Shown here piece after piece: positions 1 through 64,000 of a DNA stretch of 64,000 bases. Origin of the DNA: a candidate division FCPU426 bacterium. Its GTDB lineage: Bacteria; Oederibacteriota; Muellerivitia; Muellerivitales; Muellerivitaceae. Each line of letters opens with the position of its first letter. Positions within the stretch are counted from its first letter, which is position 1. The stretch is from positions 320,001 to 384,000 of the forward strand of contig CAVRAL010000001.1 of assembly GCA_963719085.1 (NCBI GenBank). The letters run 5' to 3'. Below the pieces are notes generated by a model, which did not search any database, was not told the origin of the DNA, and saw only the letters and a list, made by a program, of their open reading frames with translations. Position numbers and translations under genes: made by a program.

Positions 1-93
1 ATTTTAAAGCGGGGCCCGCCGTCACACTTGAAAAGGCTTTGGGAGGCGGTTAAGATACGGCTCCCGTTTTACCAATTAAATCAAGAGGAATTC

Positions 94-381
94 ATGGCCA
101 ACAATTCGGAAAAAGTAAATGTCACCATCCACGAAAAAGATTTTGAGGTGGAGTTGTTCGAGAAGCAAGGCAAGGTTTTCGCCAAGGCCCACATCAATAA
201 TTTCGGTGAGGTCAGTGTTCCGGATTTCGGCGGCGGAAAAGACCGGGCGATCCAAAATATCCAAGCCAGGATCGGGAACATCCTGATCGCTTTGGAATCG
301 GATGAGGCGCGGGAAACCCGCCGCAAACAACGGGAAGAAGAGCTGCAGGCCAAGCGCCAGCAGGCCAATAACAATAACTAA
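94..381 (+). CDS. small hypothetical protein with charged C-terminal coiled coil
   Basis: ORF with ATG at 94 after GAGG; followed by an intrinsic terminator. Confidence 0.7.
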   Translation: MANNSEKVNVTIHEKDFEVELFEKQGKVFAKAHINNFGEVSVPDFGGGKDRAIQNIQARIGNILIALESDEARETRRKQREEELQAKRQQANNNN

Positions 382-442
382 AGTCGATGGATGACAGTGT
401 CCCCGCTTCGCGGCGGGGCACCGAGGGGATCCCCCCCTCTTG

Positions 443-474
443 AAGCCTCGGAACCCCATCCGAGGCTTTTTTTT
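443..474 (+). terminator. intrinsic terminator
   Basis: AAGCCTCGG-loop-CCGAGGCTT followed by a T-run. Confidence 0.8.
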
Positions 475-503
475 GCCCAAAAATAGCCGGGACCGAAGAC
501 ATC

Positions 504-576
504 TTTGCATTGATGAAGGCTGATGAAGACGGATGGAAAATACCCATCAATCTTTATCATTGTTTATCAATGCAAA
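504..576. repeat. intergenic palindrome, family B variant (empty)
   Basis: TTTGCATTGATGAAGGCTGATGAAGACGGATGG ... CCATCAATCTTTATCATTGTTTATCAATGCAAA imperfect inverted arms. Confidence 0.7.
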
Positions 577-593
577 ACTATTGTTTTGGGGAG

Positions 594-1049
594 TTATTCA
601 ATCCAGAAGCTGATGACTTCCAGGTTTTTATTGGATTGCCGCAGGCGGTTGGAAAGAACCTTAATGATGATGTCCATCAGCTTCAAAGCCGTGTGGGGCT
701 TCTCCGCGCGCAATTGCTTGTAGCCTTCCAACGTGATCACGAGGACATCGGAGTCCGCCGTGGCCTTGACCGCGGCCGAGCGCGGAAGTCCGTCCAAAAG
801 GGCCATTTCCCCGAAAAATTCGCCGGGATTCAGGACCGCGATGGTGTTTTCTTGGTTTTTGACCTTCTTTAAAATTTTAACGGCGCCGGATTTCAGGATG
901 TACATGCTGTCGCCCTTGGAATCCTCGTCGAAAATCAGGTCTTCTTTTTTATAGACCTTTTCTTGCCCGATCGAACCGAGCGCTTCCAGGTCCGCCGCGT
1001 CAAAGCTTTTAAAAGGGGCGTATTTCGAAAGATAGCTGACGTCCGGCAT
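594..1049 (-). CDS. cyclic nucleotide-binding (cNMP) domain protein, no HTH
   Basis: GDSMYILKSGAVKI and GEFFGEMALLDGLPRSAAV motifs. Confidence 0.9.
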   Translation of the reverse strand: MPDVSYLSKYAPFKSFDAADLEALGSIGQEKVYKKEDLIFDEDSKGDSMYILKSGAVKILKKVKNQENTIAVLNPGEFFGEMALLDGLPRSAAVKATADSDVLVITLEGYKQLRAEKPHTALKLMDIIIKVLSNRLRQSNKNLEVISFWIE

Positions 1050-1123
1050 GGGAATTCTCCTTGGGGTTTGAGTCGGCGTTCATTTTGAAAGATTTCATTT
1101 TAAGAAGCAACAGTAAAAAAGCC

Positions 1124-2971
1124 TCAACCGTGGGTGGGCGAAGAGGGCATGGGCGGCGCCTCGGTTTCCTCAATCAGTTCATCCGTAGGCAGGTGGGTCA
1201 TGGGAGCGATCACTTCCATGGCTTCCAACACCTGGGCTTCCTGCTCGATGTTATCCACATTGACATTGGCGATGGCGTTCAAAACCGACTGGCCTTCCGA
1301 GGGCAGGTCGTCAAACACATAGCCGTCCAAAGCCGAAACCGGCAGAGGAAGATCGGGGTTGTAAAGGGGGATATCCCCCAGCGGGCCTTCGGGCAAGATC
1401 ATGGGCCGGGCGACAACGGGCGCCGGGGGTTCGTAGGCGGGCGCTTCGACGGGTTCATGAACCGGGGCGGCTTCTTCCGCCACAGGCTCAACTTCAACCG
1501 GTGCCGCTTCGACAACGGGTTCAGGCGCGGGTGGAACCGGCGCGGGCGGCGGAGTGGCGGCTTTGGGTATCGGGGGGACGGGCGCCGCTGAAATGACGGG
1601 CGCGGCAGGAGCTTTAGGAATCGGCGGCATAGTCCCCATAGGGGGGGCGGAGGCGGCCACCGGGGGCGCCGCGGGGGCTGGTGCCACGGGGATTGGGGGA
1701 GCGACGGGAGCCGCCGGCGCGGGCGCGCCAGGATTTTTAGCGGCCCTGGCCTTGGCCAAAACCTGTTTCAAATGTTCCTTCGGATCCAATAATTTCACGC
1801 CGCCTGGATCACCCGGAGACGCCGGCGAAGCGGGGGCGGACGAGGCGGATTCCGTTGGCGCGGCCGCTGAAGCGGAAGCTTCGGCCGGCGCGGCGGCGGG
1901 CGCTGGTTCGGCCGCCGAACCGGCGGGCGCGTCCTGGCGCTTGATGTCGAGCAGTTCGTCGACTTGGGCCAGGTCAATGTTCTTCAGTTTGGCGAGCCGG
2001 GTCTTGGCCTCGTCCACCATGGCGCCGGTGTCATGGATGCGGATGAATTTTTCATACTCGGCCACGGCCTTTTCCGTGATGCCCTTGTTCTCGTAAACCT
2101 GCCCCAAAATGAAATGGGCGTTGGCGTAGCTGGGCTCCAGCTTGATGGCCACGCGGTACTCGTTGATGGCTTGCTTATAAAGGCGCAGCTTGTCGTAAAT
2201 CAGTCCCAGGGTATTGTGGGCCTTGGCGCTTTGGGGATTGAGCGTGACCACGGACACGAATGATTCCACCGCCTTTTGGAAATCGCCTTTGCGCTCATAG
2301 GCGAAACCCATGGCCATGAAGGAAGACTCAAAACGGGGATCCAGGCGGCAGGCTTCCTGGAACGACTTGACGGCCTTGTCCAAAAATTGCTGTTTGGCGT
2401 AAAGCACGCCCATGTCGTAGGCGATCTTGGCTTTGTTTTTTCCGCTCTTGGCCGCTTCCTCTAATTTTTTAAGGGCGGTTTCCATATTGCCCGCGGTGTC
2501 TTTGTCGATGCCCAGGCGGTGGTAGGATTCGGTGTAGGAGGGATCCAATTCCATCGCCACTTGGAATTCTTTCATGGCCTTGGCGTATTGACCCAATTCG
2601 TAATAGACGTTGCCCAAGTTGTTGAAGTAAGTGGCGATTTTGGGATTGCGGTAGATCGCGTCCTCGAACACTTTGATGGCGTCGTTGTAGCGCTCGGTGC
2701 GGGCGTAGGCCAGGCCTAAATTGTTCCAGGCTTCGGGGGCGGCGTTTTCGACCGTGGTGGCTTTTTTGAAGGCCATGATGGCCTCGTCGTTTTGGCCCAG
2801 GTCGGAATAAATGAAACCCGTGGCCGTATAGGCTTCCATATAGTTGGGATCAATATCGAGGGCTTTTTGGATTTCCTTCAGGGCCTTGGCGCTATCGCCT
2901 TGTTCCGCCAGTTTCTGGGCGGACTCAACGAGTTCTTTCTTTTTGTCGTCTTTGCTTCCGAATAGGGCCAT
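1124..2971 (-). CDS. tetratricopeptide repeat protein with Pro/Ala-rich disordered C-terminus
   Basis: about 9 TPR motifs (AWNNLGLAY, YFNNLGNVY, AHNTLGLIY) then low-complexity PAPA region. Confidence 0.9.
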   Translation of the reverse strand: MALFGSKDDKKKELVESAQKLAEQGDSAKALKEIQKALDIDPNYMEAYTATGFIYSDLGQNDEAIMAFKKATTVENAAPEAWNNLGLAYARTERYNDAIKVFEDAIYRNPKIATYFNNLGNVYYELGQYAKAMKEFQVAMELDPSYTESYHRLGIDKDTAGNMETALKKLEEAAKSGKNKAKIAYDMGVLYAKQQFLDKAVKSFQEACRLDPRFESSFMAMGFAYERKGDFQKAVESFVSVVTLNPQSAKAHNTLGLIYDKLRLYKQAINEYRVAIKLEPSYANAHFILGQVYENKGITEKAVAEYEKFIRIHDTGAMVDEAKTRLAKLKNIDLAQVDELLDIKRQDAPAGSAAEPAPAAAPAEASASAAAPTESASSAPASPASPGDPGGVKLLDPKEHLKQVLAKARAAKNPGAPAPAAPVAPPIPVAPAPAAPPVAASAPPMGTMPPIPKAPAAPVISAAPVPPIPKAATPPPAPVPPAPEPVVEAAPVEVEPVAEEAAPVHEPVEAPAYEPPAPVVARPMILPEGPLGDIPLYNPDLPLPVSALDGYVFDDLPSEGQSVLNAIANVNVDNIEQEAQVLEAMEVIAPMTHLPTDELIEETEAPPMPSSPTHG

Positions 2972-3072
2972 GAGTGTTACCGTTTAACTTAGTTGAAATG
3001 TCAGCAGGACGCACATTGTAGCCCCGAGGCTTTTTAAAGGTCAATGCGGGAAAAAGGCCAAATCAGCGGGGA

Positions 3073-4482
3073 TTAGAGACGGGGGAAACCCGGCGGCATG
3101 CCGCCGAGTCCGGGAGGCGCTCCACCCGGGAATCCGCCCGGCGGCATACCCATTCCGCCTCCCATTTGTTGCATTTTTTGGAGCAGTCCGGGTTTTTTCA
3201 TAACTTTGCGCATCATGTCATATTGTTTCAAAAGGCTGTTCACCTCATCGGCGCGGGTCCCGCTGCCCTGGGCGATGCGTCGGCGGCGCGAGCCGTCCAG
3301 CACTTGGGGGAATTGGCGTTCCTTAGGCGTCATGGAAAGCAGGATGGCTTCCATGCGTTTGAGCTTCTTTTCATCAGGCGCCCCGGCGGTCATTTGTTTT
3401 TTAGCCGCCGCGCCGCCTGGCATCATGGAGATCAGGTCGGTCATGGAACCCATTTTTTGGATTTGGCGCAGTTGATCAAGCAGGTGGTCCAAATTAAAGT
3501 CGGAAGCCTTGGAAAGCTTTTGTCTCTCGAAAGCCGTGTCCTTGGCGATGGCCTCGGCTTTCTCAATGAGGGTCAACATGTCGCCCATGCCCAAAATACG
3601 CGAGGCCATACGGTCGGGATAAAAGGGATCCAAGCCGTCCATCTTTTCGCTCACGCCCACGAATTGGATCGGTACGCCGGTGACGGAGGTGATGGAAAAA
3701 ATCGCCCCGCCCCGGGAATCACCGTCCGCCTTGGTGAGCACCAATCCGGTCAAGGGCAATTTGGCGTGGAAGGCCTGCGCCACTTGGACGGCGTTTTGTC
3801 CCGTCATGGCGTCCACCACCAAAAGGATGTTCGAGGGTTTTAGTTTTTGCTGGATTTGGGCGATCTCATTCATCATCGCCTCGTCGATTTGCAAACGTCC
3901 CGCCGTATCCAAGATGAGCAGGTTGCAGTTGTTCGCCAGGGCGGTCTTGACCGCGCGGACGCAAACGTCCAAAGCGGTTTCACCGTTCTCGGGCTTGAAG
4001 AAGGGGACGTCAACTTCCTTCGCCAAGGTTTCCAATTGGTCCATGGCGGCGGGGCGCACTAAGTCGGCGGCCACCAGCCCGGGTTTGCGTCCGTCTTTTT
4101 TGAGGAACGCGGCCAGCTTGGCGGCGGTGGTGGTTTTTCCGGTTCCCTGTAAGCCCGCTAAAAGAATCAAGGTCGGCGGAGCCGGGGCGAAACGCAATTT
4201 AACGGCGTTGCGGTCTTTGGGGGTGAGCAGGGAAGTGAGTTCCTCGTTCACGATCTTGATCAAGACTTGGCCGGGGGTCAGGCTTAGGGCCACGTCCCGT
4301 CCCAGGGCCTTGGCTTTGACCCGGTCGAGGAAAAGCTTGGCGGTATCCAAGTGAACGTCGGCTTCCAACAGCGCGGCCCGAACCTGTCCCAGGGCCTGCT
4401 CAATATTCTCATCGGTCAGTTTTCCCTGGCCGCGGAGGTTTTTGAAAACCTTTTGGATGTTTTCCGTCAGTTGGTCGAACAT
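3073..4482 (-). CDS. ffh: signal recognition particle protein Ffh
   Basis: ALLEADV, GLQGTGKTTT, DTAGRLQ, TKADGDSRGG, Met-rich M domain. Confidence 0.97.
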   Translation of the reverse strand: MFDQLTENIQKVFKNLRGQGKLTDENIEQALGQVRAALLEADVHLDTAKLFLDRVKAKALGRDVALSLTPGQVLIKIVNEELTSLLTPKDRNAVKLRFAPAPPTLILLAGLQGTGKTTTAAKLAAFLKKDGRKPGLVAADLVRPAAMDQLETLAKEVDVPFFKPENGETALDVCVRAVKTALANNCNLLILDTAGRLQIDEAMMNEIAQIQQKLKPSNILLVVDAMTGQNAVQVAQAFHAKLPLTGLVLTKADGDSRGGAIFSITSVTGVPIQFVGVSEKMDGLDPFYPDRMASRILGMGDMLTLIEKAEAIAKDTAFERQKLSKASDFNLDHLLDQLRQIQKMGSMTDLISMMPGGAAAKKQMTAGAPDEKKLKRMEAILLSMTPKERQFPQVLDGSRRRRIAQGSGTRADEVNSLLKQYDMMRKVMKKPGLLQKMQQMGGGMGMPPGGFPGGAPPGLGGMPPGFPRL

Positions 4483-4673
4483 GATTTCCTCAAATTGGGT
4501 GAATCACCAGGAGGCTTGCCCGGGGGAAGTCGAAAGGCTTGTCCGGCGTAGCCCTTTGGGCGAAGACGGAAGCAATTGTATGGATATTCCGGCTGATTAC
4601 CAGTCCCCCGAAGGGCCCCCGGGCCGTTCAAATAGCTATAAAACCCCTGTCTTTCTTCATACACTAGCGCCTT

Positions 4674-5570
4674 ATGAAATTGTCCCTCAGGGTTCTTTGC
4701 CTATTAGTACTGACGACGGTCACGGGCTTTTGCCAGGCTACGCCGACAGTCCCAACCACGGATCATTTCTTCACGGCCAGCGATGGCGTCACGCTTCATT
4801 ATCTGGAAGCGGGACAGGGGCCGACGCTGGTCTTTATCCCGGGTTGGACTATGCCGGCCGATATTTGGGCCGCGCAGACCGCCTTTTTTTCCACCCGCTA
4901 TCAGGTGGTGGTGCTGGACCCCCGCTGCCAGGGAAAATCCCAGATCATCACCCAAGGGCTTACCGTTTTGAGAAGGGCGCGGGATATTCAAGAGCTTTTA
5001 ACCCAACTGAAGGCCTCCAAACCGGTTTTGATCGGCTGGTCCATGGGAGGGAGCGAAGCGCTGGCTTATTTGGGCCAGTATGGCTGCGCCGGGCTCACGG
5101 GAGTTGTTTTGGTCGACGCGCCCCCGGGGTCGGACCCGACGAAGGTCCAGCAATTGAAAAGGCGGGAGCTGATTCAACGGCTTCAAGACGACCGCGGCAA
5201 AGAAACGAATTCTTTCGTGCGCTGGATGTTTCATAAGCCCCAATCGGAGAACTATTTAACGGGCCTCATGATGGAAGCCTTAAAAACCCCCACGCCCGAG
5301 GCGGTGGCCTTGCTCCAAGACCTTTATACGGTTTCAAATTGGCGTCCGGATTATTCCAAGATCGACCTTCCGGTGCTGGGTTTCGCTTCTGAAAGTTATG
5401 CCGCCGAGGAACAGTGGCTTCAAACCAAAATAAAAGGGATGAAAGTGGAGATGGAGCCCGGTGCCGGCCACGCGCTTTTCGTGGATGAAGCCGGTCATTT
5501 CAACAAGCAAACCCAAAAATTCCTGAATCATATCGGCTATCCGGGAAACCCGAAGGGCTCCAAGTCATGA
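4674..5570 (+). CDS. secreted alpha/beta hydrolase (non-heme haloperoxidase/esterase-like)
   Basis: signal peptide, GWSMGG nucleophile elbow, AGHALF catalytic His. Confidence 0.85.
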   Translation: MKLSLRVLCLLVLTTVTGFCQATPTVPTTDHFFTASDGVTLHYLEAGQGPTLVFIPGWTMPADIWAAQTAFFSTRYQVVVLDPRCQGKSQIITQGLTVLRRARDIQELLTQLKASKPVLIGWSMGGSEALAYLGQYGCAGLTGVVLVDAPPGSDPTKVQQLKRRELIQRLQDDRGKETNSFVRWMFHKPQSENYLTGLMMEALKTPTPEAVALLQDLYTVSNWRPDYSKIDLPVLGFASESYAAEEQWLQTKIKGMKVEMEPGAGHALFVDEAGHFNKQTQKFLNHIGYPGNPKGSKS

Positions 5571-8008
5571 ACTTATTCAAATCCCCGCTTTGGCCTTTGT
5601 TCCTGGTTTCAGCAGCCTCGGTCGGGTTCGAGGTCGAGCTGACGCGCTATTTCGCCATCGCCAGTTGGTCCGAGTATGGCTATTGGGTCATCTCCATCGT
5701 GATGGTGGGTTTCGCGGCGGGTGGGGTTTTGTTGAGCCTGTTGAAAGATTTTTTTGAGGAGTGGGCTCCGCGATTTTTATTTTGGATTCCGATTTTACTC
5801 ATGGCGGCGGGGGCCCTGGGTTTTTACGCGGCCACGCTGGTTCCGTTCAACCCCTTGGGATTCCAAAATCCGGATTTATGGTTCGATCAGTTGGTGAATG
5901 TCTGGAAATACTACGCGGTGCTTTTTCCGTTTTTCTTTTTGACTGGAATCTACATCGGCCTTTCGTTCCTTCGTTTTGCCGACCGTATCCCCTCGGTTTA
6001 CGCGGCGGACCTGATGGGCGCGGGGGCGGGTTCGCTCCTTCTGATGGGTCTGCTTTACCTGATTCACCCTTTCCATCTTTTAACGGCTTTGATTCCATTG
6101 CTATTTTTTGCTTCGTTACTGGGCCTCAAGAATCTTCCGGCTCGAAAAGCTCTTTGGGCTTTGGTGATCGTGGTTGTTTTTCTATTCAGCGAAGCGGCCT
6201 CGGTCTTTCTGAATCAGGCCGATTACTGCGAATACAAAGCCGTTTATCCGCCCCTGCATGTGGCGGGGAACAAGATCGTGGGCCAAATTCTGTCGCCCCG
6301 GGGCCAGTATCTGGCGCTGGATAATTTTACCGAGCGCGTGGATGTGGACCTTTCCAACAACTACAGTCTGCTCAAGGTGAATGGACCGCCACTGGCCTTT
6401 GGCATTTATCTGGATGGCAACCGGATTACCGAACTTCCAAAGTCACTTCCCGTGGACCTGTCTTATTCCAAGGCTTCGCTGGATGTGCTTCCTTATTATT
6501 TGCGGCAGGGGTCGCGCTGTTTATTGGTGGGAACCCGGGGCGGCTTCAAGATTCGCGAGGTTTTGACCCATGAGGCCCGTCAGGTCGACGCTTTGGAACC
6601 GGACCCGAACCTATATGCCTTTGTGACGCGGGAACACCTGGAACTGGAAGAGGGGCCAAAATCGCATGTTCAGCTTTTCGCTGAAACGCCCTCGGGATTC
6701 CTTCGAAACCACGCGGGGCCTTACGACATCATCGACCTCTCGGCCGAGTTTTTAAACCAAGGGGACGCCAACAAATTCGCGTTCACCCAGGAGACCCTGC
6801 GCCAATATTTTAACGCGCTGTCGCCCGGGGGAATCATCTCTATCCCGTCCTCTATTCGGGAATTCACCGTTTATGCCCTGAAGGAAGAAGAAAGCGCGCT
6901 TGTGCTTCTTCATTCAGAGGGTGTGGCTGATCCCGAAAAGCATTTGATCCTGTACCGCTCGGCCTGGAGCACCCAGCTTTTGATCTTTAAAAGCGAGGTT
7001 CGGCCGGCGGACCTGGTGATGCTTAAAAAATTCTGCTCCCGCCGTTCCTTTGACACGTCTTATTTCCCCGGGATTGAGCCGAAAAAGCTGGAAATCTGGA
7101 ATGACCTTCCACCCATCAGTTTTGATCAGAACGCGGCTTATGACCGCTCGGACAAGGCGGCGGATTCTTTAATGGATGACAGCTTGAAGCTTTTGTCCAA
7201 GGACCATGACGCCTTCGTGAAGGGTTATTTCTTCAACTTAACGCCGTCCACACAAGATCGGCCCTTCTTTTATTCCATCCTGCGGCTCTCGAACCTCGGG
7301 CAGATTCTTTCCAACATTACGCTGATTCCCCGGGAAGAAATCGGTTATCTCATTAATCTCGCTGTGTTGGCCCAGTCGATTCTATTGGCCTTGGTAGTTT
7401 TGATTTTGCCTTTGATTTTTAAAAGACAAACCCATTTTCACGGCATGACCAGCGTGGCCTTTTACTTCGCCGGATTGGGTTTGGGTTTTTTATTCATTGA
7501 GATATTTTTAATTGAAAAGGCTTCTTACTTTTTAGGCGACCGGGCGATGGCCTTTACCCTGGTGCTTTGCGGAATGCTTTTCTTTTCCGGGCTCGGCAGT
7601 TGGGCGGCGGGCCGCCTGTTTTGGATTGAAAGGGGACTGGCCTTGGCCCTGGGCGGCGTGGGGATTTGGCTCATCCTCTGTTTCTTCGGACTCAACGGCT
7701 TTTTAAGCGCTTTTCTTTCCAGCCCTGTGCTTTTAAAATGCGCTCTTTTACTGGTGGTCTTGGCGCCGGTTTCTTTCGCGCTCGGCATGCCATTCTCGCT
7801 GGGCTTAAGCCGATTAAAATCGGAAGGCGGAATGGTGCCTTGGGCCTGGGCTTTGAACGGGGCCTTTTCGGTGGTGGCCACGCCCTTAGCGAATCTTTTG
7901 GCCAACAGCACGGGCTATAGCCTTTTACTTTGGCTCAGCTTTGGCCTTTATTTGATCGTGTATTTGTTTTTCTCAAAACTAGGAACTTCCCGGGGAGCGA
8001 TGAAATGA
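5567..8008 (+). CDS. polytopic membrane protein with central spermidine-synthase-like SAM-binding domain
   Basis: many TM helices both sides; YAADLMGAGAG, STQDRPFF, WAWALNGAFSV motifs. Confidence 0.8.
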   Translation: MNLFKSPLWPLFLVSAASVGFEVELTRYFAIASWSEYGYWVISIVMVGFAAGGVLLSLLKDFFEEWAPRFLFWIPILLMAAGALGFYAATLVPFNPLGFQNPDLWFDQLVNVWKYYAVLFPFFFLTGIYIGLSFLRFADRIPSVYAADLMGAGAGSLLLMGLLYLIHPFHLLTALIPLLFFASLLGLKNLPARKALWALVIVVVFLFSEAASVFLNQADYCEYKAVYPPLHVAGNKIVGQILSPRGQYLALDNFTERVDVDLSNNYSLLKVNGPPLAFGIYLDGNRITELPKSLPVDLSYSKASLDVLPYYLRQGSRCLLVGTRGGFKIREVLTHEARQVDALEPDPNLYAFVTREHLELEEGPKSHVQLFAETPSGFLRNHAGPYDIIDLSAEFLNQGDANKFAFTQETLRQYFNALSPGGIISIPSSIREFTVYALKEEESALVLLHSEGVADPEKHLILYRSAWSTQLLIFKSEVRPADLVMLKKFCSRRSFDTSYFPGIEPKKLEIWNDLPPISFDQNAAYDRSDKAADSLMDDSLKLLSKDHDAFVKGYFFNLTPSTQDRPFFYSILRLSNLGQILSNITLIPREEIGYLINLAVLAQSILLALVVLILPLIFKRQTHFHGMTSVAFYFAGLGLGFLFIEIFLIEKASYFLGDRAMAFTLVLCGMLFFSGLGSWAAGRLFWIERGLALALGGVGIWLILCFFGLNGFLSAFLSSPVLLKCALLLVVLAPVSFALGMPFSLGLSRLKSEGGMVPWAWALNGAFSVVATPLANLLANSTGYSLLLWLSFGLYLIVYLFFSKLGTSRGAMK

Positions 8009-9084
8009 TGGAGTTATTAAACCAAGGCAACGGCCAACACAATTTTCACCGCCAAGACGCCAAGCTCGCCAAGAAAATCAAGAAACAATCGAGTTTTGAA
8101 AAACATTCATTTTTTAGCCTTACTTGGCGCACTTGGCGGCCACTCTTCCATAAAACAGTTAATGAGGGTGGCGCTGTCCCGCTTGTTTGGCCCAAGAGTG
8201 GGCCAGCGGGACGTCTTGGCGGTGAAAGGGTATTCAGTGTTTTGGCTTTGTTTGTTTGTCTTATGACAGTACCTTTGGCGGCCGTGGCGCAAACGCCCGT
8301 GCCGACCCCTTCGGCCAATACCTGGGACTATGCCGCTTTCCAAGCCGCCTTTAAGGCCAGCGGCCGCACGACGACCTTAACCCAGGAAAAGTTTGACGCG
8401 GTTCAGGTTCAAAAGAAGAAAGCCTATGACTATTTGAAGACCTATCTGGATGGCAAGTTCGGTAAGGCCAATCCCGCGGTCTTGGCCGGTTTCCAAGCTC
8501 TGCCGCGCGAGTATTACCACTACAACTACCAGAAGGGCAAAGATTTCTGCTCTTTGGCCTATGACATTCCCGGCAAGCCCTGGGCCATCGGTTATGGCTC
8601 CGCCTTGAGCGATTACCCCGGCCAGGCCTATATGATTCAGTTGGCCAGGCCGAAGCCCACGGATGTGGCTTTAGAAATTGGGACGGGAAGCGGTTACAAC
8701 ATTTCACTGCTCTCAAAAACAGTGAAGGAAGCCTACTCAATTGAGATCATCCAGCCTTTGGGTGAGGCGGTCTCCAACATTTTCGCGCCGCTTCATTTGA
8801 CCAACATCCATACCCGGGTCGGGGACGGCTTTTTCGGTTGGCCGGAGGTGAAGGGCGGGTTCAATTTGATCGTGGTTACCTGCGCCGCCCAATATGTGCC
8901 GCCCCAGCTTTTAGAACAGCTCAAGCCCAACGGCCGCATGATCATCCCCATCGGCCAGCCCTTCCGCGGCCATCAGGTGCTTTATGTCTATATGAAGGAC
9001 GCCGACGGCAAGGTTCATTCGAAGAAGGATATGGGCGTGTTCTTTATCCCGATGACGGGGCAGATGCAGAAGGGGAAGACGTAG
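8005..9084 (+). CDS. pcm: protein-L-isoaspartate O-methyltransferase-like protein with signal-peptide-like segment; start uncertain
   Basis: LEIGTGSGYN, GDGFFGWPE, QLKPNGRMIIPIG; ATG at 8005 overlaps upstream TGA; frame stays open across a palindromic element. Confidence 0.8.
   Translation: MMELLNQGNGQHNFHRQDAKLAKKIKKQSSFEKHSFFSLTWRTWRPLFHKTVNEGGAVPLVWPKSGPAGRLGGERVFSVLALFVCLMTVPLAAVAQTPVPTPSANTWDYAAFQAAFKASGRTTTLTQEKFDAVQVQKKKAYDYLKTYLDGKFGKANPAVLAGFQALPREYYHYNYQKGKDFCSLAYDIPGKPWAIGYGSALSDYPGQAYMIQLARPKPTDVALEIGTGSGYNISLLSKTVKEAYSIEIIQPLGEAVSNIFAPLHLTNIHTRVGDGFFGWPEVKGGFNLIVVTCAAQYVPPQLLEQLKPNGRMIIPIGQPFRGHQVLYVYMKDADGKVHSKKDMGVFFIPMTGQMQKGKT
8044..8227. repeat. palindrome family A, right arm interrupted by two-hairpin insert
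   Basis: TTTCACCGCCAAGACGCCAAGCTCGCCAAG ... CTTGGCGCACTTGGC[insert]GTCTTGGCGGTGAAA. Confidence 0.9.
8138..8212 (-). mobile_element. two-hairpin CGGGACA mini-element, copy 1 (subtype I)
   Basis: reverse complement closely matches 45896..45969 and sits at the same position in the host arm. Confidence 0.85.
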
Positions 9085-9166
9085 AGGTTAACAGAATTTT
9101 GAACAAGTATTAATCAAAACGGCTTTAGCTCATCGTTTAAACCGCAAAGTTACTCTCAAAAGCCAT

Positions 9167-9451
9167 TCAATAACCATTGAAGGGCGGTTCAAAACCCTTA
9201 TTTCCTAATGTTTTGAGAAATGCTGTCCCAGCTTCGGCAAAATTACCACCAAGCCACCCAATGAAAAAAAGAGAAATGAAAATCGATAAACGGGCGTTAT
9301 TGAATGATTTAGCCCTAATTTCTTGATTTATTTCTTTTTTCATTTTAACACGAATCTCCTTGATTAGAATTTTGGATTCTACAAAAACTAAAATAAAATG
9401 GTAAACATCCTCACAATAACCATTATGAGGATGTTTACCCGTACAGCTCAT
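9167..9451 (-). other. AT-rich orphan ORF or fragment bracketed by a 9-bp direct repeat
   Basis: composition visibly AT-rich relative to neighbours; AGCTCATCG at 9127-9135 and 9445-9453. Confidence 0.4.
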
Positions 9452-9544
9452 CGGTGATTTCTGAAATACCGTTGAAACAAGCTATGAAAAAACGGTAAAT
9501 CACAAACCTAGCTTTTGCCCCGCCTGCTTCCTAAGATAACCGCC

Positions 9545-11377
9545 ATGCCCAATCCCCACGATCCACCTGACGGCCTGCCCAAAACCTGGAAAGAGCGATT
9601 CAACTCCCTCAAAAACCTGGGGCCTTTGCTCAAGATGGTTTGGGAAACCAGCCCTTGGCTGACCGTCTCGACCCTTCTTTTAAGACTCATCGCCGCCTTT
9701 ATCCCGATCTCGACCCTTTGGATTTCCAAGCTCATCATCAATATGGTCGTTCAGGTCATCCGCCATGAGACCATCAACCAGACCCGGTTTTGGGAATTGG
9801 TGGCCTTGGATATCGTATTGGCGGTCGGGTCCGATGTGCTTTCTCGGCTCACCACGCTGGTGGATAGCCTGCTCGGGGACCGCTTTTCCAATTCCATCGA
9901 CCTAAAGCTGATGAAGCATGCGGTCTCGCTTGACCTGTCATCCTTTGAAGACCCGGCCTTTTACGACAAGATGGAACGGGCGCGGCGGCAGGGAGCCATT
10001 CGCATGGGGCTGCTGGCGTCTTTGGCGGGCATGGCCAAGCAGTTGCTCACCCTGATTACCCTGATGTCGGCGGTCATTTTGTTCTCGCCTTGGCTGCTAC
10101 TTCTTCTGGCCGCGGCCACGCTTCCGGTCTTTTTAGGCGAAACCCAGTTTGCGCTTCTGAATTACTCCATCCTTTACCAGCAAACGCCCGCCCGGCGTGA
10201 ACTGGATTACCTGCGGTTCATCGGCGCCAGTAACCACAGCGCCAAAGAAGTGAAGATATTCGGCCTGGGAAACTACCTGATGGACCGGCTGAAGGGTCTT
10301 TTCCAACGCTTCTATAACGAGAACAAAGGGCTGGCGGTTAAAAGGGCGGTGCGGGGATCGTTACTCAACCTCATCTCAACCGCCGCCTATTACACGGCTT
10401 ACGTGCTGATCCTGATCCGGGCTTTGGCCGGGCTTTTGTCGGTGGGGGATTTGACCTTGCTGACGAGCGCCTTCTCGAGGTCCCGGGACATCATGGAAAG
10501 CCTGGTTCAACAATTGGTTGATGTTTCCGAGCAAGCTCTATATGTGAAAGACCTTTTTGACTACTTCGATACCAAGCCTTCCATCATCTCCAAGCCTAAC
10601 GCTTTGCCCGTTCCCAAACCCATTCGGACTGGCTTTGAATTCCAGAACGTCCATTTCACCTATCCGGGCGCCAAGGAAGAAGTCTTCAAGGGTGTTAGCT
10701 TCAAGCTCAAGCCGGGGGAGCGCATCGCGCTGGTGGGCGAGAATGGCGCCGGTAAAACCACGCTGGTGAAGCTATTGGCCCGTCTTTATGACCCAACCGA
10801 AGGCCGCATATTGCTGGATGGCGTGGATCTTCGGGATTACAGCGCCGAAGAATTAAGGCGGGAGATCGGTGTTTTGTTCCAGGATTACGTGCGCTACGAC
10901 ATGACCGCCGGGGAAAATATCGGGTTTGGGCGTATTGAGGAACTGGGGAATCAACCGAAGATCGAGCAAGCGGCGGTCAAAAGCCTGGCCGCGCCGGTCA
11001 TTGAGAAGCTTCAAAACCGCTATCAGCAAATGTTGGGCTGGCGTTTTGACGGCGGCGCGGAGCTTTCGACCGGCCAATGGCAAAAAATCGCGCTGGGGCG
11101 GGCTTATATGCGTGACGCTCAGATCCTGATCCTGGATGAACCCACGGCGAGCCTGGACGCGAGGGCGGAGTTTGAGGTGTATCAGCGGTTTTTGGACCTC
11201 ACGGGCGGCAAAACAGCGGTTCTCATCTCGCACCGCTTCTCAACGGTACGCATGGCCGACCGGATCTTGTTTTTGGAGCAGGGAAAGCTGATTGAGGAGG
11301 GCACCCATCAGGAACTGGTAGCCCTTCGCGGCAAGTACGCCGAGCTTTTCGAGCTTCAGGCCAAGGGCTACCGCTAA
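9545..11377 (+). CDS. ABC transporter, fused permease/ATP-binding protein
   Basis: TM domain, GENGAGKT Walker A, LSTGQWQ signature, ILDEPT Walker B. Confidence 0.95.
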   Translation: MPNPHDPPDGLPKTWKERFNSLKNLGPLLKMVWETSPWLTVSTLLLRLIAAFIPISTLWISKLIINMVVQVIRHETINQTRFWELVALDIVLAVGSDVLSRLTTLVDSLLGDRFSNSIDLKLMKHAVSLDLSSFEDPAFYDKMERARRQGAIRMGLLASLAGMAKQLLTLITLMSAVILFSPWLLLLLAAATLPVFLGETQFALLNYSILYQQTPARRELDYLRFIGASNHSAKEVKIFGLGNYLMDRLKGLFQRFYNENKGLAVKRAVRGSLLNLISTAAYYTAYVLILIRALAGLLSVGDLTLLTSAFSRSRDIMESLVQQLVDVSEQALYVKDLFDYFDTKPSIISKPNALPVPKPIRTGFEFQNVHFTYPGAKEEVFKGVSFKLKPGERIALVGENGAGKTTLVKLLARLYDPTEGRILLDGVDLRDYSAEELRREIGVLFQDYVRYDMTAGENIGFGRIEELGNQPKIEQAAVKSLAAPVIEKLQNRYQQMLGWRFDGGAELSTGQWQKIALGRAYMRDAQILILDEPTASLDARAEFEVYQRFLDLTGGKTAVLISHRFSTVRMADRILFLEQGKLIEEGTHQELVALRGKYAELFELQAKGYR

Positions 11378-11382
11378 CCTTT

Positions 11383-11411
11383 TTGACTTTTGGTATTCCT
11401 GACCGGATAAT
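11383..11411 (+). promoter_or_regulatory. putative sigma-70 promoter
   Basis: TTGACT-17bp-GATAAT upstream of the NHL gene. Confidence 0.5.
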
Positions 11412-11448
11412 GGCGTTTTCCAGGTCTTTTATAGGGGTCATTTTCGAT

Positions 11449-12417
11449 ATGAGAAAACTTCTTCTTTTAACCGCTTGGCTTACCGCTGGGTTACTCACTT
11501 GGGCATGCCAAAAAAACTACAGCCTCACCCCGGTTTCCCCGGGTGGTTCCTCGGGCACCTGCTTGGGAACCCATCTATTCATCAGCCTATGGGGCCAGAC
11601 GGGTTCGGCGAATGGGCAGTTTTCCTTTCCCGCCGAGCTCGTGATCAACGGATCCGGAAACCTGTTGGTGGCGGACTTCAACAACTCCCGAATCCAGGAA
11701 TTTTCCCCCGCGGGAACCTATTTAACCCAATGGGGCGGCGCGGGAAGCGGCAATGGCCAGTTCAACGGGTCGCCGGCGGTGGCCGTGGACAACAGCGGCA
11801 ATGTCTATGTGGCGGATTATGGGAATGACCGGATTGAGAAGTTTAACAGCGGCGGAACCTACCTCACCCAATGGGGCACCGCGGGCACGGGAAACGGCCA
11901 ACTCCTAAGCCCGGATGGGCTCGCCACGGATTCCAGTGGAAACGTTTATGTCGCCGAATCGGGCAACAGCCGGGTCCAAGAATTCACTTCCGCCGGGGCC
12001 TATGTCAATCAAATGGGAAGCTACGGGACCGGCAACGGCCAATTGGAGAACCCGGCGTTCCTGGTGTTGGATTCGGGCGGAAATATCTACGTGACGGATT
12101 ACAACAATAACCGGGTGGAAGTATTTACGAACGCGGGGGCTTACAAAACGCAGTGGGGGACGCTTGGGGCGAACAACGGCCAGTTTTCAGGGCCCGGCGG
12201 TATCGCGTTTGACCATTGCGGGAACCTTTATGTGTCCGATACCGGTAACGCCCGGGTGCAGGAATTTACTTCCCAGGGGGTTTACGTGAGCCAATGGGGG
12301 ACTTCGGGAACGGGCAACGGGCAATTCACCTATCCGGCCGGGATCGCCGCGGATTCCAGCAACAATCTTTACATCTCGGACGGCCACAACAACACCATTC
12401 AAAAATTCGGGTCCTAA
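11449..12417 (+). CDS. NHL-repeat beta-propeller lipoprotein
   Basis: signal peptide with WAC lipobox-like site; six repeats of G.GNGQF..P.G.A.D..GN.YV.D..N.R.Q.F. Confidence 0.9.
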   Translation: MRKLLLLTAWLTAGLLTWACQKNYSLTPVSPGGSSGTCLGTHLFISLWGQTGSANGQFSFPAELVINGSGNLLVADFNNSRIQEFSPAGTYLTQWGGAGSGNGQFNGSPAVAVDNSGNVYVADYGNDRIEKFNSGGTYLTQWGTAGTGNGQLLSPDGLATDSSGNVYVAESGNSRVQEFTSAGAYVNQMGSYGTGNGQLENPAFLVLDSGGNIYVTDYNNNRVEVFTNAGAYKTQWGTLGANNGQFSGPGGIAFDHCGNLYVSDTGNARVQEFTSQGVYVSQWGTSGTGNGQFTYPAGIAADSSNNLYISDGHNNTIQKFGS

Positions 12418-13010
12418 ACCCCGGCCAGGGCCAACAGGCTTGGCGCCGATTTGGACGGCGAATTCCGGTCTTAGTTCCCCCGTGTTTTTAACCCCAGGCA
12501 CCTAAGTTGTTATTTATCAGACGCACCCAAGGCGCGCGAAAAAGCGGTTACTTCATCTTGGTCGAAGGCTTGACCTAAGGGAGCGAAAGCTTCTTGTTCG
12601 CGCGCGGTCTTGAAAAAAACACGTCGATTTCGCCGTTTTTGCATTTAAACCACTTTTTTTTAAATGATTTTTAGGGGTCACGACCCGGAAGACCTTCCTC
12701 GATTTTGCTAAAACACGTCTAAAATGAAAATTTTCTGGTCCGGATCAAAGCTGAAATTTTCGGTTCCGAGTGGTCGGAAAGTCGGTTGGCGGCGGTTTTG
12801 AACCGGCTCAGCGGCTTGGAATGAAGGCCCGCAGGGGCGTAAGCTGGCTTGGGGGCGGGGTTTCGCCGGTGATCCGGGAGGCGGCTTTTGAAAGACCAAT
12901 CATTTAAAGGCTTTCCCATAATTGGAACACCGAATCGGGATAGGTTGAAAAGGTCCGGAAGAATTACTTTAACCCTTCAAGCGGGTGGATTTTAAAGGCA
13001 AAGGCGGCGA

Positions 13011-13760
13011 ATGAATCCGATCGGCTCTTTAGCTTGGGCTTACCAGAACGGCGGGCGTCTAACGCTCCGGGAGCGGTTCCTTTTTATGGGTTCGGCGCTC
13101 CAAGCTGCCGTTGCCCGGCGTTGGCGCAAGCGGCTGGTCCTTTCCCCGGCGGATGACGCCCGATTGGACTTGGAAAGGCTCTCGTTTCCGGACAGCCGGC
13201 TGGTGACCGAGGTTTTCGCCCTTTGCGAAGAGGCCTATGAGCCTTGGCTTTTGAACCATTGCCTGCGTTCGTACCTGTGGGGCGGCTTGGTCAGCCAGTT
13301 GGAAGGGGTGAAGTTTGACCGGGAAGCGCAATTGGTCATCGCCCTGCTTCATGATCTGGCCTTGACCCGCGCCTACCCGGCCGAAAACCCGAAAGATTGT
13401 TTCGCGGTCCGGGGCGCGCGATTGGCGCGAAAAACCCTCGCCGATCTGGGGCATCCCGATTTAGCCTTGAGCGCCGCCGAAAGCATCGCCCTGCATTTGA
13501 ATGTTTCGGTTTCCCGCCAGGAACCTTCCGCCAGTTACCTGCTGCATCAGGGGGCGGTCATCGATGTGGTGGGCTGGGGAAGCCGCAAGGTCCGCCCCCG
13601 CAAGGACTTGGTGTTGGAAAAGCATCCCCGGTTGGGCTTCAAGAACCGCTTTACGGATGTGATCACGGAAGAAGCCCGGGGCCAAGCCCATACCCGCCTG
13701 GCTTGGTTGATCCGGTTTGGCTTTAAGGGCATGATCCAAAAAGCCCCTTACCTGGAATAA
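13011..13760 (+). CDS. HD-domain metal-dependent hydrolase (cyanamide hydratase-like)
   Basis: NHCLRSY, LLHDLAL, IALHLN motifs. Confidence 0.8.
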   Translation: MNPIGSLAWAYQNGGRLTLRERFLFMGSALQAAVARRWRKRLVLSPADDARLDLERLSFPDSRLVTEVFALCEEAYEPWLLNHCLRSYLWGGLVSQLEGVKFDREAQLVIALLHDLALTRAYPAENPKDCFAVRGARLARKTLADLGHPDLALSAAESIALHLNVSVSRQEPSASYLLHQGAVIDVVGWGSRKVRPRKDLVLEKHPRLGFKNRFTDVITEEARGQAHTRLAWLIRFGFKGMIQKAPYLE

Positions 13761-13793
13761 AAACAGGCCGGCGGGGAATCCCGCCGGCCTGTT
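13761..13793. terminator. GC-rich hairpin between convergent genes
   Basis: AACAGGCCGGCGGG-loop-CCCGCCGGCCTGTT. Confidence 0.7.
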
Positions 13794-13883
13794 AGAAGCG
13801 AAGATGAGTCTCCAAAAACCTCGACCCGGTTGTTCCAGCTGTCGCGGACATAACATCGCCCGAATCAAAAGCGATAGCGGACC

Positions 13884-14291
13884 CTACAAACTATAATTCA
13901 GCTCAATCGAGCAGGTTTTGGGGGTCGCCTGGGATTTGGCGTCGCCCCGGATGCTTTTCAACTCGCCGGTTCCCGAACCGGTGATGATCGTGGATACGGA
14001 ATGGGCCTTTCCGGCCTCGTAGGCCCCTTGATCCTCCATCACGAAACTGCCCGTCCTGCCGTCGAGCTTGCCCTCGAACCGGATCAACCCCATGTATTTG
14101 GCAACAGCTTTATGAGGGTCTTTGTCGTCAAAGTCCGAATAGTACATCAGCCATTCCACGGACGCTTTTCCCTCCATAGGACCGGTAAATACGAACTCCA
14201 CTGAGGCTTTGGTCATTTTTTGATTTCCGGAAATGGACAAATAAGGTTTTTCATCCCATTTGGCGGGGGTGTAATTGGCGATGGCTCGCAT
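13884..14291 (-). CDS. DUF3224 family protein
   Basis: FEGKLDGRTGSFV, GSGTGELKSIRG motifs. Confidence 0.8.
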   Translation of the reverse strand: MRAIANYTPAKWDEKPYLSISGNQKMTKASVEFVFTGPMEGKASVEWLMYYSDFDDKDPHKAVAKYMGLIRFEGKLDGRTGSFVMEDQGAYEAGKAHSVSTIITGSGTGELKSIRGDAKSQATPKTCSIELNYSL

Positions 14292-14310
14292 AAGGCCTCC
14301 GGATTATTTT

Positions 14311-15267
14311 TTAAACCGTCTCGGCGCTGGCCTGGCTCAACTTCTCAATCGTGGCCGGGTCCAAATCCATCTGCACCCCTTCGGCCAGGTCCTTCACCTG
14401 GTCCAGGTTGGTGGCGCTGGCGATGGGGGCCGTGATGCCGGGCCGGGCCACGAGCCAGGCCAAGGCGATTTGGGCGGGGGTGGCGCTTAAGTTTTTGGCC
14501 GCCTCATCCAGGGCCTTCAAGATTCTAAATCCCCGCTCGTTCAGGTATTTTTTGATCCCTTGCCCCCGCTGGCTCTTGCCCAGGTCCGCTTCCGACCGGT
14601 ATTTGCCCGTCAAAAATCCCGAGGCCAGCGAGAAATAGGGAATGACCCCCAGGTTTCTATCCCAGCACAAGGGTTCCAGGTTCTTTTCGTAGTCGGCCCT
14701 TTCATAGAGGTTGTAGTGCGGCTGCAGGGTTTGATAGACCGGATAGTTTTTCTTCGCGCTGACCTTCAGGGCGTCCCCCAGCCGGTCGGCTTTGTAGTTC
14801 GAGGCGCCGATGATCCGCACCTTTCCTTGTTTGACGAGTTCGGAATAGGCTTCCAGGGTCTCGTCCAAACGGGTGTCCAGGTCATCTTGATGGGACTGGT
14901 AAAGGTCGATCCTGTCGGTTTGCAGGCGCTTGAGGGAGTCTTCCACGGCTTTGAGGATATAAGTCCTCGAGAGGCCTTTTTTACCGTCCCCCATGTCCAT
15001 GCCGACCTTGGTGGCCAGGATGACCTTGTCCCTTTTGCCGCTTTGCTTGAGCCAATTGCCGATGATGGTTTCGGACTCGCCCCCCTGGTGGCCCGGAATC
15101 CATCGGGAATAGACATCGGCCGTGTCGATCAGGTTGAATCCGGCGTCCACGAAGGAGTCCAAGATTTTGAAAGAAGTGGGTTCGTCGATGGTCCAGCCGA
15201 AAACATTGCCGCCAAAGGCCCAGGGCGCCACCTCAATCCCTGAATTTCCCAGTTTGCGCATTTCCAT
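14311..15267 (-). CDS. aldo/keto reductase
   Basis: IDTADVY, ATKVG, SLKRLQTDRIDLYQSH, GKVRIIGASN. Confidence 0.95.
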   Translation of the reverse strand: MEMRKLGNSGIEVAPWAFGGNVFGWTIDEPTSFKILDSFVDAGFNLIDTADVYSRWIPGHQGGESETIIGNWLKQSGKRDKVILATKVGMDMGDGKKGLSRTYILKAVEDSLKRLQTDRIDLYQSHQDDLDTRLDETLEAYSELVKQGKVRIIGASNYKADRLGDALKVSAKKNYPVYQTLQPHYNLYERADYEKNLEPLCWDRNLGVIPYFSLASGFLTGKYRSEADLGKSQRGQGIKKYLNERGFRILKALDEAAKNLSATPAQIALAWLVARPGITAPIASATNLDQVKDLAEGVQMDLDPATIEKLSQASAETV

Positions 15268-15393
15268 GGAAGGTCTCCTTCAACTTGTTCTTCCGTGAAT
15301 TTTGAGCCTTGAGCCGGCCCAATCGCAAGAGCGGGCGGAAAAAAATCCGCCGGTCTTTGAGGATTAAGACCTTCTAACAAAGTTAAAAGGCAA

Positions 15394-15567
15394 TTGAGCA
15401 ATGATGCCCCGGGACCCCATTGAAGGAGTCAAGGAGGCCCGGGACAATACCGCTCTCTCTTGACTCCTTTATGGAAGAGCGGCGCGGACGCAGATAAACG
15501 CCGATTTATGATAAACATGGGATTAGGCAGCTTTTTATCGGCGTTCATCCGCATTTATCATTGTTAA
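15394..15567. repeat. palindrome family B, left arm interrupted
   Basis: GCAATGAT[insert]GGACGCAGATAAACGCCGAT ... ATCGGCGTTCATCCGCATTTATCATTGT. Confidence 0.85.
15406..15485 (+). mobile_element. two-hairpin CGGGACA mini-element, copy 2 (subtype II)
   Basis: GCCCCGGG...CCCGGGACAAT-CCGCTCT...AGAGCGGCGC. Confidence 0.85.
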
Positions 15568-15587
15568 ATTGGTTTTTGTTAGAGGCT

Positions 15588-16334
15588 CTAAGGCTGCGCG
15601 GCGAGGGGAGCGGTCGCCAAGCTGAGCAGGGACAGGGTCAGCACCAGGAAAACATATTGGAAAAGGCCCACATTGTCGGCCTCGTCCGGGACTTGCCGGC
15701 GAAAGGCCTGGAAGAGGGCAAAGCCCAACAGCGCTAAAAGCAGATATTCCCGGGTCAAGGTCAGCGCCAAGCCGATGCCGGCGACGGCAAGCCAGCGTTG
15801 GGGCCGGTTGAGCGAATGAAAGCCCCGTCCGCCGTCCAACTGCCAAAAGGGAATGAGGTTGAACAGATTGATCCAGGCCCCGGTATGGGCGATGGCGGAC
15901 CAGATGCCGTATTGGGTAAAAAGATAAGCCGCCCAGGCGGCGACAGCGGCCCCTAATCCCCAAAAGGGACCGGCGAGCCCGACTCGGGCGTCTTGGATGG
16001 GATTGGAAAAGGATTGCTGGACCCGGATGAAGGCGCCGACGAAAGGAATAAAAAGGGGGGCGGTGGCCTCGATGCCGTAGCTTCGCAGTTTGGCCACGTG
16101 GCCCATCTCATGGATATAAATGGAAAGCACGAAACCCAAGGCGAAAGGCCAGCCCCATTGGTGCCAATAAACGCCGAAAAACAAAAGCATGGATAAAAGT
16201 GTTTTGATTTTAAGAAGGCCCAGCAACAAAAACTTAAATTTGGCGAAGAGCAGGGCCAAGACCGCCAGGATGCTCCATCGGCCTGAGGTGTTTTTCGGTT
16301 TTTGGGAGGGAGTCAGGTCAAATTCGTCGCTCAT
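15588..16334 (-). CDS. site-2 protease (peptidase M50) family protein
   Basis: HEMGH zinc motif, LAGP, FNLIPFWQLDGGR. Confidence 0.9.
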   Translation of the reverse strand: MSDEFDLTPSQKPKNTSGRWSILAVLALLFAKFKFLLLGLLKIKTLLSMLLFFGVYWHQWGWPFALGFVLSIYIHEMGHVAKLRSYGIEATAPLFIPFVGAFIRVQQSFSNPIQDARVGLAGPFWGLGAAVAAWAAYLFTQYGIWSAIAHTGAWINLFNLIPFWQLDGGRGFHSLNRPQRWLAVAGIGLALTLTREYLLLALLGFALFQAFRRQVPDEADNVGLFQYVFLVLTLSLLSLATAPLAAQP

Positions 16335-16354
16335 GCGATTCCTTTTGAAATCAG

Positions 16355-17230
16355 TTAGGGTTTTGGCGGGAAGGGAACCAGTTCCCGGCCGCAGTCCCCG
16401 CACCGGCCTTCGGCGATGACATATTCTATATCACATCTTTGGCAATAGCTCAGGTGGGCGGGCGCGGAAGGCGCGGGCGGCTTCAAAAGATCGGCCGTGT
16501 CCATGCTTAAGTCTTTCAACCACTGGGCCAGCGCTTTTGCCTCGCCGATGGCCGTCGATTCGAGCCATAGGGATTCTTCCGGCCCGCGCGCGGCGGGATA
16601 GCGCAAACGAAGCATCCAGCCGCGGGCCAATCCCCCAAAGGCGGCCTCGTCCAAAAATAATTTCGCCGCGACCAGGGGATGAAAAGCTTTGAGCAGATCA
16701 TCCCCCAAAAGGTCGGCCGACCGGGAAGACTGCCAAGGCGATACCAGGCAGAGGATCGTTCTTTTGATTCGGATCTTTTTTTCGCCGGGGTAGAGCGCGC
16801 GGTGCGCCCGCCCAAAGGCGGCCGTGACGGCCAAGTGAAGCGCCAGAAAAACGCAAAGCAGGACCGCCCAAGCCAAAGGAAAACCCCGCCGGATAAAATA
16901 AAGGGTCAAGGCGGCGAGAACGACGAGCAGCAGGCCCCGGGTGAGCCAGTTTAAAATCCGGGTCTCTTGGTTAAAGGCGTCCCATCGGTTTTGGGCGTCC
17001 TGAACCGAAAGGCTGGCGGGCCCGGGGCTGGGCGCCCCCGGAACGGGGGCGGGGAAGCGGCCGGTGAAGCCCAGGGGCCAGGGATTGCGGAACCTTAACG
17101 CCGGACCTTGGATGAAAGAAAAACGCCGGAACCAAGATAGAAAGAGAATCTCCCCGGGCTTGGCCCATAAACCGCATTCGGCCAGGTAAAGTCCCAAGCC
17201 GAAAAGCAGGAACAGGTCAAGCCGGCTCAA
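16355..17230 (-). CDS. hypothetical membrane protein with C-terminal CxxC...CxxC zinc ribbon
   Basis: TM helices; YCQRC...RCGDC; operonic position. Confidence 0.7.
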   Translation of the reverse strand: MSRLDLFLLFGLGLYLAECGLWAKPGEILFLSWFRRFSFIQGPALRFRNPWPLGFTGRFPAPVPGAPSPGPASLSVQDAQNRWDAFNQETRILNWLTRGLLLVVLAALTLYFIRRGFPLAWAVLLCVFLALHLAVTAAFGRAHRALYPGEKKIRIKRTILCLVSPWQSSRSADLLGDDLLKAFHPLVAAKLFLDEAAFGGLARGWMLRLRYPAARGPEESLWLESTAIGEAKALAQWLKDLSMDTADLLKPPAPSAPAHLSYCQRCDIEYVIAEGRCGDCGRELVPFPPKP

Positions 17231-17251
17231 GGCAGGCTCCCGGTGGGATGA

Positions 17252-18130
17252 TTATTTCACCACGGAGCTTGGCGGATCCCCGTCGTCCTTTTTTCCGCCG
17301 CCGAAGAGCTTTTTGAAAAAGCCGCCGATGACCACGAAAATCACCGCGATGATTTTAAAACCCTTGGCCACCAGAAGCGCAATCAGGCCCCACAGTTTGC
17401 CGAGCAAACCGGTTTTCGCGGCCAAGGCGCCGGCCCCGCCCACCACCAGGGCGGCCAGGCCGATGTCCGCCACCTTATCGCCCGTGGTCCATTCGGCGTA
17501 TTTGTTTCCCTGGGTAAAGGTGAAATCGTTCAAGGTCTTTTCGAAGCCGGGAAGCACGGCCTCAAGGCTTCCATTGGGGTTGAGCACGACATTCATCACG
17601 CCCCGCCGCCCCAGAACGCGGGTGTTGTAGTTCACGAACTCATTACGGTCGTCCTTGATCTGGACGGCCCACTCCAACTTTTGGGTTTGGCTGTTGTACT
17701 TGGGTTTTTCGACCCATTGGACCAACTGCCATTGGGTCCATCCGTTTTCCTTGCGCTTATCGTTGGCTTTTTCATTGTTGGACTGCATGGTGCTCCACAT
17801 CTGGTCCGCGTCCAGCTTTTCGTCGGCCGCGTCCTTGATATAGCCGATGTCGTCGAAGCTGAAGAGCACCAGGTAGCCATGGCCTTTGTCCGGATTGTCC
17901 AAAACACCCAGCTCCGCGTCGGAATAAAGGTTGTGGGTCTTTTCCATGAATTCCTTCATATCATCCTTGCCGAAAAACACGCAGCCCGCGGGAATTTGGA
18001 TCTGGGCGATGTCGCCCAACTGTCCCACCGCGGGGCCCTTGATGGGATGAAGTTCGGCGCGGAGCGGAAGCGGCGCGAGGGCTAAAAACCAAAGGCAAGA
18101 TAAAACCGCGGATAAAAATTTAAAGCGCAT
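17252..18130 (-). CDS. DUF2167 domain membrane-anchored protein
   Basis: GYIKD, KLEWA, VNYNTRVLGRRGV, GDKVADIGLAALVVGG. Confidence 0.85.
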   Translation of the reverse strand: MRFKFLSAVLSCLWFLALAPLPLRAELHPIKGPAVGQLGDIAQIQIPAGCVFFGKDDMKEFMEKTHNLYSDAELGVLDNPDKGHGYLVLFSFDDIGYIKDAADEKLDADQMWSTMQSNNEKANDKRKENGWTQWQLVQWVEKPKYNSQTQKLEWAVQIKDDRNEFVNYNTRVLGRRGVMNVVLNPNGSLEAVLPGFEKTLNDFTFTQGNKYAEWTTGDKVADIGLAALVVGGAGALAAKTGLLGKLWGLIALLVAKGFKIIAVIFVVIGGFFKKLFGGGKKDDGDPPSSVVK

Positions 18131-18209
18131 AGGTCCTCCGAAAATTAAGGTGCGAACGGGGGCTAGTATAAATGGAAAAAGACGTTTGGAAAACCGCGGC
18201 TTGCAGGGA

Positions 18210-20768
18210 TTACCGCAGGATCAGCAGTTTGCCGACCGCGTGGCCCTGGCGGGTGGTGACGAGGATGTAATAGACCCCATTGGCCAACGGCGCGCCTTTC
18301 GCGTCGGTGACCGGCAGGGGCAGGGTCACTAAGCCCGCGGGAATGTTGGGGTAGGATGCCTGGTTTATTTTTCGAAAGGCCGTGGTGAAGGTTTTCAGTT
18401 CCACCTCGGCGGCGGCGGTCTGCATTAAAAATTGGATGCTCACCGGGCCTGAACTGGTGGGTGGGTTAGGGAAAATCACCGGCGGGCCGATGGGCGGCCC
18501 GGCGATCAAGGTAGGGGTAATCGTTGGCGACAAGGTTTGCGTGGGGGTTTGGGTCGGCGTCGCGGTTGGGGTCGGGGTCGGCAGAGGCGTGTGGGTGCGC
18601 GTGGGAGTCGGCGTTGGGGTGATGGTCATGGTCTCCGTAAAGGTTGCCGTAGGGGTAATGGAGGGCGTTAAGGTCACTGTGCTGGTTTCCGTCGGCGTCT
18701 GAGTTTGAGTCGGGGTTTGTGTCACGGTCGGGGTTGGAGTGAGAGTGGGCGTGGCCGTGAGTGTGGCCGTCAAGGTAACGGTGGGCGTCAGCGTGATCGT
18801 CGGCGTAGGGGTAATCGTGGGAGTCAGGGTCACGGTGGCGGTAGGGGTAACGGAGGCGGTCCAGGTGGGGGTTCCGGTGATGGTCGGGGTCGAGGTAATG
18901 GTCGGCGATGAAGTCCAAGTCTTCGTCAAGGTCACGGTCGCCGTGGGAGTAACCGTGGCGGTCAGGGTGGGGGTCGGTGTTTGCGAGGGGGTGGAAGTTG
19001 GGGTCGGGGTTTTGGTCACGGTCGCCGTCGGGGTCACGGTCGGCGTGCGGGTGGGTGTCGGCGTGTATTGGGTCAGGGTGATCTCATATAAGGTGGCCGA
19101 ACGGAAGGGCAGGGTGTCGGAAAAGGTATTGGCGGTAAAGGTGGGCGCTGCCGCGGGCGTGTAGAGGTTATAGGTGGTGGAATCGAACCGAAAGACCCGC
19201 ATGGAGACAATTTGCTGTCCCGCGGTGAGGTTGCTCAGCGTGACGCTGGCTTGGTTGTTGTTGGTGTAATCCTTGTTTAAAAGAATCACGTTGAGGCGCC
19301 CGGGGTGGCTGGTGTCGGTGGCCGCGTAAGCGGAAGTCAGGGACACCGAGCTGGTATTGGCCAAGACCGCCGTGGTCCCGAATTTGGCGTTGGCGCCGTC
19401 ATAGTTCAAATACATCTTGTAGGCGGCTTTCACGTAAGTGTCACTGGTGCCGTCATCCCACCGGCAAGCATAGACCCCGTATTTCCCCAAAATGCCCAGC
19501 GCGTCGGCCTCCGCCACGCCGCCGGAGACGTCCTCGCCCGAACCGTATTGATATTCGGAAAAAGAAAGCTTGGTGCCCGGATAATACTGGCTGACCGCCG
19601 CTTGAAGCCGGGGAATCAGGGTGATGGGTTTGTTGCCGATCGAGGAAGTGATCCAACTGGTCTCAGTGTAGGTCGGGTCCCAAAGCGACCTCGGAGCTTC
19701 CATGCGGGCAATAGCGACACCCTGGGTAATATTATCGTTCGTAATGCGCACTTGGCTCACGCCGTTGCTTCCGGTAGCTTCCGGATACCAATGCAGGTCC
19801 AGGTAATGCAATAGGCGCCGACCCGCCGTGGTGGAGGCTGTCTTCATGCCGGCCAAGTAGTAGTTGAGATATTGGACGCTGTTTCCGTTGGTATAGGGCG
19901 TTAGCAGGCTGTCATCGGACGCGCCTTGGTTGTTCACGTACTCGGCCCAGCCATAGCAAACCGGGCCTAAGACCTGGGCGTTGGGATCCATGGAGGTGAT
20001 GACGGTGGAAAGGCTCACGCCTTTTCCTAAAACTTCCGCGCAGGTGGGCTGGGCGGGATGGATATAAGGATGGGTGCTGTTCCAAAGCGCCGGCTCGTTA
20101 TCCAAATCATAAAACTTAGCCCCGCCGGTTCCGGCCATCCCCACGGTGTTAAAAAGATAGTTGAGGGATTCATCCATATAAACATTGTTGTCGGTGGTCA
20201 CGGGCGCGGTGGTAAAAGCGGAGCCTTTCACATTGACGACTTGTTTCCAATAGACGCCGGCGGTGTCGGCGGCGCCGGTGATGGACACGCTGCAATCGCA
20301 ATTGCCGTTGGCGGACACATAACCGGCCATGGGCAGGGTGATGAGGGAGTCCGCGTTTCGGGCGTTGTTGTTTTCGATGAATTGGGTCATCACGGTGGCG
20401 GGCAGTTGGTTGGCGTTTTGGGGCGGCGCGGGGTTCATGACGGACAGCAGGTACCAATCCTCTTCGTTGATGTAATCAGTCCCGGCGTTGGAAGAATTGT
20501 TTTCCCAGTTATAGCCCGTCATGCGGTTCCCGCCTTGGCGGTAGTAGGGAATTTGGGTGACTCCGATATCCTGGTTGGTCCCGTAGCTATGGATGTCAAT
20601 GGCGCTGTTATTTTGGGTCGGATCAATGGTGAAATTAACCGTAACGGCCCAGGCGGAACCCGCCCCAGCCAAAAACGTTATGAGTGAAACGGTTAAAAAT
20701 TTTCTGGAGAAAATAGGAAAAATGAAACGCCGCCTTGGCTTTAGTGAAAGATTTGAAAAGTTTACCAC
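18210..20768 (-). CDS. secreted GH44 endoglucanase/xyloglucanase with Pro/Thr linker and T9SS-CTD-like C-terminal domain; start uncertain
   Basis: [34 protein letters not shown]; long (TP)n linker; FPNP...LANGVYY...KLLILR tail. Confidence 0.9.
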
Positions 20769-20814
20769 GGGAAAAGGGCTTCGGGCTCCCTGAAAATGTG
20801 TCTGTTTTTACCGC

Positions 20815-22923
20815 TTACAGCGGTTGATGGGTCGGTAGCGCTTTGAAAGGCGATCGGTCCTGGGTCAGGGCCGCTTGGTAGAAATCGTAAAGTTGTTTGT
20901 ACTCATCGCCCGGCAAAATCGTCCGTTTTTTCAGGCCCATATAACGCTCATAACTTAAGGTCCCGAATTGGATCTTCGAGTCGGCGATGAACTCCGCCAC
21001 GTTGTTGGAAATGGCCCCATCCTTGGGCAGGTCGCCGACTTTGTAACCCGGCGGCAACTTCACCACGACCCGGGTGACCGAGTTAAAGCTTTGGGGAACC
21101 ACGATAGGGGTTTTCCGGGTTTCACGCAAAGTCGCGAGGAAATCTTCCACGTCCTCAAAAATGACCGGGTAAAAGTTAAAGCCGCCCTTGGGCTGGAACT
21201 CGGCGTAGCCGGGAATGGTGAAGGAATATTTCACGTGCAGGGGCTGGGTGGTATCGCGGTAATCGCCGTAGGAATAATCCGTGAGGACGGCGCCCGGAAA
21301 ACGCTTGTTCAAACCCCTCAGGACCAAGTCCTTGCGTTTGTCATCCGTGGTGGCCCTAAAAAATTGGCGCAAGGCCAGGTCCGCCGACCCGAAGGCCTGC
21401 AAGTCCACGGTGCAGTTCAAGTCGCCGTTCGGGGAAAAGGTCATCAGGATGTCCCGTTCTTTGCGGTGGTCCTTGGCGCTGAAAGAAGGCGTGGATTGCC
21501 ATTGAAGCGGCGGCAAAACCGCCAGCGCGGAAAGCCCCAGCGCCTGCAGGGGCAAGGTGCCGGGGGCGGCCAGGGGCTCGGTGGGGTCCAGCCAGATAAA
21601 GTCCTTGCCCTGGGGAACGCCGATTAAGACCCCGTCCAACTGGGAAAGGGCCGGAAGGTCGCCGATCAACTCACCGCTGCCGGCTTGGCGGTAAAGAAAA
21701 AGCTGGGGATTAAGTTTAATGGCCTGGAGCGCGGCCATTAAAAGAAGCGCCATGTCGTGGGACGAGCCCTTGCCGCTGGCGATGATTTCCGCGAAGGGGC
21801 GGTCGGGATTCAAATAAACCGGAAGTCCCGTATCAACCCAGTCGACTTTTTCGTGGACGGTGTTTTTGAGTTTGGTGATCCGGTCGATCAGCGCGTCCGC
21901 CGTATTATCGCCGGCCTCGGCGACCAGCGCGTTGATGGCGGTCGGGTCCTGGGCCAGGGCGTTCTTGACCCTTTGGCGGTAGGGCAGGACAGCTTCTTCC
22001 CAGCTTTTATAAGTGGTGAAGGCGGTCAAGGGAGCCAAGTCTTGGATGGGCGGTTGGAAACTTTCGGAGGGGACCGGCGTGATGGAGGGGTTCATCGCCA
22101 AGTGGATGACGCGGTCTTTGGACCCGGTTTCGGAGATGGCCAGGTTCGCGGGCTGGCGCAGGCGGATGGCGTAAAGGGGCATTTGGGTGGATAGGCTCAG
22201 GGTCAATTCCCGGTTGAGGGAAGCGACATAATCATTCCACCGGAAAGCGAAACTGGGCTCGGCGGCCACCGGATGCTGTTTGGTGGGAGTTTTTAAAAGA
22301 TCGCTGGTGTGGTTGGTCAGGGTATAGGTCACGTCCAGGGCTTCGCCGGCTTGAAGGTCCGGCAGGCTATAAGACGCGATTTTGGAAAGCGCGGGCGGAA
22401 GGTTGGGTTGGGGCGGCTGGGACGTGATGGAAACGCCGGCCATGGATTCTTTCGTGAACCCACCGTCCGTTTCCAATTTGTATTTTTGGATTTGATTGAC
22501 GCTCAGGTCTTGGGATTCCAGGTTCAGGGTGGCCAGCGGGGGCAGGGGACGGTCGGGTTTGACCCGGGCGGCCCACATTTGATGGACGGTGACTTTCATA
22601 CTGCGGTCCAGGTTCCATTCCACCTGGGCCTCGTCCAACAGGTTCAACTGATTGGGAGCGTCGGGCTGGGCGAATTGGCTGGCGGCTTGGGAAAGGGATT
22701 GGGAGACCACGGGATCGTCCTGGGGGGTGATCTGGACCGGATTGGTGGCGCAACCGCTCAAGAAAAAAAGGAAAAACCCAAATCCACCGCAAAGACGCCA
22801 AGACGCCAAGGCAGGCAAGTCGCCGCCGAAATCTCGATTTTGATTTTTAAAAATTAGTTTGATATTCCGGAAAGAGGGGGGTTGCGACTTCCTTGGCGGT
22901 TTGGCGTCTTTGCGGTGAAACAT
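20815..22923 (-). CDS. DUF3857/transglutaminase-like/DUF3858 lipoprotein
   Basis: LSGC lipobox, LQAGEALDVTY, GKGSSHDMALLL, WLDPT, VVVKLPPGY. Confidence 0.75.
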   Translation of the reverse strand: MFHRKDAKPPRKSQPPSFRNIKLIFKNQNRDFGGDLPALASWRLCGGFGFFLFFLSGCATNPVQITPQDDPVVSQSLSQAASQFAQPDAPNQLNLLDEAQVEWNLDRSMKVTVHQMWAARVKPDRPLPPLATLNLESQDLSVNQIQKYKLETDGGFTKESMAGVSITSQPPQPNLPPALSKIASYSLPDLQAGEALDVTYTLTNHTSDLLKTPTKQHPVAAEPSFAFRWNDYVASLNRELTLSLSTQMPLYAIRLRQPANLAISETGSKDRVIHLAMNPSITPVPSESFQPPIQDLAPLTAFTTYKSWEEAVLPYRQRVKNALAQDPTAINALVAEAGDNTADALIDRITKLKNTVHEKVDWVDTGLPVYLNPDRPFAEIIASGKGSSHDMALLLMAALQAIKLNPQLFLYRQAGSGELIGDLPALSQLDGVLIGVPQGKDFIWLDPTEPLAAPGTLPLQALGLSALAVLPPLQWQSTPSFSAKDHRKERDILMTFSPNGDLNCTVDLQAFGSADLALRQFFRATTDDKRKDLVLRGLNKRFPGAVLTDYSYGDYRDTTQPLHVKYSFTIPGYAEFQPKGGFNFYPVIFEDVEDFLATLRETRKTPIVVPQSFNSVTRVVVKLPPGYKVGDLPKDGAISNNVAEFIADSKIQFGTLSYERYMGLKKRTILPGDEYKQLYDFYQAALTQDRSPFKALPTHQPL
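22785..22917. repeat. palindrome family A, in frame in the 5' end of the lipoprotein gene
   Basis: CACCGCAAAGACGCCAAGACGCCAAGG ... CCTTGGCGGTTTGGCGTCTTTGCGGTG. Confidence 0.9.
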
Positions 22924-22925
22924 GT

Positions 22926-23588
22926 TTAATTTTTGCCGGCGTTCTTCAGGGCCCGCACGGCTTCTTTCATGTCCGGCGCTTTGAAGATGGCGGTCGCGGC
23001 CACCAGCAGGTTGGCGCCCGCTTCCACCACCGCGGGGGCGGTTTGGGGGTTCATGCCGCCGTCCACGGCGATGATGGGGGAAAGCCCCTCGGCGGAGCAC
23101 CATTTGGAAAATCCGGCGATGTTGGGAACCACATGGGGGATGAAGGATTGGCCTGAGAAGCCGGGCCAGACCGACATGAAAAGGACGTAATCCAAATCCT
23201 TGGCGAAGGGTTTGAGGACCTCGTGGGAAGTGTCGGGGTTTAAGACCATGCCGGGTTTACAGTTCAACTTTTTGATTTGGGTGATTATCGCGCCCGGGTC
23301 CAAAACCGCCTCGGCGTGGAAAAGGATATAGGTGGAACCGGCCCTGGCGAAGTCGGGGACGTATTTTTCCACGTTCTCAATCATCAAGTGGGTATCGAAG
23401 GGGACATTCACTTTGCCCTTGAGCCCGGCGATGACGGGCGCGCCAAAGCTGATATTGGGCACGAAATGCCCGTCCATCACGTCCATGTGCAGCATGTCCA
23501 CGCCGGCCGCGATGGCTTCCTCGGAATTTTTTAAAAGATGGGCGAAATCGGCCGAGAGGATGGAGGCGGAAACTTGTAGGGGCTTCAT
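22926..23588 (-). CDS. rpe: ribulose-phosphate 3-epimerase
   Basis: SILSADF, HMDVMDGHFVPN, DTHLMI, VDGG. Confidence 0.97.
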   Translation of the reverse strand: MKPLQVSASILSADFAHLLKNSEEAIAAGVDMLHMDVMDGHFVPNISFGAPVIAGLKGKVNVPFDTHLMIENVEKYVPDFARAGSTYILFHAEAVLDPGAIITQIKKLNCKPGMVLNPDTSHEVLKPFAKDLDYVLFMSVWPGFSGQSFIPHVVPNIAGFSKWCSAEGLSPIIAVDGGMNPQTAPAVVEAGANLLVAATAIFKAPDMKEAVRALKNAGKN

Positions 23589-23805
23589 GGGATTCCTTTA
23601 AAGCGGCAAAAGGTTGTTTTAAAAGCCGTTTTGGGGGCCGCCGGGGTCCTTGAAAACTTTGGACGGCCCCCCGGTTGATGCCGTTATACTATCAAAATCA
23701 GCTTCAATATCCTAGGCGCCGGGTTTTTGGGTTTGGTTGTGGTTTTTGCCCCGACCGCCGCGACTCTTATGTCACTGAACTTTTGAACTTATAAAGAAGC
23801 GCCCT

Positions 23806-26800
23806 ATGAAACCTAAAAAATCCGCCGCTTCCGTTCCCGCGCCTCCCTCCTTGGAGGCCTTTCTCCAGCCATTCCTCGAGAACAGCCCCATCATTTTTTG
23901 GTTCATGAACCCGGAAGGCATCGTCGAGTTTTCCTTTGGCCGGGGTTTGGAATCGCTGGGGGTGACGCCCCAGGAGCGGGTGGGAAAATCCGTTTTCGAT
24001 ATTTATCGGGACCATCCGAAGGTTTTGGAGTGCCTGCGCCGCGCGATCCAAGGGGAATCCTTCTCGGAGGTTGTTCCGGTCGGGGATATTTTTTTCGAGA
24101 CGAAATTCATCCCGCGGTTGGACGGCCAAGGCCGGTTGACCGGTTCCATCGGGATCGCCACCGATGTCACGAGCCGTAAAAAAAACGAGGAGTTGATGGA
24201 CCGAAGGGAACAGCATTACCGGTCCTTGATCGAGAACTCCCATGACGTCATTTATATCCTCGACGACAAGGGACACCGCACCTACGAAAGCCCCTCGGTG
24301 GAGAAGGTGCTGGGCTACAAGCCCGGCGAGCGCGCCGGCAGAAGCGTGTATGACTATATCCATTCCGAAGACCACTCGAACGTGCGCGAGATCTTCGACA
24401 AGCTGGCCCACGTGCCGGGCGTCACTTACCGGGTGGAACTGCGCGCCCGGCACAAGGCCGGCGGATGGCGGAATGTGGAGGTGGCCATCACCAATTTGTT
24501 GGAAGACCCGGCGGTGCGGGGCTGGGTCGTTAATTTTTGGGACATCACGGAGCTCAAACGCGCCGGCGAGATCGTGGAAAAGCAGGAGCAGTATTACCGC
24601 GCCTTGACCGAAAATACCCACGAACTGGTCGTGCTTTTGGACCGGGAAGCGGTCATCCGATTCGCCACGCCGTCGATCCAGAAAATTCTGGGCCACCCCC
24701 TCTCGGACCGGATCGGAAAAAACTTTTTGGAATGGGTCCATCCGGAGGATATTTACCGCACCAAGGAAGTTTTCACCCAAACCTATCTCTCGACGGGGCG
24801 GACCATGACGGTGGATTTCCGCGCCAGGCACCGGGACGGCTCCTGGCGTTTTTTGGAAGCGGCGGTCACCAACCTTTTCAACCACCCGGCGGTGGAAGGA
24901 ATGATTTTAAACGCGCGGGATGTCACCGAACGCAAAAAAACCGACGAGGCTTTGCGGGACCGGGAACGCTACTTCAGGGCCCTGACCGAAAACGCCTATG
25001 ACGTGGTTTATGTCATCGACCGGGACGGACGGCGGTTTTACGAAAGTCCTTCCACCGAGCGGGTGCTGGGATTTCGGCCCGGCGACCGGGATCCCGAAAG
25101 CACCTTTTCCTATCTTCATCCGGAGGACCAGGCGGCGGGGAAGGCGGCTTTCCAAAAATCCCTTCAAAATCCCGGGGTGCCGGTGGCGGCGGAACTGCGC
25201 ACCCGGCATAAGGACGGCCGGTGGATCCATATGGAAGTGGTGGCCACCAACCTGCTTGACGTGGCCGCGGTCCGGGGCGTGGTGGTCAATTGCCGTGAGA
25301 TCACCGAGCGCAAAAAAGCCGAGGAGGACCTGCGCCATTCGGAGGAGCGGTTCCGCAACCTGATTGAGAGCTCCCACGACGTGGTGAATCTTTTTGACGG
25401 GACCGGAAAAATTCAATATGTCAGCCCGTCGGTGAAAAGGGTTTTGGGTTATGAGACCGCCGAATTGATCGGCCAAACCAGCTGGGAATGGATCCATCCG
25501 GAGGACCTGGCCAAAGCGAGTCCGGTTTTTGAGCAGGTCATGCGGGCCCCGGGGCAGTCCCGGTCCATTGAAATCCGCTTGAGGCATAAGGATGGAACCC
25601 ACAAAAATATCGACCTCACCATGACCAACCTTTTGGACAATCCCGCGGTGCGGGGTATTGTGGCCAATTACCGCGACGTGACCGAGCGGGTCCGCACCGA
25701 GGAAAAATTCAGGAACTTGATCGAGAACTCCCGGGATGTGATCGCCGTGGTGGACATGCAAGGGCGCTCCTTTTATGTCAGCCCCTCGATCCGCAAGGTG
25801 ATGGGTTACGAGCCGGAGGATTGGATGGACCGCAATTTCCTGGAGCTCATCCATCCGGACGAGCGGGAAGCCGCCCGGCAGGGATTTGAACAGCTCATGA
25901 CCAGCCCCGGCGGCTCCATTTCGGCCCAAGTCCGGGCCCTGCATAAAAACGGCTCCTGGCGGCTGGTGGACGTGACCTGCACCAACCTTTTGCAGGACCC
26001 GACGGTGCAGGGGATTATTTTCAATTACCGGGACATCACTGAAAAGTATATGGCGGAAGAAGCGGTGAAGGTTTCCGAAGAAAGATTCCGGAACCTGATC
26101 GAGAATTCCAATGACGTGATCTCGCTCGTCAACGCCCAGGGGACGAACCTCTATATCAGCCCCTCCATCCGGAAGGTCATGGGCTATGATCCGGACGAAA
26201 GGATGGGCCGGAACTTTTTTGAGATCATCCACCCGGAGGACTTGGGATGGATTAAGAATGAATATGAGGATTTTTTGAGGCAGAAGAACAGCGTGCGCAC
26301 GATCCAGGCGCGGGCCCGGCACCGGGACGGGACCTGGCGCACCGTGGAAGTGACGGCCACCAATCTGCTCGACCACCCCTCCGTGGCCGGCGTTATTTTC
26401 AATTACCGGGACGTCACCGAGCGCCGCAAGGCCGAAGCGGCCTTGAAAAAGTCCGAGGAGAATTTTAGGTCGCTCATTGAGAAATCGCCCGACGCCATGA
26501 TCGTCCATACCGAGGAGAAGATTTATTACGTCAATGAGGCCTTATTGAAGCTTTTGGGTTATGACCTGCCCGACGATCTGGTGGGCAAGTCGCCCTTGAG
26601 CATGCTCCATCCGGACGACCATGAGAGGGTTTTGATACGGATCCGAAGGCTCAAACCCTTTGAGGGATTCAACCCGCCCCAAGAAAAAAGGTTTTTGCGC
26701 AAGGACGGGGGTTATATCGAGGTGGAAACGGTGAGCTTCTCCATTCTTTTTGAGGGGTCGCCCATGGTGGTGGCCATCGCCCGCGACTTGACCGACCGCA

Positions 26801-27513
26801 AGACCACCGAACAGGCCCTTCTGAAGTACGAGCGCTTGGGCGCCATCGGGGAAATGGCCGCCGGCATGGCCCATGAGATCCGCAATCCCTTATCCGGCGT
26901 CCAATTGTCGGCGGAATACCTGCTGAAAAAATTCGGTCAAACCCCCGAGGCGGCGGACCAGATTAAAAATATATTGGAACAGGCCGGGCGTTTGCGCCAG
27001 CTGGTGGACGATACTTTGGATTATTCCAAGGATAAGTCGGTGAAGGAATTTCAATTGATGGACGTGATGACCTTGTTCCGCACTTCCTTGCGGCTGGCCC
27101 AGGTGCAGTACGGGCCCAATCACAGCCGTTTTAAGGTCCAATGGAAATTGGATTGGAACCTTTATTTTTTGAGGGTGAACCCTTACCGTGTCCAGCAGGT
27201 GCTGGTGAACCTCATCCTCAACGCCTTCCAGGCCATGGGGTCGGAGGGCGTCTTGACCTTGGGATGCGAAAAAGTGGGGGCGATGTTCCGGCTCTCGGTG
27301 GCGGATGACGGGCCGGGAATGCAGGACAAGGAGCTGGCCCGGATGTTCGAGCCTTTTTTCACGACGAAGAGCAGCGGGTCGGGCCTGGGGTTGTCGGTCA
27401 GCCAAAAGATCGCCGAATCCCACGGGGGAAAAATAAGCGTGGAACGCCTCCAACCCCGGGGAACGGTTTTTATCCTGGAACTACCCGCCGCCGCGGGAAA
27501 TGAGAATTCATGA
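23806..27513 (+). CDS. cytoplasmic sensor histidine kinase with 8 tandem PAS/PAC domains
   Basis: eight [F/Y]R.L.EN..D-type PAS starts; AHEIRNPL H-box; N, D(DDGPG), F(PFFTTK) and G boxes. Confidence 0.95.
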   Translation: MKPKKSAASVPAPPSLEAFLQPFLENSPIIFWFMNPEGIVEFSFGRGLESLGVTPQERVGKSVFDIYRDHPKVLECLRRAIQGESFSEVVPVGDIFFETKFIPRLDGQGRLTGSIGIATDVTSRKKNEELMDRREQHYRSLIENSHDVIYILDDKGHRTYESPSVEKVLGYKPGERAGRSVYDYIHSEDHSNVREIFDKLAHVPGVTYRVELRARHKAGGWRNVEVAITNLLEDPAVRGWVVNFWDITELKRAGEIVEKQEQYYRALTENTHELVVLLDREAVIRFATPSIQKILGHPLSDRIGKNFLEWVHPEDIYRTKEVFTQTYLSTGRTMTVDFRARHRDGSWRFLEAAVTNLFNHPAVEGMILNARDVTERKKTDEALRDRERYFRALTENAYDVVYVIDRDGRRFYESPSTERVLGFRPGDRDPESTFSYLHPEDQAAGKAAFQKSLQNPGVPVAAELRTRHKDGRWIHMEVVATNLLDVAAVRGVVVNCREITERKKAEEDLRHSEERFRNLIESSHDVVNLFDGTGKIQYVSPSVKRVLGYETAELIGQTSWEWIHPEDLAKASPVFEQVMRAPGQSRSIEIRLRHKDGTHKNIDLTMTNLLDNPAVRGIVANYRDVTERVRTEEKFRNLIENSRDVIAVVDMQGRSFYVSPSIRKVMGYEPEDWMDRNFLELIHPDEREAARQGFEQLMTSPGGSISAQVRALHKNGSWRLVDVTCTNLLQDPTVQGIIFNYRDITEKYMAEEAVKVSEERFRNLIENSNDVISLVNAQGTNLYISPSIRKVMGYDPDERMGRNFFEIIHPEDLGWIKNEYEDFLRQKNSVRTIQARARHRDGTWRTVEVTATNLLDHPSVAGVIFNYRDVTERRKAEAALKKSEENFRSLIEKSPDAMIVHTEEKIYYVNEALLKLLGYDLPDDLVGKSPLSMLHPDDHERVLIRIRRLKPFEGFNPPQEKRFLRKDGGYIEVETVSFSILFEGSPMVVAIARDLTDRKTTEQALLKYERLGAIGEMAAGMAHEIRNPLSGVQLSAEYLLKKFGQTPEAADQIKNILEQAGRLRQLVDDTLDYSKDKSVKEFQLMDVMTLFRTSLRLAQVQYGPNHSRFKVQWKLDWNLYFLRVNPYRVQQVLVNLILNAFQAMGSEGVLTLGCEKVGAMFRLSVADDGPGMQDKELARMFEPFFTTKSSGSGLGLSVSQKIAESHGGKISVERLQPRGTVFILELPAAAGNENS

Positions 27514-28862
27514 AAATTCTTGTCATCGACGACGAAAAGTCCATGCATGTGGCCTTGATTCCTTTTTTAAAGGAATTAGGCCATGAGGCCGAATCGGCCT
27601 TCACGGGCACCGAGGGGCGGCAGAAGGCGGCGGCCTTCAAGCCCGATTTGATCCTTTTGGACCTGTACCTGCCGGATGTCACGGGTTTGGAACTTTTAAG
27701 CGGGTTTCAAATGGAGTCGCCCGCGACCGGGGTCATCATTATGACGGCGGCCGCCGCCGTGAAGACCGCGGTGGAAGCCATGAAAAAGGGCGCGGAGGAT
27801 TATCTTCAAAAGCCGCTGAGCCTGGACGACATGGAGCTGGTGCTGGCCCGCTTTTTCAAGACCCAAAATTTGCGCCAGGACGTGGCGGCGCTCAAAGGCA
27901 GGCTGCGGGATGAGCTGGCGAGGGAATTCCTGATTCTTCCCGATCCGGCCATGCAGCCGCTTTACGCCCAAATTGAGCGGGTGGCCGAACAGGACAAGGT
28001 CACGGCTTTGGTCCTGGGTGAGACGGGGACGGGGAAGGAGCATGTGGCCAAGCTCATCCACACCCTGTCGGCGCGGTCGGCCAAGCCTTTCGTGGAACTT
28101 CACTGCGGGGCCCTGCCCGAGACCTTGATGGAATCCGAGCTTTTCGGCTATGAGGCGGGGGCCTTCACGGACGCCCGAAAACAAAAGCAGGGGCTTTTCG
28201 AGGCGGCCCAGGGAGGGAGCCTTTTTTTGGATGAGGTGGGCGAGATGCCTTTGGCCACCCAAACCAAATTATTGAAGGTCCTGGAAGACCGGAAACTGCG
28301 GCGCTTGGGCGGCATTAAGGAAATTGTTTTGGACGTGCGGGTGATCGCGGCCACCCACCGGGACCTGGAAGTGGAAGTGAAAGAAGGCCGTTTCCGGGCC
28401 GACCTTTATTACCGGCTCAACGTGATTCCTTTGAAACTTCCGCCCTTGCGCCAAAGGCCCGAGGATATCGCGGCCTTGGCGGTGTTTTTTTGGGAAGAAG
28501 CGGCCCGGGATTTCGGGCGCAAAATGGAGCCGCTTCCGGAGCCCGTCATGGAAAAATTAATGGCTTACCCCTGGCCGGGCAACGTGCGGGAACTTAAAAA
28601 CGCGGTCAACCGCATGGTGATCGGATCCCAGGGCGGCCGGGTGGGCTGGGGCGACCTGCCGGATGAGATCGCGGCCTTTGAGCCTTCGCTCCCGGAAAAC
28701 GCGGGCGAGGAATCGTTGGTTTTGGAAAAGGGCTCCAGCGAAAAAGATATGGTGGAAAAAGCCCTTCAACAGTCCCGGTGGAATAAATCCAAGGCCGCGG
28801 AGCTTTTGGGGGTCACCCGCAAGACGCTCTTCAACAAGATGAAAAAATACGACATCCACTAA
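27510..28862 (+). CDS. NtrC-family sigma-54-dependent response regulator
   Basis: receiver domain, GETGTGKE, ESELFG.EAGAFTDA, WPGNVREL, Fis-type HTH. Confidence 0.95.
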   Translation: MKILVIDDEKSMHVALIPFLKELGHEAESAFTGTEGRQKAAAFKPDLILLDLYLPDVTGLELLSGFQMESPATGVIIMTAAAAVKTAVEAMKKGAEDYLQKPLSLDDMELVLARFFKTQNLRQDVAALKGRLRDELAREFLILPDPAMQPLYAQIERVAEQDKVTALVLGETGTGKEHVAKLIHTLSARSAKPFVELHCGALPETLMESELFGYEAGAFTDARKQKQGLFEAAQGGSLFLDEVGEMPLATQTKLLKVLEDRKLRRLGGIKEIVLDVRVIAATHRDLEVEVKEGRFRADLYYRLNVIPLKLPPLRQRPEDIAALAVFFWEEAARDFGRKMEPLPEPVMEKLMAYPWPGNVRELKNAVNRMVIGSQGGRVGWGDLPDEIAAFEPSLPENAGEESLVLEKGSSEKDMVEKALQQSRWNKSKAAELLGVTRKTLFNKMKKYDIH

Positions 28863-28889
28863 GAACTTCTAACAAAAACCTAATTCACC

Positions 28890-28964
28890 GCCCCGCCCGG
28901 CCTAGTTAGGCCGAACCAGGCGGGACATACCACCCTCAATATCATTTTATATATGGATGGTGGT
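28890..28964 (+). mobile_element. two-hairpin CGGGACA mini-element, copy 3 (subtype I)
   Basis: GCCCCGCC-GGCCTA/TAGGCC-GGCGGGACAT-ACCACC...GGTGGT. Confidence 0.8.
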
Positions 28965-28974
28965 GCCAAGACGC

Positions 28975-29048
28975 TCCCGGCGGCCGTAGTTCAGGCCAAT
29001 CGGCCGGGACATATCGCCTTCTTAATTATTTTTGTCAGGAGGGCGATG
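28975..29048 (+). mobile_element. two-hairpin CGGGACA mini-element, copy 4 (subtype I)
   Basis: TCCCGGC-GGCC...GGCC-GCCGGGACAT-ATCGCC...GGCGAT; boundaries +/-2 nt. Confidence 0.8.
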
Positions 29049-29072
29049 CAAGCTCGCCAAGAAAAAAGGCCG

Positions 29073-29150
29073 CATCCGTGTTCATCTGCGCGCGCGCCGC
29101 TCCACCCTCTATGAGCAAAGGGAGAGCGGCGTTGTCCCGGGCATCTGTGG
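29073..29150. repeat. family B right arm, interrupted
   Basis: CATCCGTGTTCATCTGCGCGC[insert]ATCTGTGG. Confidence 0.7.
29094..29142 (-). mobile_element. two-hairpin mini-element, copy 5 (subtype II, first hairpin deleted)
   Basis: minus strand GCCCGGGACAACGCCGCTC...GAGCGGCGC inserted after CAGAT. Confidence 0.7.
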
Positions 29151-29211
29151 CAAAACCTGTTTTGGCGTTGTTTTTTTCCTCTTTAAAGACTTACCCAATT
29201 TGCGCTTTCGG

Positions 29212-29230
29212 ATTACCCCTTTTGGGTAAT
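29212..29230. promoter_or_regulatory. putative enhancer (UAS) for the NtrC-like activator
   Basis: ATTACCC-N5-GGGTAAT palindrome about 70 bp upstream of the sigma-54 site; extra TTACCC half-sites at 29191 and 29261. Confidence 0.55.
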
Positions 29231-29297
29231 TTTGAGAAGTGGTTTCCCCTCCCAGGCTTTTTACCCTTTTATTTTATCGTTTTTCCTTGGTTTTTTT

Positions 29298-29312
29298 TGG
29301 CACAAGGATTGC
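29298..29312 (+). promoter_or_regulatory. sigma-54 (-24/-12) promoter
   Basis: TGGCAC-AAGGA-TTGC exact consensus spacing, directly downstream of an NtrC-family gene. Confidence 0.85.
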
Positions 29313-29370
29313 CTTTTATTTGTCCATGGCGATCGCGAATCCAACCATTCCAACTTCCAGGAGAAAACCG

Positions 29371-29856
29371 ATGTCCTCCGATCCGTTTCAATCCTTTTCT
29401 TCCATCACCGGACGGGACCTTTTCGGAATTTTTCAAAAGGTCCTGTCGGAGACGGCGGATTTAGCCTGTGAATCCATCGGGGAACCGGTGGAGGGGCCTT
29501 CGGTCATGTCGCTGGAAAGAAGCGTTAAGTTGGAGGGGCCGATCCGCGCGCTGGTGGTCCTGCGGGCCCACCGCAAATTGGGCGGCATGCTTTTGGAAAA
29601 ATCCAGCAACGGCAACGGACACTCGGACTCCCGGGAAGCGTCTTTTGATTACCTGGTCCGGCTTTATTGCGAGCGCTTGGTCCAGGCTTATGGGTCCTTG
29701 CGGGACTTCGCGCCCCTGACCACCCGGATCAGCGGTCCCCAGCTTTGGGCGGCCCGCGAGCCCTTGGCGGGCTGCGCCTTGTTGGTGGAGATGTATCCGG
29801 TGGAGATAAGATTTTGGATGGAGGGTGAATTAATCGGCAAGGGGGAAAATTTTTGA
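29371..29856 (+). CDS. CheX-like protein (degenerate)
   Basis: RBS AGGAG; size and beta-beta-helix pattern (SVKLEGPIRALVVL) resemble CheX but ExxN motif absent. Confidence 0.5.
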   Translation: MSSDPFQSFSSITGRDLFGIFQKVLSETADLACESIGEPVEGPSVMSLERSVKLEGPIRALVVLRAHRKLGGMLLEKSSNGNGHSDSREASFDYLVRLYCERLVQAYGSLRDFAPLTTRISGPQLWAAREPLAGCALLVEMYPVEIRFWMEGELIGKGENF

Positions 29857-30191
29857 GCGAGGAATTGGAGTCTCTTAAAAAGGATTTAAACCGGGAATTG
29901 GCGGGGCTTGCGGGCCGCCTGACACTGGCCGGCGCCAGGGAGACCCGGGAAGTTTTGAACTGCGGGTTGGAATTGGAAAGCTGGTTGTCCCGGGCCCAGG
30001 CCCTGGGCGGCGCCTGGCAATCGGAGACGGTTTCCCGGGTGATCGCGGTCAACGCGGGAATCAGCGCCGGGCACTCGCTGGTCAACGCCACGGACCGGTT
30101 GATGCGCCTGATCATCCGGGCTTCCGAGCATTTGAATCAATTCGCCGAGAATGGGGAAGCGCTTTTGAGCGAGTGCGCGGCCAACTCCTGA
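29853..30191 (+). CDS. small helical hypothetical protein
   Basis: TTG start overlapping the upstream stop; operonic. Confidence 0.6.
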   Translation: MSEELESLKKDLNRELAGLAGRLTLAGARETREVLNCGLELESWLSRAQALGGAWQSETVSRVIAVNAGISAGHSLVNATDRLMRLIIRASEHLNQFAENGEALLSECAANS

Positions 30192-30198
30192 GGAAAAA

Positions 30199-30975
30199 AT
30201 GATGGAACCCAAAACCCTGAAGGCGCTCATCGTGGATGTCCGGCCTCAAACCCGGCGCCAGACCGCGGATAAACTGCGGGAGCTGGGTTTTGACGTGGTG
30301 GAAACCGAATCGGCGGGATCCCTCCCCGGGATTTTAGCCAGCCACCGGCCGGATTTGGTGATCACGGCTTGGGACATTCCCGGGTTGAAGGGTTTGAAAC
30401 TTTTGGACCAATTGGGGCCCCGGGAGCGGGATGTTTATCTCTTTACGGAAGAGCCGCTGGAAGATTACCGGGATTTATTGCATCGCACCAGTGTGAAAGC
30501 CTGGTTTCACATGACTGAGAGGGTGGAACTTATGGAGAACGTCAAAGAAATGATGGGAAGCCAACAAGACAGCCGGAGGGGCGCGGGCCCTTTCGGGAGA
30601 AAAATAGTTTTACTGATTGAGCCCTTCGTCGACTTGCGCGATTTTTTAAAATTGACGCTGCTTCGGGCTTTGCCCCAAGCTTTCGTGCGCGAAGCCGTGG
30701 AGGGAAGCCAGGTGCTTTCGGAGCTCACCCACAACCCCATCGACCTTATTTTTCTGGACCTGGACACGCCGACCCTGGATGGGCGGGCTTTTTTAAAGAT
30801 GGTGCACGGCGATCCGCGCCTTTCGCGAAAACCCATCGTGGTCCTGGCCGGCCGGATCACCCCGGAGCTTTTAAAGGAGTTCCAGCAAGACCGGGCGATT
30901 TGGTTTATCGAGAAGCCGGCGCAAGCCGAGGAAATCAGCGAAGTCATCGGGCGTTTTTTGAGAAGGGATTATTAG
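30199..30975 (+). CDS. tandem receiver-domain response regulator
   Basis: two CheY-like domains (PDLVITAWDIPG, atypical; IDLIFLDLDTP ... IEKP). Confidence 0.8.
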   Translation: MMEPKTLKALIVDVRPQTRRQTADKLRELGFDVVETESAGSLPGILASHRPDLVITAWDIPGLKGLKLLDQLGPRERDVYLFTEEPLEDYRDLLHRTSVKAWFHMTERVELMENVKEMMGSQQDSRRGAGPFGRKIVLLIEPFVDLRDFLKLTLLRALPQAFVREAVEGSQVLSELTHNPIDLIFLDLDTPTLDGRAFLKMVHGDPRLSRKPIVVLAGRITPELLKEFQQDRAIWFIEKPAQAEEISEVIGRFLRRDY

Positions 30976-30994
30976 ACTTTCAAAAGGCATTTTT

Positions 30995-31148
30995 ACAATG
31001 ATGTCCCGGGTCCCCCTATTGAAGTCAAAGCCGCCCGGGACAATGTCGCTCACCCCTAAACTGTTTTATGCAGAAGCGGCGCGGACGCTGATCAACGCTG
31101 ATAAAAAAACAAGACATTTGGTTCAAACCAATCCGCGTTCATCAATGC
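30995..31148. repeat. palindrome family B, left arm interrupted
   Basis: ACAATGAT[insert]GGACGCTGATCAACGCTGAT ... ATCCGCGTTCATCAATGC. Confidence 0.8.
31003..31082 (+). mobile_element. two-hairpin CGGGACA mini-element, copy 6 (subtype II)
   Basis: GTCCCGGG...CCCGGGACAATGTCGCT...AGCGGCGC. Confidence 0.85.
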
Positions 31149-31175
31149 GGATAGATTTACAGGAATCGCTTAGCC

Positions 31176-32168
31176 TTAATCGACCGGGAGTTCTTTCACG
31201 AATTCCTGGTTCAAGTAAATCTCCGCCGCCGCTTTTCCGCTGACCGTCACTCCCACTTCCACGTGATCTTTCGGCGACTCCATTTTGTTATAAACCGTGC
31301 GGGTTCCCGTGCTGTCAAATACGTCGATTTGCAGGCGGCGGGGATTTCCCTCGGGCATATCGTATTGAAGCGTCACGTAGCGCGCCTTCTGGTCCGCGGC
31401 GTCGCTGCTTTTGGCGCTGACGGTAAAAGTCACCTGGTCCTTTTCCTGGAGCTTGGTCCCCGCGGGGGGCGTTTGAACCAAGACGGTCTCCGAATCCAAG
31501 TCGTCATGCACCTCGCTCTTAATCTTTTGGATGGTGATGCCGGCCGGGCGCAAAAGTTTAAAGGCGTTTTCCAGGGATTTGTTCTTCAGGTCGGGCATGA
31601 CGAAAAAGGCCTGGTTGGGCCCGGCGGACACCAAAAGATTCACGGCGGTGAAAGCTTCCACGTTCGTTCCGGTTTCCGGGGTTTGGGCCAAGACCATGTC
31701 CTTGGCGTCGACCGCGGAATAAAGCAGGGATTCCTTCCCGATGCGCAGGCGGTTGGAGGCGAGTAAAATTTGGGCGTCTTGATACGACAGGCCCAGCACG
31801 GAGGGGATGGCCACTTTCGGGTTGCCCTTGCTTAAAACCGCCTGCACGACCTGGCCGCGGCGCATGTAGGTGTTGGGGGGCGGGGATTGCATCATGAAAA
31901 GTCCCGCGGGCACATGCTCGTCATATTGGGATTTGGTCACGGTCAGTTTGAGGGCTTTGGCCGACAAGGCCCGCCGGGCCTGGTCCGGATCCATGCCGAT
32001 GATTTTGGGGACGATCATGGGCTGGTGAAGCTCGGTCAGGTGCATGGTGAGGGCCCCGCAAAAAAAGGCCATCAGGCAAAAACTGCCCAGCAGGGTGAAG
32101 GCCCGTTTGAAAAGCTTTTTTTCCTTGGGCGTCATCGTGGCGGTTATTTTTTCAAGCCAGGGGAACAT
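31176..32168 (-). CDS. PASTA domain-containing membrane protein (3 PASTA)
   Basis: N-terminal TM; VPKIIG, IPSVLG, MPDLKN repeats with Q.P..GT. Confidence 0.9.
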   Translation of the reverse strand: MFPWLEKITATMTPKEKKLFKRAFTLLGSFCLMAFFCGALTMHLTELHQPMIVPKIIGMDPDQARRALSAKALKLTVTKSQYDEHVPAGLFMMQSPPPNTYMRRGQVVQAVLSKGNPKVAIPSVLGLSYQDAQILLASNRLRIGKESLLYSAVDAKDMVLAQTPETGTNVEAFTAVNLLVSAGPNQAFFVMPDLKNKSLENAFKLLRPAGITIQKIKSEVHDDLDSETVLVQTPPAGTKLQEKDQVTFTVSAKSSDAADQKARYVTLQYDMPEGNPRRLQIDVFDSTGTRTVYNKMESPKDHVEVGVTVSGKAAAEIYLNQEFVKELPVD

Positions 32169-33268
32169 TAAAGCCCTTTCGCTAAGTTTTCGGCCCCGGC
32201 CGGGGCGGTTTGCTCAAAGCCCAGCTGGCCGCAGGCGGCCGCGATATCCACGCCTTTTCTTTCCCGCAGGAAAACCTGCATGCCCCGGTTTTTTAGGTCG
32301 GCGCGGAAGAGGTTGACCCGGTCCTCGCTGGGCGCGTCAAAAGGAAGGGTGGGAACCGGGTTATACCGGATCAAGTTGATCTTACAAAGCAGGTCCTTAC
32401 AAAAGGCCTCGAGCTTTGCGGCGTCCTCGGGCCGGTCGTTCACGTCCTTTAAAAGGATGTATTCCAGGGTGATCGGCAAGCGGCGCTTGTAGGTGAAGTC
32501 CCGCATCAGCTTGCGCAATTGGTCCAGCGGGTTGGAGCGGTTGACCGGCATCAGGCGGCTCCTGATTTCAGGGTCGGCGGAGTGCAGGGACACCGCCAGC
32601 GAAACGGGCCAGTCATCTTTAATGAAGCGTTTGAGGTTTTCCAAAAGCCCGGAGGTGGAGACCGTGATGCGGCGGCGGCCCAAGTTGAGGCCCTGGGGAT
32701 CATTGAGGATGCGCATGGCCTTTTCGGTGGGTTCATAGTTATCCATGGGTTCGCCCATGCCCATGACCACCACGTTGTTGAAATGGGTGCCCGAGTCTTT
32801 TTCCATTCCCAAAATCTGGCCTAAAATCTCGGCGGTGGTCAGGTTGCGGACGAATTTGGGGACTCCGGTGGCGCAAAAGGTGCATTTCATCCGGCAGCCG
32901 GCCTGGGTGGACAGGCAAGCCGTGTGGCGGGTGGCCCGGCCGTCATCGTCCCGAGACATGGGGATGAGCACGCTTTCCACGAGCGCGGTTTGTCCCTTGG
33001 CGTCCGGCGTAAGTTCCCAGAGGTATTTCGCCGTGCCGTCTTGGGAAACCTGTTTGGTGTGAAGCTTCAAGGGCGTGAGGGAAGCGCCGGCGGCGAGTTT
33101 TTCCCGCACCGCGGCGGACAAGTCGGTCATCTCCTCAAAATGCTGGGCCCTTTTTTGATAAATCCATTGGAAGACCTGTTTGGAGGTGTAACGGGGAACA
33201 TCCCAGCCTTCAAAAAAAGCCGCGAGTTCGGGCTGCGTGAAATTGTGAAGATGGACCAATTCGGGCAA
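32168..33268 (-). CDS. rlmN: 23S rRNA (adenine2503-C2)/tRNA methyltransferase RlmN
   Basis: CRMKCTFCATG radical SAM motif, MGMGEP, DIAAACGQL. Confidence 0.95.
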   Translation of the reverse strand: MPELVHLHNFTQPELAAFFEGWDVPRYTSKQVFQWIYQKRAQHFEEMTDLSAAVREKLAAGASLTPLKLHTKQVSQDGTAKYLWELTPDAKGQTALVESVLIPMSRDDDGRATRHTACLSTQAGCRMKCTFCATGVPKFVRNLTTAEILGQILGMEKDSGTHFNNVVVMGMGEPMDNYEPTEKAMRILNDPQGLNLGRRRITVSTSGLLENLKRFIKDDWPVSLAVSLHSADPEIRSRLMPVNRSNPLDQLRKLMRDFTYKRRLPITLEYILLKDVNDRPEDAAKLEAFCKDLLCKINLIRYNPVPTLPFDAPSEDRVNLFRADLKNRGMQVFLRERKGVDIAAACGQLGFEQTAPAGAENLAKGL

Positions 33269-33446
33269 GCGGATGTCCTCCTTTTAAAGTGAGCGTAATT
33301 TTAAGACGAGAATCCGTAAATAGAAAGCGCCGCCTCGGGTCTTTTAAACCCGGCCAAACAAAACTTGCCAAACCCGGAGGCAGGTTGTTAAATACCAGGG
33401 ATTTTGGCCCTGGTGGCCCCACCCTTACCCCATCAAAGGAAACCTC

Positions 33447-34322
33447 ATGCCGAACCTATTGAAGCTTGGATTGCCCAAAGGAAGCCTTCAGGAATCCACT
33501 TTCCATCTTTTTTCCAAAGCCGGTTATAAAATCTCCTCCACTTCCCGGTCCTATTTCCCCAATATCGACGATGCCGAGATCAAGGCCATGCTGATCCGCG
33601 CCCAGGAAATGAGCCGTTACGTCGAGGACGGCACCTTGGATGTGGGCATGACGGGCCGGGACTGGGTCCAAGAAAACGGATCCGACGTGGTCGAGATCGC
33701 GGAGCTTATTTACGCCAAGCAGGGCCTTCGGCCCGTGCGTTGGGTTTTGGCCGCGCCGGCGGGCTCCGCCATCAAGTCGGTCAAGGATTTACAAGGCAAA
33801 AAGATCGCCACCGAACTGGTGAATGTCTCGAAGGCCTACCTGAAAAAGAACGGGGTCGCGGCCAATGTGGAATTTTCCTGGGGAGCCACCGAGGCCAAGC
33901 CGCCGGAGCTGGCGGACGCCATCATCGAGGTCACCGAAACCGGATCCTCTTTGCGGGCCAACAACCTGGTGATTTTGGAAACCATCATGGAATCCAACAC
34001 GGTTGTGATCGTGAATAAGTCGGCTTGGGAAGACCCTTGGAAGAAAAAGAAAATCCAGGATATGGTCCTGATGCTCAAGGGCGCTTTGGCGGCGGAAGAG
34101 AAGGTGGGGCTTAAAATGAACGTGCCGCGCAAGAGCCTGGAGGCGGTTTTGAAGGTTTTGCCCGCGCTGAATTCGCCCACCATCATGGAGTTGAACGATA
34201 AAGACTGGGTGGACGTGGATACGATCGTCGACGAGAAAATCGTCCGTCAAATCGCCCCGAAGCTAAAAGATGCTGGCGCCGAGGGGATTGTGGAGTATCC
34301 TTTAAATAAAGTGATTCCCTGA
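33447..34322 (+). CDS. hisG: ATP phosphoribosyltransferase (long form)
   Basis: [24 protein letters not shown]-terminal regulatory domain. Confidence 0.95.
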
Positions 34323-34338
34323 CCAAAGCGAAAGACCT

Positions 34339-34839
34339 ATGCCGAGTCCTTCCGATCTAAATAAAGAAGCCGTCGAACTTTACCGGGCCCAAGATTTCAG
34401 CGGCGCCGAGGAACTTTATCGGGAAGCGCTGAAACAGGACGCTTCCTATTTTCCCTCCCAGTTAAACCTTGGCATCCTTCTTTTTAAATCCGGCCGTTAT
34501 GACGAGGCGATTAAAGAGTGCACCAAAGCCGTTTCCTTAAAATCCGACAACCCTTCCGCCCATTTCCATTTGGGCAACGCCTATTACGCCAAGATGTGGT
34601 GGGAAGAGGCGTTGGTGGAGTATGAGCGGGTTTTCACCTTGGATCCCCAGCATATTGACGTTCATTTCGCGCTGGGCGGCATTTATCTCAACCGCGGCCA
34701 TAAAGAAAAAGCCGTGGAATGCTGGCAAAAATATTTGGCCATCGCTCCCACGGACTCCCCCAAGGCCAAGCTGGCCGAGGAATACGTGAAGGGCGCCGTC
34801 GCCAACCAGGTCCACATCGGAAAGTACATCGCCGAATAA
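34339..34839 (+). CDS. TPR protein
   Basis: four TPR motifs. Confidence 0.85.
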   Translation: MPSPSDLNKEAVELYRAQDFSGAEELYREALKQDASYFPSQLNLGILLFKSGRYDEAIKECTKAVSLKSDNPSAHFHLGNAYYAKMWWEEALVEYERVFTLDPQHIDVHFALGGIYLNRGHKEKAVECWQKYLAIAPTDSPKAKLAEEYVKGAVANQVHIGKYIAE

Positions 34840-34860
34840 GCTGGTCTCCACCAAAACCAA

Positions 34861-35024
34861 CTGCTCACGCAAAGACGCTAAGACGCCAAGGAAACATTGA
34901 GAATTAAATGATTTTTTGAGAGTCTATTCTTGTTGTTGGCGGCTTAGCCGTTTTGAAAACCGTCTCTTTCATTCTGCTTAAAAGATTTGCCTTCCTTTGC
35001 GTCTTAGCGTCTTTGTGTGAGCGG
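34861..35024. repeat. palindrome family A variant (empty)
   Basis: GCTCACGCAAAGACGCTAAGACGCCAAGG ... CCTTTGCGTCTTAGCGTCTTTGTGTGAGC. Confidence 0.9.
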
Positions 35025-35123
35025 TTTGTGTTGGTTAAGTTTTTCGAGTAGCCGGGTTGCTTTTCCCCTTCGGTTTTCTTAAGTTCACAAGGATTTAACA
35101 CTCTTCATTCCCTCAGGAGCCTT

Positions 35124-35828
35124 ATGCGGTTCGCGGTGATCTTGCCGGTTTATAACGAGGAAGCGACCCTCGAAAAAGTCCTCAAACAAGTCTTCGAATA
35201 TAAAGAAGCCGACGTGGTGGTAGTGGACGACGGTTCGGTGGACCGCACCCCCAAAATCCTCAAAAGTCTTCCGGTCAAGGCGGTGATCCGCCATCCCCAA
35301 AATCTTGGCTACGGCCAGACCCTGATCGACGGTTTCCGATTCGCGATCGAAAATAATTACCAACATTGCGTCACCATGGACGCGGATGACCAGCATGAGC
35401 CGGGGTTTATCAGCTGCTTTCTGGAGAAGCTGGACAAATTCGACATCGTTTCGGGCAGCCGCTATTTGGACCCCTTGCTGGCGGGGGACCATCCTCCGGC
35501 GGACCGTTTGGAGGTGAACCGCCTGGTCACCCAGAAGGTGCGGGAGCTGACCGGCTATCCCTTGACGGATAGTTTTTGCGGTTTTAAGGGCTACCGGGTG
35601 GAAGGTTTGAAAAAGATGAAGCTCACCGAGACCAATTATGGGTTTCCCCTGCAGGTTTGGATGCAGGCCGCCCGGCTGGGGTTGAAAGTCACCGAGTGTG
35701 CCGTGCCCCTCATTTACCTGGATCCCAAGCGGAATTTTAATAATCAATTCACGGGCCAAGACGAGCGTTTAAAGCACTATTTCGCTGTATTGGAACGTGA
35801 AAAAAAGTTATGGGACCAAAACGCTTAA
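35124..35828 (+). CDS. family 2 glycosyltransferase (DPM-synthase-like)
   Basis: ILPVYNEE, VVDDGSVD, MDADDQH, DSFCGFKGYR. Confidence 0.9.
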   Translation: MRFAVILPVYNEEATLEKVLKQVFEYKEADVVVVDDGSVDRTPKILKSLPVKAVIRHPQNLGYGQTLIDGFRFAIENNYQHCVTMDADDQHEPGFISCFLEKLDKFDIVSGSRYLDPLLAGDHPPADRLEVNRLVTQKVRELTGYPLTDSFCGFKGYRVEGLKKMKLTETNYGFPLQVWMQAARLGLKVTECAVPLIYLDPKRNFNNQFTGQDERLKHYFAVLEREKKLWDQNA

Positions 35829-35926
35829 CCCTTCCCGGCATTTTCAGAGTTTTTTAATCGGCCGATTCCGTTATCATCTGAAGGTTGCCTTGAAACGTTT
35901 TTTCGTTCCCATTTCAGGAGGTGGTC

Positions 35927-37513
35927 ATGGCCGATTCCGCGAACCCCGTTCCTCTGCGCCACGGCGAGTTTTATTTTGAGCCGGCCTTGGGACAGTGGAA
36001 GGACCAGATCCTCCGGAATCGCGAGCGGCTTTCCAAGGAAACCTTTTGGGGCCAGAGCCCCTTGAAGGTCCGCGCCGCGATGAAGATTCCCGCCGACCGT
36101 CCCGTTGTCATGACCGGCCATCAGCCGGTTTTTTTCCATCCCGGCCTTTGGGCGAAAAGCCTGGCGGCCAGCGTGATGGCCCAAGCGGTGGGCGGGGTGG
36201 CTTGCCAAAAATTAACCGATACGGCCATGCCCTTGGAGACCCTGCATTACCTTCCTGAGGTGGAAGAGGGCGGCCAATCCCGCCGCCGGCCCCTTGAGTT
36301 TTTCACCTCCAAAGAAGGCCAAGAGCTGGTGAAAACAATGCCTTACGCTTTTTTAGGCGTTCCGGAAAAGGCGGCCCTTCAAAAAATATTGGAGGAAGGC
36401 AAGCTCAACGCCCCCGCGGACGTCCGGGAAAACCTGAAATTTTACGAGGACCGGCTGATGGCGGGGCTTCGGGAATGTAAAACTTGGGACGAGTATCATA
36501 TTTACACCCTGCGGATTCTGGATGAGCTTTCCGGAACCCAGCGGCTTTATTTCCAGGGAAGCAAATTTTGGAGTATGGAGCCCTTCCAGGAATTCGTCGC
36601 CTATTGGCTGATGAACCTGCCGGCCATGACGGACGCCTATAACCACTCGCTGATCGAATACCGGGCCCAGCACCAGATCAAACATGAACTGACGCCCTTG
36701 CCCAACTTGAAGTTCGAGGATTGGTGGTTCGAGCTTCCTTTCTGGGGCCTGAACAAATATCACCAGCGCCATTCGCTTTGGGCCAAGACCGACGGGGACC
36801 GCATGATCCTTCGCATGAAGGGAAGCGACGGCAATTATTCCATCTCTACCAAGGATTTTGTACGCGAACTCAAGGCCCTGCCCATCCAGTTTTGGCCCAA
36901 GGCCCTGACCCAAACGCTTTTTTGCCGGCTTTATCTTTGCGATTATTTCATCCATGGGGTGGGCGGCGGGATTTACGAGCAGGTGAACAACCTCTTATGG
37001 GAAAAGGTCTTCAAGTCGAAGGCGGCCGAGTTGGGCGTGGTGACCGCCACCTGGCGGGTCGATCCGGCCCAGAGCGCCAAGATCGACGAGATTGTCCGGC
37101 ACGAGGAACGAATCCTTTTTTGGGAAAGGGCGCTGGCCAAAAATCCCGAGTATCTATTCACCCGGGCGGAAGCTTGGGAAAAGGAACTGCCCGAGTTCAT
37201 CCGGAAAGAATTTGCCCTGGCTTTCGAGAATCCGGTTTTGAAAAACCTGGCGGTGGAAAAAACCCAGTGCGTGGAAAACCTCAAGGATCCCAATAAAAAA
37301 GCCGCCGCGTCCAAACGCATCGGGGAGATCAACAAGCTCTTAAGCGACAATACCACCGCGGTTTTGAAGGCTTTGGAAAAGGGCCTGATGGATATTGAGA
37401 AACTTAAAAAAGTCCAGGAAACGATTTCGTTCCGGGAATATCCTTTCTTCGTCCACTCGCCGAAGATTTTCCCCGAGATGAAAAGGATGATTGAGGAAGG
37501 CATGAAGCTTTAA
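35927..37513 (+). CDS. hypothetical protein, possible BshC-like (Rossmann/HUP) ligase
   Basis: VMTGHQP..FHPGLWAK and FIHGVGGGIY motifs, coiled coil, REYPF tail; RBS AGGAGG. Confidence 0.55.
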   Translation: MADSANPVPLRHGEFYFEPALGQWKDQILRNRERLSKETFWGQSPLKVRAAMKIPADRPVVMTGHQPVFFHPGLWAKSLAASVMAQAVGGVACQKLTDTAMPLETLHYLPEVEEGGQSRRRPLEFFTSKEGQELVKTMPYAFLGVPEKAALQKILEEGKLNAPADVRENLKFYEDRLMAGLRECKTWDEYHIYTLRILDELSGTQRLYFQGSKFWSMEPFQEFVAYWLMNLPAMTDAYNHSLIEYRAQHQIKHELTPLPNLKFEDWWFELPFWGLNKYHQRHSLWAKTDGDRMILRMKGSDGNYSISTKDFVRELKALPIQFWPKALTQTLFCRLYLCDYFIHGVGGGIYEQVNNLLWEKVFKSKAAELGVVTATWRVDPAQSAKIDEIVRHEERILFWERALAKNPEYLFTRAEAWEKELPEFIRKEFALAFENPVLKNLAVEKTQCVENLKDPNKKAAASKRIGEINKLLSDNTTAVLKALEKGLMDIEKLKKVQETISFREYPFFVHSPKIFPEMKRMIEEGMKL

Positions 37514-37541
37514 TCGATATGCTAAAGAAAAACTGAATTTT

Positions 37542-37626
37542 ACAATGATGAACGCAGATGAAAACAGATTTTCAAAAAATTAAGGCTTATCTATTTTCAT
37601 CAGCGTCCATCTGCGTTCATCATTGT
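37542..37626. repeat. palindrome family B (empty reference copy)
   Basis: ACAATGATGAACGCAGATG ... CATCTGCGTTCATCATTGT perfect 19-bp arms. Confidence 0.9.
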
Positions 37627-37679
37627 TCCAATAGTTGTTATTCTTGTTGCGGATTCTGATTTTTGTTAAAGGATTTTTT

Positions 37680-38129
37680 ATGGAACAACCAACCTTGCAA
37701 ATTGAGATCCTGCCGGGCAATGAGGATTTGGGATTGCCCGCTTACGCCACCGAAGGCGCCGCCGGGCTTGACCTGAAGGCCGCTTTGAAAGAACCCCTGG
37801 TTTTGAAGGCGGGGGAGCGTACCATGGTCGCGACCGGTTTGAAGATGGCGATTCCCGTAGGGTTCGAGGGCTGTGTGCGGCCCCGCAGCGGTTTGGCCGC
37901 CAAGCACGGCGTGACGCTGACCAACTCGCCCGGCACGGTGGACGCTGATTACCGGGGCGAGGTGAAGGTGTTGCTCGTCAACTTAGGCAAGGAAGACGTG
38001 ACCTTAAACCGGGGCGATCGGATCGCCCAAATGCTCATTACGCCGGTGGCCCACGCCAAGGTGGTCCAGGTGGCATCGCTCGATGAAACACTCCGGGGCG
38101 CCGGGGGATTTGGACACACGGGACGCTGA
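37680..38129 (+). CDS. dut: dUTP diphosphatase
   Basis: AAGLDL, RPRSGLA, PGTVDADYRGE, RIAQ, RGAGGFGHTG. Confidence 0.97.
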   Translation: MEQPTLQIEILPGNEDLGLPAYATEGAAGLDLKAALKEPLVLKAGERTMVATGLKMAIPVGFEGCVRPRSGLAAKHGVTLTNSPGTVDADYRGEVKVLLVNLGKEDVTLNRGDRIAQMLITPVAHAKVVQVASLDETLRGAGGFGHTGR

Positions 38130-38140
38130 AAACCCAAAAC

Positions 38141-38237
38141 AAGTTTTGAATTTTGAGTTTTAAGTTTTGGCGTGTTTTTGTGCCATGGGCTCAAAAACGT
38201 CTTTAACTTAAAACCTAAAACTTAGAACTTAAAACTT
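38141..38237. repeat. palindrome of tandem heptamers (RAGTTTT)n / (AAACTTA)n
   Basis: four heptamers, an inner hairpin, then about five complementary heptamers. Confidence 0.85.
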
Positions 38238-38249
38238 TTGTGAGGTCTT

Positions 38250-39302
38250 ATGCCTTTTCCATTGGTTCGGCCGGTCGGCTTTAATTTCGGCGGCTGGATT
38301 TCCCAATCCACATTGGAAGACTCCCATGTGGAAACCTTTCTGTCCGAAAAAGATTTCAAAACCGTGGCCCAATGGGGTTTCAACTCCGTGCGCCTTCCGG
38401 TGGATGGTCCGTGGCTTTTTGAGAACGGCGGTCAGGGGCCGCTATCCAAGAAAAAACTGGAAGTCTTGAAAACCATCCTCCGCTGGTCGGCGGAGGCCGG
38501 GCTTTTAACCGTGTTGGACCTGCACCAGGTGCCCTGGCATTCTTTCGCGAAACCTGAGATCGAGAATTTGTGGAAAAGCGAAAAGGACCTGGATTCTTTC
38601 CGCGGTCTTTGGGCCGAATTGACCCACGCTTTGAAGGGGTTTGAAGGCCCGCTTTGGTTTGACTTGCTCAACGAGCCGACCGCCCAATCACCCTTGGATT
38701 GGCGAAAACCCGCCAAGCTCTCTTATGAGACGGTCCATCGGGAAGACCCGAACCGGATCATCGTTTTAGAATCCACCCGTTGGGGTTCGGTCCAAACGAT
38801 TGAGGATTTGGCCCAGGCCGTGCAGGGACCCCAATTGGTCCATAGTTTTCATTTTTATGAGCCCATGTGCGTGACCCATCAAAGGGCGCCTTGGTGGAAG
38901 GAAGGCCATCCTTATAAGGAGACCGTTCTTTATCCGGGACCCATTCCCAAAGCGAAAGACTACTTGGCGGGAGAACTTCCGGCGGATACCCGCAAAAGGC
39001 TGGAGTTTGAGGGTTCGCTCGAATGGAATAAGGACGCCCTGCGGGAGTTGTTGAAGCCGGTGGAAAAATTAGTGAAACAGGGTTTCACCCTTTATTGCGG
39101 GGAATTTGGGGTTTTCGAACAGGCGCCCCGGTCTTCCCGGCTGAATTGGATGGCGGACGTGGTTGAGATTTTTGGCCAATTGGGGGTAGGTTGGGCCTAT
39201 TGGAACTATAAGTGGCTTGATTTTGGCATCTGGCCCAAGCAAAGTGGGCGGACGGGCCCGCTGGATCAAGAAATGTTGTCGATTCTTCAAAAGGGGATTT
39301 AA
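38250..39302 (+). CDS. glycoside hydrolase family 5 (cytoplasmic)
   Basis: GFNSVRLP, LLNEP acid/base, HFYEP, CGEFG nucleophile, WAYW; no signal peptide. Confidence 0.92.
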   Translation: MPFPLVRPVGFNFGGWISQSTLEDSHVETFLSEKDFKTVAQWGFNSVRLPVDGPWLFENGGQGPLSKKKLEVLKTILRWSAEAGLLTVLDLHQVPWHSFAKPEIENLWKSEKDLDSFRGLWAELTHALKGFEGPLWFDLLNEPTAQSPLDWRKPAKLSYETVHREDPNRIIVLESTRWGSVQTIEDLAQAVQGPQLVHSFHFYEPMCVTHQRAPWWKEGHPYKETVLYPGPIPKAKDYLAGELPADTRKRLEFEGSLEWNKDALRELLKPVEKLVKQGFTLYCGEFGVFEQAPRSSRLNWMADVVEIFGQLGVGWAYWNYKWLDFGIWPKQSGRTGPLDQEMLSILQKGI

Positions 39303-39305
39303 CGA

Positions 39306-41615
39306 ATGAAAAAGAAGCGGTTGGCGGAGGGCGTTTGGCTGGCCTTGGGGCTGGCGGGGCTCCTGGCGGGTTGCGGCGGCAATCGCTCGATGGTCCAAAA
39401 CCAACCCGCGCCCGCCCCATCGCCCATTGTGGCCGCCCCCGCGGCGGCGGCTCCGGTGCCGGCGTCCGCGAACGCCGAGGTGAACCAGCCGGTGGCGGAC
39501 CCAGACTACCAGCAAGCGGTGACCGACGCCAATGGCGCCACGGTGAGCTGGCGCAATATGGCCGACTATTACACCGTGGCCCAATATCAGTATAACCACT
39601 CGGATTGGGCGGACTCGCTGAAGACCTATCAAAGGATTTTGACCGAACTCAGCGCTTCCCCCAAATTAGACCGGGCCCAGTACATGGTGGGGCAGGTTTA
39701 TTTCCAGATGAAGAATAACCTGTCGTCGCTTTCGGCTTTCCAGAACGTCCTTCAAAATTATCCGAGTTCGTCTTACGCGGATCCGAGCCGCCAAATGATG
39801 GAATACATGATCCAATATTCCTTGAGCCTGGATGAGCTGAAAAGGTTCGAGGCCAATTATCCGGGGTCGCCTTTAAAGTGCCCCACCTTGTTCCAATTGG
39901 GAAGCCGGGAAGCCCAAGCCGGCGACACCACGGACGCGGTGCAAACCCTGAACAGCTACCTTCAACAATGCCCCCAGGACGCTTCCGCTTCCTCCGCGCA
40001 GCTGCTGCTTCAGTCCATGCGGGACCAGCAAAAGGGCAAGACCTGGCGGCTGGGAGTCTTGGCGCCTTTAAGCGGACGGTTTAAGGGATTCGGCCAATCT
40101 TTCGTCAATGGAATCACATTGGCTTTTGAGCAAGCGGGCCAAAGCGGCGTCCCCCATAAAATGACCCTGGCCGTGGTGCAGGACACGGGCGGCGACTCGC
40201 TCAAGGCCGTCAAATTATTCCAGCAAATGACCCAGGATGGATCGGTGGACGCCATCCTGGGCCCCGTGGTGAAGTCGGAAATCGACGCCGTGGCGCCCTT
40301 GGCCAACCAGCAAAAGATTTTACTTTTAGCCTCGACCTATCCGGTGGACGGACTCTCGGGAATCGGACCCTATATTTTCAGCAACAGCATGACCAACGAG
40401 ATGCAGGGCCGGGCGATGGGCCACTACGCGGTGGAACATTTGGGGCTCAAGCGCTTCGGGCTGCTTTATCCCGACGATGGCTACGGCCAGACGCTGTCGC
40501 AGGCGTTCAGCCAAACCGTGGAAGCCTTAGGCGCCACCGTGACGGCCCAGGATACCTATGAACCCAATTCCACCGATTTCCAAAAACAAATCGCGGATTT
40601 GGGCGGACAAAACCCGGAAGCCGCCAAAGAAAACGACCGCGATAACCAGCGGAAGCTGGATGAGCTTCATTACAATTTAGGCAAAGAAATCCAAAAATTC
40701 CTTTTCAAGGCCCAGCAAGCCGATCCCACCAGTTCCACGGTGGCCTTTGTGGCGCCGGCGGAAGCCCTGGCCAATACCCAAAGCCCTTCCATTCAAAAGG
40801 ACGTCAACGCGGTTTTGCTCAATGACATCCAAGGTGCCAAGGGTTTCACCTTGCGCAGCGACGATTTGGTTCAGCAGGCTTTGACCCGGCTTCCGGTGGA
40901 ATATCGGGGAACCACGCTTCCTGTCAGCGCGGACCAATGGGACGATGTGGCGGAAGACCTGCAGGCGTCCGTCATCGTCACGGGCCGGATTTTCGGAATG
41001 AATCCGCCGACCGACACCACCGATCCGACCTGGGACTATTCGCTGGAATTGGAAGCGTTTCAAACCGACCCGAAGAGCGGGCAGTTGACCAAGTTGGCCG
41101 GCGATAAATTGTCCTTCAGTGTTTTTAAACCCATCGGCCTGGTGCCGAATAGCTTGAAGTTTGACGCTTTATATATGCCCGCCCATTCGGTGGAGATTCC
41201 TTTGATCGCGTCCCAATTGCATTATTACAACTTGAGCCCAACGCTCTTGGGGGGGCATCTTTGGCTGAACGACAACTTGTTGCAGGATGATCCCAAGGAT
41301 GTGGAAGGATCGTACTTTGTCACGGGCTTTTTCCCCGACAGCCAGCAGGGCACGACCAAGGATTTTGTGACCGCTTATTTGCAGCGTTTCGCCGCCAAGC
41401 CCGATCTCGTGGCGGCGGAAGCTTATGACGCGGCCAAGCTCTTGATCAAGGCCGGAGACACGGCCGTCAGCTCGGACGACCTGCGCAACCAATTGATGGC
41501 GATCAAGGATTTTGACGGCGTGGGCGGGCAAACTTCCTTCAACGGACACGCGGAAGCCGATAAACAAGTGCCGGTCATCCAGATCAAGGACGGGAAGTAC
41601 CAGCAGGTTCAATAA
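39306..41615 (+). CDS. LpoA-like lipoprotein (TPR N-terminus plus periplasmic-binding-protein type I fold)
   Basis: LAGC lipobox, BamD-like TPRs, LGVLAPLSG, AILGP, AAEAYDA. Confidence 0.75.
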   Translation: MKKKRLAEGVWLALGLAGLLAGCGGNRSMVQNQPAPAPSPIVAAPAAAAPVPASANAEVNQPVADPDYQQAVTDANGATVSWRNMADYYTVAQYQYNHSDWADSLKTYQRILTELSASPKLDRAQYMVGQVYFQMKNNLSSLSAFQNVLQNYPSSSYADPSRQMMEYMIQYSLSLDELKRFEANYPGSPLKCPTLFQLGSREAQAGDTTDAVQTLNSYLQQCPQDASASSAQLLLQSMRDQQKGKTWRLGVLAPLSGRFKGFGQSFVNGITLAFEQAGQSGVPHKMTLAVVQDTGGDSLKAVKLFQQMTQDGSVDAILGPVVKSEIDAVAPLANQQKILLLASTYPVDGLSGIGPYIFSNSMTNEMQGRAMGHYAVEHLGLKRFGLLYPDDGYGQTLSQAFSQTVEALGATVTAQDTYEPNSTDFQKQIADLGGQNPEAAKENDRDNQRKLDELHYNLGKEIQKFLFKAQQADPTSSTVAFVAPAEALANTQSPSIQKDVNAVLLNDIQGAKGFTLRSDDLVQQALTRLPVEYRGTTLPVSADQWDDVAEDLQASVIVTGRIFGMNPPTDTTDPTWDYSLELEAFQTDPKSGQLTKLAGDKLSFSVFKPIGLVPNSLKFDALYMPAHSVEIPLIASQLHYYNLSPTLLGGHLWLNDNLLQDDPKDVEGSYFVTGFFPDSQQGTTKDFVTAYLQRFAAKPDLVAAEAYDAAKLLIKAGDTAVSSDDLRNQLMAIKDFDGVGGQTSFNGHAEADKQVPVIQIKDGKYQQVQ

Positions 41616-41635
41616 AGATAATTATCGAAAACCTA

Positions 41636-41736
41636 TTTCACCACCAAGGCACCAAGACGCCAAGGACGGCTAAACTGAGGGTATTTAACCCAAATTATTT
41701 TTGCTTTCTTGGTGTCTTGGTGCCTTGGTGGTAAAA
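41636..41736. repeat. palindrome family A variant (empty)
   Basis: ACCACCAAGGCACCAAGACGCCAAG ... CTTGGTGTCTTGGTGCCTTGGTGGT. Confidence 0.9.
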
Positions 41737-41774
41737 CATTCTGTGACTTTACCCATAATAAAAAGGTTTGAACC

Positions 41775-43103
41775 GTGAGCGACAACACTAAATTCGGCCC
41801 GCCCAAGGGGATGCGGGATTGGCTGCCGAAAGAAACCCTCCTGCGCCAAAAACTGATCCGCCTCATCGAAACTCATTACCAACTTTACGGCTTTGAACCT
41901 ATTGATACCCCGGTGATGGAAAATATCGAGGTGTTGCAAGGCAAGGGCGGCGGCGAGAACGAGAAGCTGATGTTTAAAGTTCTCAAGCGCGGTGAGGAGC
42001 TTGAAAAGGCCAAGGCATCGGGTGATTTAGCTGACATGGGCCTGCGTTTCGACATGACGGTTCCTTTGGCCCGCTATTACGCCAATCACGCCAATGACCT
42101 TCCTAAGCCTTTCCGTTGTTCCCACATCGGCCCCGTCTGGCGGGCGGACCGGCCCCAGCGCGGGCGCTTCCGTGAATTTTACCAATGCGACATCGACATC
42201 GTGGGCGGGGCTTCCGATTCCTACGAAGTGGAATTACTTTTGGCCACGGACCGGGTTTTGAAAGCCTTGGGCGTGGGGAAATTTAAAATTCGAATCAGCG
42301 ACAAACAATTGCTCACCATGGTGCTTCGCCGCATTGGGACTCCGGTGGAAAAATTGGCGGGCGTGGCGGTGGCCATCGACAAGATGGACAAGCTTTCGTT
42401 CGACGACGTGAAAAAAGAAATCGCCGGTTTGGGCTTGGAGAGCGAAAATCTTGAAAAGATCGCGCTTTTCCTCAATAGCGCCAAGAGCGGCTTCCTTGAT
42501 TTGACTTTATTTAAAGAAGTGAAAATCACCGAACTCGGCAAAAAGATCCAGTCCATCTGCGACCGGGTCAAGGCTGTCAATCCCGAAGCCAATGTGGTTT
42601 TTGATCCTTTGCTCGTCAGGGGATTTGACTATTACACCGGGCCGGTTTTTGAGATCAACGTGGAAGACAAGGACTTTACCTTTTCGATCGGCGGCGGCGG
42701 CCGTTATGACGGACTCATTGAAAAATTGGGCGGCCCCAAAGATACCCCGGCGGTTGGCTTGTCCCTCGGTTTTGAGCGCATCCTGACCATTCTTTTAGAA
42801 AAAAACACCACGGGTCCCCAGGCGCTTCAATCCCGGGTTCTAATCGTGAACAACGGCCAAACTGAAAAGGACATCCTGGACCTGGCGGAGAAACTTCGCT
42901 CCGGGGGCCTTTCGGTGGAAACGGTTTTAGAAAGTAAAAAAATGGGCCAGCAGTTGGAAGCGGCCCAGAAGAACGGCGTGGAGTTCGCCGTGACTGATTT
43001 CAAACCCGGCGGCGAAACCTTCAAAGTGCGCCGCCTGTCCACCCGGCAGGACGCCGAAATGGGCCTGGAAGAGTTGAAAAAACAAGTTAGAAGTTTGAAG
43101 TGA
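41775..43103 (+). CDS. hisS: histidine--tRNA ligase
   Basis: PKGMRD, LRFDMTVP, GRFREFYQCD, RGFDYYTG, GGGRYD. Confidence 0.97.
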   Translation: MSDNTKFGPPKGMRDWLPKETLLRQKLIRLIETHYQLYGFEPIDTPVMENIEVLQGKGGGENEKLMFKVLKRGEELEKAKASGDLADMGLRFDMTVPLARYYANHANDLPKPFRCSHIGPVWRADRPQRGRFREFYQCDIDIVGGASDSYEVELLLATDRVLKALGVGKFKIRISDKQLLTMVLRRIGTPVEKLAGVAVAIDKMDKLSFDDVKKEIAGLGLESENLEKIALFLNSAKSGFLDLTLFKEVKITELGKKIQSICDRVKAVNPEANVVFDPLLVRGFDYYTGPVFEINVEDKDFTFSIGGGGRYDGLIEKLGGPKDTPAVGLSLGFERILTILLEKNTTGPQALQSRVLIVNNGQTEKDILDLAEKLRSGGLSVETVLESKKMGQQLEAAQKNGVEFAVTDFKPGGETFKVRRLSTRQDAEMGLEELKKQVRSLK

Positions 43104-43280
43104 GCCGGGTCTTATTTTCCCGTCGCTGGCTCCGGAGCCCCGGCACACCCAGGGCGCGGTCTTCGACTCCTGGCCGAAGATCTGGGGGGGGTTAGAAGTG
43201 TTTTGAAAATGAAGGTTTGTGTTATTATACGGCTCCTCAAAACCGGCCCTTTCGGGGCCTTTTTTATTTGTCTCGCCTTC

Positions 43281-43309
43281 CTTGGCGCCTTGGCGTCTTG
43301 GCGGTGAAA
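43281..43309. repeat. solo right arm of family A
   Basis: CTTGGCGCCTTGGCGTCTTGGCGGTGAAA with no left arm upstream. Confidence 0.75.
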
Positions 43310-43330
43310 TTTAGGTAATAGGAGTTTTTC

Positions 43331-45121
43331 GTGGCGGAAATGCTCGGCGGCTGGAAAAGATCACACAAGTGCGGGGACCTGCGGGCCTCCGATGTGGGCA
43401 AGACCGTGACCCTGATGGGCTGGGTGCATCACCGCCGCGACCATGGCGGCCTGGTATTCGTCGACCTGCGCGACCGTTACGGCGTGACCCAGATCGTGTT
43501 TGATCCCCAATTGGCCGACAAGGTCCATAAGCAATCGCATCTCATTCGCAACGAATGGGTTTTGGCCGTGAAAGGTGAAGTGACCAAGCGGCCTGAAGGC
43601 ACCGTGAATCCGAAACTCGCCACCGGTGAGATCGAGATCCGCTGCAGTGAAGTGAAGGCCTTGAATCCATCCCAAACCCCGGTGTTCCCGATTGAGGACG
43701 ATGTGGATGTGGCTGAGGAAGTGCGTTTGGAATACCGCTACCTGGACCTGCGCCGGGAATCGATGAAAAACAAATTGGTCCTGCGGCATAAAACCGCCCA
43801 GGCGATCCGTTCCTATATGAACGCCAACGACTTTTTGGAAATTGAGACGCCCATCCTGATCAAAAACACCCCGGAAGGCGCCCGGGAGTATGTGGTGCCG
43901 AGCCGTATCTATCCCGGAAAGTTTTTCGTCTTGCCGCAGAGTCCTCAGTTGTTCAAGCAAATTTCCATGATCTCGGGGTTGGACCGCTATTACCAAATCG
44001 CCCGTTGTTTCCGAGACGAGGATCCCCGCGCTGACCGCCAACCCGAGTTCACCCAAGTCGATATCGAGATGTCCTTCATCGACGAGGACGATATCTACGC
44101 CATCGGCGAGGGCGTCATGAAGACTGTCTTCAAAGAAATCCTGGACGTCGATTTGGTCACGCCTTTTCCCCACATTCCTTTCAACGAAGCCATGGAAAAA
44201 TACGGCTCGGACAAGCCGGACCTGCGTTTTGACCTGCCCATGGTCAATGTGACGACGATCGCCAACCAAGCCGACTTTAAAGTTTTCAAGGATGTGATCG
44301 GCCGGGGCGGCGTGGTGAAGGCGCTCAACGCCAAGGGCTGCGCGGATTTTTCCCGCAAGGACCTGGAAGACCTGACCGGCTTCGTGGGCAAATACGGCGC
44401 CAAGGGGATGGCTTGGTTCAAGGTGAAGGATGGCAAGCTTGATTCCAACATCACCAAATATTTCAATGAGACAGTCCAAAAGGAATTGCTGACGGCTTTG
44501 AAGGGCGAGGAAGGGGACTTGTTCCTCTTTGGCGCGGACAATTTGGACGTGGTCAACGAATCCCTCGGCGCGCTCCGGGTGGAGATCGCCCGCCGCAAGG
44601 GCTTGATCGAAAAAGGACCCAAGTGGGCCTTTTGCTGGGTGGTGGATATTCCCATGTTCGGCACCGACGAAAAGGGAAGGCGCTTCGCGATGAACCATCC
44701 TTTTACCTCGCCCAAGGAAGCCGACGTGGCTTTGCTGGATACCGATCCGATGAAGGCCCTCTCCAAGGGTTATGACTTGGTTTTGAACGGCTTTGAGCTG
44801 GGCGGCGGCAGTATTCGTATTCATGACGTGGAACTGCAGTCCAAAATTTTCAAACTGCTTGAGATCAGCCCCGAGAAGGCCCAAGAGCGTTTCGGCTTCC
44901 TGTTGAAAGCCCTCAGCTATGGCGCCCCGCCGCACGGCGGAATGGCTTTCGGTTTGGACCGGGTGGTGATGCTTTTGACCGGCGCGGCCAACATCCGGGA
45001 AGTCATCGCTTTCCCCAAAACCGCCAAGGCCATCGATTTGATGACGGGCTCGCCTTCCGAAATTGACCCGGACCTGATCAAGGATCTCAAGATCAAGATC
45101 GAGCTTGAGGATTTGACTTAA
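43331..45121 (+). CDS. aspS: aspartate--tRNA ligase (probably non-discriminating)
   Basis: RRDHGGLVFVDLRD, LPQSPQLFKQ, RQPEFTQ, GAPPHGG. Confidence 0.97.
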   Translation: MAEMLGGWKRSHKCGDLRASDVGKTVTLMGWVHHRRDHGGLVFVDLRDRYGVTQIVFDPQLADKVHKQSHLIRNEWVLAVKGEVTKRPEGTVNPKLATGEIEIRCSEVKALNPSQTPVFPIEDDVDVAEEVRLEYRYLDLRRESMKNKLVLRHKTAQAIRSYMNANDFLEIETPILIKNTPEGAREYVVPSRIYPGKFFVLPQSPQLFKQISMISGLDRYYQIARCFRDEDPRADRQPEFTQVDIEMSFIDEDDIYAIGEGVMKTVFKEILDVDLVTPFPHIPFNEAMEKYGSDKPDLRFDLPMVNVTTIANQADFKVFKDVIGRGGVVKALNAKGCADFSRKDLEDLTGFVGKYGAKGMAWFKVKDGKLDSNITKYFNETVQKELLTALKGEEGDLFLFGADNLDVVNESLGALRVEIARRKGLIEKGPKWAFCWVVDIPMFGTDEKGRRFAMNHPFTSPKEADVALLDTDPMKALSKGYDLVLNGFELGGGSIRIHDVELQSKIFKLLEISPEKAQERFGFLLKALSYGAPPHGGMAFGLDRVVMLLTGAANIREVIAFPKTAKAIDLMTGSPSEIDPDLIKDLKIKIELEDLT

Positions 45122-45200
45122 GCGAAGAGCCGTTTAAACGGTTCGTTGATCAGCGCCGCTTAAAATCCCTTCAAAATAAGGGCCTTTTCCGGGGTTCGGC

Positions 45201-45229
45201 TTGACGAATGAAAGTCCTGATTCGATAAT
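45201..45229 (+). promoter_or_regulatory. putative sigma-70 promoter
   Basis: TTGACG-17bp-GATAAT. Confidence 0.55.
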
Positions 45230-45288
45230 AAAACCAGGCAAACAAGCGGACTATTTTAAGAAGGCTTGAACTTCTAGGAGAGACCCAA

Positions 45289-45777
45289 ATGCTCAAATCG
45301 AAAGCTTTTTTCATGATCGCTTTAATCGCCACCCTCTGGACCATGGGTTGCGCCGGTAATAAGCGCATTGAGGGAACTGACGCTCCTGCCGCGCCGGAAA
45401 GCGTTGATACCGCCGCCGCGCCCGCGCCTCCTGAAGCCCCGCCTCCTCCGGAGGCCCCCGCGCCGCCCGCTCCGACCCCGGTTGCCACCGCTGAGGGCGG
45501 CGCCGGTACCCGCTATATCGTGGTCAAGGGCGATACCCTTTGGGATATCTCCTATAAGTCCTTGGCTTATCACGACAGCTTTCAATGGCCCTTGATTTTC
45601 AAGGCCAACCGGGACCAGATTAAGGACCCGGACTTGATCTATCCCAAACAGGAATTTATGATCCGCCATGATTATTCGGATGTGGATGTGACGAAAGCGA
45701 AGAACGACGCTTCCGCGACGCCTAAATACGTGCCGCATACCCAGCCGCGGGAAACCCTGCCGGTTGATTACTTTTAA
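45289..45777 (+). CDS. LysM domain lipoprotein
   Basis: MGC lipobox, Pro/Ala linker, YIVVKGDTLWDI...IKDPDLIYP. Confidence 0.92.
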   Translation: MLKSKAFFMIALIATLWTMGCAGNKRIEGTDAPAAPESVDTAAAPAPPEAPPPPEAPAPPAPTPVATAEGGAGTRYIVVKGDTLWDISYKSLAYHDSFQWPLIFKANRDQIKDPDLIYPKQEFMIRHDYSDVDVTKAKNDASATPKYVPHTQPRETLPVDYF

Positions 45778-45818
45778 GTTCGGGAAGCGAAGTCCGGAAA
45801 AGCAGGATTTTAAAACCG

Positions 45819-45860
45819 AAAACTCCCTTTTTCCCGGTTGGGAAGAGGGAGTTTTTTTTT
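45819..45860 (+). terminator. intrinsic terminator
   Basis: AAAACTCCCTTTTTCCC/GGGAAGAGGGAGTTTT hairpin plus T-run. Confidence 0.8.
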
Positions 45861-45880
45861 AATGTTTTTAATTGAAACAA

Positions 45881-46062
45881 TTTTACCGCCAAGGCGCCCC
45901 GCTGGCCCATTGGGGGCCAAACGAGCGGGACAGTGCCGCCCCCATTAATTTTTTTATGGAGGGGCGGCCGCCAAGTTCGCCAAGAACAGCGAAAGACGAA
46001 GGCTTTTAAAACATATTTGGATTTAGCCTTTCTTGGCGAACTTGGCGCCTTGGCGGTGAAAA
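45881..46062. repeat. palindrome family A, left arm interrupted
   Basis: removing the insert gives ACCGCCAAGGCGCCAAGTTCGCCAAGAA, the exact reverse complement of the right arm. Confidence 0.92.
45896..45969 (+). mobile_element. two-hairpin CGGGACA mini-element, copy 7 (subtype I)
   Basis: GCCCCGCT-GGCCC...GGGCC-AGCGGGACAGT-GCCGCCCC...GGGGCGGCC. Confidence 0.88.
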
Positions 46063-46101
46063 AGTTTTTTTTGAGATTTAAATCTATCAGGAGTTTTTGA
46101 A

Positions 46102-47091
46102 TTGACCCAAGCCGTCAGCCACCGCATCACTTTGGATGACCATCAGGAATGCGTCCGATTATTCGGGGAAAAAGACCATACCCTGAAATTGATCCGTGAT
46201 TCTTTCGCCGTGACCCTCATCGCCCGCGGGAACGAACTGTTGTTGTCCGGGGAACCGCTGGAAGTTTCCCACGCGTCCCAGGTGATTGAGCGCTTGCGGC
46301 TTCATTTAAAGAAAAACACCGAAGGCTACCTTTCGGGGGCGAAAGTCAGCCAGACCATCGCCGAAGCCAAGGGCCAAACGCTGGAAGAACCGGAGCCGGC
46401 GGCGGCGCGGGAAACCATCCTCATCTCGTCTCGTAAAAAGCCCATCGCGGCGCGCACGGACAACCAGCAAAAATACGTGGACGCCATCCGAAGCCACGAC
46501 ATCGTCTTTGGCGTGGGGCCGGCGGGAACGGGAAAAACTTATTTGGCGATGGCCATGGCGGTCTCCGCCCTGCGGGACGGGCTGGTGGAGCGCTTGATCC
46601 TGACCCGCCCGGCGGTGGAGGCGGGGGAAAAGCTCGGATTTTTGCCGGGGGACCTGCAGGATAAGGTGGATCCCTATTTGCGTCCGCTTTATGACGCGCT
46701 TTATGACATGGTGGATTACGAAAAGTTACAGCGCCTGTTCCAACAGCGCGTGGTGGAAGTGGCGCCGCTGGCCTATATGCGGGGACGGACCCTGTCGAAC
46801 GCTTTTATTATTTTGGACGAGGCCCAGAACACCAGCCCCGAGCAAATGAAGATGTTTTTAACCCGCACCGGCGCCGGATCCAAAGTGGTGGTGACCGGCG
46901 ACGTGACCCAGGTGGACCTGCCCAGCGGCAAGGCCTCGGGCCTGGTCCACGCGCAGGAAGTCTTGAAGGGGCTGCCGGGCATCGGCGTGATTCATTTCCA
47001 ACCGCAGGACGTGGTGCGGCACAAATTGGTCCAGACCATTGTGCGGGCTTACGACAGCCATGAAGCCGCCAAAGCCGAAAAACCGGTTTGA
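46102..47091 (+). CDS. phoH: PhoH family ATPase (YbeZ-like)
   Basis: GPAGTGKT, RPAVEAGEKLGFLPGD, YMRGRT, DEAQN. Confidence 0.95.
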   Translation: MTQAVSHRITLDDHQECVRLFGEKDHTLKLIRDSFAVTLIARGNELLLSGEPLEVSHASQVIERLRLHLKKNTEGYLSGAKVSQTIAEAKGQTLEEPEPAAARETILISSRKKPIAARTDNQQKYVDAIRSHDIVFGVGPAGTGKTYLAMAMAVSALRDGLVERLILTRPAVEAGEKLGFLPGDLQDKVDPYLRPLYDALYDMVDYEKLQRLFQQRVVEVAPLAYMRGRTLSNAFIILDEAQNTSPEQMKMFLTRTGAGSKVVVTGDVTQVDLPSGKASGLVHAQEVLKGLPGIGVIHFQPQDVVRHKLVQTIVRAYDSHEAAKAEKPV

Positions 47092-47093
47092 CG

Positions 47094-47546
47094 ATGAAAC
47101 TATTGATCCGTGACGGACATGCCCGCAATCCGATTTCCCCAGTCTTGGCCCGCCGTTGGGCGGCGAAGGTCGTCCGCGCCGTCAAGGGCGCTTCCTTCGA
47201 GCGCCAATGCGAGCTTTCGGTGGTCTTTACCGGGGACGCCGAGGTGCGGAAGATGAACCGGCTTTACCGGAAAAAAGATAAGACCACCGATGTGCTGGCT
47301 TTTCCCTTGCGGGAAGGAAAATTATTGCGCGCCGGGCTTCCGGGTTCGGGGGCTTTGGGGGATGTGATGATCAGCGTGCCTCAAACCCTGCGCCAGGCGA
47401 AAGCCGCGGGCAAGAAGCCCCGGGAAGAAATGGCGCTGCTGCTGACCCACGGAATTTTGCATCTTTTGGGATATGACCACGTGACCCTTCGGCAGGAAAA
47501 GCGCATGTTTGGCTTGCAGAACCGTCTTTTAAAGAAATTGGTCTAA
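47094..47546 (+). CDS. ybeY: rRNA maturation endoribonuclease YbeY
   Basis: TDVLAFP, HGILHLLGYDH. Confidence 0.95.
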   Translation: MKLLIRDGHARNPISPVLARRWAAKVVRAVKGASFERQCELSVVFTGDAEVRKMNRLYRKKDKTTDVLAFPLREGKLLRAGLPGSGALGDVMISVPQTLRQAKAAGKKPREEMALLLTHGILHLLGYDHVTLRQEKRMFGLQNRLLKKLV

Positions 47547-47555
47547 AGGGAAAAA

Positions 47556-48941
47556 TTGGATTACTACCTCGCCACCCATTTAATCGTCCTGGCCGCCATG
47601 CTTTTGGTCTCCATGTTTTTTTCGGCGGTCGAGACAAGCCTTTTGTCCGCCCCCCGGAGCCTGATCCAGGCGCAATCCGAAAAGTCGGGGCTTTTGGGGA
47701 TCGCTTTCCGGGAATGGGCCGAGCATCCCAACCGCATCCTGACCACGGTCTTAATCGGAAACAACTCGATCAACGTTTTAGCCACCATCCTGGCGGCCTA
47801 TACGGCCGTTCACTTGGCGGACCTGAACCAGTGGAGCCAGGTGGTCACGGGAACCGTGACCTCCGTTTTCGTCACCTTCATCGTGATCGTTTTCGGGGAA
47901 ATGATCCCCAAGATCACCGCCCGCAGTTTGGCGGCGCGCGTGGTGGTGTGGCTCATTATTCCCATCTACTTGATTGACCGGGCGATCCGCCCCATCACGG
48001 TCGGCATGGCCCGTATTCTTATTTTCTTCGTTCCGAGCCTGGCCAACACCACGGTCTCCCAAGTGACGGAAGAGGACATCAAGCACTTGATCGAGGTGGG
48101 GCGCCAGGACGGAACCATCCGCGAGGATGAGCAGGACATGATCCACTCGGTCTTCAAATTCAGCGATACCACGGTGAACCAGCTGATGATCCCGCGCACC
48201 GAGATGTTTTGCGTGGACCTGAAAATCGAGCTTAACGCGCTTTTGGACATGGCCATCCAGACCGGTTATTCCCGGGTGCCGGTTTATAAAGGCAACGTGG
48301 ACAATATCATCGGCATCATCCACACCCGGGACCTGCTTTCCATTTGGCGCAACCAGGGGCTGATTGTGATCCAGGATCTTTTGCGAAAACCCTATTTCGT
48401 GCCGGAGACCATGCGGGTGGACCGGCTTTTGCGGGAATTTCGCCGGGGCAAAATCCATATGGCCATCGTGGTGGATGAATACGGTGGCACCTCGGGCCTG
48501 GTGACCCTGGAGGATTTGGTCGAGGAAATCATCGGCGAGATAAGAAATGAGCACGAGCCCGAGGATAAGTCCATGGAGCGGCAGGAAGATGGATCCTATG
48601 TCATTGAGGCGGGCACGTCCTTGGACGAGATTAATGAAAGCCTGGGCACGCATCTCACCCCCCAGGGTGAAGTCACGACCTTAGGCGGTTATTTGACCGA
48701 GCAAAACGGCAAGGTTCCGAAAAAGGGCCGGGTCTTGGACGAATACGAAATCACCTCCACTGTTTTGGAATCCGATGAGAAGAAAGTCATCAAGGTGAAG
48801 CTGGTGAAGAAGGACGTTCCTTATCCGCCCCAGGAAGCGGAACAAAAACCGGCGGCGCCCAAACCGCGTAAAAGGCGGGTTAAACAGCCGGCCCCGGCGC
48901 AAGAACAAGTGGCCGAGTCGGAAGCGCCGAAGGAAAAATAA
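47556..48941 (+). CDS. hemolysin/CNNM family protein (DUF21-CBS-CBS-CorC)
   Basis: FFSAVET, GEMIPK, YSRVPVY, VDEYGGTSGLVTLED. Confidence 0.92.
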   Translation: MDYYLATHLIVLAAMLLVSMFFSAVETSLLSAPRSLIQAQSEKSGLLGIAFREWAEHPNRILTTVLIGNNSINVLATILAAYTAVHLADLNQWSQVVTGTVTSVFVTFIVIVFGEMIPKITARSLAARVVVWLIIPIYLIDRAIRPITVGMARILIFFVPSLANTTVSQVTEEDIKHLIEVGRQDGTIREDEQDMIHSVFKFSDTTVNQLMIPRTEMFCVDLKIELNALLDMAIQTGYSRVPVYKGNVDNIIGIIHTRDLLSIWRNQGLIVIQDLLRKPYFVPETMRVDRLLREFRRGKIHMAIVVDEYGGTSGLVTLEDLVEEIIGEIRNEHEPEDKSMERQEDGSYVIEAGTSLDEINESLGTHLTPQGEVTTLGGYLTEQNGKVPKKGRVLDEYEITSTVLESDEKKVIKVKLVKKDVPYPPQEAEQKPAAPKPRKRRVKQPAPAQEQVAESEAPKEK

Positions 48942-48950
48942 AAAGTTTGA

Positions 48951-49087
48951 ACCACAGAGTACACAGAGTTACACGGAGTAAGGCGGCAGGCTGCATCAAT
49001 TGAAGTTTGAACAAGTTTTTAACCAAGTGATTTATCTGTCATAAAAGGACTTTGTTTTACTCTGTGTAACTCTGCGTACTCTGCGGT
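48951..49087. repeat. palindrome family C
   Basis: ACCACAGAGTACACAGAGTTACACGGAGTAA ... TTACTCTGTGTAACTCTGCGTACTCTGCGGT. Confidence 0.9.
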
Positions 49088-49105
49088 AAATGATCCGAGG
49101 TTTTT

Positions 49106-49204
49106 TTGAACTACTTAGACTGTCACAATCCCTCGCTAACGCGTGGGGCCCGTTTCACGGATAAATGTTTTGCAGTTATCTGCTGTTTTGGAAGGGTTTC
49201 GTGA
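49106..49204 (+). other. 32-codon leader ORF duplicating the PHP gene start; stop overlaps the PHP GTG
   Basis: MNYLDCHN... versus MNLLDCHNH; GAGG RBS; GTGA overlap. Confidence 0.6.
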
Positions 49205-49965
49205 ATTTATTAGACTGTCATAATCATACCGCCGAATGGTCGGATGGGCGCCAATCCATTGAGCAGGTTTTGGAAAAGTCCAAAATCGAGAAGGTGCGGG
49301 TGGGGCTTTCGGACCACGCGGGGCTGGGGGAATATCTCAATTCCAACGACCGCTTGCTGGCTTACGCTGATTTTCTTTCCCAATATCCGGTGGCCCGGGG
49401 ATTGGAAATGGATTTGGGTCGAAGCTTTTTAGTCCAGCCTGAAACCAGGGCCCGGTTTGATTATATGATCGGAAGCGTCCATGGCATGGAAGTGGCGGGG
49501 GTGAGGCTCGGTTTCAGTCCCTTGATTCAATTCATCAAAGGGGAAAAGCCGGACTACAATCCGCTGGAGCAAATCAAGGACCTGGATCTTTTTTTTAAAA
49601 CCCACCTTCAAATTTTGACCCGGGAATACCAAACCCAAAAGTATGACATCCTGGGCCATTGCACCATGTTGCCGCCCCTGGCGCTCGGCAAGCCCGAGGA
49701 TGTTTTCCCCGAATGGTGGGAAGACCAGTTGATCGCGCTTCTTTTAAAACAAGGCGTGGCCATGGAAATTTCCAACCGTTGGAAAACGCCTTACGACCGG
49801 TTGATGCAAAAAGGCGTGGCGGCGGGTTTAAAATTTTCCGTGGGCTCGGACGGCCATGATCCGGCCAAAACCTGCGTGCTGGACTATCCCAAACAAATGA
49901 TGAGCCGTTTCAAACTTCCTGAGGCCCGGGTTTTTGACATTGCCCGTCCCCTCGAGGCGGCTTAA
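49201..49965 (+). CDS. PHP-domain phosphoesterase (histidinol phosphatase-like)
   Basis: DCHNHT, SDH, GLEMD, GSVH, GH, GSDGH. Confidence 0.88.
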   Translation: MNLLDCHNHTAEWSDGRQSIEQVLEKSKIEKVRVGLSDHAGLGEYLNSNDRLLAYADFLSQYPVARGLEMDLGRSFLVQPETRARFDYMIGSVHGMEVAGVRLGFSPLIQFIKGEKPDYNPLEQIKDLDLFFKTHLQILTREYQTQKYDILGHCTMLPPLALGKPEDVFPEWWEDQLIALLLKQGVAMEISNRWKTPYDRLMQKGVAAGLKFSVGSDGHDPAKTCVLDYPKQMMSRFKLPEARVFDIARPLEAA

Positions 49966-50919
49966 ATGAGCGAAATGGACATTGTCCCCCAAGCGGATTT
50001 GACCCCGCCCGAGGACTTTATTTGCGGCGCGGTGGCGATTTTAGGAAAGCCCAATGTGGGCAAGTCGACCTTTATGAATACCGCCATGGGCCACAAGCTG
50101 GCCATCGTGTCGCCCCGGCCCCAAACCACCCGGGGCTCCATGGCGGGCATTTACCAGGAAGAGGGATGTCAGATCGTTTTTTATGACACGCCGGGAATCC
50201 ATCAGCCGAAGAACAAACTTTCCAAATTTATGCTTCATGAAGTTGAGGAAGTTTTGGACGGAGCCGACGCGGCGTTATTTTTAATCGATGTGCGCCTAGG
50301 GATTACGGATGAGGAACGGCTGGTGGCCGAGTGGCTTAAAAGTTTTAAAAAGACCGCCTGGGTGGTTTTGAACAAGGTGGATCAGGTGGCCTTGACCCGG
50401 GTGGGGGCGGTGGCCGACAAGGTCCGCAAGGAACTGGGGGATTGGCCCATCCGGTCAATGGCCGCCCTGACGGGGAAGGGCGTGAAGGACATCATTACGG
50501 AGCTTAAGCGGGTGCTGCCCCGGCAGGCGGCGCTTTTCCCGCCGGAAGAATTGACCAACAAGAACATGCGGGAAATCGCTTCCGAATTGATCCGGGAACA
50601 GTGCTTTTTGCAGTTAAAAGACGAAATTCCTTACGGCGTGGCCGTCGTGGTGGAAAAATATGAAGAGCGGCAACCGCCCGAGCCGATCCTGATCCAAGCG
50701 ACGATTTACGCCGAAAAAGACAGCCAAAAGGGTATTTTAATCGGAGCCGGGGGCAAACAGCTCAAGGCCATTGGGACGGCGGCGCGAAAAGAGATTGAGG
50801 CCCTGACTGACCAAAAAGTTTTCCTGGAATTATGGGTGAAAGTCCTTAAGAATTGGCGCAAGGACGAGTCAGTTTTGAAGCGGCTCGGCTATCAGGCGCC
50901 GAAGAAACCAAAGAGTTAA
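49966..50919 (+). CDS. era: GTPase Era
   Basis: GKPNVGKS, PQTTR, DTPG, NKVD, KH domain. Confidence 0.97.
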   Translation: MSEMDIVPQADLTPPEDFICGAVAILGKPNVGKSTFMNTAMGHKLAIVSPRPQTTRGSMAGIYQEEGCQIVFYDTPGIHQPKNKLSKFMLHEVEEVLDGADAALFLIDVRLGITDEERLVAEWLKSFKKTAWVVLNKVDQVALTRVGAVADKVRKELGDWPIRSMAALTGKGVKDIITELKRVLPRQAALFPPEELTNKNMREIASELIREQCFLQLKDEIPYGVAVVVEKYEERQPPEPILIQATIYAEKDSQKGILIGAGGKQLKAIGTAARKEIEALTDQKVFLELWVKVLKNWRKDESVLKRLGYQAPKKPKS

Positions 50920-50934
50920 TCCAACGGAGGCCTC

Positions 50935-51987
50935 ATGAATCGTGTCCATCCCAAAACCAAGCTGGTTTGCACCATCGGCCCCGCTTGCCGCTCCGACGCC
51001 ATGCTGGAAAAACTTCTGGTGGCCGGCATGAACGTGGCCCGGATCAATTTCGCCCACGGCACCATTGAGAAGAACGGCGAGGACATCCACCGCGTCCGCA
51101 AGGCTTCCCTCAAAACCAAGCGCCCCTGCCAAATTTTGGCCGACCTGCCGGGCCCCAAGATCCGCGTAGGCCAATTGCGGCACGAGCCCGTGAACCTGGT
51201 GCATGGCAAGACCGTTTGGCTCACCACCCGAAAAATTTCCGGCAACGTGGCCCATATCCCCATCGAGTATCCCCAGCTTACCCAAAGCGTGAAGAAGGGG
51301 AGCGTGATCTACCTCAATGACGGCTTCATGCAACTGCTGGTCCTTTCGGTCAAGGGGACCGAGGTGGAATGTAAGGTGCTGGTGGGCGGGGAATTGTTCA
51401 CCCACAAGGGATTGAACCTTCCCTCGGCGAAGCTTTTCGTGGACCCTGTGACACCCCATGACCTGGAGATTTTGGAGTACGGCATGAAGGAGGGGGTGGA
51501 CTTCTTCGGGGTTTCCTTTGTCCAACGGGCAGCCGATCTGCTGAAAGTTCGCGCCTTCGCCAGCAAGCGGGGGAAAATCGTCAAGATCATCGCCAAAATT
51601 GAGCGTTCGGAAGCCATCCGCAACATCGATTCCATCCTCAAGGTCACCGACGGAATCATGGTGGCCCGGGGCGACTTGGGCGTGGAAGTTCCCATTGAGA
51701 CCATGCCCATCCTCCAAAAGCGGCTCATCGCCAAGGCCAACTGGGCCGGGGTGCCGGTCATCACGGCCACCCAGATGCTGGAATCCATGACCCACAACAT
51801 CCGCCCTACCCGGGCGGAAGTCACCGACGTGGCCAACGCCATTTTGGACGGAACCGACGGCGTCATGCTCTCGGGCGAGACCGCCATCGGCGAGGACCCG
51901 GTCAATACGGTGGAAATGATGGGCAAGATCGCCGTTTCGGTGGAAAAAGCTTTCCTGAAGGAAAAATCAGCGGTGCATTGGTTTTAA
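50935..51987 (+). CDS. pyk: pyruvate kinase (short, lacks the C-terminal domain)
   Basis: [47 protein letters not shown]. Confidence 0.92.
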
Positions 51988-52004
51988 AGTCTTCCGGCAA
52001 AAAA

Positions 52005-52178
52005 ATTAGCAATGATATCCCGGGATTCCATATTGTGGTTAAAGATACCCGGGACAATGTCGCTCTCCCCTAACTTCTAAATGAGGAAGCGACGCGAACG
52101 CAGATGGAAGCCGATAGAAGATTTGTGAACCATTTGAATTTGTTTAATCCGCGTGTATCTGCGTTCATCATTGCTAAT
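52005..52178. repeat. palindrome family B, left arm interrupted
   Basis: ATTAGCAATGAT[insert]GAACGCAGAT ... ATCTGCGTTCATCATTGCTAAT. Confidence 0.92.
52017..52095 (+). mobile_element. two-hairpin CGGGACA mini-element, copy 8 (subtype II)
   Basis: ATCCCGGG...CCCGGGACAATGTCGCT...AGCGACGC. Confidence 0.88.
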
Positions 52179-53328
52179 AGGTCTTTTGATTTTTCTTTTC
52201 CAATAACTTCCGGTAAAAATCCATGTTCAATTGGCTGAGGGTTTCCAGGCTGAAGCGAAGCGCGCTTTTGCGGTTGGATTTCCCGAGCCGCGTCAAATCC
52301 TTCGGCGCGCGCGCGAGGGCCAGCAAGGCTTTGGCCCAATCCGCCGGATTGTCCGACTCCATTAAAATTCCGCCGCGGGAGTGGATCACCTCGGTATTGA
52401 GGATGTCGCCGACCCCGCCCCCGGCGCGGGCGATGACCGGCCTTTCGCAGGCCATGGCTTCCACGATGGCTAATCCGAAAGACTCCGCCGGAGCGCCATG
52501 GACCGCGATGTCCAAGGCGGATAAAAAGCCCGGAATGTCGGACACGTAGCCTTCGTAATCAAACAAACCGTCCAAACCCAATTCTTTTTTGAGGCGAAAA
52601 AGCCCTTCGGCGTAATTTTTCTCATCCGGCGCGGTTTGGCCGGCGACCTTGAACCGAAGCTTAGGATTTTTTTTCACCATCAAGGCCGCGGTTTTTAAAA
52701 GAAGTTCCTGGCCCTTGCCGGGCGTAAGCCGGGCCACCATGCCCACAATAGTATTTTTTTCCATCCTCCAAGCCGCGCGGATTTTCTCGCGTTGGGCCGC
52801 GTGAAATTGGAAGCGCTTCGTGTCCACCGGCGCGTAGCCCACGGCCACCCGTTCCGGGTCCACCGGGCAGGTCTCAATCACATTCTCCCGGATCATGGTC
52901 GAGCATCCTAAAACCCGGTCCACGCGGTCATAGAGGAAGCGGTGCAGGGGGTCTTTTTTTTGGACCCGGGACTCCACATGCTTGGAAAGCAGCAGGGGGC
53001 CTTTCCACTTAAACGCGCGCAAGATGGGCACCAAAAACCAAAGGTCCCGGGAATGATGGACGTGGATGACATCGGGCTTGAATTTCAAAAGGGCGCGGGC
53101 GGTATCCCAAAACCCGCTGGGATTCAGGTAGGACCGAAAACGATAAGGGAAAAGCGGGAAACCCTGGCGGACGGTTTCCTGCCCTAAGGAAGTATCCGGG
53201 TTGGTCCAAAGGACGGCTTGGTGGCCCAAGCGGCGGTATTGTTCGGCGAAAAGCAGGGGCACTTTTTCCCGGCCGCCCCAGCCCTTGGAGGCGATGACTT
53301 GGGCGATCTTTAAAGAGTTCTTTTTCAC
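52174..53328 (-). CDS. family 4 glycosyltransferase
   Basis: GGRE, PDVIHVH, ARLTPGKG, ESFGLAIVEAMAC. Confidence 0.92.
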   Translation of the reverse strand: MKKNSLKIAQVIASKGWGGREKVPLLFAEQYRRLGHQAVLWTNPDTSLGQETVRQGFPLFPYRFRSYLNPSGFWDTARALLKFKPDVIHVHHSRDLWFLVPILRAFKWKGPLLLSKHVESRVQKKDPLHRFLYDRVDRVLGCSTMIRENVIETCPVDPERVAVGYAPVDTKRFQFHAAQREKIRAAWRMEKNTIVGMVARLTPGKGQELLLKTAALMVKKNPKLRFKVAGQTAPDEKNYAEGLFRLKKELGLDGLFDYEGYVSDIPGFLSALDIAVHGAPAESFGLAIVEAMACERPVIARAGGGVGDILNTEVIHSRGGILMESDNPADWAKALLALARAPKDLTRLGKSNRKSALRFSLETLSQLNMDFYRKLLEKKNQKTY

Positions 53329-53482
53329 GGGAGTTCATTCCGGTTGCTGAATGTGGGACAACCGCTTGATTTTAGCAGGAGGACGGCGCGGCCGCTTGGA
53401 ATTCGAGTCCCCGGCGACCTTCGAGGACAAAACTTTTGGATTTATATACCGGAGTTCCTTTTTCCTGATTTTGCCGTGTTTT

Positions 53483-53636
53483 GTCGTTGCGAGGGACGAA
53501 CTTTGTGGCGAAGCGACCCCAGTTCATGGATTGTGTTCACTTTGCGGCGGACGGCCATCTCCAAAGGCATATTAAATACCCACTAACTGAGGTTGCTTCG
53601 TCGCTAACACCCATGAAAGACGCTCCCCGCAATGCC
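53483..53636. repeat. degenerate REP-like palindrome (GTCATTGCGAG...CGAAGCAA type), family D
   Basis: GTCGTTGCGAGG...GCGAAGCGACC / GGTTGCTTCGTC...CCCGCAATGCC. Confidence 0.65.
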
Positions 53637-53746
53637 GTCGAACCCCAGCTCTGCTTTCGCCTCGGGTTAAAACTTTTCAGGAAAAAAGGCCTGTTCATTC
53701 AGCCTCCGCCGGGTAAAATCGGGGCACCTTCTGGAGAAGGAAGCTC

Positions 53747-54601
53747 ATGAATCTTGATTTATCCGTTCGATTCAAAAAAGAATTCTTATTGGGCGACCTG
53801 CTCTACCATTCGAGCCAGGCCATGATGGAACTATTGTCCCTGCCCACCGGCCCGGACTTGAGGGTGGAAATCGACGAGGACGACAAAAAGATCCAGTTGG
53901 ACGGCGAGTTTTTGTGCGGGACCCAGTGTCCGATCCTTTTTATCGGCTTCAAAAACCAAACCCCCAAAATCAAGATGATCATTTATGAGATCGATCCCAA
54001 CCAGGATTTTCTTCCCGAGGAAGAAAAGGGCTTGCGGGCGGGCATCCTGGCCGGCGACGGGGAAGACCAATGGGGCGATCCGCTCCAAATCGCCCTGGCG
54101 GCCAGCGTGGCCATCGCCTTGGCCCGGATTGAGGGATGTAAAATCCGCGACTACAAATCCAGCCTCGGCGCCGGTGATTTTCAAACCGCCGGGGAACTCA
54201 TCCACTCGCTCCGGGTTTTCTCGGAATTTAAGGACATCCAAAAAGCCGCCCAGGTTCTTTTTGAAAAAACGCCGCTGGCCTTGATGATGGGCCCAAGGTT
54301 GAAGTCGATCCAATTGGAAGAAGAGATGGACAAGCTCATGATCGAGATGTTGGGGCTGGTGAAGATCCAAAAACGCATCGATATCGCGGTCTTCACCCGG
54401 TTTTACCGGCTGTTGGATGAGATGATTGAGGCCACGGATAATGACCCCGGCCCCCGCCGAAATTTGATTGGTTTCCTTTGCCTGATCTACGAGTATCTGC
54501 TCGAGGAACTGCGTTACGCCAAGGATCCGGAAGAGTTTCAGGCCGAGATCCAGCGGCTGAAAGAAAAAATTTCCAAGCTTGGTTTTCAAATGCCGGCTTG
54601 A
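53747..54601 (+). CDS. hypothetical protein
   Basis: 284-aa ORF with host-like codon pattern; no motif recognised. Confidence 0.7.
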   Translation: MNLDLSVRFKKEFLLGDLLYHSSQAMMELLSLPTGPDLRVEIDEDDKKIQLDGEFLCGTQCPILFIGFKNQTPKIKMIIYEIDPNQDFLPEEEKGLRAGILAGDGEDQWGDPLQIALAASVAIALARIEGCKIRDYKSSLGAGDFQTAGELIHSLRVFSEFKDIQKAAQVLFEKTPLALMMGPRLKSIQLEEEMDKLMIEMLGLVKIQKRIDIAVFTRFYRLLDEMIEATDNDPGPRRNLIGFLCLIYEYLLEELRYAKDPEEFQAEIQRLKEKISKLGFQMPA

Positions 54602-54607
54602 GGGCGG

Positions 54608-54997
54608 ATGCGAGTGAAATTAAGCGATTTGTTCACGAAAAATATCTACGTGACTTCCCCCCGCGACCCGGAAGCCTTTTTCCACCCCCGCCGTTACGCG
54701 AAATCCAAGGAAGAGGTGGGAAAGGCCGTCTATGAGGTGGTGGCCCGATTGAAGGGTTGGACGGTCCAGGAATACCGGGAAAACCAGGGCCGGGTCCACG
54801 TTTTACGCCAGGGCTTTTTACCCCTGTGGATGGAAGACGTTAATATCTATATCGTCCAGGGTTTGGACGGGACCACCAAGCTGGAAGCCACCTCCCAATC
54901 CAGGGCGGGCCGGGGCGACTGGGGACAGAACCGAAGAAACCTCAAAAAATTTCTCGCTCAAATGGATTCTTGGATGGCGGCTTCCACGCAAGTTTAA
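54608..54997 (+). CDS. DUF1499-like protein
   Basis: SQSRAGRGDWGQNRRN motif. Confidence 0.7.
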   Translation: MRVKLSDLFTKNIYVTSPRDPEAFFHPRRYAKSKEEVGKAVYEVVARLKGWTVQEYRENQGRVHVLRQGFLPLWMEDVNIYIVQGLDGTTKLEATSQSRAGRGDWGQNRRNLKKFLAQMDSWMAASTQV

Positions 54998-55013
54998 GCG
55001 CGCCGGGTCGGTC

Positions 55014-55041
55014 TTGACAGAAGTCTTAAGACACGTATAAT
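55014..55041 (+). promoter_or_regulatory. sigma-70 promoter of the pyr operon
   Basis: TTGACA-16bp-TATAAT. Confidence 0.85.
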
Positions 55042-55049
55042 TCAATCAG

Positions 55050-55080
55050 CCTTTAAACGGGTCCTGTGAGACCCCTAAGG
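55050..55080 (+). promoter_or_regulatory. PyrR-binding loop
   Basis: CCTTTAA-CGGGTCCTGTGAGACCC-TAAGG resembles the UUUAA / ARUCCNGNGAGGYU consensus; lies upstream of pyrR. Confidence 0.85.
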
Positions 55081-55118
55081 AATAAAAGCATGGCGCTCGC
55101 TTGCCCGCGCACAATTGA

Positions 55119-55869
<751 letters not shown>

Positions 55870-55873
<4 letters not shown>

Positions 55874-56802
55874 ATTGGCGCTCCAAAGACCTGCTCACGC
55901 TTGAGGAACTCACTGCCGCCGAGATCCAAATGATTTTGGATACGGCTTCCTCGCTGAAAGAAGTCTCGACCCGTTCGGTAAAAAAAGTGCCGGCCTTGCG
56001 GGGCCGCACCGTGGTGCTTTTCTTCCAAGAGCCTTCCACCCGCACCCGGGTTTCCTTTGAACTGGCCGCCAAGCGCATGAGCGCCGACATCCTGAACGTC
56101 CAAACCGCTTCCTCGTCGCTAGTCAAGGGCGAGACCTTGATTGACACGGTCAAAACGCTGGAAGCCATGACCATCGACGCGATCGTGGTGCGGCATTCCT
56201 GCTCGGGCGTGCCCCAGATGCTGTCGAATGTCTTGAAAGCCTCCGTCATCAACGCGGGAGACGGTTCCCATGAGCACCCGACCCAAGGCTTGCTTGACCT
56301 TTTCACCATCCGCGAGCACAAAGGCAAAATCGAGGGCCTCACCGTCACCATCGTGGGCGACGTGGCCCACAGCCGGGTGGCCCGGTCCAATATCCACGGC
56401 CTTACCAAGCTCGGGGCCAGGGTCCGGGTTTGCGCGCCGCCCACGCTCATTCCGATGGGAATTGAAAAAATGGGAGTCGAAGTTTTTCACGACCTGGACA
56501 AGGCCCTGGACGGGACCGACGTGGTTTATGTGCTGAGGCTGCAGCTCGAGCGGCAAAAGAAAAATCTGTTTCCCACCATCCGCGAATATTCCATGCTTTA
56601 CGGCATGACCAACGAGCGGCTGAAACGGGCCAAAAAAGGCGCCATCGTGATGCATCCCGGGCCCATGAACCGCGGGGTGGAAATATCCTCCGGCGTGGCC
56701 GACGGGCCGGCATCGGTGATCGACGAACAGGTCACCAACGGGGTCGCGGTCCGAATGGCGGTTTTGTACCTGCTCCAAGGCGAAAAAAATGAAACCAATT
56801 AA
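55870..56802 (+). CDS. pyrB: aspartate carbamoyltransferase catalytic subunit
   Basis: [24 protein letters not shown]. Confidence 0.97.
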
Positions 56803-56941
56803 CCGCCAAGACGCCAAGTCCGCCAAGAGAGGCGTTACAGATAAATCGATTTGGGACACCGAAAATATTTCTTCTCTAAAATCTTTAATCCGGACTTGGC
56901 GCGCTTGGCGTCTTGGCGGTGAAAATGGAGCGCGTTTATGA
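56789..56941 (+). other. 50-codon mini-ORF spanning the palindrome; stop overlaps the pyrC ATG
   Basis: hand translation [13 protein letters not shown]...WRAWRLGGENGARL*. Confidence 0.6.
56802..56920. repeat. palindrome family A (empty reference copy)
   Basis: ACCGCCAAGACGCCAAGTCCGCCAAG ... CTTGGCGCGCTTGGCGTCTTGGCGGT. Confidence 0.92.
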
Positions 56942-58221
56942 AGTCAATCCTCATCCAGGGCGGCCACGTCATCGATCCGGCGAATCAACTCGACGGCGAA
57001 GCGGATGTTTTCCTCAAGGATGGCAAGGTTGAGAAGGTCGGCAAAAATCTCAAGGTCAAAGCCGATCAAGTGATCGACGCCAAGGGCAAGATCGTCACGC
57101 CGGGCCTGGTCGACATCCATGTGCACTTGCGGGAGCCCGGGTTTGAGTATAAAGAAACCATCGCCACCGGTACCCACGCCGCTGTCGCGGGCGGGGTCAC
57201 CTCGGTGGCCTGCATGCCCAACACCAACCCGCCCATCGACGACCAGACCATCGTTTACTTCATTAAGGCGAAGGCCGAAAAAGAAGGTTACTGCCACGTG
57301 TTTCCGGTGGGTTGTATCTCCAAGCGCCGGGAAGGCGCCGAGATGGCGGAGATCGGCGAGCTTAAGCGGGCGGGCGCGGTGGCCTTGTCCGACGACGGCG
57401 CGCCGGTGATGAACGCGGAGCTGATGCGCCGGGTGATGGAATACGCCAAGACCCAAGACCTGGTCGTGATCGAGCATTGCGAGGACATGCATCTTTCCAA
57501 TAACGGGGTCATGAACGAAGGCGCGCCCTCAACCGTCCTGGGGCTTCGGGGAATCCCGGCGGCGTCCGAGACGGTCATGGTGGCCCGCAACATCCTGCTG
57601 GCGGAGATGACGGGAGCCAAGTTCCATGTGGCCCATCTTTCCACGGCCGGGTCGGTGGAGTTGGTGCGGCAAGCCAAGAAAAAGGGCCTGGCGGTCACCG
57701 CCGAAACCGCGCCCCATTACTGGAGCCTGTCGGACAAATCGATCAAAAACTACAACGCCAACTTCAAGATGAACCCGCCGCTACGCGGCGAGGAAGACGT
57801 GGCAGCCATCCGCAAAGGAATCAAGGAAGGCGTCATTGACTGCATCGCCACCGACCACGCCCCGCACGCGGGCACGGAAAAACAATGCGAGTTTGACCAA
57901 GCCGCCTTCGGAATCGTGGGGCTGGAAACCCTTTTTGCCCTGACCTACAGCCACTTGGTGGAACCCGGGGTCGTGAGCTTGTCCCGGGCCATTGAAATGC
58001 TGACGGTGGGACCTTCCAAAATCGTAAGCATCCCCAAAGGCACCTTGTCGGAGGGCGCGGACGCGGATGTGGCGATCTTCGATATCAAAAATGAGAAAAA
58101 AGTAGACTCCACCAAATTCAAAAGCAAAGGCAAGAACAGTCCGTTTAATGGCTGGGCTCTTAAAGGTTGGGCGGAAGTCACGATTGTGAGTGGAATAGTG
58201 AAGTACGAACGAGAAGATTAA
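56938..58221 (+). CDS. pyrC: dihydroorotase (type I)
   Basis: DIHVHLREPG, MPNTNP, KMNPPLR, ATDHAPH. Confidence 0.97.
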   Translation: MKSILIQGGHVIDPANQLDGEADVFLKDGKVEKVGKNLKVKADQVIDAKGKIVTPGLVDIHVHLREPGFEYKETIATGTHAAVAGGVTSVACMPNTNPPIDDQTIVYFIKAKAEKEGYCHVFPVGCISKRREGAEMAEIGELKRAGAVALSDDGAPVMNAELMRRVMEYAKTQDLVVIEHCEDMHLSNNGVMNEGAPSTVLGLRGIPAASETVMVARNILLAEMTGAKFHVAHLSTAGSVELVRQAKKKGLAVTAETAPHYWSLSDKSIKNYNANFKMNPPLRGEEDVAAIRKGIKEGVIDCIATDHAPHAGTEKQCEFDQAAFGIVGLETLFALTYSHLVEPGVVSLSRAIEMLTVGPSKIVSIPKGTLSEGADADVAIFDIKNEKKVDSTKFKSKGKNSPFNGWALKGWAEVTIVSGIVKYERED

Positions 58222-58235
58222 GCCAACAAAAACGG

Positions 58236-58335
58236 CTCACGCAAAGACGCTAAGATGCCAAGGACGGCAAAGTCTGATTTTGAGAAAAACTTAATGCTTT
58301 TGTAGTTCTTGGCGGACTTGGTGTCTTGGCGGTGA
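58236..58335. repeat. palindrome family A, chimeric arms
   Basis: CTCACGCAAAGACGCTAAGATGCCAAG ... CTTGGCGGACTTGGTGTCTTGGCGGTGA. Confidence 0.85.
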
Positions 58336-58356
58336 AAAAAATCTAAGGGGTTTTGG

Positions 58357-59547
58357 GTGGCTTCTAAAATGAAAAAAGCGGTTTTGGCGCTCGAAGATGG
58401 TACTTGGTTTGAGGGATTGTCTTTTGGCGCGGAAGGAAAGTCCTTCGGCGAAGTCGTCTTCAACACGTCCATGACGGGCTATCAGGAAATTTTGACCGAT
58501 CCTTCTTATAAGGGCCAGATGGTCACCATGACCTATCCCATGATCGGCAATTACGGCGTGAACCACGTGGATATCGAGTCCCGCAAGCCTTTCGTCGAAG
58601 GCTTCATCGTGAAGGAATATTGTAAACATCCTTCCAACTACCGCATGACCTCGAGTCTGGCCGATTACCTGAAAAAGAACAATATCATCGGCATCGAGGG
58701 CATCGACACCCGGGCCTTGACCGCTCATTTGCGGGAATTCGGCTCGAAGAAGGGCGTCCTCTCGACGACTGAACTGGATCCCAAAAAGTTGGTCAAACAA
58801 GCCAAGGACAGTCCGGGGCTGGTTGGCCGGGATTTGGTAAAAGAAGTCACTTGCGACCGGCCCTACCACTGGACGGAACTTCCTTACGATCTCAATGAGT
58901 TAGGAGTTGGGGGTTCAGAGTTGGGAGTTGAAAAGCAATTAAACCTTCAGCAGGAACACAAGAGCAACGGCAAAGCTAGAATCAAAATCGCCGCTCTCGA
59001 TTGCGGGATCAAATACAACATCCTTCGTCAATTAACCGCACAGGGATTTGATGTGACGGTTTTCCCGGCCACCACGCCGGTGGAGGCCTTGATGGACGCC
59101 CATGTGAAAGGCGTTTTTCTTTCTAATGGTCCCGGCGACCCTGAGGGCGTACCTTACGTGGTCGACACGGTCCGCCAGCTGATCCACCGCAACATGCCGA
59201 TTTTCGGCATCTGCTTGGGGCATCAAATTTTGGGGTTGGCCATGGGCGGCAAGACCTACAAGATGAAGTTCGGCCATCGGGGCGGAAATCAGCCGGTACT
59301 GAACCTCTTTACCAAGAAGGTCGAGATCACCAGCCAAAACCACGGCTTTTGCGTGGAAACGGAAAGCCTGAATCCGGATGAAGTGGAGTCCACTCACTTG
59401 AACCTTTCGGACAACACCAGCGAGGGATTGGCCTTGAAGCACAAGCCGGTCTATAGCGTGCAATATCATCCGGAAGCCTCGCCCGGACCGCATGACGCGG
59501 ATTATTTATTCAAAATGTTCAGAGAACTGGTGGAAAAAAATGCCTAA
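58357..59547 (+). CDS. carA: carbamoyl-phosphate synthase small subunit
   Basis: [38 protein letters not shown]. Confidence 0.97.
58897..58931 (+). repeat. five tandem heptamers (GAGTTRG-like) inside carA
   Basis: GAGTTAG GAGTTGG GGGTTCA GAGTTGG GAGTTGA, encoding [12 protein letters not shown]. Confidence 0.75.
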
Positions 59548-62500
59548 ACGAACTGACATCAAAAAAATTCTTGTCGTCGGGGCCGGGCCCATCATCATCG
59601 GCCAGGCCTGTGAATTTGACTACTCCGGAACCCAAGGTTGCAAAGCGCTCAAAGAAGAGGGCTTTGAGGTCATCTTGATCAACTCCAACCCGGCTACGAT
59701 CATGACGGACCCGGAATTCGCCCACCGCACCTATGTGGAACCCATCACGCCTGAAGTCGTCCGTAAGATCATTGAAAGGGAACGGCCCGATGCCATGCTT
59801 CCGACCTTGGGAGGGCAGACGGCACTCAATATCGCGGTGGCCCTCGCCGAAAACGGCACCTTGAACGAATTCAAAGTAGAACTCATTGGCGCCAATTTGG
59901 CCGCCATTAAAAAGGCCGAAGACCGCCAACTTTTTAAAGAAGCCATGCTCAAGATCGGGCTCGATCTTCCGAAATCACTGACCGTCCACACGCTTGAAGA
60001 GGGAATTGGCTTCGCCGAAGGCAATGGTTTCCCGGTCATTATCCGTCCCGCCTTCACGCTGGGCGGAACCGGCGGCGGTATCGCTTACAACCGCCAAGAG
60101 TTTGAGGAAATTCTCTCGAAGGGAATCGACCTTTCGCCCATCCACCAATGCTTGGTCGAGGAATCGGCCTTGGGTTGGAAAGAATATGAGATGGAAGTGA
60201 TGCGGGACCTGAAAGACAACGTGGTCATCATCTGCTCCATCGAGAACATGGACCCCATGGGGATTCACACCGGTGACTCGGTCACCGTGGCCCCGGCGCA
60301 AACCCTGACGGACAAAGAATATCAACGCATGCGCGACGCCTCCATCGCCTGCATCCGGGAGATCGGCGTGGATACGGGTGGATCGAACATCCAGTTCGGC
60401 GTGGACCCGAAGACAGGCCGCATGGTGGTGATCGAGATGAATCCCCGGGTCTCCCGGTCTTCCGCCTTGGCCTCCAAAGCGACCGGATTTCCCATCGCTA
60501 AGATCGCGGCCAAACTGGCCGTGGGTTACACGTTGGATGAAATCTTTAACGACATCACCCGATATACCAAGGCGGCTTTCGAGCCTTCCATCGATTATGT
60601 GGTCACCAAAATCCCGCGCTTCACCTTTGAAAAGTTTCCCGATGCCGAGGATATCCTGAATACCTCCATGAAGAGCGTGGGGGAAACCATGGCGATCGGC
60701 CGCACGTTTAAAGAGAGCTACCAAAAGGCGCTTCGGTCCATGGAAACCGGCAGTACGGGTTATGGGGCCGAGGGCCGTGAATTCAAGGACGGCCGCTGGC
60801 AAAAGACCGGTGTCCGCAAACCGGGGAAATTGCCGGTAGACCTTTTGGAAGCTCAACTGCGTAAGCCGACCTCCATCCGCCACTTTTTTATCCGCCAGGC
60901 TTTTTGGCAGGGTTATGACGTGGATAAGATTTACAAATTGTGCGCCATCGACCCTTGGTTCTTGAATGAGCTGAAAGAAATCGTGGACATGGAAAAGGCG
61001 CTGGAAAAATCCACGGCCAAATCGGGAAAACTCACGACTAAACTGCCGGAAGATCTTTTGCGCCAAGCCAAGGCCATGGGGTTCTCCGACGTCCAATTGG
61101 CGTTCCTGTGTAAGGCGAAGGAAACCGCGGTCCGGAGCTATCGGAAACTCAAAGGCGTCAAACCGGTCTATAAGATGGTGGATACCTGCGCCGGCGAATT
61201 TGAGGCTTTCACGCCTTACCTTTATTCCACTTATGAATTAGGTAAATCGTCCTTCGCCGGAAAAGATACCGAAGCCCCTCCGACTAAAGAGCAAAAGATC
61301 ATGATCTTAGGCGGCGGCCCCAACCGCATCGGCCAGGGAATTGAGTTCGACTATTGCTGCGTGCACGGCGCCTTCGCGCTTCGAGCCGACGGATATGAAG
61401 TCATTATGGTCAACAACAACCCGGAAACGGTCTCGACCGACTACGACACGTCCAACCGGCTTTATTTTGAGCCTTTGACTTTTGAGGATGTGATGAACAT
61501 TTTGGATCGGGAAAAACCCAAAGGCGTTATCGTCCAATTCGGCGGCCAGACGCCTCTAAAACTGGCGGTGCCGCTCAAACAAGCGGGAGCCCCCATCATC
61601 GGCACTTCGCCGGAATCCATTGATGTGGCGGAAGACCGCAAGCTTTTCGGGGCTTTGCTCAAGCGCCTCAAGATCCGTCAGCCGGACAACGGCATCGCCA
61701 TGAACGTGAAGCAGGCCAAACCCGTGGCCCGCAAGGTCGGTTATCCCGTTGTGGTGCGTCCTTCTTATGTATTGGGCGGGCGGGCCATGGAAATCGTATA
61801 TGACGAAGAATCCTTGGACGAGTTTGTCCAAAAGGCGGCGGAAGCGGCTCCTGACAAGCCCATCTTGATCGACCACTTTTTGGAAGACGCCTTGGAAGTG
61901 GACGTGGATTGCGTGTCTGACGGCAAAGAAGTATTGGTGGCGGGCATCATGGAACATATCGAGGAAGCGGGCATCCACTCGGGCGACTCCGCCTGCGTGA
62001 TTCCGCCCTATACCTTGCGCGAGGACCAGATCGCGGCGATCAAAAAGCACAGCAAAGAAATGGCCTTGGCTTTGAAGGTGAAGGGGTTGATGAACGTGCA
62101 GTACGCCATCAAGAACGACATGGTTTATGTCTTGGAAGTGAATCCCCGGGCTTCCCGCACCGTGCCATTTGTCTCGAAAGCCACGGGAACTTCCTGGGCC
62201 AAGGTGGCGGCCCGCCTGATGGCGGGGAAGAGCATCGCTCTGCTCAAGATAAAAGAAGTTTCCTATCTCAAACACGTGGCCGTGAAAGAATCCGTGTTTC
62301 CCTTCAACCGCTTCCCGGGCGTGGATACGGTTTTGGGCCCTGAAATGAAATCTACCGGCGAAGTGATGGGCATCGACACCGATTTCGGCATGGCTTTTTC
62401 CAAAAGCCAGATGGGCGCGAACTCGTCTTTGCCCATGAAGGGAACGGTGTTTGTGTCGGTGAAGAATAAGGACAAGCGTTCGGTGATCTTCATCGCCAAG

Positions 62501-62839
62501 CGGCTTTCGGACATGGGTTTAAAACTGGTGGCCACCCAAGGCACGGCGCAGGCTTTGATTTCCAACGGAATGGAAGTGACCGTGGTGCGCAAGGTGCACG
62601 AGGGAAGACCCAATGTGGTCGACCTCATTAAGAACGGTGAAATCCAACTGATCTTTAACACGCCCGCGGGCAAGGGGCCCCGGTCGGATGATTTCCAAAT
62701 CCGCCGCACGGCGGTGGTTTACAACGTGCCCTGCATTACCACGCTCTCGGCTTGCGCCGCCGCCGTCAACGGCATTGAGGCCATGAAAAAGCATGAGATC
62801 CGGGTGAAGTCGCTCCAGGAATACCACAACCTCGCCTAA
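59540..62839 (+). CDS. carB: carbamoyl-phosphate synthase large subunit
   Basis: [18 protein letters not shown], two ATP-grasp halves, MGS domain. Confidence 0.98.
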
Positions 62840-62969
62840 TCCGTATAAAATTAGTGACAATTAATTAACTTGCCGTTTAAGTTTGTCCATATAGAATGCT
62901 TCGACATAGAAGCTATTTAGATCATTATTTTTTTCAAATATAAAACCGGCTGTTTATTTGAGGTTCCGT

Positions 62970-64000
62970 ATGGCTCTAAAACGAGTTCCGTCCATTTTTC
63001 TGTTTTCCTCGTCCTTCATTGCTTTTTTCCTGTCCGTCCACTCTTTGTGGGCCATCACCAACATCCCCTCCCAAGCTTGGAACACCGATATCGCGGGCAA
63101 TACCAGCTACATTGACGGCGCCCCGATCGGGGGATTGGGCGCTGGCACCATTACCCGGAATTTCGCGGGCGATTTCTATTTGGGGCGCTTAAAAATCGCG
63201 GCGGCTCCCTCCACGGTTACCAATCTGCCCTACACGATCGACACCAATTGCGGTTTCTACATGTACCAGAAGCAAATCAATCAGACCGCCGTCACGAGAA
63301 AACTGGACGCCGCTGGTCTTGGCGCCGGCCAGGCAAAGTATTACTCGCTTTTTCCCAAAGCTTGGGTGGATTATTTCGGAACGGACTTTCCTTGTGAGGC
63401 GAAGCTGACCCAGTTTTCCCCGATCATCCCCGGGGATTATCAGAGGACCAGTTATCCCGAAGGGATTTATGAATGGGACGTCACCAACAGCAAGACGGTG
63501 TCCTGCGATGTGGCCGTGATGTTGACGTGGGATAATACTTTCGGAGGCAATACCTCGGCGGTTTCGATTTTAGGAAACAATACGGGGATTGTGTTGAGCC
63601 GTTCGGGCGGAGTGGGCACCCTCGCGAACACCGGTGAATTTACGATCGCCACCCAAAGCTCAGCCGGCGTTAACGTCACTTATCAAACGGGGACCTTGGC
63701 CACACTGCAGTCGACCTTTTCAAGCGCCGGATTACTGAACAAGACTTCAACCTCCACTATCACGGGCGCGATTGCCTTCAAAGTCACCCTGGCCCCCGGT
63801 CAATCGGTCAAAATTCCAATTGTGTTGGCTTGGGACCTTCCCATTTGCCAGCCAGGCACCGCTTCCTGGTACCGGGAATACACCCGTTATTACGGGCGGA
63901 CCGGGCTTAATTCTTTTTCCATCGCCAATGACGCGCTGAACAACTACCAAGCTTGGGAAGCCTCAATTGACAGTTGGCAGAACAGCGTCTTGAGCCAGGC
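62970..64000 (+). CDS. secreted GH116 beta-glucosidase/glucosylceramidase, N-terminal part (runs off the window)
   Basis: not in the ORF track; hand translation gives a signal peptide, GAPIGGLGAGTI, YYSLFPKAW, QFSPIIPGDYQRTSYP. Confidence 0.85.
   Translation, partial: MALKRVPSIFLFSSSFIAFFLSVHSLWAITNIPSQAWNTDIAGNTSYIDGAPIGGLGAGTITRNFAGDFYLGRLKIAAAPSTVTNLPYTIDTNCGFYMYQKQINQTAVTRKLDAAGLGAGQAKYYSLFPKAWVDYFGTDFPCEAKLTQFSPIIPGDYQRTSYPEGIYEWDVTNSKTVSCDVAVMLTWDNTFGGNTSAVSILGNNTGIVLSRSGGVGTLANTGEFTIATQSSAGVNVTYQTGTLATLQSTFSSAGLLNKTSTSTITGAIAFKVTLAPGQSVKIPIVLAWDLPICQPGTASWYREYTRYYGRTGLNSFSIANDALNNYQAWEASIDSWQNSVLSQ

Follow-up and report, generated by a model that had tools for sequence, protein, structure and literature searches.

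How has a small block with two hairpins come to lie repeatedly inside the arms of other repeats in the 64-kb stretch of DNA analysed here (hereafter, the window)? We observed eight copies of this element in the window, seven at full length (74–80 nt) and one truncated, sharing the layout (N)YCCCG, hairpin 1, CGGGACA, 1–3 nt and then hairpin 2 with an AT-rich loop. The eight positions and the layout given in a preliminary description of this DNA proved accurate throughout, with copy G showing the layout in truncated form only. A covariance model (R1), the check suggested in that description, was built from all eight copies and run over the window with filters off; it recovered the copies at 58.8–79.7 bits, scores that are expected since the model was constructed from them. 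The copies are as follows, with R1 scores and z-scores for folding.

8138–8212, minus strand: full-length copy A (75 nt), inside a family-1 palindrome (right arm); 75.6 bits, fold z −4.67.
15406–15485, plus strand: full-length copy B (80 nt), inside a family-2 palindrome (left arm), 3′ of CAATGAT; 79.7 bits, fold z −3.48.
28890–28964, plus strand: full-length copy C1 (75 nt), 5′ of the first CAAG of a family-1 arm that stands alone; 60.2 bits, fold z −4.89.
28975–29048, plus strand: full-length copy C2 (74 nt), in the same arm as C1 and 10 nt downstream of it, 5′ of the second CAAG; 66.4 bits, fold z −3.76.
29094–29142, minus strand: copy G, truncated to GCCCGGGACA plus hairpin 2, without hairpin 1, in a solitary family-2 arm; 58.8 bits.
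31003–31082, plus strand: full-length copy D (80 nt), inside a family-2 palindrome (left arm) with a degenerate partner arm; 74.8 bits, fold z −1.40.
45896–45969, plus strand: full-length copy E (74 nt), inside a family-1 palindrome (left arm), its site being that of A; 78.3 bits.
52017–52095, plus strand: full-length copy F (79 nt), inside a family-2 palindrome (left arm); 74.2 bits.

The model found no ninth copy in the window: the next match, at 21.8 bits, is the antisense of copy B, and the best unrelated match reached 15.9 bits (E 0.031). Pairwise identity among the copies is 53–81%, despite which CCCG and CGGGACA are invariant in 7–8 of the eight, as would be expected from selection for recognition by a protein. 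CGGGACA alone is barely enriched in the window (17 matches against 10.6 expected), and the pattern CCCG-N12-40-CGGGAC occurs 13 times against 12.2 expected, with 10 matches inside known copies and three in coding regions, leaving no solo hairpin 1 in intergenic DNA. Two copies have degraded, D through decay of the inner stem of hairpin 1 and G through loss of hairpin 1 altogether, probably by deletion between the pair of direct CCCGGGAC repeats in its stem. Open frames of 30–387 codons run across seven copies, F being crossed by none, and a search of protein sets with an open frame crossing copy E gave no candidate for a copy hidden there.

Both hairpins are conserved, each in its own manner. 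Hairpin 1 is GC-rich and conserved in sequence, with an inner stem and a 3′ bulge beginning AA enclosed by CCCG and CGGGACA, and hairpin 2 varies in its stem sequence yet stays paired around its AT-rich loop; the four differing stems noted previously (GCCGCC/GGCGGC, ACCACC/GGTGGT, ATCGCC/GGCGAT and GTCGCT/AGCGAC) are present (E, C1, C2 and F). As DNA, six of the eight copies fold better than all of 200 shuffled sequences (z −3.2 to −4.9), the exceptions being D (18 of 200 shuffles as good) and the truncated G (8 of 200). Changes on both sides were found at 12 of 20 pairs, with compensatory changes in both hairpins; 83.8% of cells are paired, compared to 71.2 ± 2.0% in shuffles and 38–51% with slid partners, and none of 500 shuffles reached the observed pairing or covariation score. 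The two ends of the element differ, each being a hairpin rather than an inverted repeat of the other, and the region 45881–46062, with copy E in place, folds as a four-way junction of outer stem, hairpin 1, hairpin 2 and inner stem.

Covarying stems would also be found in a structured RNA (a small RNA or a cis-regulatory one) located by chance in 3′ untranslated or intercistronic regions, and the position of all copies 27–231 nt past their left-hand neighbour gene agrees with this. We nevertheless consider such an RNA quite improbable. The two strands of the element fold equally well, G-U pairs and their mirror C-A pairs are equally frequent (11 and 11), and the copies are mixed with respect to transcription (judged by the flanking genes, three are sense and three antisense, with two ambiguous). 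The region 28800–31250 contains no promoter or terminator signal above chance, and the Rfam comparison called for in the preliminary description, now performed, matched no family: Rfam 15 gave no match at the gathering threshold in the whole window, and a search of three loci with an E-value threshold gave nothing near threshold, the best match over the element being Rhizobiales-2 (21.5 bits against a threshold of 40, E 1.2).

Turning to the surroundings of the element, we found that every copy interrupts an arm-type repeat built of tandem 8-nt (CGCCAAGA) or 10-nt (GATGAACGCA) units. The earlier claim that each copy interrupts an arm of a larger palindrome thus holds in all eight cases as regards the arm, but not as regards the palindrome, since C1, C2 and G lie in solitary arms without a partner. 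Arm-bearing loci, with strand given for the solitary arms, include the following.

8043–8227: host palindrome of A, family 1, with arms of tandem CGCCAAGN units at 8043–8075 and at 8113–8137 plus 8213–8227.
15397–15563: host palindrome of B, family 2, with arms CAATGAT(GAACGCNGAT)n.
28883–29066, plus strand: solitary family-1 arm split by C1 and C2, TTCACC/GCCAAGACGC/CAAGCTCGCCAAGAA, without a partner arm.
29070–29150, minus strand: solitary family-2 arm split by G.
30996–31143: host palindrome of D, family 2, with a weak partner arm (20 of 40 matching).
37541–37625: empty family-2 palindrome, the reference for the unfilled site CAATGAT/GAACGCAGAT.
45881–46062: host palindrome of E, family 1.
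52010–52173: host palindrome of F, family 2.
56799–56924: empty family-1 palindrome, one of seven family-1 loci without an element.
22780, 34850, 41636, 43272, 55750 and 58231: the other six empty family-1 loci.

A plus-strand hairpin followed by a T-run, resembling an intrinsic terminator, lies after the arm of G at about 29146–29175; the consensus scan listed none there.

In alignments of filled with empty paralogous arms, the element stands out as a single clean block at the same position, and in copy F the boundaries are unambiguous (CAATGAT / ATCCCGGG...GCGACGC / GAACGCAGAT). Removing the element gives a contiguous, base-for-base partner-arm match across the junction in E (27/27) and F (20/20), and 26/28 matches in A; no target duplication was thus made, in agreement with the preliminary description, which saw no clear one. 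On these observations, the repeat was there first and the element inserted into it. Of the intergenic DNA free of the element, 16.4% is arm sequence, and 7 of the 18 arm-bearing loci in the window are filled; with our own list of arms, the probability of all insertions falling in arms by chance is 0.0044 for three independent sites and 3e-6 for seven loci.

All copies lie where the DNA readily slips and forms hairpins, and three of them (B, D and F) have hairpin 1 flanked by repeats of the 5-nt CAATG, as might be seen if errors of replication or repair, such as template switching, made hairpin blocks within long palindromes that were later homogenised, with no transposon involved. We regard this origin as very improbable: the same CCCG...CGGGACA block and two-hairpin build, with sharp, duplication-free junctions, occur in two unrelated arm families, something that independent errors would not bring about.

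The eight copies occupy three distinct insertion sites in these two arm families, with B, D, F and G at one position, A, E and C2 at another and C1 at a third. Copies at one site may have been duplicated together with their host repeat, and we thus treat only the three sites as independent. Relative to arm polarity, all eight copies have the same orientation, which, together with their mixed orientation relative to genes, demonstrates that the orientation of the element is tied to arm polarity and not to transcription. GC skew is positive over the whole window, and the strand that reads hairpin 1 first is the plus strand in six of eight copies, which is not significant. Base matching between hairpin 2 and the host arm was dropped as a candidate, only a loose CCGCC/CACC resemblance being visible by eye.

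Shared positions raise the alternative that the block is a fossil or hitch-hiker, which entered the arms two or three times long ago, or arose there, and which is now immobile, being multiplied by copying of the host palindrome and kept because folding of its DNA or RNA is of use to the cell or the host repeat, for instance by offering a protein a binding site, comparable to the extra motifs between palindromic units in the BIMEs of Escherichia coli. The copies do cluster by host family (mean identity about 0.70 inside a family, about 0.62 across families), B, D, F and G have one and the same position, as do A and E, all copies are old, and the conservation of core and pairing in every full copy fits selection acting on each copy in place. 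Against this, the three positions in two unrelated arm families and the tandem C1 and C2 in a single arm suggest that the element entered repeatedly as a unit. C2, at the site of A and E, is no closer to those copies (0.61 and 0.67) than is C1 at another site (0.70 and 0.70), the host palindromes resemble each other in their loops no more than by chance (identity A–E 0.52, B–F 0.41), so that common descent of whole composites is not visible, and only 7 of 18 arm loci are filled. On balance, this alternative appears somewhat unlikely. No pair of copies exceeds 81% identity, and there is thus no sign of recent movement.

A further regularity appears at the junctions. Each of the three sites lies directly 5′ of CAAG, GAAC or GGAC on the element's strand (CTTG, GTTC or GTCC on the other strand). 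The 3′ flank fits this rule in six of eight copies and at all three sites: B and D have GGAC, F has GAAC, C2 has CAAG, and E and C1 count as CAAG within a 2-nt boundary ambiguity; of the two exceptions, A is off by one base and G has GCGC. Among random positions in the same arms, 9/37, 6/37 and 2/35 are compatible with the tetranucleotide, giving a product of about 0.002 in a test that is post hoc, because the rule was noticed before the target sequences of the IS91 family were looked up.

We tentatively favour the explanation that the element is a non-autonomous mini-element of 74–80 nt with two hairpins, and that an HUH-type enzyme whose gene lies elsewhere moves it in single-stranded form. 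This HUH nuclease or transposase from another part of the genome, of the IS200/IS605-RAYT kind (Y1) or the IS91 kind (Y2), would recognise the folded ends, excise the element and paste it as single-stranded DNA, joining it without duplication and in one orientation so that it abuts CAAG, GAAC or GGAC on its own strand. The tandem units of the host arms each carry such a tetranucleotide, and the arms can extrude as hairpins; together, we propose, these two properties would favour landing in the arms, where an insertion does the cell no harm. Present-day mobility, the single-stranded route, the class of enzyme and the role of the tetranucleotide are what we infer from eight old, diverged copies in one window.

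A stronger form of the same proposal, which we find distinctly doubtful, would make the element a hyperparasitic micro-transposon of two hairpins (74–80 nt), moved as single-stranded DNA by an HUH enzyme and living almost exclusively inside another repeat family. Its restriction to host arms would then follow from these being arrays of the target tetranucleotide (CAAG or GAAC) on extruded hairpins, and the arms would be places where a second layer of selfish DNA can settle safely, or even decoys for it, in a bacterial lineage as yet uncultured.

No transposase, Y1 and Y2 HUH enzymes included, was found in the window when 54 open reading frames were compared with Pfam, the unassigned frames rechecked and three further frames added, and no autonomous or longer copy of the element was seen within the window. 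The preliminary description had proposed a non-autonomous element parasitising another repeat family and mobilised by an enzyme outside the window; insertion into repeat arms and a window free of transposases agree with it, whereas mobilisation in trans we infer.

A different enzyme would be a DEDD, bridge-RNA-guided transposase of the IS110/IS1111 type moving a mini-module, as with ssr9 of ISPpu9, which inserts into REPs. That family inserts into REPs site-specifically, in one orientation and without long duplication. The gene-less ssr9 module uses the ISPpu9 transposase (PMC12288879, PMC1525189). E and C1 also have GC at both junctions, resembling a core dinucleotide. However, F shares no such dinucleotide, with AT at its start and GC/GA at its end, three target sequences would need three guide RNAs, and the conserved, covarying end hairpins are left unexplained by this mechanism. 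An element of 75–80 nt is probably too short for a bridge RNA, and overall we judge such an enzyme improbable.

Outside the window, we found no blastn match to plasmids or phages for three loci. A pattern of the subfamily comprising B, D, F and G, run over 185,579 species genomes, returned five loci in unrelated organisms and no true copy, these loci being chance matches, as all score below 20 bits with R1. MicroRNA-like Rfam matches (14–27 bits against thresholds of 50–120) were rejected as generic long-hairpin noise on the host palindrome. General search terms, which cannot match by sequence, retrieved no description of such an element from the literature, and we provisionally consider it undescribed.

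If the explanation favoured here is true, the element would be among the smallest structured mobile DNAs and a clear-cut example of parasitism between repeat families, following a testable rule, namely joining directly before CAAG, GAAC or GGAC in an arm. It would offer a handle on how HUH-type enzymes choose single-stranded, hairpin-forming targets, on the layered build-up of dense intergenic repeat systems, and on their evolution in a lineage for which all genomes come from metagenome assembly. Additionally, R1 can be used to annotate these elements, which would stop gene callers from reading frames across them.

Among known systems, a classical MITE was rejected, as the ends are not mutually complementary and there is no target-site duplication. 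Gene-less derivatives of IS200/IS605 elements exist (PMC10055086), and PATE-like derivatives moved by the Y1 HUH enzyme TnpA, by 'peel-out-paste-in', resemble our element in lacking terminal inverted repeats, in having differing hairpin ends and in being inserted duplication-free and in one orientation, with theirs lying beside a short motif and being moved in trans (PMC10055086, PMC2817692). Here, CAAG, GAAC or GGAC, noted post hoc, adjoins the hairpin-2 end as a candidate TAM in six of eight copies and at three distinct sites. Unlike those derivatives, in which the hairpins are subterminal with guide bases beside them, our element has two dissimilar hairpins flush with its ends and a total length of only 74–80 nt, and inspection of the copy sequences by eye gave no convincing case of pairing between guide bases and a cleavage site.

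Read on its other strand, hairpin 1 resembles a REP in its general build, with a TGT head and a GC-rich imperfect hairpin of about 35 nt, and like REPs and REPINs the element is intergenic, abundant (eight copies in 64 kb), long-lived and conserved in structure (PMC2817692). The head is TGTC, however, whereas the REPs listed with RAYT genes in that source have GTAG or GTGG heads before a GC-rich imperfect hairpin; in addition, none of the eight copies forms an inverted doublet as in REPINs, hairpin 1 is always coupled to an unrelated second hairpin, and the element is nested in other repeats rather than free-standing.

Use of one repeat family as a landing site by another element has precedents. 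IS elements target REPs (PMC1525189), a small selfish module, ssr9, borrows the transposase of ISPpu9 (PMC12288879), and our element recalls ISPpu9/ISPpu10, ISPa11, IS1397 and IS621 in its landing sites, and ssr9 as a gene-less module that would parasitise a transposase (PMC1525189, PMC3184786, PMC12288879). Those are full insertion sequences, or a module with A′/B′ boxes, each with one target and a DDE or DEDD enzyme, in contrast to the three sites, two arm families and hairpin ends seen here. Enterobacterial BIMEs are likewise composite intergenic or intercistronic repeats of several kinds of module (PMC2817692), but our block is found at a fixed point inside an arm, which it splits, and is missing from most arms.

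The IS91 family inserts beside 5′-CTTG, GTTC or GTCC, at one end only and without duplication (PMC13181058), and IS801 targets GAAC, GGAC, CAAG and CGAC (PMC3189936). Our element is similar in that its tetranucleotide, found in six of eight copies, abuts one end only (oriIS in IS91), and it shares with the IS91 family and with miniature IS801 fragments the lack of duplication and the palindromes at both ends (PMC13181058, PMC3189936). Short gene-less derivatives of 229–679 nt are able to move, and our element is several-fold smaller than any functional derivative in these two sources (the ends of mini-IS91 measure 89 + 82 bp). Unlike in IS91, the far end (terIS in IS91) is not target-like, the element ending in GGAC, GGGC, GGAT, CGGG or GGGA on that strand. 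To our knowledge, IS91 has no preference for repeats.

Eight copies of the two-hairpin element, a block of 74-80 nt when complete, lie in the window, and a check of their coordinates and layout bore out the preliminary description:

8138-8212, minus strand, copy A
15406-15485, plus strand, copy B
28890-28964, plus strand, copy C1
28975-29048, plus strand, copy C2
29094-29142, minus strand, copy G (truncated)
31003-31082, plus strand, copy D
45896-45969, plus strand, copy E
52017-52095, plus strand, copy F

Their hosts are long inverted repeats that fill the intergenic and intercistronic DNA of the window, with arms made of tandem short units (8-nt, CGCCAAGA-like, in family 1; 10-nt, GATGAACGCA-like, in family 2) and AT-rich palindrome loops that are unrelated to one another. 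A family-1 arm reads TTTCACC-GCCAAGAC-GCCAAGCT-CGCCAAG, with a variant CACGCAAAGACGCTAAGACGCCAAGG, and a family-2 arm reads CAATGAT-GAACGCAGAT-GAACGCNGAT. Arms occur at 18 loci (ten of family 1, six of family 2 and two others), three of which are solitary arms, and the element is present in seven of the 18. Most arm loci lie 5-30 nt past a stop codon, with genes of one direction on either side and within apparent operons, pyrB-pyrC-carA being an example; in this position they resemble REP/BIME elements. Other loci noted were:

504-576, arm repeat
22780-22920, arm repeat
34850-35035, arm repeat
37541-37625, arm repeat
38140-38240, palindrome of another unit type, AGTTTTGA-like, found once, without the two-hairpin element
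41636-41736, arm repeat
43272-43311, arm repeat
48951-49087, palindrome of another unit type, CACAGAGTA-like, found once, without the two-hairpin element
55750-55859, arm repeat
56799-56924, arm repeat
58231-58338, arm repeat

Intergenic region 28863-29238 alone holds three copies (C1, C2 and G) together with solitary family-1 and family-2 arms of opposite polarity; past these copies, at ~29146-29175 on the plus strand, a hairpin followed by a T-run resembles an intrinsic terminator by eye, and a scan for consensus terminators listed none there. By eye, GC-rich hairpins with T-runs at 43230-43311 and 45818-45862 are likewise terminator-like; the former is immediately upstream of a solitary family-1 arm, the latter of the palindrome that hosts E. 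If these are terminators, the arm repeats sit past terminators as well as between cistrons.

The element interrupts an arm in every copy, as had been proposed; the further claim that each such arm belongs to a larger palindrome fails for C1/C2 and G, which split solitary arms. In the family-1 alignment the element forms a single block in A and E that is missing from six other palindromes, and in the family-2 alignment a single block in B, D, F and G that is missing from two. As an empty-site reference for each palindrome we used the reverse complement of its own partner arm, deleted the element and compared the junction. Without the element, E matched its reference over 27/27 contiguous bases across the junction and F over 20/20, while A matched at 26/28 bases in the arm core and B at CAATGAT, imperfectly beyond it; the partner arm of D has decayed (20/40) and is too degenerate for its junction to be judged. 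No target duplication was found in these comparisons with partner arms, which upholds the earlier remark that none was clear. The boundaries of F are fixed and cannot be shifted by one base (CAATGAT/ATCCCGGG...GCGACGC/GAACGCAGAT), whereas E and C1 leave 2 nt (GC) of ambiguity and A leaves 1 nt. At least three precise insertions, none with a duplication, have thus placed the element in two unrelated arm families. Since arms make up 16.4% of the element-free intergenic DNA by our own arm coordinates, the probability of finding every copy in an arm is 0.0044 if three independent events are assumed and 3e-6 if seven loci are counted.

With the copies oriented hairpin 1 first (A and G then lie on the minus strand, the remaining six on the plus), an alignment of eight rows and 86 columns showed 68% mean column identity. 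CGGGACA is invariant across it, as are a few positions of hairpin 2; CCCG is present at the 5' side of the seven full copies, and the 3' bulge in hairpin 1 keeps an A. In hairpin 1 the outer stem is CCCGNN/NNCGGG, the inner stem has 4-6 pairs, and a bulge of 5-8 nt starting with AA lies on the 3' side; a linker of ACA plus 1-3 nt leads to hairpin 2, which has a stem of 8-10 pairs and an AT-rich loop of 12-20 nt, with a TTTATGG string kept in A, B, D and E. Folded as DNA, six of the eight copies beat all 200 of their shuffles, the exceptions being D, whose hairpin 1 no longer has its inner stem, and the truncated G (CACAGAT/GCCCGGGACAACGCC...). In the B/D/F subfamily the stem halves of hairpin 1 are also direct repeats, because CCCGGG is self-complementary, and G would most simply be explained as a copy whose hairpin 1 was deleted between them. 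Also in B, D and F (15397-15450, 30996-31047 and 52010-52060), the five bases right after hairpin 1 (CAATG/CAATA) echo the CAATG of the left flank, so that hairpin 1 alone seems bracketed by a 5-nt direct repeat; this is confined to one lineage and may be chance.

RNAalifold predicted 20 pairs, in 12 of which both sides have changed. On this structure 83.8% of cells are paired, compared with 71.2 +/- 2.0% after shuffling (0/500 reach the observed value), and the structure has a covariation score of 0.448, versus 0.215 for shuffles (0/500); sliding the partners by 1-3 columns lowers pairing to 38-51%. The invariant core and the maintained pairing together show selection, either on replicating lineages, because an enzyme has to recognise the element, or on the individual copies where they stand, through a host-level function. 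A covariance model built from the eight copies, run with filters off, found no ninth copy in the window. The copies themselves score 58.8-79.7 bits, which proves nothing as they train the model; informative is the gap beneath, to the antisense of B at 21.8 bits and the next hit at 15.9 bits (E-value 0.031).

Pairwise identity among the seven full copies is 53-81%, the closest pairs being A-E (0.81), D-F (0.75) and B-D (0.73), and host-palindrome loops are no more alike than chance (A-E 0.52, B-F 0.41), so the family is old or drawn from diverse sources; nothing in the seven sequences shows recent movement. Identity is ~0.70 within a host family and ~0.62 between families, a clustering that could reflect either targeting specific to each subfamily or joint amplification with the host repeat. 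It is compatible with a reading in which the copies are hitch-hikers or fossils, multiplied along with the repeat that carries them. However, C2, which shares its site with A and E, is no nearer to them than is C1 from another site, which argues weakly against pure hitch-hiking, and we regard this reading as unlikely. We consider it probable that the element is, or has been, some kind of mobile unit.

Three insertion sites were distinguished:

Site 1, family 2, between CAATGAT and GAAC/GGAC: B, D, F and G
Site 2, family 1, 5' of the second CAAG of the arm: A, E and C2 (C2 after ambiguous bases were normalised)
Site 3, family 1, 5' of the first CAAG: C1

Orientation relative to arm polarity is identical in 8/8 copies, which amounts to few independent observations because copies at the same site may share ancestry. 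Relative to neighbouring genes, C1, C2 and E are sense, A, B and G antisense, and D and F lie between convergent genes. Folding is equally good on both strands, and a hand count from pair types gave 11 G-U pairs and 11 of the mirror C-A type. The strand with hairpin 1 first is the plus strand in 6/8 copies, with GC skew positive throughout (above 0 in every 8-kb window of the whole 64 kb), a bias that is not significant. Mixed gene orientation, equal folding of the strands, equal G-U and C-A counts and the non-significant strand bias favour a signal read in DNA over an oriented RNA. The element is structured, its structure is selected, and it behaves as a DNA-level signal.

The end of hairpin 2 lies directly 5' of GAAC in F, GGAC in B and D, and CAAG in C2; CAAG also abuts it in E and C1 within the 2-nt ambiguity, while A has CCAAG, one base off, and G has GCGC. 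One of the three tetranucleotides thus flanks 6/8 copies at 3/3 sites. When the element was set at each position in turn along its own empty arm under the same ambiguity rule, 9/37 (E), 6/37 (C1), 3/37 (C2) and 2/35 (F) positions were compatible, giving a chance product over the three sites of ~0.002, a post hoc figure, although the pattern was spotted before the literature on such targets was consulted.

The window (55% G+C, zero N) carries ordinary chromosomal genes. Pfam searches of 54 ORFs identified ffh, hisG, hisS, aspS, phoH-ybeY-corC, era, pyk, pyrB, pyrC, carA and carB, as well as glycoside hydrolases and a PAS-rich histidine kinase accompanied by a sigma-54 activator; no ORF of the 64-kb window matched a transposase, HUH nuclease or recombinase, and the window contains no tRNA genes. 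The nearest AspS relatives show 71-94% identity, and the next group, at ~56%, includes proteins named for Desulfobulbales-type bacteria. A simple ORF pick overlooked two genes, each masked by a longer open frame that overlaps it:

~8263-9084, plus strand, PCMT methyltransferase gene
22926-23588, minus strand, rpe (ribulose-phosphate 3-epimerase)

Open frames of 30-387 codons cross 7/8 element copies, where gene callers may consequently extend ORFs too far or call spurious ones. Elsewhere, ~550 nt of 6-nt periodic repeats (18511-19064; GTNGGN on the plus strand) within a GH44 ORF (18210-20768, minus strand) would give a Thr/Pro-rich linker on the coding strand, and internal repeats with a period of 378 nt (24219-26481, within ORF 23806-27513) correspond to the seven PAS domains of the 1235-aa histidine kinase. 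A 593-nt intergenic stretch (12418-13010) has no assigned ORF or Rfam match; as DNA it is predicted to fold at -102.5 kcal/mol.

A genome collection scanned for the pattern that B, D, F and G share gave hits in five unrelated genomes, all chance matches below 20 bits by the covariance model; either the source lineage is absent from this collection or its relatives lack the B/D/F/G subfamily. No match was found in plasmids or phages for the three loci searched, no Rfam family matched, and no other copies were found via spurious ORFs in the protein collection. A literature search in general terms, sequence search being impossible there, found no such element described. The interpretation first offered, a non-autonomous element that parasitises another repeat family, agrees with the precise, duplication-free insertion and with the lack of a transposase match in the window; it is the best available, though unproven.

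Among known mobile systems, the IS91 family comes close in its choice of target. In the part of one account cited here (PMC13181058), it inserts without duplication beside 5'-CTTG, 5'-GTTC or, less often, 5'-GTCC, the tetranucleotide adjoining the oriIS end only, and has imperfect palindromes at both ends; in an excerpt from another (PMC3189936), IS801 targets GAAC, GGAC, CAAG and CGAC and has miniature derivatives of 229-679 nt. The target set in these portions of the literature is exactly that of the tetranucleotides seen beside the element, and each unit of both abundant arm families holds one. At the far end, however, IS91 would be expected to show a target-like tetranucleotide, whereas the element on that strand ends in GGAC, GGGC, GGAT, CGGG or GGGA. 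IS200/IS605 elements, as the relevant portion of PMC10055086 presents them, follow the same logic as the element, with a motif beside one end, hairpin ends, a single-stranded intermediate, no duplication and gene-less derivatives; yet their hairpins are subterminal and accompanied by guide bases, while those of the element reach its ends, and guide pairing was not identified. On the opposite strand, hairpin 1 reads as TGT plus a GC-rich imperfect hairpin, the general form of REPs, but the REPs tabulated with RAYT genes in the cited part of PMC2817692 have GTAG or GTGG heads; the head of the element differs, inverted doublets are absent, and an unrelated second hairpin is always attached. Members of the IS110/IS1111 family target REPs, and one sustains a selfish gene-less module, according to the passages drawn on from PMC1525189 and PMC12288879; F, however, lacks a shared core dinucleotide, and the element has three different targets. 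Because of these misfits we do not file the element under IS91, IS200/IS605, REP/RAYT or IS110/IS1111. By analogy, it would work most like an HUH-moved, hairpin-ended element, in which an HUH-type enzyme would join it next to CAAG, GAAC or GGAC. We put forward such a single-strand mechanism tentatively, at somewhat less than even chances, as a testable lead added to the original proposal; the nearest known kinds are small non-autonomous hairpin repeats and REP-targeting elements.

Follow-up and report, generated by a model that had tools for sequence, protein, structure and literature searches.

Copies of the element in the window

The window, i.e., the whole 64-kb stretch of DNA that was analysed, contains eight copies of a short two-hairpin element, each of which interrupts one arm of a larger host palindrome; the hosts are gene-less GxxExxY-nuclease palindromes. 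A genome-wide match list gave exactly eight copies within the window, and a genome-wide scan about 64 in total. All eight copies described in the sequence-only reading are real, one of them (29094-29142) being truncated; their positions were correct, except that 8138-8212 and 29094-29142 actually lie on the minus strand and that the fourth copy is better placed at 28973-29047. The features are listed below, with approximate ends for the host arms.

8043..8234, no strand: host palindrome of the 8138 copy, approximate extent
8138..8212, minus strand: complete 75-nt copy, interrupting the right arm of a host palindrome of octamer type; target C|G
15406..15485, plus strand: complete 80-nt copy, interrupting the left arm of a host of decamer type; partner arm within 15532-15580
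28890..28964, plus strand: full element in an octamer-type left arm; 2-nt ambiguity of the ends
28973..29047, plus strand: second full element in the same arm as the 28890 copy, one host repeat unit onward
29094..29142, minus strand: truncated copy that has lost the hairpin-1 loop, in an orphan arm from a different host family
31003..31082, plus strand: complete 80-nt copy, interrupting a left arm of decamer type
37544..37625, no strand: empty paralogue of the decamer-type host, both arms intact (right end hand-counted); its site is filled at 15406, 31003 and 52017
45896..45969, plus strand: complete 74-nt copy, interrupting a left arm of octamer type; partner arm within 46026-46061; target C|G
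52017..52095, plus strand: complete 79-nt copy, interrupting a left arm of decamer type; partner arm within 52142-52190
56787..56931, no strand: empty octamer-type host, both arms intact, approximate extent

The cluster at 28884-29151 is made of two arms from different host families, both without partner arms. At the position orthologous to the 52017 site, relatives carry other repeats.

Structure of the element

The element is about 77 nt long and consists of two homologous hairpins of about 38 nt in inverted orientation, separated by one base; hairpin 2 is the inverted homologue of hairpin 1, a relation that the sequence-only reading had overlooked. The consensus of the hairpin unit begins R-Y-S-C-C-G, and the loops contain a small dyad, whose spacer is mostly 5 nt (65/87). 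All seven full copies fold as DNA into two hairpins (200 shuffles each): z ranges from -3.2 to -4.7 in six, and is only -1.4 in the 31003 copy, the weakest of the eight, while the truncated copy forms a single hairpin (z -2.6). Hairpin-2 stems had been claimed to vary in sequence yet keep pairing, and compensatory stem changes are indeed seen in the alignment. Among 27 aligned copies of the element's own genome, 91.5% of the cells pair, against 31-50% in slid controls, and both sides have changed in 9 of 14 stem pairs, a figure matched by none of 500 shuffles, the covariation scores being inflated by kinship among the sequences. The stems covary within each hairpin, both in these copies and in those of relatives. 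Linear folding gave two hairpins for 67 of 102 copies, one long hairpin being as ready a fold in young copies, and 76 of the 102, when circularised in silico, fold as a dumbbell.

Host palindromes and choice of site

The statement that the element occurs only inside palindrome arms holds for the window copies and fails family-wide, where 20 of 38 independent sites are in arms (controls 17%) and four are start codons, with the element placed exactly at the start and in either orientation; some sites have no arm at all. Random placement relative to arms, which would have spoken against the initial proposal, was not seen: over the whole genome, a strict arm motif is found no more than 150 nt away for 41 of 63 copies, compared with 7.9% of random intergenic spots, and once the element is removed in silico, inverted-repeat arms contain 28 of the 43 parsed junctions, compared with 6.3% of 1500 controls. 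At independent sites the preference for arms is about threefold; the own genome shows a far stronger bias, which is probably due in part to copies that spread together with their host. There, one slot is common to most copies, the element subtype tracks the host type, and the similarity between copies from different flanks does not exceed 84%. The own-genome copies are old and look inactive, and many have probably multiplied as passengers of host palindromes. Their orientation in the first replichore of C1 shows no bias (8 plus, 7 minus).

Junctions and target dinucleotide

The sequence-only reading gave no junction rule; the junctions were found to follow C|R. For the non-tandem copies of relatives, 88 of 92 junctions are C|A (84) or C|G (4), and the 92 form 38 target clusters, which share no consensus beyond C|A. 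Insertion is thus shown to be precise at a C|R step, nearly always C|A. The claim that there is no clear target duplication holds in the own genome, since a 2-bp direct repeat flanks only 5 of 43 parsed copies, whereas 89 of the 92 junctions in relatives can also be read as a 2-bp duplication. In the own genome, 24 of the 43 copies have C|G ends in C|A targets, in four flank types as judged by eye; the end bases are borne by the element and do not derive from duplication of the target. Complementarity between the target bases and the two bases at the centre of the element is seen in 83 of the 92 copies of relatives and in 34 of the 43 own copies. The tallies of pairing and of ends are inflated by the parser, which required paired stems and favoured R..Y ends. 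All four C|G targets of relatives (two clusters) show the matching change in the centre. Target pairing did not reach significance when tested by folding (P 0.09 and 0.37).

The repeat readable in relatives is what would be expected of a MITE of a DDE insertion sequence, having two terminal inverted repeats of about 37 bp (TG..CA) and a 2-bp CA/TG duplication. Tandem junctions that read end, 2 bp, end would also suit such an element, end-to-end junctions being a feature of IS30-like elements, and so would the long hairpin of young copies. However, the scarcity of the repeat in the own genome, where the mismatch recurs in several flank types, the covariation of the “duplicated” base with an internal one and the compensated hairpin that each repeat keeps for itself make this origin improbable; moreover, the precise empty alleles described below are unexpected of DDE elements, and a parent insertion sequence was not found.

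Distribution, empty alleles and arrays

Of 30 further genomes of the family, 20 contain the element according to the model built for it, which found none in 68 genomes from other families of the phylum; it is spread through one family of uncultured soil bacteria. The comparison of loci suggested at the outset yielded both orthologous and paralogous empty alleles, which support the view of a non-autonomous, independently mobile element. At ftsE, as at truB, precise empty and filled alleles are found among orthologues. The filled state of ftsE requires at least four changes on well-supported branches, and the spacing after a -10-like box is 5-7 nt in empty and filled alleles alike; the element begins at the expected start of a leaderless transcript. 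Precise excision may be read from the empty alleles, with which repeated insertion is also compatible. One genome contains a perfect head-to-tail tandem array of eight copies, and a three-copy array was also found; in addition, a composite carries a 17-nt piece of a host hairpin at a C|A site, with an empty paralogue in the same locus. Among the joints listed for contigs of four low-depth runs, none skips any of the five copies in 14500-34000, a result that carries no weight.

These data make independent and precise mobility highly probable. The opposite view, of an element without mobility of its own that forms part of mosaic palindromes and is propagated along with its hosts or through gene conversion, would account for the single slot, the host-linked subtypes and the low identity among flanks in the own genome. 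It is weakened family-wide and appears very unlikely, given the 38 distinct target clusters, the several unrelated host families, the start-codon sites, the copies up to 97% alike in separate flank clusters of relatives and the empty and filled orthologues of ftsE and truB.

Six of eleven ftsE leaders contain a short ORF that ends on the ftsE start. In this the element resembles the MIRUs of mycobacteria, which are about 77 nt long, form tandem arrays and carry a short ORF overlapping a start codon, as the element does at ftsE; the element differs in being a hairpin dyad that inserts in either orientation and mostly inside other palindromes, and in that the coupling is local rather than general, as the same frame is open in only 38 of 96 other copies. 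Together with the perfect array and the position at a leaderless start, these short ORFs could indicate an RNA-based element, either a small RNA, circular or structured, of which a reverse transcriptase makes copies (rolling-circle arrays), or a MIRU-like translational-coupling unit. Such a nature is highly unlikely: reverse transcriptase genes were found neither in the own genome nor in four of five element-rich genomes tested, Rfam gave no match, and start codons are occupied in both orientations.

Searches for an enzyme and for long copies

In the own genome, which is 99% complete, no genes for Y1, IS110, reverse transcriptase or serine recombinase were found, and PF01797 has no match. A small Y1-like ORF of the same genome was discarded, neither the HUH nor the tyrosine motif being visible in it by eye. 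Relatives gave some 100 Y1 matches, of which about 30 were inspected: these possess their own ends and the element flanks none of them, in draft genomes that lose repeats. Two TIRYT loci have copies nearby, and the presence of Y1 genes does not track element numbers. The IS200 ends at two intact loci and one partial locus are unlike those of the element. The Y2 profile had no match in 31 genomes, but its control was silent, which makes the result uninformative, and a serine recombinase was present in one of five genomes (G012).

The integron integrase profile TIGR02249 was likewise without matches in the 31 genomes, an equally uninformative result since the control was silent, and the junctions are C|R and not the G|TT of attC crossover. 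Both points, the first with that reservation, count against a tyrosine-recombinase substrate on folded single strands (attC- or CTX-like), in which one strand would be exchanged between a dumbbell and a hairpin stem. Such a reaction would be in keeping with stem-enriched targets, with a circle junction that forms a duplex with one bulged base, with the loop dyads and their usual 5-nt spacer, and with one host (L079) that looks attC-like; nevertheless, the crossover lies outside the loop dyads and the flanks of the five recombinase genes of the own genome, read by eye, contain no such hairpins, so that this route is quite unlikely.

IS110 genes occur in 7 of 31 genomes. Thirty loci were fetched and the gene ends could be read for 20; where readable, the ends are unrelated to those of the element, and the nearby unit matches are, or resemble, ordinary short copies. 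A mini-IS110/IS1111 module with a 2-bp core, like the ISPpu9 ssr9 modules in REP sequences, is scarcely credible, even though a shared end dinucleotide, circles and nesting in palindromes are IS110 traits according to the available part of 10.1101/2025.01.17.633520. Loops match the target no better than chance (4.50 against 4.53 shuffled, 65% of shuffles scoring as high), there is no guide loop matching an extended target, and a target consensus is missing. Compared with ssr9, as far as that source describes it, the element is alike in being gene-less, putatively circularising and placed within palindromic repeats, and differs in having no guide complementarity, no fixed target and no matching IS110 ends. 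The targeting by IS110 that had been considered is therefore not borne out, while an IS200/IS605-type route is plausible.

Long copies with a transposase or nuclease ORF between the hairpins were searched for and none was found. Of 26 loci in five genomes, 24 were short, one was cut by another insertion and one was a single hairpin; six loci from the genome collection were all short, and 24 from metagenomes all short or interrupted. A pattern barring the short form gave no match, and an own-type pattern none in the genome collection. Two further patterns that exclude the short form gave 71 matches in five genomes, of which 60 were fetched; they were mostly chance coding matches, to which a few single hairpins and gene-less variants are added. 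Three viral scans returned nothing, one chance coding match and nothing, plasmids no match, and phages no match covering 80%. The genes between close copy pairs of the own genome are housekeeping or unremarkable by eye. Thus, of the initial proposal of mobilisation in trans by an enzyme outside the window, the non-autonomous nature stands and an IS200/IS605-type enzyme is plausible, whereas no gene for it was found in the window or the genome.

An Rfam match, which would have identified the element as a described one, was not obtained at gathering score. The element was also compared with the HDV, twister and pistol ribozyme patterns, and a likeness was rejected by eye and by Rfam. No search of the literature, in a collection with few subscription journals, listed it; the supplementary REP family tables of PMC3733652 and PMC6006769 could bear on its novelty.

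Comparison with known systems and proposed mechanism

Close parallels exist with the REPINs and REP dimers of RAYT/TnpA-REP, which, in the available parts of PMC3116915, PMC3733652 and PMC8266576, are also two inverted short hairpins, intergenic and lineage-restricted, and form mosaics and tandem arrays. The spacing of some REP dimers is 1-2 bp, other palindromes house certain REP families (PMC3733652, in part), and one TnpA-REP cuts at CA (PMC8266576, in part), like the C|A junctions. Unit alignment and both-strand matches show that the mobile unit is here, too, a pair of inverted palindromic units. The element differs from REPINs in lacking the GTAG/GTGG or CGTC tag at the hairpin foot, in its units of about 38 nt with large conserved loops and in its cuts at fixed positions at the hairpin feet; furthermore, no RAYT gene flanked by the element was found among the Y1 matches inspected in draft genomes, and none in the own genome.

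With the PATEs, which are non-autonomous IS200/IS605 derivatives, the element shares the absence of coding capacity, two hairpins, insertion without duplication, scarless empty alleles and an expected single-stranded circle (PMC10055086, as far as accessible), precise excision being read from the empty alleles. Unlike what that part of the source describes for PATEs, its hairpins are terminal, homologous and inverted, and its target is a dinucleotide; no fixed 4-5-nt motif lies 5′ of the left end in the 38 clusters. Ends common to an autonomous tnpA element were not found at the three IS200 loci.

A non-autonomous, REPIN/PATE-like element that moves as a single-stranded circle, probably by an HUH enzyme, is the best reading, to which we give about an even chance. 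A trans-acting enzyme would bind both hairpins on single-stranded DNA, cut 3′ of C at each end and close the element to a circle; the circle would adopt a dumbbell fold, its sealed junction pairing with the bases that flank the central nucleotide. Insertion at another C|R would follow where hairpin or single-stranded DNA is accessible, such as the arms of nuclease-derived palindromes or melted promoter and start regions, and the central bases may pick the target dinucleotide. The best-fitting chemistry would be that of HUH tyrosine transposases (Y1-like), the kind that serves REPINs and PATEs. According to the accessible text of the two reports, an HUH REP transposase cuts at CA and CT as determined by a guide (PMC8266576), and IS200/IS605 elements exit as single-stranded circles with scarless rejoining (PMC10055086). 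Against the HUH route stand the missing GTAG-type tag, the fruitless search for an enzyme or a long copy, the duplication-readable junctions of relatives, the ambiguous linear folds and the lack of orientation bias. The guide geometry of IS608 also differs from the one proposed. That the element is the smallest unit of an unrecognised transposition system, in which a 77-nt single-stranded dumbbell selects its dinucleotide with its two centre bases, can multimerise and carry DNA between two hairpin ends and is served by a chromosomal enzyme that escapes the current HUH, recombinase and transposase profiles, is rather unlikely.

Significance

The birth and insertion of REP-like repeats are poorly understood because of their diffuse cut sites. 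The element offers base-exact ends, empty and filled orthologous alleles, a guide variant (C|G versus C|A), arrays and a composite with cargo, features from which, taken together, a minimal reaction of single-strand integration can be clearly predicted. The family comprises uncultured bacteria only, and the own-genome copies look inactive. The element represents a second layer of parasitism on nuclease-derived palindromes, and through such selfish DNA the leaderless cell-division gene ftsE may acquire a leader, in some cases one that includes a coupled short ORF.

Copies in the window and in the genome

The sequence-only reading had placed eight copies of the two-hairpin element in the window, starting at 8138, 15406, 28890, 28975 (better bounded from 28973), 29094, 31003, 45896 and 52017, and all were found there; those at 8138 and 29094 lie on the minus strand, and the first hairpin of the latter is devoid of its loop. 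In the whole genome (3.04 Mb), a search with an iterated nhmmer profile yielded 73 rows, 64 of them at E < 0.001, which correspond to 63 copies once one two-strand duplicate is dropped; of the 65 loci in the merged list, exactly eight fall within the window, and 8/65 appear to overlap mechanically called long ORFs. All seven full window copies fold the two hairpins, with z from -3.2 to -4.7 in six and -1.4 in one. In an alignment of 27 copies, pairing is kept in 91.5% of cells, and 9 of the 14 base pairs are changed on both sides; this pairing score, inflated because the copies are related, was matched by 0/500 shuffles, and slid controls pair at 31-50%. A rival reading is an RNA element; the proposed Rfam search gave no match at the gathering score for the window and seven other loci.

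Matches obtained on both strands identify hairpin 2 as a homologue of hairpin 1 in inverted orientation. Each unit is about 38 nt long, with a stem of 7-9 bp and a loop containing a small dyad whose spacer is mostly 5 nt (65/87); the units are one base apart and the commonest element length is 77 (39/102). Stem changes are compensated within each hairpin and cross-hairpin pairing fails at variable positions, the absolute pairing values being biased because the parser demanded paired stems. Covariation links the first base of the element to the one that closes hairpin A (A-T in 91/102, G-C in 5/102). When the ends are joined in a model, the junction pairs with the centre, leaving one base bulged, and a dumbbell with this pairing is the fold of 76 of the 102 copies once circularised; for young copies, one long hairpin is about as favourable.

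Other features of the window are:
18210-20768, minus strand: protein with long Thr-Pro repeats
23806-27513, plus strand: large protein with an internal repeat of about 126 codons
55046-55169: PyrR leader match below threshold (37.8 bits, cut-off 54), upstream of a pyrimidine operon

Host palindromes and targets

The genome contains four GxxExxY (PF13366) genes, one of them in a cassette with an internal TGA stop (G000:C4:693746-694096). All four are flanked on both sides by the octamer- or decamer-unit arms in which the element also sits; thus, the hosts are gene-less versions of these cassettes. Both arms are intact in sixteen decamer-type and twelve octamer-type hosts, including that at window position 37544. 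Placement relative to the arms is not random, as had been anticipated: a strict arm motif is close to 41 of the 63 copies, against 7.9% of intergenic positions taken at random; rebuilt junctions fall in an inverted-repeat arm in 28 cases out of 43 (controls 6.3%), and in 16/17 strong cases hairpin 2 is the one facing the partner arm. Decamer-type copies mostly occupy one common slot, element subtype tracks host type, and similarity between copies from different flanks does not exceed 84%; these sequence features argue that the copies of this genome are old and that many probably spread together with their hosts. The rival view of the element as a passenger module belongs with this pattern, and is to be weighed together with the targets found in relatives.

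At G000:C1:1032954-1032993 and in L099, a fetched locus, the whole host-palindrome loop is replaced by a single hairpin unit with symmetric arms on either side; at G000:C4:139019-139169, two divergent tandem copies, not part of a palindrome, directly precede an apparent start codon.

Relatives also have the element inside other palindromes, which we take to resemble DUF559-, GIY-YIG- and REP-type repeats. An inverted-repeat arm contains 20 of 38 independent clusters, against 17% of 196 controls (P 0.0025), and two fold-based target measures gave no difference between the 38 clusters and controls (P 0.09 and 0.37). In four of the 38 clusters, the site coincides exactly with the start codon of an ORF, 231-407 codons long, and two tandem groups likewise end at apparent start codons. 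Hence, the claim that the element occurs only in palindrome arms is true within the window, but not family-wide.

Junctions

The relatives provided 102 distinct parsed copies, 92 of them non-tandem: 84 have C|A ends in a C|A target (the bar marks the insertion point), four have C|G ends in a C|G target, and four have another junction or are mis-parsed. The 92 copies represent 38 target clusters, which have only C|A as a consensus. In the relatives, 89/92 junctions could be read as a 2-bp duplication, for which a DDE MITE is the rival explanation, but in the own genome only 5/43 copies show such a repeat, in line with the proposed lack of a clear duplication. There, 24/43 copies combine C|G ends with a C|A target, and by eye these belong to four types of flank. 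Complementarity between the target bases and the two bases at the centre is seen in 83/92 relatives' and 34/43 own copies, and it is only suggestive that the centre may guide the choice of the target dinucleotide, because the C|G variant in relatives amounts to two clusters. Loops show no match to their own targets.

Empty and filled alleles

Comparison of orthologous loci, as the sequence-only reading had advised, revealed empty and filled alleles at ftsE and truB. The 30 ftsE orthologues fetched, classed by eye, comprise 9 filled (3 degenerate or partial), 4 with remnants, 13 empty and 4 unclassable, and filled and empty states coexist within genera g3, g5 and g13; on the ftsE protein tree, the filled label requires 6 changes, and well-supported branches force no fewer than 4 of these. 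A -10-like box precedes the first ATG by 5-7 nt in 10/10 empty alleles tested and in 10/11 filled or remnant alleles with a box found, and this common spacing shows the gain or loss to be base-exact. Either repeated insertion or precise excision may account for the pattern. At truB, 1/30 is filled and a genome of the same genus is empty.

In the relatives' leaders (L137-L160), ftsE appears leaderless in empty alleles. In 6 of 11 filled or remnant leaders, the element contributes a short ORF, and the stop codon of this ORF overlaps the start codon of ftsE. The overlap is kept despite length changes (77, 80, 65 and 38 nt), which suggests selection for translational coupling.

Arrays and rearranged copies

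One relative, G012, contains eight 75-nt copies head-to-tail with identical printed sequence (L136 711-1310), an array that may be an assembly artefact; its joints are end to start, as expected of a circle. In G036, three unlike copies are in tandem. The L209 composite, at a C|A site, comprises a hairpin, a 17-nt host-palindrome piece and a further two-hairpin copy; an empty paralogue of the site occurs within the same locus. This arrangement suggests that two ends can mobilise intervening DNA.

At L215, around 1500, halves of two different host families are joined by a single hairpin unit, possibly by rearrangement between two copies. In L085 (around 1550), L293 and L300, the second hairpin is broken by other insertions, presumably with IS1182-like and IS21-like ends.

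Mechanism and candidate enzymes

On the favoured reading, the element would move by single-strand circle transposition through an HUH enzyme, a route that has, in our estimate, about an even chance. Such transposition fits the conserved single-strand structure at both ends, the dinucleotide junctions without duplication, the scarless empty alleles, the end-to-start arrays, and the bias toward hairpin and start regions. HUH enzymes act in this way: a guide controls cleavage by one TnpA-REP at CA or CT (PMC8266576), rolling-circle-like steps yielding tandem arrays have been proposed for REP transposases (PMC3333891), and IS200/IS605 elements rejoin their donor without scar (PMC10055086).

In the own genome (99% complete), searches for Y1, IS110, RT and serine resolvase were all negative. 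It encodes five tyrosine recombinases, and a rival mechanism is a tyrosine recombinase acting on folded DNA; the element hairpins were not seen in the flanks of these five genes. The solitary tyrosine recombinases of L005, L007 and L008 are three paralogues, and after each comes an apparent tRNA 3' fragment or gene. A further rival is a mini-IS110; IS110 occurs in 7/31 family genomes, with ends that, where readable, are unrelated to the element. Searches for IntI and Y2 gave no matches, with the controls silent too, and no long copy was found; the sequence-only reading had proposed looking for such copies with a transposase or nuclease ORF inside.

Y1 matches are present in 24/31 family genomes; on inspection, and following the classes of PMC6006769, these proved to be IS200 genes, genes of TIRYT type that have GGGG-tagged repeats of their own, RAYTs resembling subclass 2.4, or degenerate forms, among the matches examined. 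L110-L136 comprise multi-copy Y1 transposase genes of ~318 aa whose terminal repeats are GGGG-tagged; G012 and G034 have about a dozen of them, and they look recently active. A C-terminal HTH is expected in this Y1 subclass. A small Y1-transposase-like ORF without HUH and catalytic tyrosine motifs (by eye) is common to at least two genera (G000:C4:664944-665351, minus strand; L207 1484-1801) and sits after an apparent ABC substrate-binding gene. In a same-genus genome, L208 1462-2436 encodes a 324-aa TIRYT-like protein without the HUH histidines, of which no orthologue was found in the own genome.

Distribution and comparison with known elements

In the proposed covariance-model scan, model R1 matches 27/31 family genomes at E 0.001, own included, with up to 112 matches per genome (both strands counted). 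At E 0.0001, with only 47 candidates scored per genome, it matches 20/30 other family genomes and 0/68 genomes of other families in the phylum. Among 24 metagenome loci, 20 have proteins matching the own genome (identity of the best hit at each locus, 35-89%), and the other 4 lack such proteins. The plasmid search gave no match to the element and the phage search just three short chance matches; other phyla, probed by exact patterns only, may contain distant relatives.

The element works like a REPIN or PATE; however, it lacks defining features of both, namely the GTAG tag of REPINs and the 4-5-nt target motif of PATEs, and no cognate gene was found for it among the Y1 genes inspected. The kind of element is already known, because REP dimers 1-2 bp apart or nested in palindromes (PMC3733652) and the REP doublet as a mobile unit (PMC3116915) have been described. 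A literature search, supplementary tables and ISfinder being outside its scope, found no description of this element; what is new here is the family-wide set of empty and filled alleles, the junction rule and the arrays.

Follow-up and report, generated by a model that had tools for sequence, protein, structure and literature searches.

Two kinds of short insert interrupt intergenic palindromes in the stretch of DNA analysed here (64,000 nt, in the following called the window), and each kind occurs in the arms of one palindrome family only. Which process ties an insert to its host is the question raised by this locus. The initial annotation had proposed target choice encoded by the element itself, with co-amplification of host and insert as a composite as the alternative. 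The reading preferred here, which is given a probability of about one half, is that all eight inserts belong to one mobile non-coding family that is moved by an enzyme and whose branches each target their own palindrome.

Census of the inserts

Motif search and nhmmer retrieve six copies (two of branch I, four of branch II). Covariance model R1, run with filters off, adds two further divergent branch-I copies, I-c at 28890-28966 (29.0 bits) and I-d at 28974-29049 (35.4 bits). Using covariance model R2, built from the eight copies, exactly eight inserts are found in the window (E <= 5.9e-9); apart from these, E <= 0.01 is reached only by echoes of II-a and I-b on the opposite strand, and the next new place (E 0.035) lies within coding sequence. 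Counts of 4 + 4 are reproducible by structure-aware search only, and a genome scan for further copies gave chance hits alone among the matches listed.

Branch-I inserts

8137-8213, minus strand: I-a, 75 nt, right arm (unit 2) of A8k, a family-A locus; can be placed equivalently in three ways (8137-8211, 8138-8212, 8139-8213); R2 78.5 bits
28890-28967, plus strand: I-c, 75 nt, divergent, left arm of family A, unit 1 (CACCG^CCAAG); can be placed equivalently in four ways; R2 62.5 bits
28975-29048, plus strand: I-d, 74 nt, divergent, in unit 2 of the arm shared with I-c; unique placement GACGC^...^CAAG; R2 67.8 bits
45895-45972, plus strand: I-b, 74 nt, in unit 2 of the left arm of family-A locus A45k; five equivalent placements (45895-45968 to 45899-45972); R2 78.8 bits

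Branch-II inserts

15406-15486, plus strand: II-a, 80 nt, left arm of B15k (family B), CAATGAT^GGACGC; two placements; R2 71.2 bits
29092-29159, minus strand: II-d, 3' end adjoining family-B units (GCGCAGAT GAACACGGAT); R2 41.7 bits
31003-31083, plus strand: II-b, 80 nt, left arm of B31k (family B), CAATGAT^GGACGC; two placements; R2 71.9 bits
52017-52095, plus strand: II-c, 79 nt, left arm of B52k (family B), CAATGAT^GAACGC; unique placement; R2 71.6 bits

Branch I is characterized by an inner GGCC..GGCC stem and a length of 74-75 nt, and its four copies all lie in family-A (GCCAAG) arms. Branch II reads CCCGGG...CCCGGGACAA, ends in GCGGCGC or GCGACGC and measures 79-80 nt when intact; all four copies lie in family-B arms, the context of the shortened II-d being read from its 3' flank alone. 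This exclusive association of subtype and host, as described in the initial annotation, is thus recovered by R2 over the window. The range given there, 15406-52095, covers seven of the inserts and leaves I-a outside. Likewise, a position immediately 3' of GAT, ascribed to all of branch II, is established for the three intact copies only. II-d lacks the 5' half of hairpin 1 (a deletion visible in the model alignment), and the counterpart of its 'GAT' in the alignment is an AGAT inside II-c.

If the eight inserts were independent, a 4 + 4 split between branches and hosts would have a probability of 1/70; the eight copies are related by descent, which makes this figure optimistic, and I-c and I-d, which share one arm, are not independent locations. 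By itself, the split is weak evidence, worth 1/70 at best.

Filled and empty host palindromes

The arms of both families consist of tandem 8-10 nt units. Inserts included, family-A and family-B loci together cover 2,039 nt of the 64,000 nt, intergenic DNA amounting to ~7.4 kb, and 8/8 inserts lie within them, which exceeds chance. Seven of the ten family-A loci are empty, one of the five family-B loci is, and so are all partner arms of the filled hairpins.

Family-A loci

8044-8227: hairpin A8k, filled, I-a in the right arm
22784-22920: hairpin, empty
28883-29062, plus strand: left arm with I-c and I-d and no partner arm, followed 3' by 12 nt and then by a family-B right arm (29075-29091)
34863-35021: hairpin, empty, GCAAAG/GCTAAG variant
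41637-41736: hairpin, empty, ACCAAG variant
43280-43309: solo right arm, empty
45882-46061: hairpin A45k, filled, I-b in the left arm
55754-55854: hairpin, empty
56799-56924: hairpin A56k, empty, with the arm variant of filled A8k and A45k; fold z -6.69
58235-58337: hairpin, empty, arms of two different variants

Family-B loci

15399-15563: hairpin B15k, filled
30996-31147: hairpin B31k, filled, three units in the left arm and two in the right
37543-37625: hairpin B37k, the sole empty family-B locus; fold z -7.49
52010-52173: hairpin B52k, filled

In their location within operons, both families look REP/BIME-like.

Homology and structure of the two branches

Branches I and II are homologous, sharing two terminal hairpins and an invariant CGGGACA core. 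Identity between the branches is 36-61%, compared with 65-72% among branch-II copies and 53% between I-c and I-d, and the I/II split is supported with 91/94 in a tree of the eight rows. The structure is conserved as well: compensatory changes occur at 7 of 15 base pairs, 93.0% of the cells are paired versus 81.2% in shuffles (0 of 500 reach 93.0%) and 42-49% with partners slid, and 18 cells carry double changes versus 7.1 in shuffles. Six of the eight copies fold better than all 200 shuffles, the exceptions being II-b and II-d. DNA fold z values are -4.67 for I-a, -4.32 for I-b, -6.01 for I-c, -3.76 for I-d, -3.48 for II-a and -3.22 for II-c, while that of II-b (-0.90) falls short of significance by itself. 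At both ends, 0-3 nt separate the hairpin foot from the junction, the two hairpins of an insert are unlike in sequence and arranged in direct order, and the alignment of the inserts contains no terminal inverted repeats end to end. A classical MITE was rejected as a candidate, the inserts having neither terminal inverted repeats nor a target-site duplication, and so was a REP/REPIN (RAYT-dependent) element, given the differing sequence and direct order of the hairpins.

Junctions and target sites

Once the inserts are excised, the host arm is exactly restored, and no target bases are duplicated. Removal of 75 + 74 nt from the 28.9 kb arm leaves a 28-nt string identical to the left arm of A8k, the I-b arm after excision is the reverse complement of its own right arm, and at the unique placements of II-c and I-d zero bases are duplicated. 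As discrete units, the inserts were placed precisely into palindromes that already existed, each branch bound to its own motif as the initial annotation had it, and their orientation relative to the arm motif is the same in all eight cases.

For branch I, the entry site is CG^CCAAG, with CG^ found within 1 nt in 4/4 copies and the conserved bases mainly on the 3' side (CCAAG). Branch II sits at CAATGAT^GRACGC in all three intact copies, each of them a left-arm insertion on the + strand. Read from the other strand, the two motifs would be CTTGG^ and GCGTYC^. Uninterrupted family-B junctions of GAT and unit continue with GAACGC in four of five cases and with GGACGC in one, and GGACGC stands beside the insert at 2/3 filled family-B sites. 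Outside the host arms, CGCCAAG occurs 47 times and carries none of the eight inserts; 45 of these occurrences, however, are in coding sequence, from which an insert would be lost.

Repeated insertion or amplification

Branch-I copies occupy unit 1 (I-c) or unit 2 (I-a, I-b and I-d) and are found in a right arm (I-a) as well as in left arms (I-b, I-c and I-d). Since two arm units and both arms are used and one arm was entered by two copies with an identity of 53%, the data argue for several independent, site- and orientation-specific insertions of branch I rather than for a single amplified composite. Opposite arms for I-a and I-b follow from a like orientation of A8k and A45k, for which the loop alignment provides modest support (p 0.001 forward, 0.04 reverse). 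In case of branch II, nothing in the window forces more than one insertion, as the three intact copies share site, arm and strand.

Composite co-amplification, i.e., one ancestral insertion per host family followed by joint multiplication of host and insert, with empty hosts being older, is considered very unlikely overall. It would agree with the identical junction, arm and strand of II-a, II-b and II-c, with four of five family-B loci being filled, and with an 84% alignment between the composites of I-a and I-b, which spans 101 nt and includes the arms. However, this alignment ends where the arm ends and does not continue into the loop, and the same arm variant is present in filled A8k and A45k and in empty A56k. 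Family-B host loops, moreover, are dissimilar (all p > 0.09 in both orientations) and cannot be aligned, whereas the inserts in the arms can. For branch I, where the distribution over units and arms speaks against it, the composite alternative of the initial annotation is not upheld.

Spread might also proceed entirely without targeting machinery, an insert that had once arisen in one arm being copied from arm to arm within a family through gene conversion or template switching. The link between subtype and host would then stem from flank homology of the conserved arm units. Arms are indeed strongly conserved between loci, their repeated units would allow out-of-register copying (unit 1 versus unit 2) as well as a double insert in one arm, the confinement of all inserts to host arms would be expected, and GGACGC at two of the three filled family-B sites could be a co-converted flank. 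Yet flank homology comprises merely ~7-16 nt per side, and the 5' flank of I-c (TTCACCG) has only CG in common with the unit-2 flank. Additionally, compensatory changes keep both hairpins across the diverged branches, which points to selection on structure and is unexplained by passive copying, while fixed orientation and single-nucleotide-precise junctions at two unrelated motifs also fit an enzyme. Such homology-driven copying is regarded as unlikely.

Target choice

In the reading favoured by the initial annotation, the target specifier is borne by the element itself. It might be, e.g., an apical loop of hairpin 1 which pairs with the target flank in the manner of IS200/IS605 guides, and a change in which would have retargeted branch II from family A to family B. 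Within columns 15-21 (hairpin-1 loop), TCTTGG of I-a and TTGG of I-b are complementary to CCAAGA and CCAA of the 5' flank, respectively, and ATTG of II-a, II-b and II-c (CATTG in II-a) is complementary to CAAT(G) of the 5' flank; a swap of the branches abolishes the match. In IS608, changing the guide predictably shifts the target (PMC3201880). However, I-d has no match and that of I-c is located 2-3 bases further upstream, leaving five of seven loop-bearing copies in register, and the offset from loop match to junction differs between branch I and branch II. By chance, some 4-mer of an 8-nt loop segment will match a 10-nt flank with a probability of ~14% per lineage, the segment was chosen post hoc, and copies within one branch are not independent. 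The complementarity of 4-6 nt in five copies is not significant after post-hoc selection, and a specifier of this kind appears quite improbable.

In the geometry of IS608, cleavage takes place at a distance from the hairpin feet, 19 nt away on the 5' side and 10 nt away on the 3' side, and a 4-nt guide 5' of each foot pairs with the cleavage site (PMC3201880). Feet at 0-3 nt from the junctions leave no room for such a guide, and the IS608 geometry was accordingly rejected. An element-encoded guide as in IS200/IS605, put forward in the initial annotation, is so far unsupported, given this and the match being out of register or missing in two of seven copies. The bridge RNA suggested there as another option is too large for an element of 75 nt to encode and would have to be supplied by a partner element, none of which is present in the window.

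A still bolder version, for which the odds are poor, would have a 75-nt single-strand 'dumbbell' picking its site via its own hairpin-1 loop (TTGG:CCAA in branch I, ATTG:CAAT in branch II) with the help of one undescribed hairpin-recognising enzyme. If true, these loop-guided dumbbells would be the smallest self-targeting mobile DNAs known, and the two branches would represent a natural retargeting experiment between two palindrome families.

Proposed mechanism and search for a partner

The inserts look like site-specific mobile DNA and represent a real, probably new form of palindrome-targeting non-autonomous element. Under the preferred reading of one enzyme-moved family, the inserts would be copies of a non-coding mobile DNA of 74-80 nt, consisting of two hairpins which reach nearly to the ends and a short linker after the invariant CGGGACA. 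It would enter at the boundaries between short tandem units in the arms of two REP-like intergenic hairpin families and be joined precisely, always in one orientation and with no host bases duplicated or lost. Each branch would have its own target specificity, CG^CCAAG of the family-A unit for branch I and GAT^GRACGC of the family-B unit for branch II. As the elements are too small to encode anything, they would be moved by a trans-acting enzyme encoded elsewhere, most likely a hairpin-recognising single-strand DNA transposase (HUH/Y1-type) or an IS110-like recombinase with a guide RNA.

A scan of 48 ORFs in the window, 10 of which have no family, revealed neither a transposase nor a recombinase. 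Nor does the window contain a DEDD recombinase, a bridge/seek RNA or, by R1 and R2, a longer element with the same ends. Rfam 15 gave no match at gathering threshold in the whole window, permissive Rfam searches yielded hairpin-like matches far under threshold (best 26.7 bits versus an 83-bit threshold), and searches of plasmids, phages and literature returned no match to the inserts.

Comparison with known systems

Hairpins at both ends without terminal inverted repeats or target duplication, as well as strand- and orientation-specific entry beside a short motif with seamless junctions, are shared with IS200/IS605 elements and PATEs. The latter, which are miniatures of IS200/IS605, insert in a single orientation on the 3' side of a fixed target of 4-5 nt. 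Unlike IS200/IS605, the best-conserved target bases of branch I (CCAAG) lie 3' of the insertion point, and no TnpA is encoded among the 48 window ORFs. Passengers or miniatures of IS110/IS1111 are similar in that they enter a palindromic repeat at a specific site and in a specific orientation, with neither inverted repeats nor duplication. IS110/IS1111 elements have the same core dinucleotide, common to target and donor, at both junctions; branch-I junctions are readable as CG...YG in 4/4 copies, and the two unique junctions of II-c have no bases in common.

Like REP and REPIN sequences, the inserts are intergenic, non-autonomous and GC-rich, form imperfect, bulged hairpins and occur in many copies per genome. 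A REPIN, however, pairs one REP hairpin with its inverted copy, both bearing a conserved 5' tetranucleotide (GTAG), whereas here two unlike hairpins follow each other in direct order and no common GTAG-like 5' tetranucleotide exists. The family-A and family-B arms differ from REPs too, being tandem 8-10 nt units instead of single hairpins. In BIME mosaics of E. coli, extra motifs are matched in type to the palindromic unit beside them, but BIME linker motifs are placed between REPs and the inserts described here inside an arm. Some copies of ERIC, an intergenic palindrome, carry ~70-bp insertions at fixed internal sites. For neither BIME nor ERIC do we know of two homologous hairpin elements with separate targets.

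REP-targeting IS elements are of kilobase size. In Tobes and Pareja 2006, they are represented by ISPa11, ISPpu9, ISPpu10 and ISRm19 (IS110), ISPsy8 (IS3) and ISRm22 (IS4), and whole elements enter one fixed REP position so that joining the flanks reconstructs the REP (PMC1525189), which provides a precedent for the preferred reading. The inserts resemble them in using the same position of an intergenic palindrome, in flanks that rejoin to the palindrome and in each element having its own target. REP-targeting IS elements are autonomous and encode Pfam transposase domains (PMC1525189), while the inserts are non-coding and far shorter. They further differ in that two sister branches each reside on a different palindrome family and that the targets are tandem-unit boundaries inside arms. 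The small non-coding module ssr9 is a small-RNA gene tied to a known IS (PMC12288879), whereas the inserts have neither an IS nor an RNA family in the window. A second precedent is nonetheless provided by ssr9, a non-coding passenger that forms circles alone and is moved and spread by the IS110-family transposase of the REP-inserting ISPpu9 (PMC12288879).

Census of the inserts

The inserts occupy intergenic hairpins of two host families, recognizable by their GCCAAG (family A) or CAATGAT (family B) arms, and fall into branch I (I-a to I-d, 74-75 nt) and branch II (II-a to II-d, 79-80 nt when intact). A motif derived from the first few copies, CGGGACARYRYCRCYCNCN{17,23}RGYGRC, matched six places in the window with 0 expected, these being the six copies then known, and nhmmer gave the identical six, of which just two belong to branch I. 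I-c and I-d, missed by both of these plain searches, were recovered as two extra divergent copies at 28890-28966 and 28974-29049 using a covariance model of the insert (R1) with filters off; they lie in tandem within one and the same family-A left arm. A second covariance model built from all eight copies (R2) yielded exactly eight inserts in the window (all E <= 5.9e-9), the next place being in coding sequence at E 0.035, while opposite-strand echoes of II-a and I-b were set aside. Therefore, branch I is confined to family-A arms (4/4) and branch II to family-B arms (4/4), which bears out the link between insert subtype and host family proposed in the initial annotation for a range that leaves out I-a. 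The further claim that branch II sits immediately 3' of GAT is established for the three intact copies only; in II-d, the 5' half of hairpin 1 is absent and what looks like GAT is aligned to an AGAT inside II-c. Six of the eight copies are on the G-rich + strand; a replication-strand bias is not significant.

One element family with two branches

All eight copies can be aligned, and CGGGACA is invariant throughout. Full copies consist of a 5' hairpin with its foot at the first or nearly first base, a linker of 3-4 nt and a 3' hairpin whose end falls 0-3 nt short of the last base. Compensatory changes are found at 7 of 15 consensus pairs; paired cells amount to 93.0%, compared with 81.2% in column shuffles (0/500 reach 93.0%) and 42-49% with partners slid, and 18 double-change cells are observed vs 7.1 in shuffles. 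Individually, six of the eight copies out-fold all 200 shuffles, the exceptions being II-b and II-d. The I/II split has a support of 91/94, with I-c and I-d forming long branches (62-63% and 50-54% identity, respectively, to I-a and I-b; 53% to each other).

Copy II-a (15406-15485) is nearly self-complementary from end to end, scoring 43 bits with R1 on the opposite strand and showing pairing between loop 1 and the loop of hairpin 2, a feature absent from the other branch-II copies. Long-range pairing in I-a and II-a as a conserved structure was dropped, as it is not kept in other copies. A reading of the inserts as RNA genes was likewise dropped, since five copies are sense and three antisense relative to neighbouring genes. 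Permissive Rfam searches returned hairpin noise only.

Host hairpins

The host families are unusual REP/BIME-like hairpins, located in short intra-operon spacers as REP/BIME elements are. Each arm is made up of two or three units in tandem, 8-10 nt long apiece, and the loops are not conserved. In family A, units of the type CACCGCCAAG-ACGCCAAG-NNCGCCAAG are followed by a variable loop and then the inverted arm, whereas the family-B arm reads CAATGAT-GAACGCAGAT-GAACGCCGAT. The window contains GCCAAG 135 times vs 49 expected. It holds ten loci of family A, two of which are solo arms (one right, one left), and five of family B, with a single solo arm among them.

Host hairpin loci in the window
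8044-8227, family A (filled, I-a)
22784-22920, family A
34863-35021, family A
41637-41736, family A
43280-43309, family A
45882-46061, family A (filled, I-b)
55754-55854, family A
56799-56924, family A (empty)
58235-58337, family A
15399-15563, family B (filled, II-a)
30996-31147, family B (filled, II-b)
37543-37625, family B
52010-52173, family B (filled, II-c)

Folding of the hosts is far above that of shuffles, with z-scores of -6.69 and -7.49 for an empty family-A and an empty family-B example. Every spacer of pyrR|pyrB|pyrC|carA and of hisS|aspS is occupied by family-A copies. Both arms of one locus carry a common variant at 41.6 kb (ACCAAG) and at 34.9 and 55.8 kb (GCAAAG/GCTAAG), while the two arms of the 58.2-kb locus are two different variants. 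Family-B loops are uninformative on host orientation, and a family-A loop pair is suggestive only.

At 28883-29159 lies a mosaic locus, in which a left arm of family A holding two inserts is separated by 12 nt from a right arm of family B that carries a truncated branch-II insert, both arms being partnerless. The 170-nt spacer 3' of hisS (43104-43309) holds a terminator-like hairpin (GGCCCTTTCGGGGCC, then a T run), and directly after it, a short way 5' of aspS, a solo right arm of family A.

Precision of insertion

When 75 nt and 74 nt are cut out at 28.88-29.06 kb, the 28 nt that remain match the 8-kb family-A left arm exactly, and the 45.9-kb arm, once 74 nt are removed, equals its partner arm in reverse complement. 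I-a (75 nt), II-a (80 nt), II-b (80 nt) and II-c (79 nt) are placed by the same excision logic. Placement is unique for I-d and II-c, with no repeated bases, and therefore no target duplication took place; for the remaining copies, microhomology leaves a placement ambiguity of 1-4 nt. The entry point (^) of branch I is CG^CCAAG, shifted by one base in I-d, and is used in unit 1 by I-c and in unit 2 by I-a, I-b and I-d, with I-a residing in a right arm. For the three intact branch-II copies it is CAATGAT^GRACGC. All eight inserts point the same way with respect to the arm motif. An att-like core common to circle junction and target was dropped as a candidate, none being found for branch II.

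As the alternative to a guided mechanism or two cognate enzymes, the initial annotation had named amplification of host and insert as one composite unit. This is hard to fit to branch I, in which different units and different arms are occupied, one arm has been hit twice by copies only 53% identical, empty loci with the same arm variant exist (56799-56924), and the alignment of the I-a and I-b composites (84%) stops at the arm end and does not reach the loop. The composite gains from branch II, where the three intact copies share one site, always a left-arm one and always on the + strand. The sole evidence against it there is that the corresponding host loops cannot be aligned in either orientation (all p > 0.09), whereas insert identity is 65-72%; one empty family-B locus is also present. 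Copying of inserts from arm to arm through flank homology is another possibility, which would account for the link between subtype and host without any targeting. However, the flank homology is very short, above all in the case of I-c, and both hairpins have been conserved over the long term, two points that count against such copying.

Target choice

Target choice encoded in the element itself, as suggested by the initial annotation, was linked there to the base-pairing guide of IS200/IS605 elements and to the bridge RNA of IS110. According to PMC3201880, each hairpin foot of IS608 has a 4-nt guide on its 5' side, with the cleavage sites 19 and 10 nt off. The hairpin feet of the inserts touch the junctions, and therefore the analogy to this arrangement fails. 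Within the hairpin-1 loop, (TC)TTGG of I-a and I-b is complementary to CCAA(GA) of their 5' flank and, in identical alignment columns, ATTG of II-a, II-b and II-c is complementary to CAAT of theirs. The match is located two to three bases further upstream in I-c and is absent in I-d, and its offset to the junction differs between the branches. The chance of such a 4-mer match is about 14% per lineage before correcting for window choice. The complementarity counts as a lead rather than a result.

Relation to known systems

In their behaviour, the inserts match the 'type 1' association described for REP-targeting IS elements in PMC1525189, with all copies at one palindrome position and joined flanks that rebuild the palindrome. 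They also recall ssr9, which, according to PMC12288879, is a small module circularized on its own by the ISPpu9 transposase. The nearest anatomy is that of IS200/IS605 ends, with hairpins, no inverted repeats and no duplication, although the inserts break the geometric rule of these elements. Classification as classical MITEs was rejected, given the lack of inverted repeats and duplication, and classification as REPINs was rejected as well. Based on these comparisons, the inserts are filed as candidate site-specific, non-autonomous DNA that would target intergenic palindromes.

If separate targets are true, the two branches would constitute a minimal natural pair for studying the retargeting of a non-autonomous element or its partner enzyme, in which about 75 nt of element and 7-9 nt of target vary while the rest is constant within one genome. 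Moreover, the known link between palindromes and site-specific mobile DNA, so far made by full-length IS elements, would gain tiny passengers, in this case from an uncultured lineage without annotation.

Beyond the window, nhmmer on at least 114 motif-containing genome stretches (10-kb flanks; unrelated, mostly GC-rich) gave no real copy among the matches listed, the best of these having E 0.015 and none being full-length. One filled family-B and one filled family-A locus had no plasmid or phage match by blastn in distant mode. Copies I-a and I-b were translated together with their arms and aligned; a search of 5.8 billion proteins with this alignment gave two word candidates at 'near' and 225 at 'longer' lengths, of which none scored. 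In a full-text literature search, three host arm strings matched no paper, and no account of nested or site-specific MITEs in palindromes was retrieved.

Genomic setting

With a G+C content of about 55%, the window resembles any ordinary stretch of bacterial chromosome and carries the housekeeping genes ffh, hisG, hisS, aspS, phoH-ybeY-corC-era, pyk and pyrR-pyrB-pyrC-carA-carB. AspS is 94% identical to MAG proteins and about 56% to its nearest named relatives (Thermodesulfobacteriota). The 48 ORFs scanned in the window, 10 of which are without any family, yielded no transposase or recombinase, and Rfam gave no match at gathering thresholds over the whole window.

Further repeats and frames were observed:
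18400-19100 (-), long repeat with a period of 6 nt (a 68-nt register in 21 overlapping copies) within the gene for a glycoside hydrolase family 44 protein, probably a low-complexity linker
24400-26500 (+), repeats with 378-nt periodicity that correspond to consecutive PAS domains of a 1235-aa histidine kinase
49098-49225, two 33-nt direct repeats (79% identical, 95 nt apart) directly upstream of, and overlapping, the start of ORF 49165-49965, which has no family match
7921-9081 (+), 387-codon open frame that crosses the 8-kb family-A hairpin with insert I-a and enters the downstream gene, which has a methyltransferase-like motif

In the last case, a gene caller could assign a false N-terminal extension to the downstream gene; in practical terms, inserts nested in hairpins inflate and distort gene calls.

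Follow-up and report, generated by a model that had tools for sequence, protein, structure and literature searches.

A non-coding, self-folding piece of DNA of 74-75 nt that carries two hairpins is located within the arms of a palindromic intergenic repeat, and we lean towards reading this cassette as a non-autonomous, site-specific DNA insert in the octamer-unit arms of a REP/REPIN-like repeat, for which both the slot and the orientation are fixed. The two focal copies, in the host elements E1 and E2 (Table 1), belong to a window of 64,000 nt (the whole stretch of DNA that was analysed, to which all positions given without a contig label refer) from the genome of an uncultured soil bacterium (3.04 Mb, 5 contigs, 99.08% complete). 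Both were recognized with an E value of ~1e-13 by a covariance model built on 18 copies of the cassette. Within the window, the pattern of the host arms gave 5 matches versus 0 in 100 shuffles, and the cassette core gave 1 match versus 0 in the shuffled sequences.

Table 1. Coordinates, strands and model scores of the host elements and cassettes in the window
Feature	Position	Strand	Score
E1 left arm, outer part up to the cassette (TTTT-ACCGCCAAG-GC)	45881..45895	+	
Two-hairpin cassette, subfamily a, 74 nt	45896..45969	+	79.5 bits, E 1.2e-13 (covariance model)
E1 left arm, inner part, units GCCAAG-TTC-GCCAAG-AA	45970..45986	+	
E1 central spacer (loop)	45987..46029	.	
E1 right arm	46030..46062	-	
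E2 left arm, intact	8044..8075	+	
E2 central spacer, co-linear with the E1 spacer	8076..8122	.	
E2 right arm, inner part	8123..8137	-	
Two-hairpin cassette, subfamily a, 75 nt, in opposite orientation to that at 45896	8138..8212	-	75.5 bits
E2 right arm, outer part	8213..8227	-	
Cassette, subfamily d, unit 1 of a family-A left arm	28888..28964	+	83.4 bits
Cassette, subfamily c, unit 2 of the family-A left arm at 28880-29051	28975..29050	+	78.3 bits
B-type cassettes	15405-15487, 31002-31084, 52016-52097	+	
B-type partial copy	29092-29173	-	

Position and orientation of the cassettes

E1 is a palindromic intergenic element (45881-46062) with a LysM-like ORF and its terminator-like hairpin on one side and phoH on the other, and its arms are made of three units of 8-9 nt (ACCGCCAAG, GC/AC-GCCAAG and TTC-GCCAAG). 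According to the original prediction, removal of the cassette would restore a perfect complement of the opposite arm, and a scripted cut of 45896-45969 indeed left a 28-nt left arm, with 28/28 of its positions matching the reverse complement of 46030-46057. A cassette-free paralogue of E1 is present in the same genome (C1:690248-690363). Its spacer is related to that of E1, for which no long match was found elsewhere in the genome, and the alignment of E1 with C1:690244-690367 contains a single clean gap of 74 nt at the position of the cassette, with flanks identical at 14/15 and 27/29 positions, including a rare AAGGC variant. E1 and this paralogue are thus a filled/empty pair inside one genome.

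The second focal cassette (8138-8212) had been described as a related insert at the equivalent point of an opposite arm and in the opposite orientation, and this agrees with what was found: it is an inverted relative located in the right arm of E2, and the insertion point AAGRC^GCCAAG is common to both copies (read on its own strand, the E2 insert has ...CCAAGAC on its 5' side and GCCAAG... on its 3' side). The pairwise alignment of 45881-45985 with the reverse complement of 8123-8227 was identical in 89/108 columns, flanks included. After excision of the cassettes, the two hosts aligned with a score of 63.5 when kept co-linear (loops 11.0, shuffle p 0.0005) and with a score of 49.5 when one of them was inverted (loops 4.5, shuffle p 0.008); given the better co-linear alignment, the two cassettes are in opposite arms of like-oriented hosts, with the reservation that the spacers themselves are partly palindromic. 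E2 (8044-8227) is downstream of the ORF at 5567-8008, but inside a mechanically called ORF at 7930-9084. This mechanical ORF (+, 384 aa) runs through E2 and its cassette; the isoaspartyl-methyltransferase-like gene probably has its true start downstream of 8230.

Throughout the genome, 67 related copies were retrieved with iterated nhmmer. The covariance model groups its 18 copies and two truncated ones, referred to as A-type, and recovers a larger B-type group weakly (see below). The 20 A-type cassettes are placed in canonical GCCAAG arms in 17 cases and in variant octamer arms in the other 3. Four subfamilies were distinguished, with one slot each, at or no more than 2 nt from the 5' edge of the CCAAG core: subfamily a at AAGRC^GCCAAG in unit 2 (6 copies, two of them truncated), subfamily b at CACCGC^CAAG in unit 1 (4 copies), subfamily c at GACGC^CAAG in unit 2 (4 copies), and subfamily d at CACCG^CCAAG in unit 1 (3 copies). 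The claim that insertion is specific for site and orientation relative to the arm, initially made from the two focal copies, was upheld by the genome-wide statistics. All 17 cassettes in GCCAAG arms and all 3 in variant arms follow the direction of the arm (co-oriented, i.e., with the outer end CACCGC... on the 5' side), and a fixed slot holds beyond the two focal copies, with the refinement that the slot is specific to each subfamily. The 17 canonical cassettes are distributed over 12 left and 5 right arms; in the element at C4:218775-219045 both arms bear a cassette, each oriented by its own arm, and the family-A left arm at 28880-29051 carries two cassettes in successive octamer units.

Arms with units 1 and 2 uninterrupted are frequent in this genome (73 intact arms versus 0 for a reversed control pattern). 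In a BLAST search with the loops, the spacers of 10/10 A-type cassette-bearing hosts examined had no long match elsewhere in the genome, which indicates that host and cassette were not copied together as one unit. Divergence within subfamilies amounts to ~10-20% (estimated by eye on the alignment), and thus gives no sign of current activity. Regarding the truncated subfamily-a cassettes (C4:848391-848463 and C1:1343676-1343723), a GGCGG-like motif of hairpin 2 is joined in both to the end of the host right arm, which is similar to it, and the truncating deletions removed the remainder of the host. The sequence of hairpin 2 is like that of the host terminus (ACCGCC/GGCGGT).

Structure and distribution of the cassette family

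In hairpin 1 of the cassette at 45896, CCCGCT/AGCGGG forms the outer stem and GGCCC/GGGCC the inner one, and AAACG is a 5-nt bulge on the 3' side; hairpin 1 is followed by the linker ACAGT and by hairpin 2 (GCCGCCCC.../...GGGGCGGC) with an A+T-rich loop. The alignment of 18 copies displays the same design, with a two-tiered hairpin 1 (an inner stem in addition to the outer stem (Y)CCCGN/NCGGG(A), with a 5-nt bulge on the 3' side that starts with AA), a linker that starts with an invariant GGGAC, and an A+T-rich loop in hairpin 2. It contains 21 pairs in 3 helices, and 87.8% of the cells are paired, in comparison to 32-52% when the partners are slid. Changes on both sides occur in 12 pairs, and the covariation score was reached in 0/500 shuffles; compensatory changes have maintained all of the three helices. 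With equal numbers of G.T and A.C cells (22 each), there is no preference for one strand in folding. When DNA parameters are used, a four-way junction with an undisturbed host stem is predicted for both strands of E1 and E2, and the predicted energy for E1 is -61.0 kcal/mol in the filled state versus -44.6 kcal/mol after excision. A known RNA family was considered and rejected, as Rfam gave no match at gathering score over the whole window, only chance-level rows at E up to 10 for 45800-46120, and nothing for three further cassette loci.

Cassette-like units were also observed in front of an hldE-like gene, where two to three of them in tandem (C4:139013-139174, -) abut the ATG. The orthologue in G001, a genome of the same genus, has one unit (L215:1501-1584) with stems changed in a compensating way. 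At this gene, the 3' strand of cassette hairpin 2 (GGAGGGG) resembles a ribosome-binding site. A conserved riboswitch was considered as a candidate for this locus and rejected, since the unit is absent upstream of the orthologue at 26 other loci of the family.

The B-type cassettes are a second and larger group of two-hairpin cassettes, with ~40 copies genome-wide. Their host is a different palindrome family with GCNGAT units; in the copies that were read, they are found between CAATGATG and GAC-GCNGAT, at the outer end of an arm. More than 100 arms of the GCNGAT family are without a nearby co-oriented cassette, in a list that includes chance matches inside genes. In three B-type copies, possible kissing loops were noticed by eye.

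At E ≤ 1e-4, the model matched 20 sites in its own genome (19 A-type and 1 B-like, as read), 1-2 sites in 6/30 other genomes of the family, and none in 68 genomes that belong to different families of the phylum, in searches that scored 48 to 150 first-look candidates per genome. The host-arm 16-mer CCGCCAAGRCGCCAAG is identical in five genomes of four genera (the genome under study, G001, G010, G019 and G020), and its counts in the four other family genomes are 31 (G001), 21, 16 and 15. Genes in these genomes are ~70-78% identical and the spacers have no long mutual match; the host arms are either very strongly constrained or still being generated. G001 (82% complete, fragmented, 31 intact arms) contained no arm-borne cassette at E ≤ 1. 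At the loci corresponding to 45881 and 28880, the whole host element is absent from G001, which therefore provides no orthologous empty site at the level of the cassette, and no orthologous flanks were found for the 8044 locus.

A sister subfamily was recovered with 23 matches in 4/5 related genomes, 20 of which were read. All 20 are co-oriented with the units and located directly 5' of a hexamer core, preceded by a spacer whose last base is C, and their host hexamers are of seven types (GCCAAG, ACCAAG, ACAAAG, GCAGAG, GCGGAG, ACTGAG and ACAGG). The first base of the cassette, which is A or G, is the same as that of the next hexamer in 17/20 sister copies (21/24 with the four full subfamily-a copies of the original genome added), and it closes hairpin 1 (A-T or G-C) in 18/20, counts that overstate independence since near-duplicates are present among the 20 copies (three in G042).

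Public sequence collections were also screened. In the Logan contigs of runs X1-X3 (one study), the junctions were filled and without differences, and no excised joint was present, in contigs that cannot show rare variants; those of run X6 held nothing further at the cassette junctions. A metagenome scan with the neighbouring LysM-like protein returned relatives at 40-49% and one fragment of 37 residues, and no close strain. The scan with an 18-mer of the core gave chance matches, as both hairpins were present in none of the matches listed (at least 119 genome-contig and 6 viral-contig stretches).

Proposed insertion mechanism and alternative explanations

That the cassette was inserted, as an event, is suggested by the cassette-free paralogue of E1 together with the distribution across lineages. 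In the reading that we favour, it would have been inserted as DNA, with the slot set by the subfamily and the orientation set by the arm sequence. Since the arms are mutually reverse complementary, the same target is offered once per strand, and thus cassettes in left arms and inverted cassettes in right arms are the same event on opposite strands. After insertion, the cassette would branch off sideways as a fold of its own, so that the host hairpin becomes a four-way junction with an intact host stem.

A repeat is present at the junctions of some cassettes and absent from others. CGCC (4 bases) stands at both E1 junctions and CG (2 bases) at both E2 junctions, so that the cut point slides by 4 and 2 bases, respectively; the repeat is 1-5 nt long in 20 sister copies and is missing (0 nt) in subfamilies b and c, and one junction rule thus does not fit all. 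Owing to this short repeat, excision cannot separate a duplication-free insertion from a duplication of 2-4 nt or a shared core. In subfamily a and the sister copies, the short repeat C-R-(C-C) at both junctions tracks the target, which fits either a target duplication of 2-4 nt or a recombination core matched between cassette and target. Target choice might operate through these 2-4 bases (C-R-C-C), common to the cassette 5' end and the target, which could act as the core of a conservative recombination or arise as a short target duplication. Inverted ends are limited to 4-5 nt at most (CCCGC at the 5' end versus GCGG/GGCGG at the 3' end), and the hairpins are internal to each half.

Spread of the cassettes could be mediated by an enzyme acting in trans, and the searches of the genome returned no candidate for it. 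No match was obtained in the 99.08% complete genome for the Y1 HUH family (PF01797), for which the control search hit 6/14 genomes, or for the IS110 DEDD transposase (PF01548); RVT_1, the TnpB zinc ribbon and resolvase were absent as well, and no ORF in the genome had a second paralogue at 70% identity or more. The genome encodes five tyrosine recombinases, all of them below the NCBIfam cut-offs for XerC, XerD and integron integrase (the best score against TIGR02249 was 82 bits, with a cut-off of 265) and none linked to a cassette. Their genes are located at C1:1321795-1322907, C1:829966-831090, C4:254362-255582, C4:272485-273663 and from C4:497336 onward. As a candidate for an autonomous parent, the lone hairpin-1 copy at C4:839854 was examined and rejected, as it is followed by another palindrome and no gene. 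The genome has no insertion-sequence-like multi-copy gene, yet well over a hundred small palindromic repeats.

The cassettes are not biased with regard to the replication strand (37 leading versus 31 lagging among 68 copies; 6 and 7 for A-type) or to the sense of the neighbouring genes (16 sense versus 22 antisense), which argues against a single-strand mechanism like that of IS200/IS605 and against a role as sense RNA. Between gene pairs, 25 elements are in convergent and 3 in divergent arrangements. The GC skew of the genome is clean, with switches near C1:840 kb and C4:740 kb.

Several other explanations have to be weighed against insertion. A cassette that has landed once might spread from arm to arm by gene conversion or recombination through the near-identical flanks. 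Such homology-driven copying would automatically fix the slot and the orientation relative to the arm, in either arm, and it would profit from the near identity of the 73 intact arms; the use of one unit per subfamily (b 4/4, c 4/4, d 3/3 and a 6/6) although CGCCAAG is present in all three units, and searches that found neither a transposase nor a strand bias, are also in line with it. However, the homology on the outer side spans just 9-14 nt, and the E1 flank retains the rare AAGGC variant at 1-2 nt from the junction, where it is matched by its own partner arm. In addition, the sister slot rule holds in at least seven hexamer families with non-homologous flanks, with the first base tracking the target in 17/20 copies. 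We consider this route rather unlikely, but since no filled/empty polymorphism was seen and G001 provides no comparable empty site, it is a live rival. Composite duplication, by which host and cassette would have spread as a unit, the copy at 8138 being that unit inverted, has very little probability in our view: 10/10 A-type host spacers are unmatched, the nearest relative of E1 is cassette-free, and the hosts of the two focal copies align better co-linearly than inverted. These observations outweigh the facts that hosts are palindromic, so that an inverted composite would mimic a cassette in the other arm, and that long flanks are common to some B-type composites.

It is also conceivable, with a low probability, that the cassette was an original module of the repeat that most arms have lost by precise deletion, e.g., through slippage between the junction repeats. 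For the short and long forms of ERIC, deletion was reportedly proposed. Junction repeats of 2-5 nt in subfamily a and its relatives could serve such a loss, and the two truncated copies do derive from deletions, the end points of which are GGCGG-like motifs in the cassette and at the host end. Nevertheless, in subfamilies b and c a precise loss would lack a junction repeat as its driver, cassette-free arms are the rule in five genomes (73, 31, 21, 16 and 15 intact arms), and cassettes resembling the model are rare or absent outside their own genome; four subfamilies with four slots, the arm with a double cassette and the element with a cassette in both arms would also be a misfit for a single ancestral architecture. 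Finally, the cassette might be a functional structured motif under selection (a pair of regulatory hairpins, or a DNA or RNA element to which a protein binds) that the arms merely tolerate. The compensatory changes preserving all three helices speak for such a motif, as does a cassette-like copy that abuts the start codon of the hldE-like gene both in this genome and in G001. The orientation relative to neighbouring genes is, however, random (16 sense, 22 antisense), G.T and A.C cells are equal (22, 22), Rfam returned no match, the copy number is lineage-specific and the fixed slot would be left unexplained, and we therefore regard a function of this kind as improbable.

Going further than site-specific insertion, and in our opinion rather doubtful at this stage, is the idea that the cassettes represent a new class of miniature integrative DNA, i.e., a unit of ~70 nt recognized via its two hairpins, of which a C-R-C-C core of 2-4 nt recombines with REP-like octamers. 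The enzyme would then be a single-copy host recombinase or belong to a family not yet linked to mobility. If true, this would explain the fixed slot and orientation, the target-tracking purine that is paired in hairpin 1, the missing transposase, and the independent subfamilies in different genera.

Relation to known repeat systems

Elements in which one repeat resides in another are already known, and the case described here comes with a base-precise, testable target rule. Our literature search returned no paper on repeats in Omnitrophota or on a two-hairpin cassette, a result that is not proof of absence in print. The closest descriptions in form come from the parts of Di Nocera et al. 2013 (PMC3733652) used here, in which REP dimers are located inside longer palindromes in Anabaena variabilis, Thermomicrobium roseum and Halothiobacillus neapolitanus, T. 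roseum also contains hundreds of target palindromes that are empty, and CGTC-tagged REPs are without a dedicated transposase. In these parts, CGTC-REPs are characterized by a CGTC/TGTC/CCTC tag, a stem of 8-9 bp with A-T as first pairs, a loop of 4-5 nt and a CCA tail (PMC3733652). As far as these descriptions extend, the cassette has in common with nested REPs that a small GC-rich hairpin element resides in a larger palindrome, with many empty targets and no transposase found, but it differs by consisting of two dissimilar hairpins in a fixed pair, ~75 nt long and with conservation of bulge and linker, and by its location inside one arm, at a set base of the octamer, instead of the palindrome centre (PMC3733652). 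Compared with the CGTC REPs as given there, CGTC is at the junction in three subfamily-a copies alone, a CCA tail is missing, the stems start with C-G pairs, and hairpin 1 is two-tiered with a 5-nt bulge. The invariant GGGAC of the linker reads GTCCC on the other strand, which may be regarded as a lead.

The host, rather than the cassette, resembles the REPINs, which in the portion of Bertels and Rainey 2011 (PMC3116915) drawn on here have conserved arms and variable spacers and include REPINs inserted into REPINs. Within that portion, the likeness lies in two conserved inverted arms, a poorly conserved spacer, the hairpin and compensatory changes, whereas the REPIN-RAYT system is different in that our genome has no RAYT/Y1 gene, the arms have three units (8-9 nt) and the nested piece is not a REPIN (PMC3116915). 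With conserved inverted arms and spacers that have no long match elsewhere, the host has the form of a REPIN-type doublet. Miniature elements derived from IS200/IS605 have a hairpin near each end and no long terminal inverted repeats, and they insert in a site- and orientation-specific manner with little or no duplication. Parallels between such elements and REPINs are drawn in the part of PMC3116915 used here. The cassette shares with these miniatures the hairpin near each end and the oriented insertion at a short target, with what may be little or no duplication. Unlike them, its hairpins differ from each other and are within 0-2 nt of the ends, replication-strand bias is absent (37/31), and the genome has neither TnpA nor TnpB.

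ERIC/IRU are palindromic intergenic repeats in which, at set positions, an internal block of ~70 bp may be present (long forms) or missing. ERIC is a MITE of 127 bp (PMC3184786), and BIME is, in the part of PMC2817692 considered, a mosaic palindromic repeat built from modules. ERIC/IRU, BIME and BOX, which are found in unrelated lineages and were compared by description, are similar to our elements as palindromic intergenic repeats with an optional block of ~70 bp or a modular build, but the cassettes evolve separately, as a family that has subfamilies, slots and a structure of its own. Insertion specifically into repetitive palindromes, in a set orientation, is a property of IS1397/ISKpn1 and of members of IS110/IS1111. 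These REP-targeting insertion sequences are autonomous, measure 1-1.5 kb and carry a transposase. The cassette would likewise enter repetitive palindromes specifically and in a set orientation, but it is without coding capacity and the genome has no IS110-type gene. As for the MITEs and the integron attC/gene cassettes, the searches of the genome returned neither a parent element with a transposase nor an integron integrase.

The intergenic regions of many bacteria are full of small palindromic repeats, and for several of their classes, e.g., the CGTC-type REPs, we know of no mobilising enzyme. The cassettes described here are a workable case, with many empty targets, four subfamilies with base-precise slots, a structure backed by covariation and a junction base whose changes follow those of the target from genus to genus, and the hypothesis on target choice is concrete enough for plasmid assays. 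They are also of practical relevance: hairpins nested in this way give four-way junctions with energies of about -60 kcal/mol, at which assemblies from short reads break, and they are liable to be misread as riboswitches or as genes for structured RNAs. Nesting extends to three levels at C4:148139-148557, where the left arm of a family-A palindrome contains a subfamily-c cassette and the spacer of this palindrome contains a complete palindrome of the GCNGAT family, which bears its own B-type cassette.
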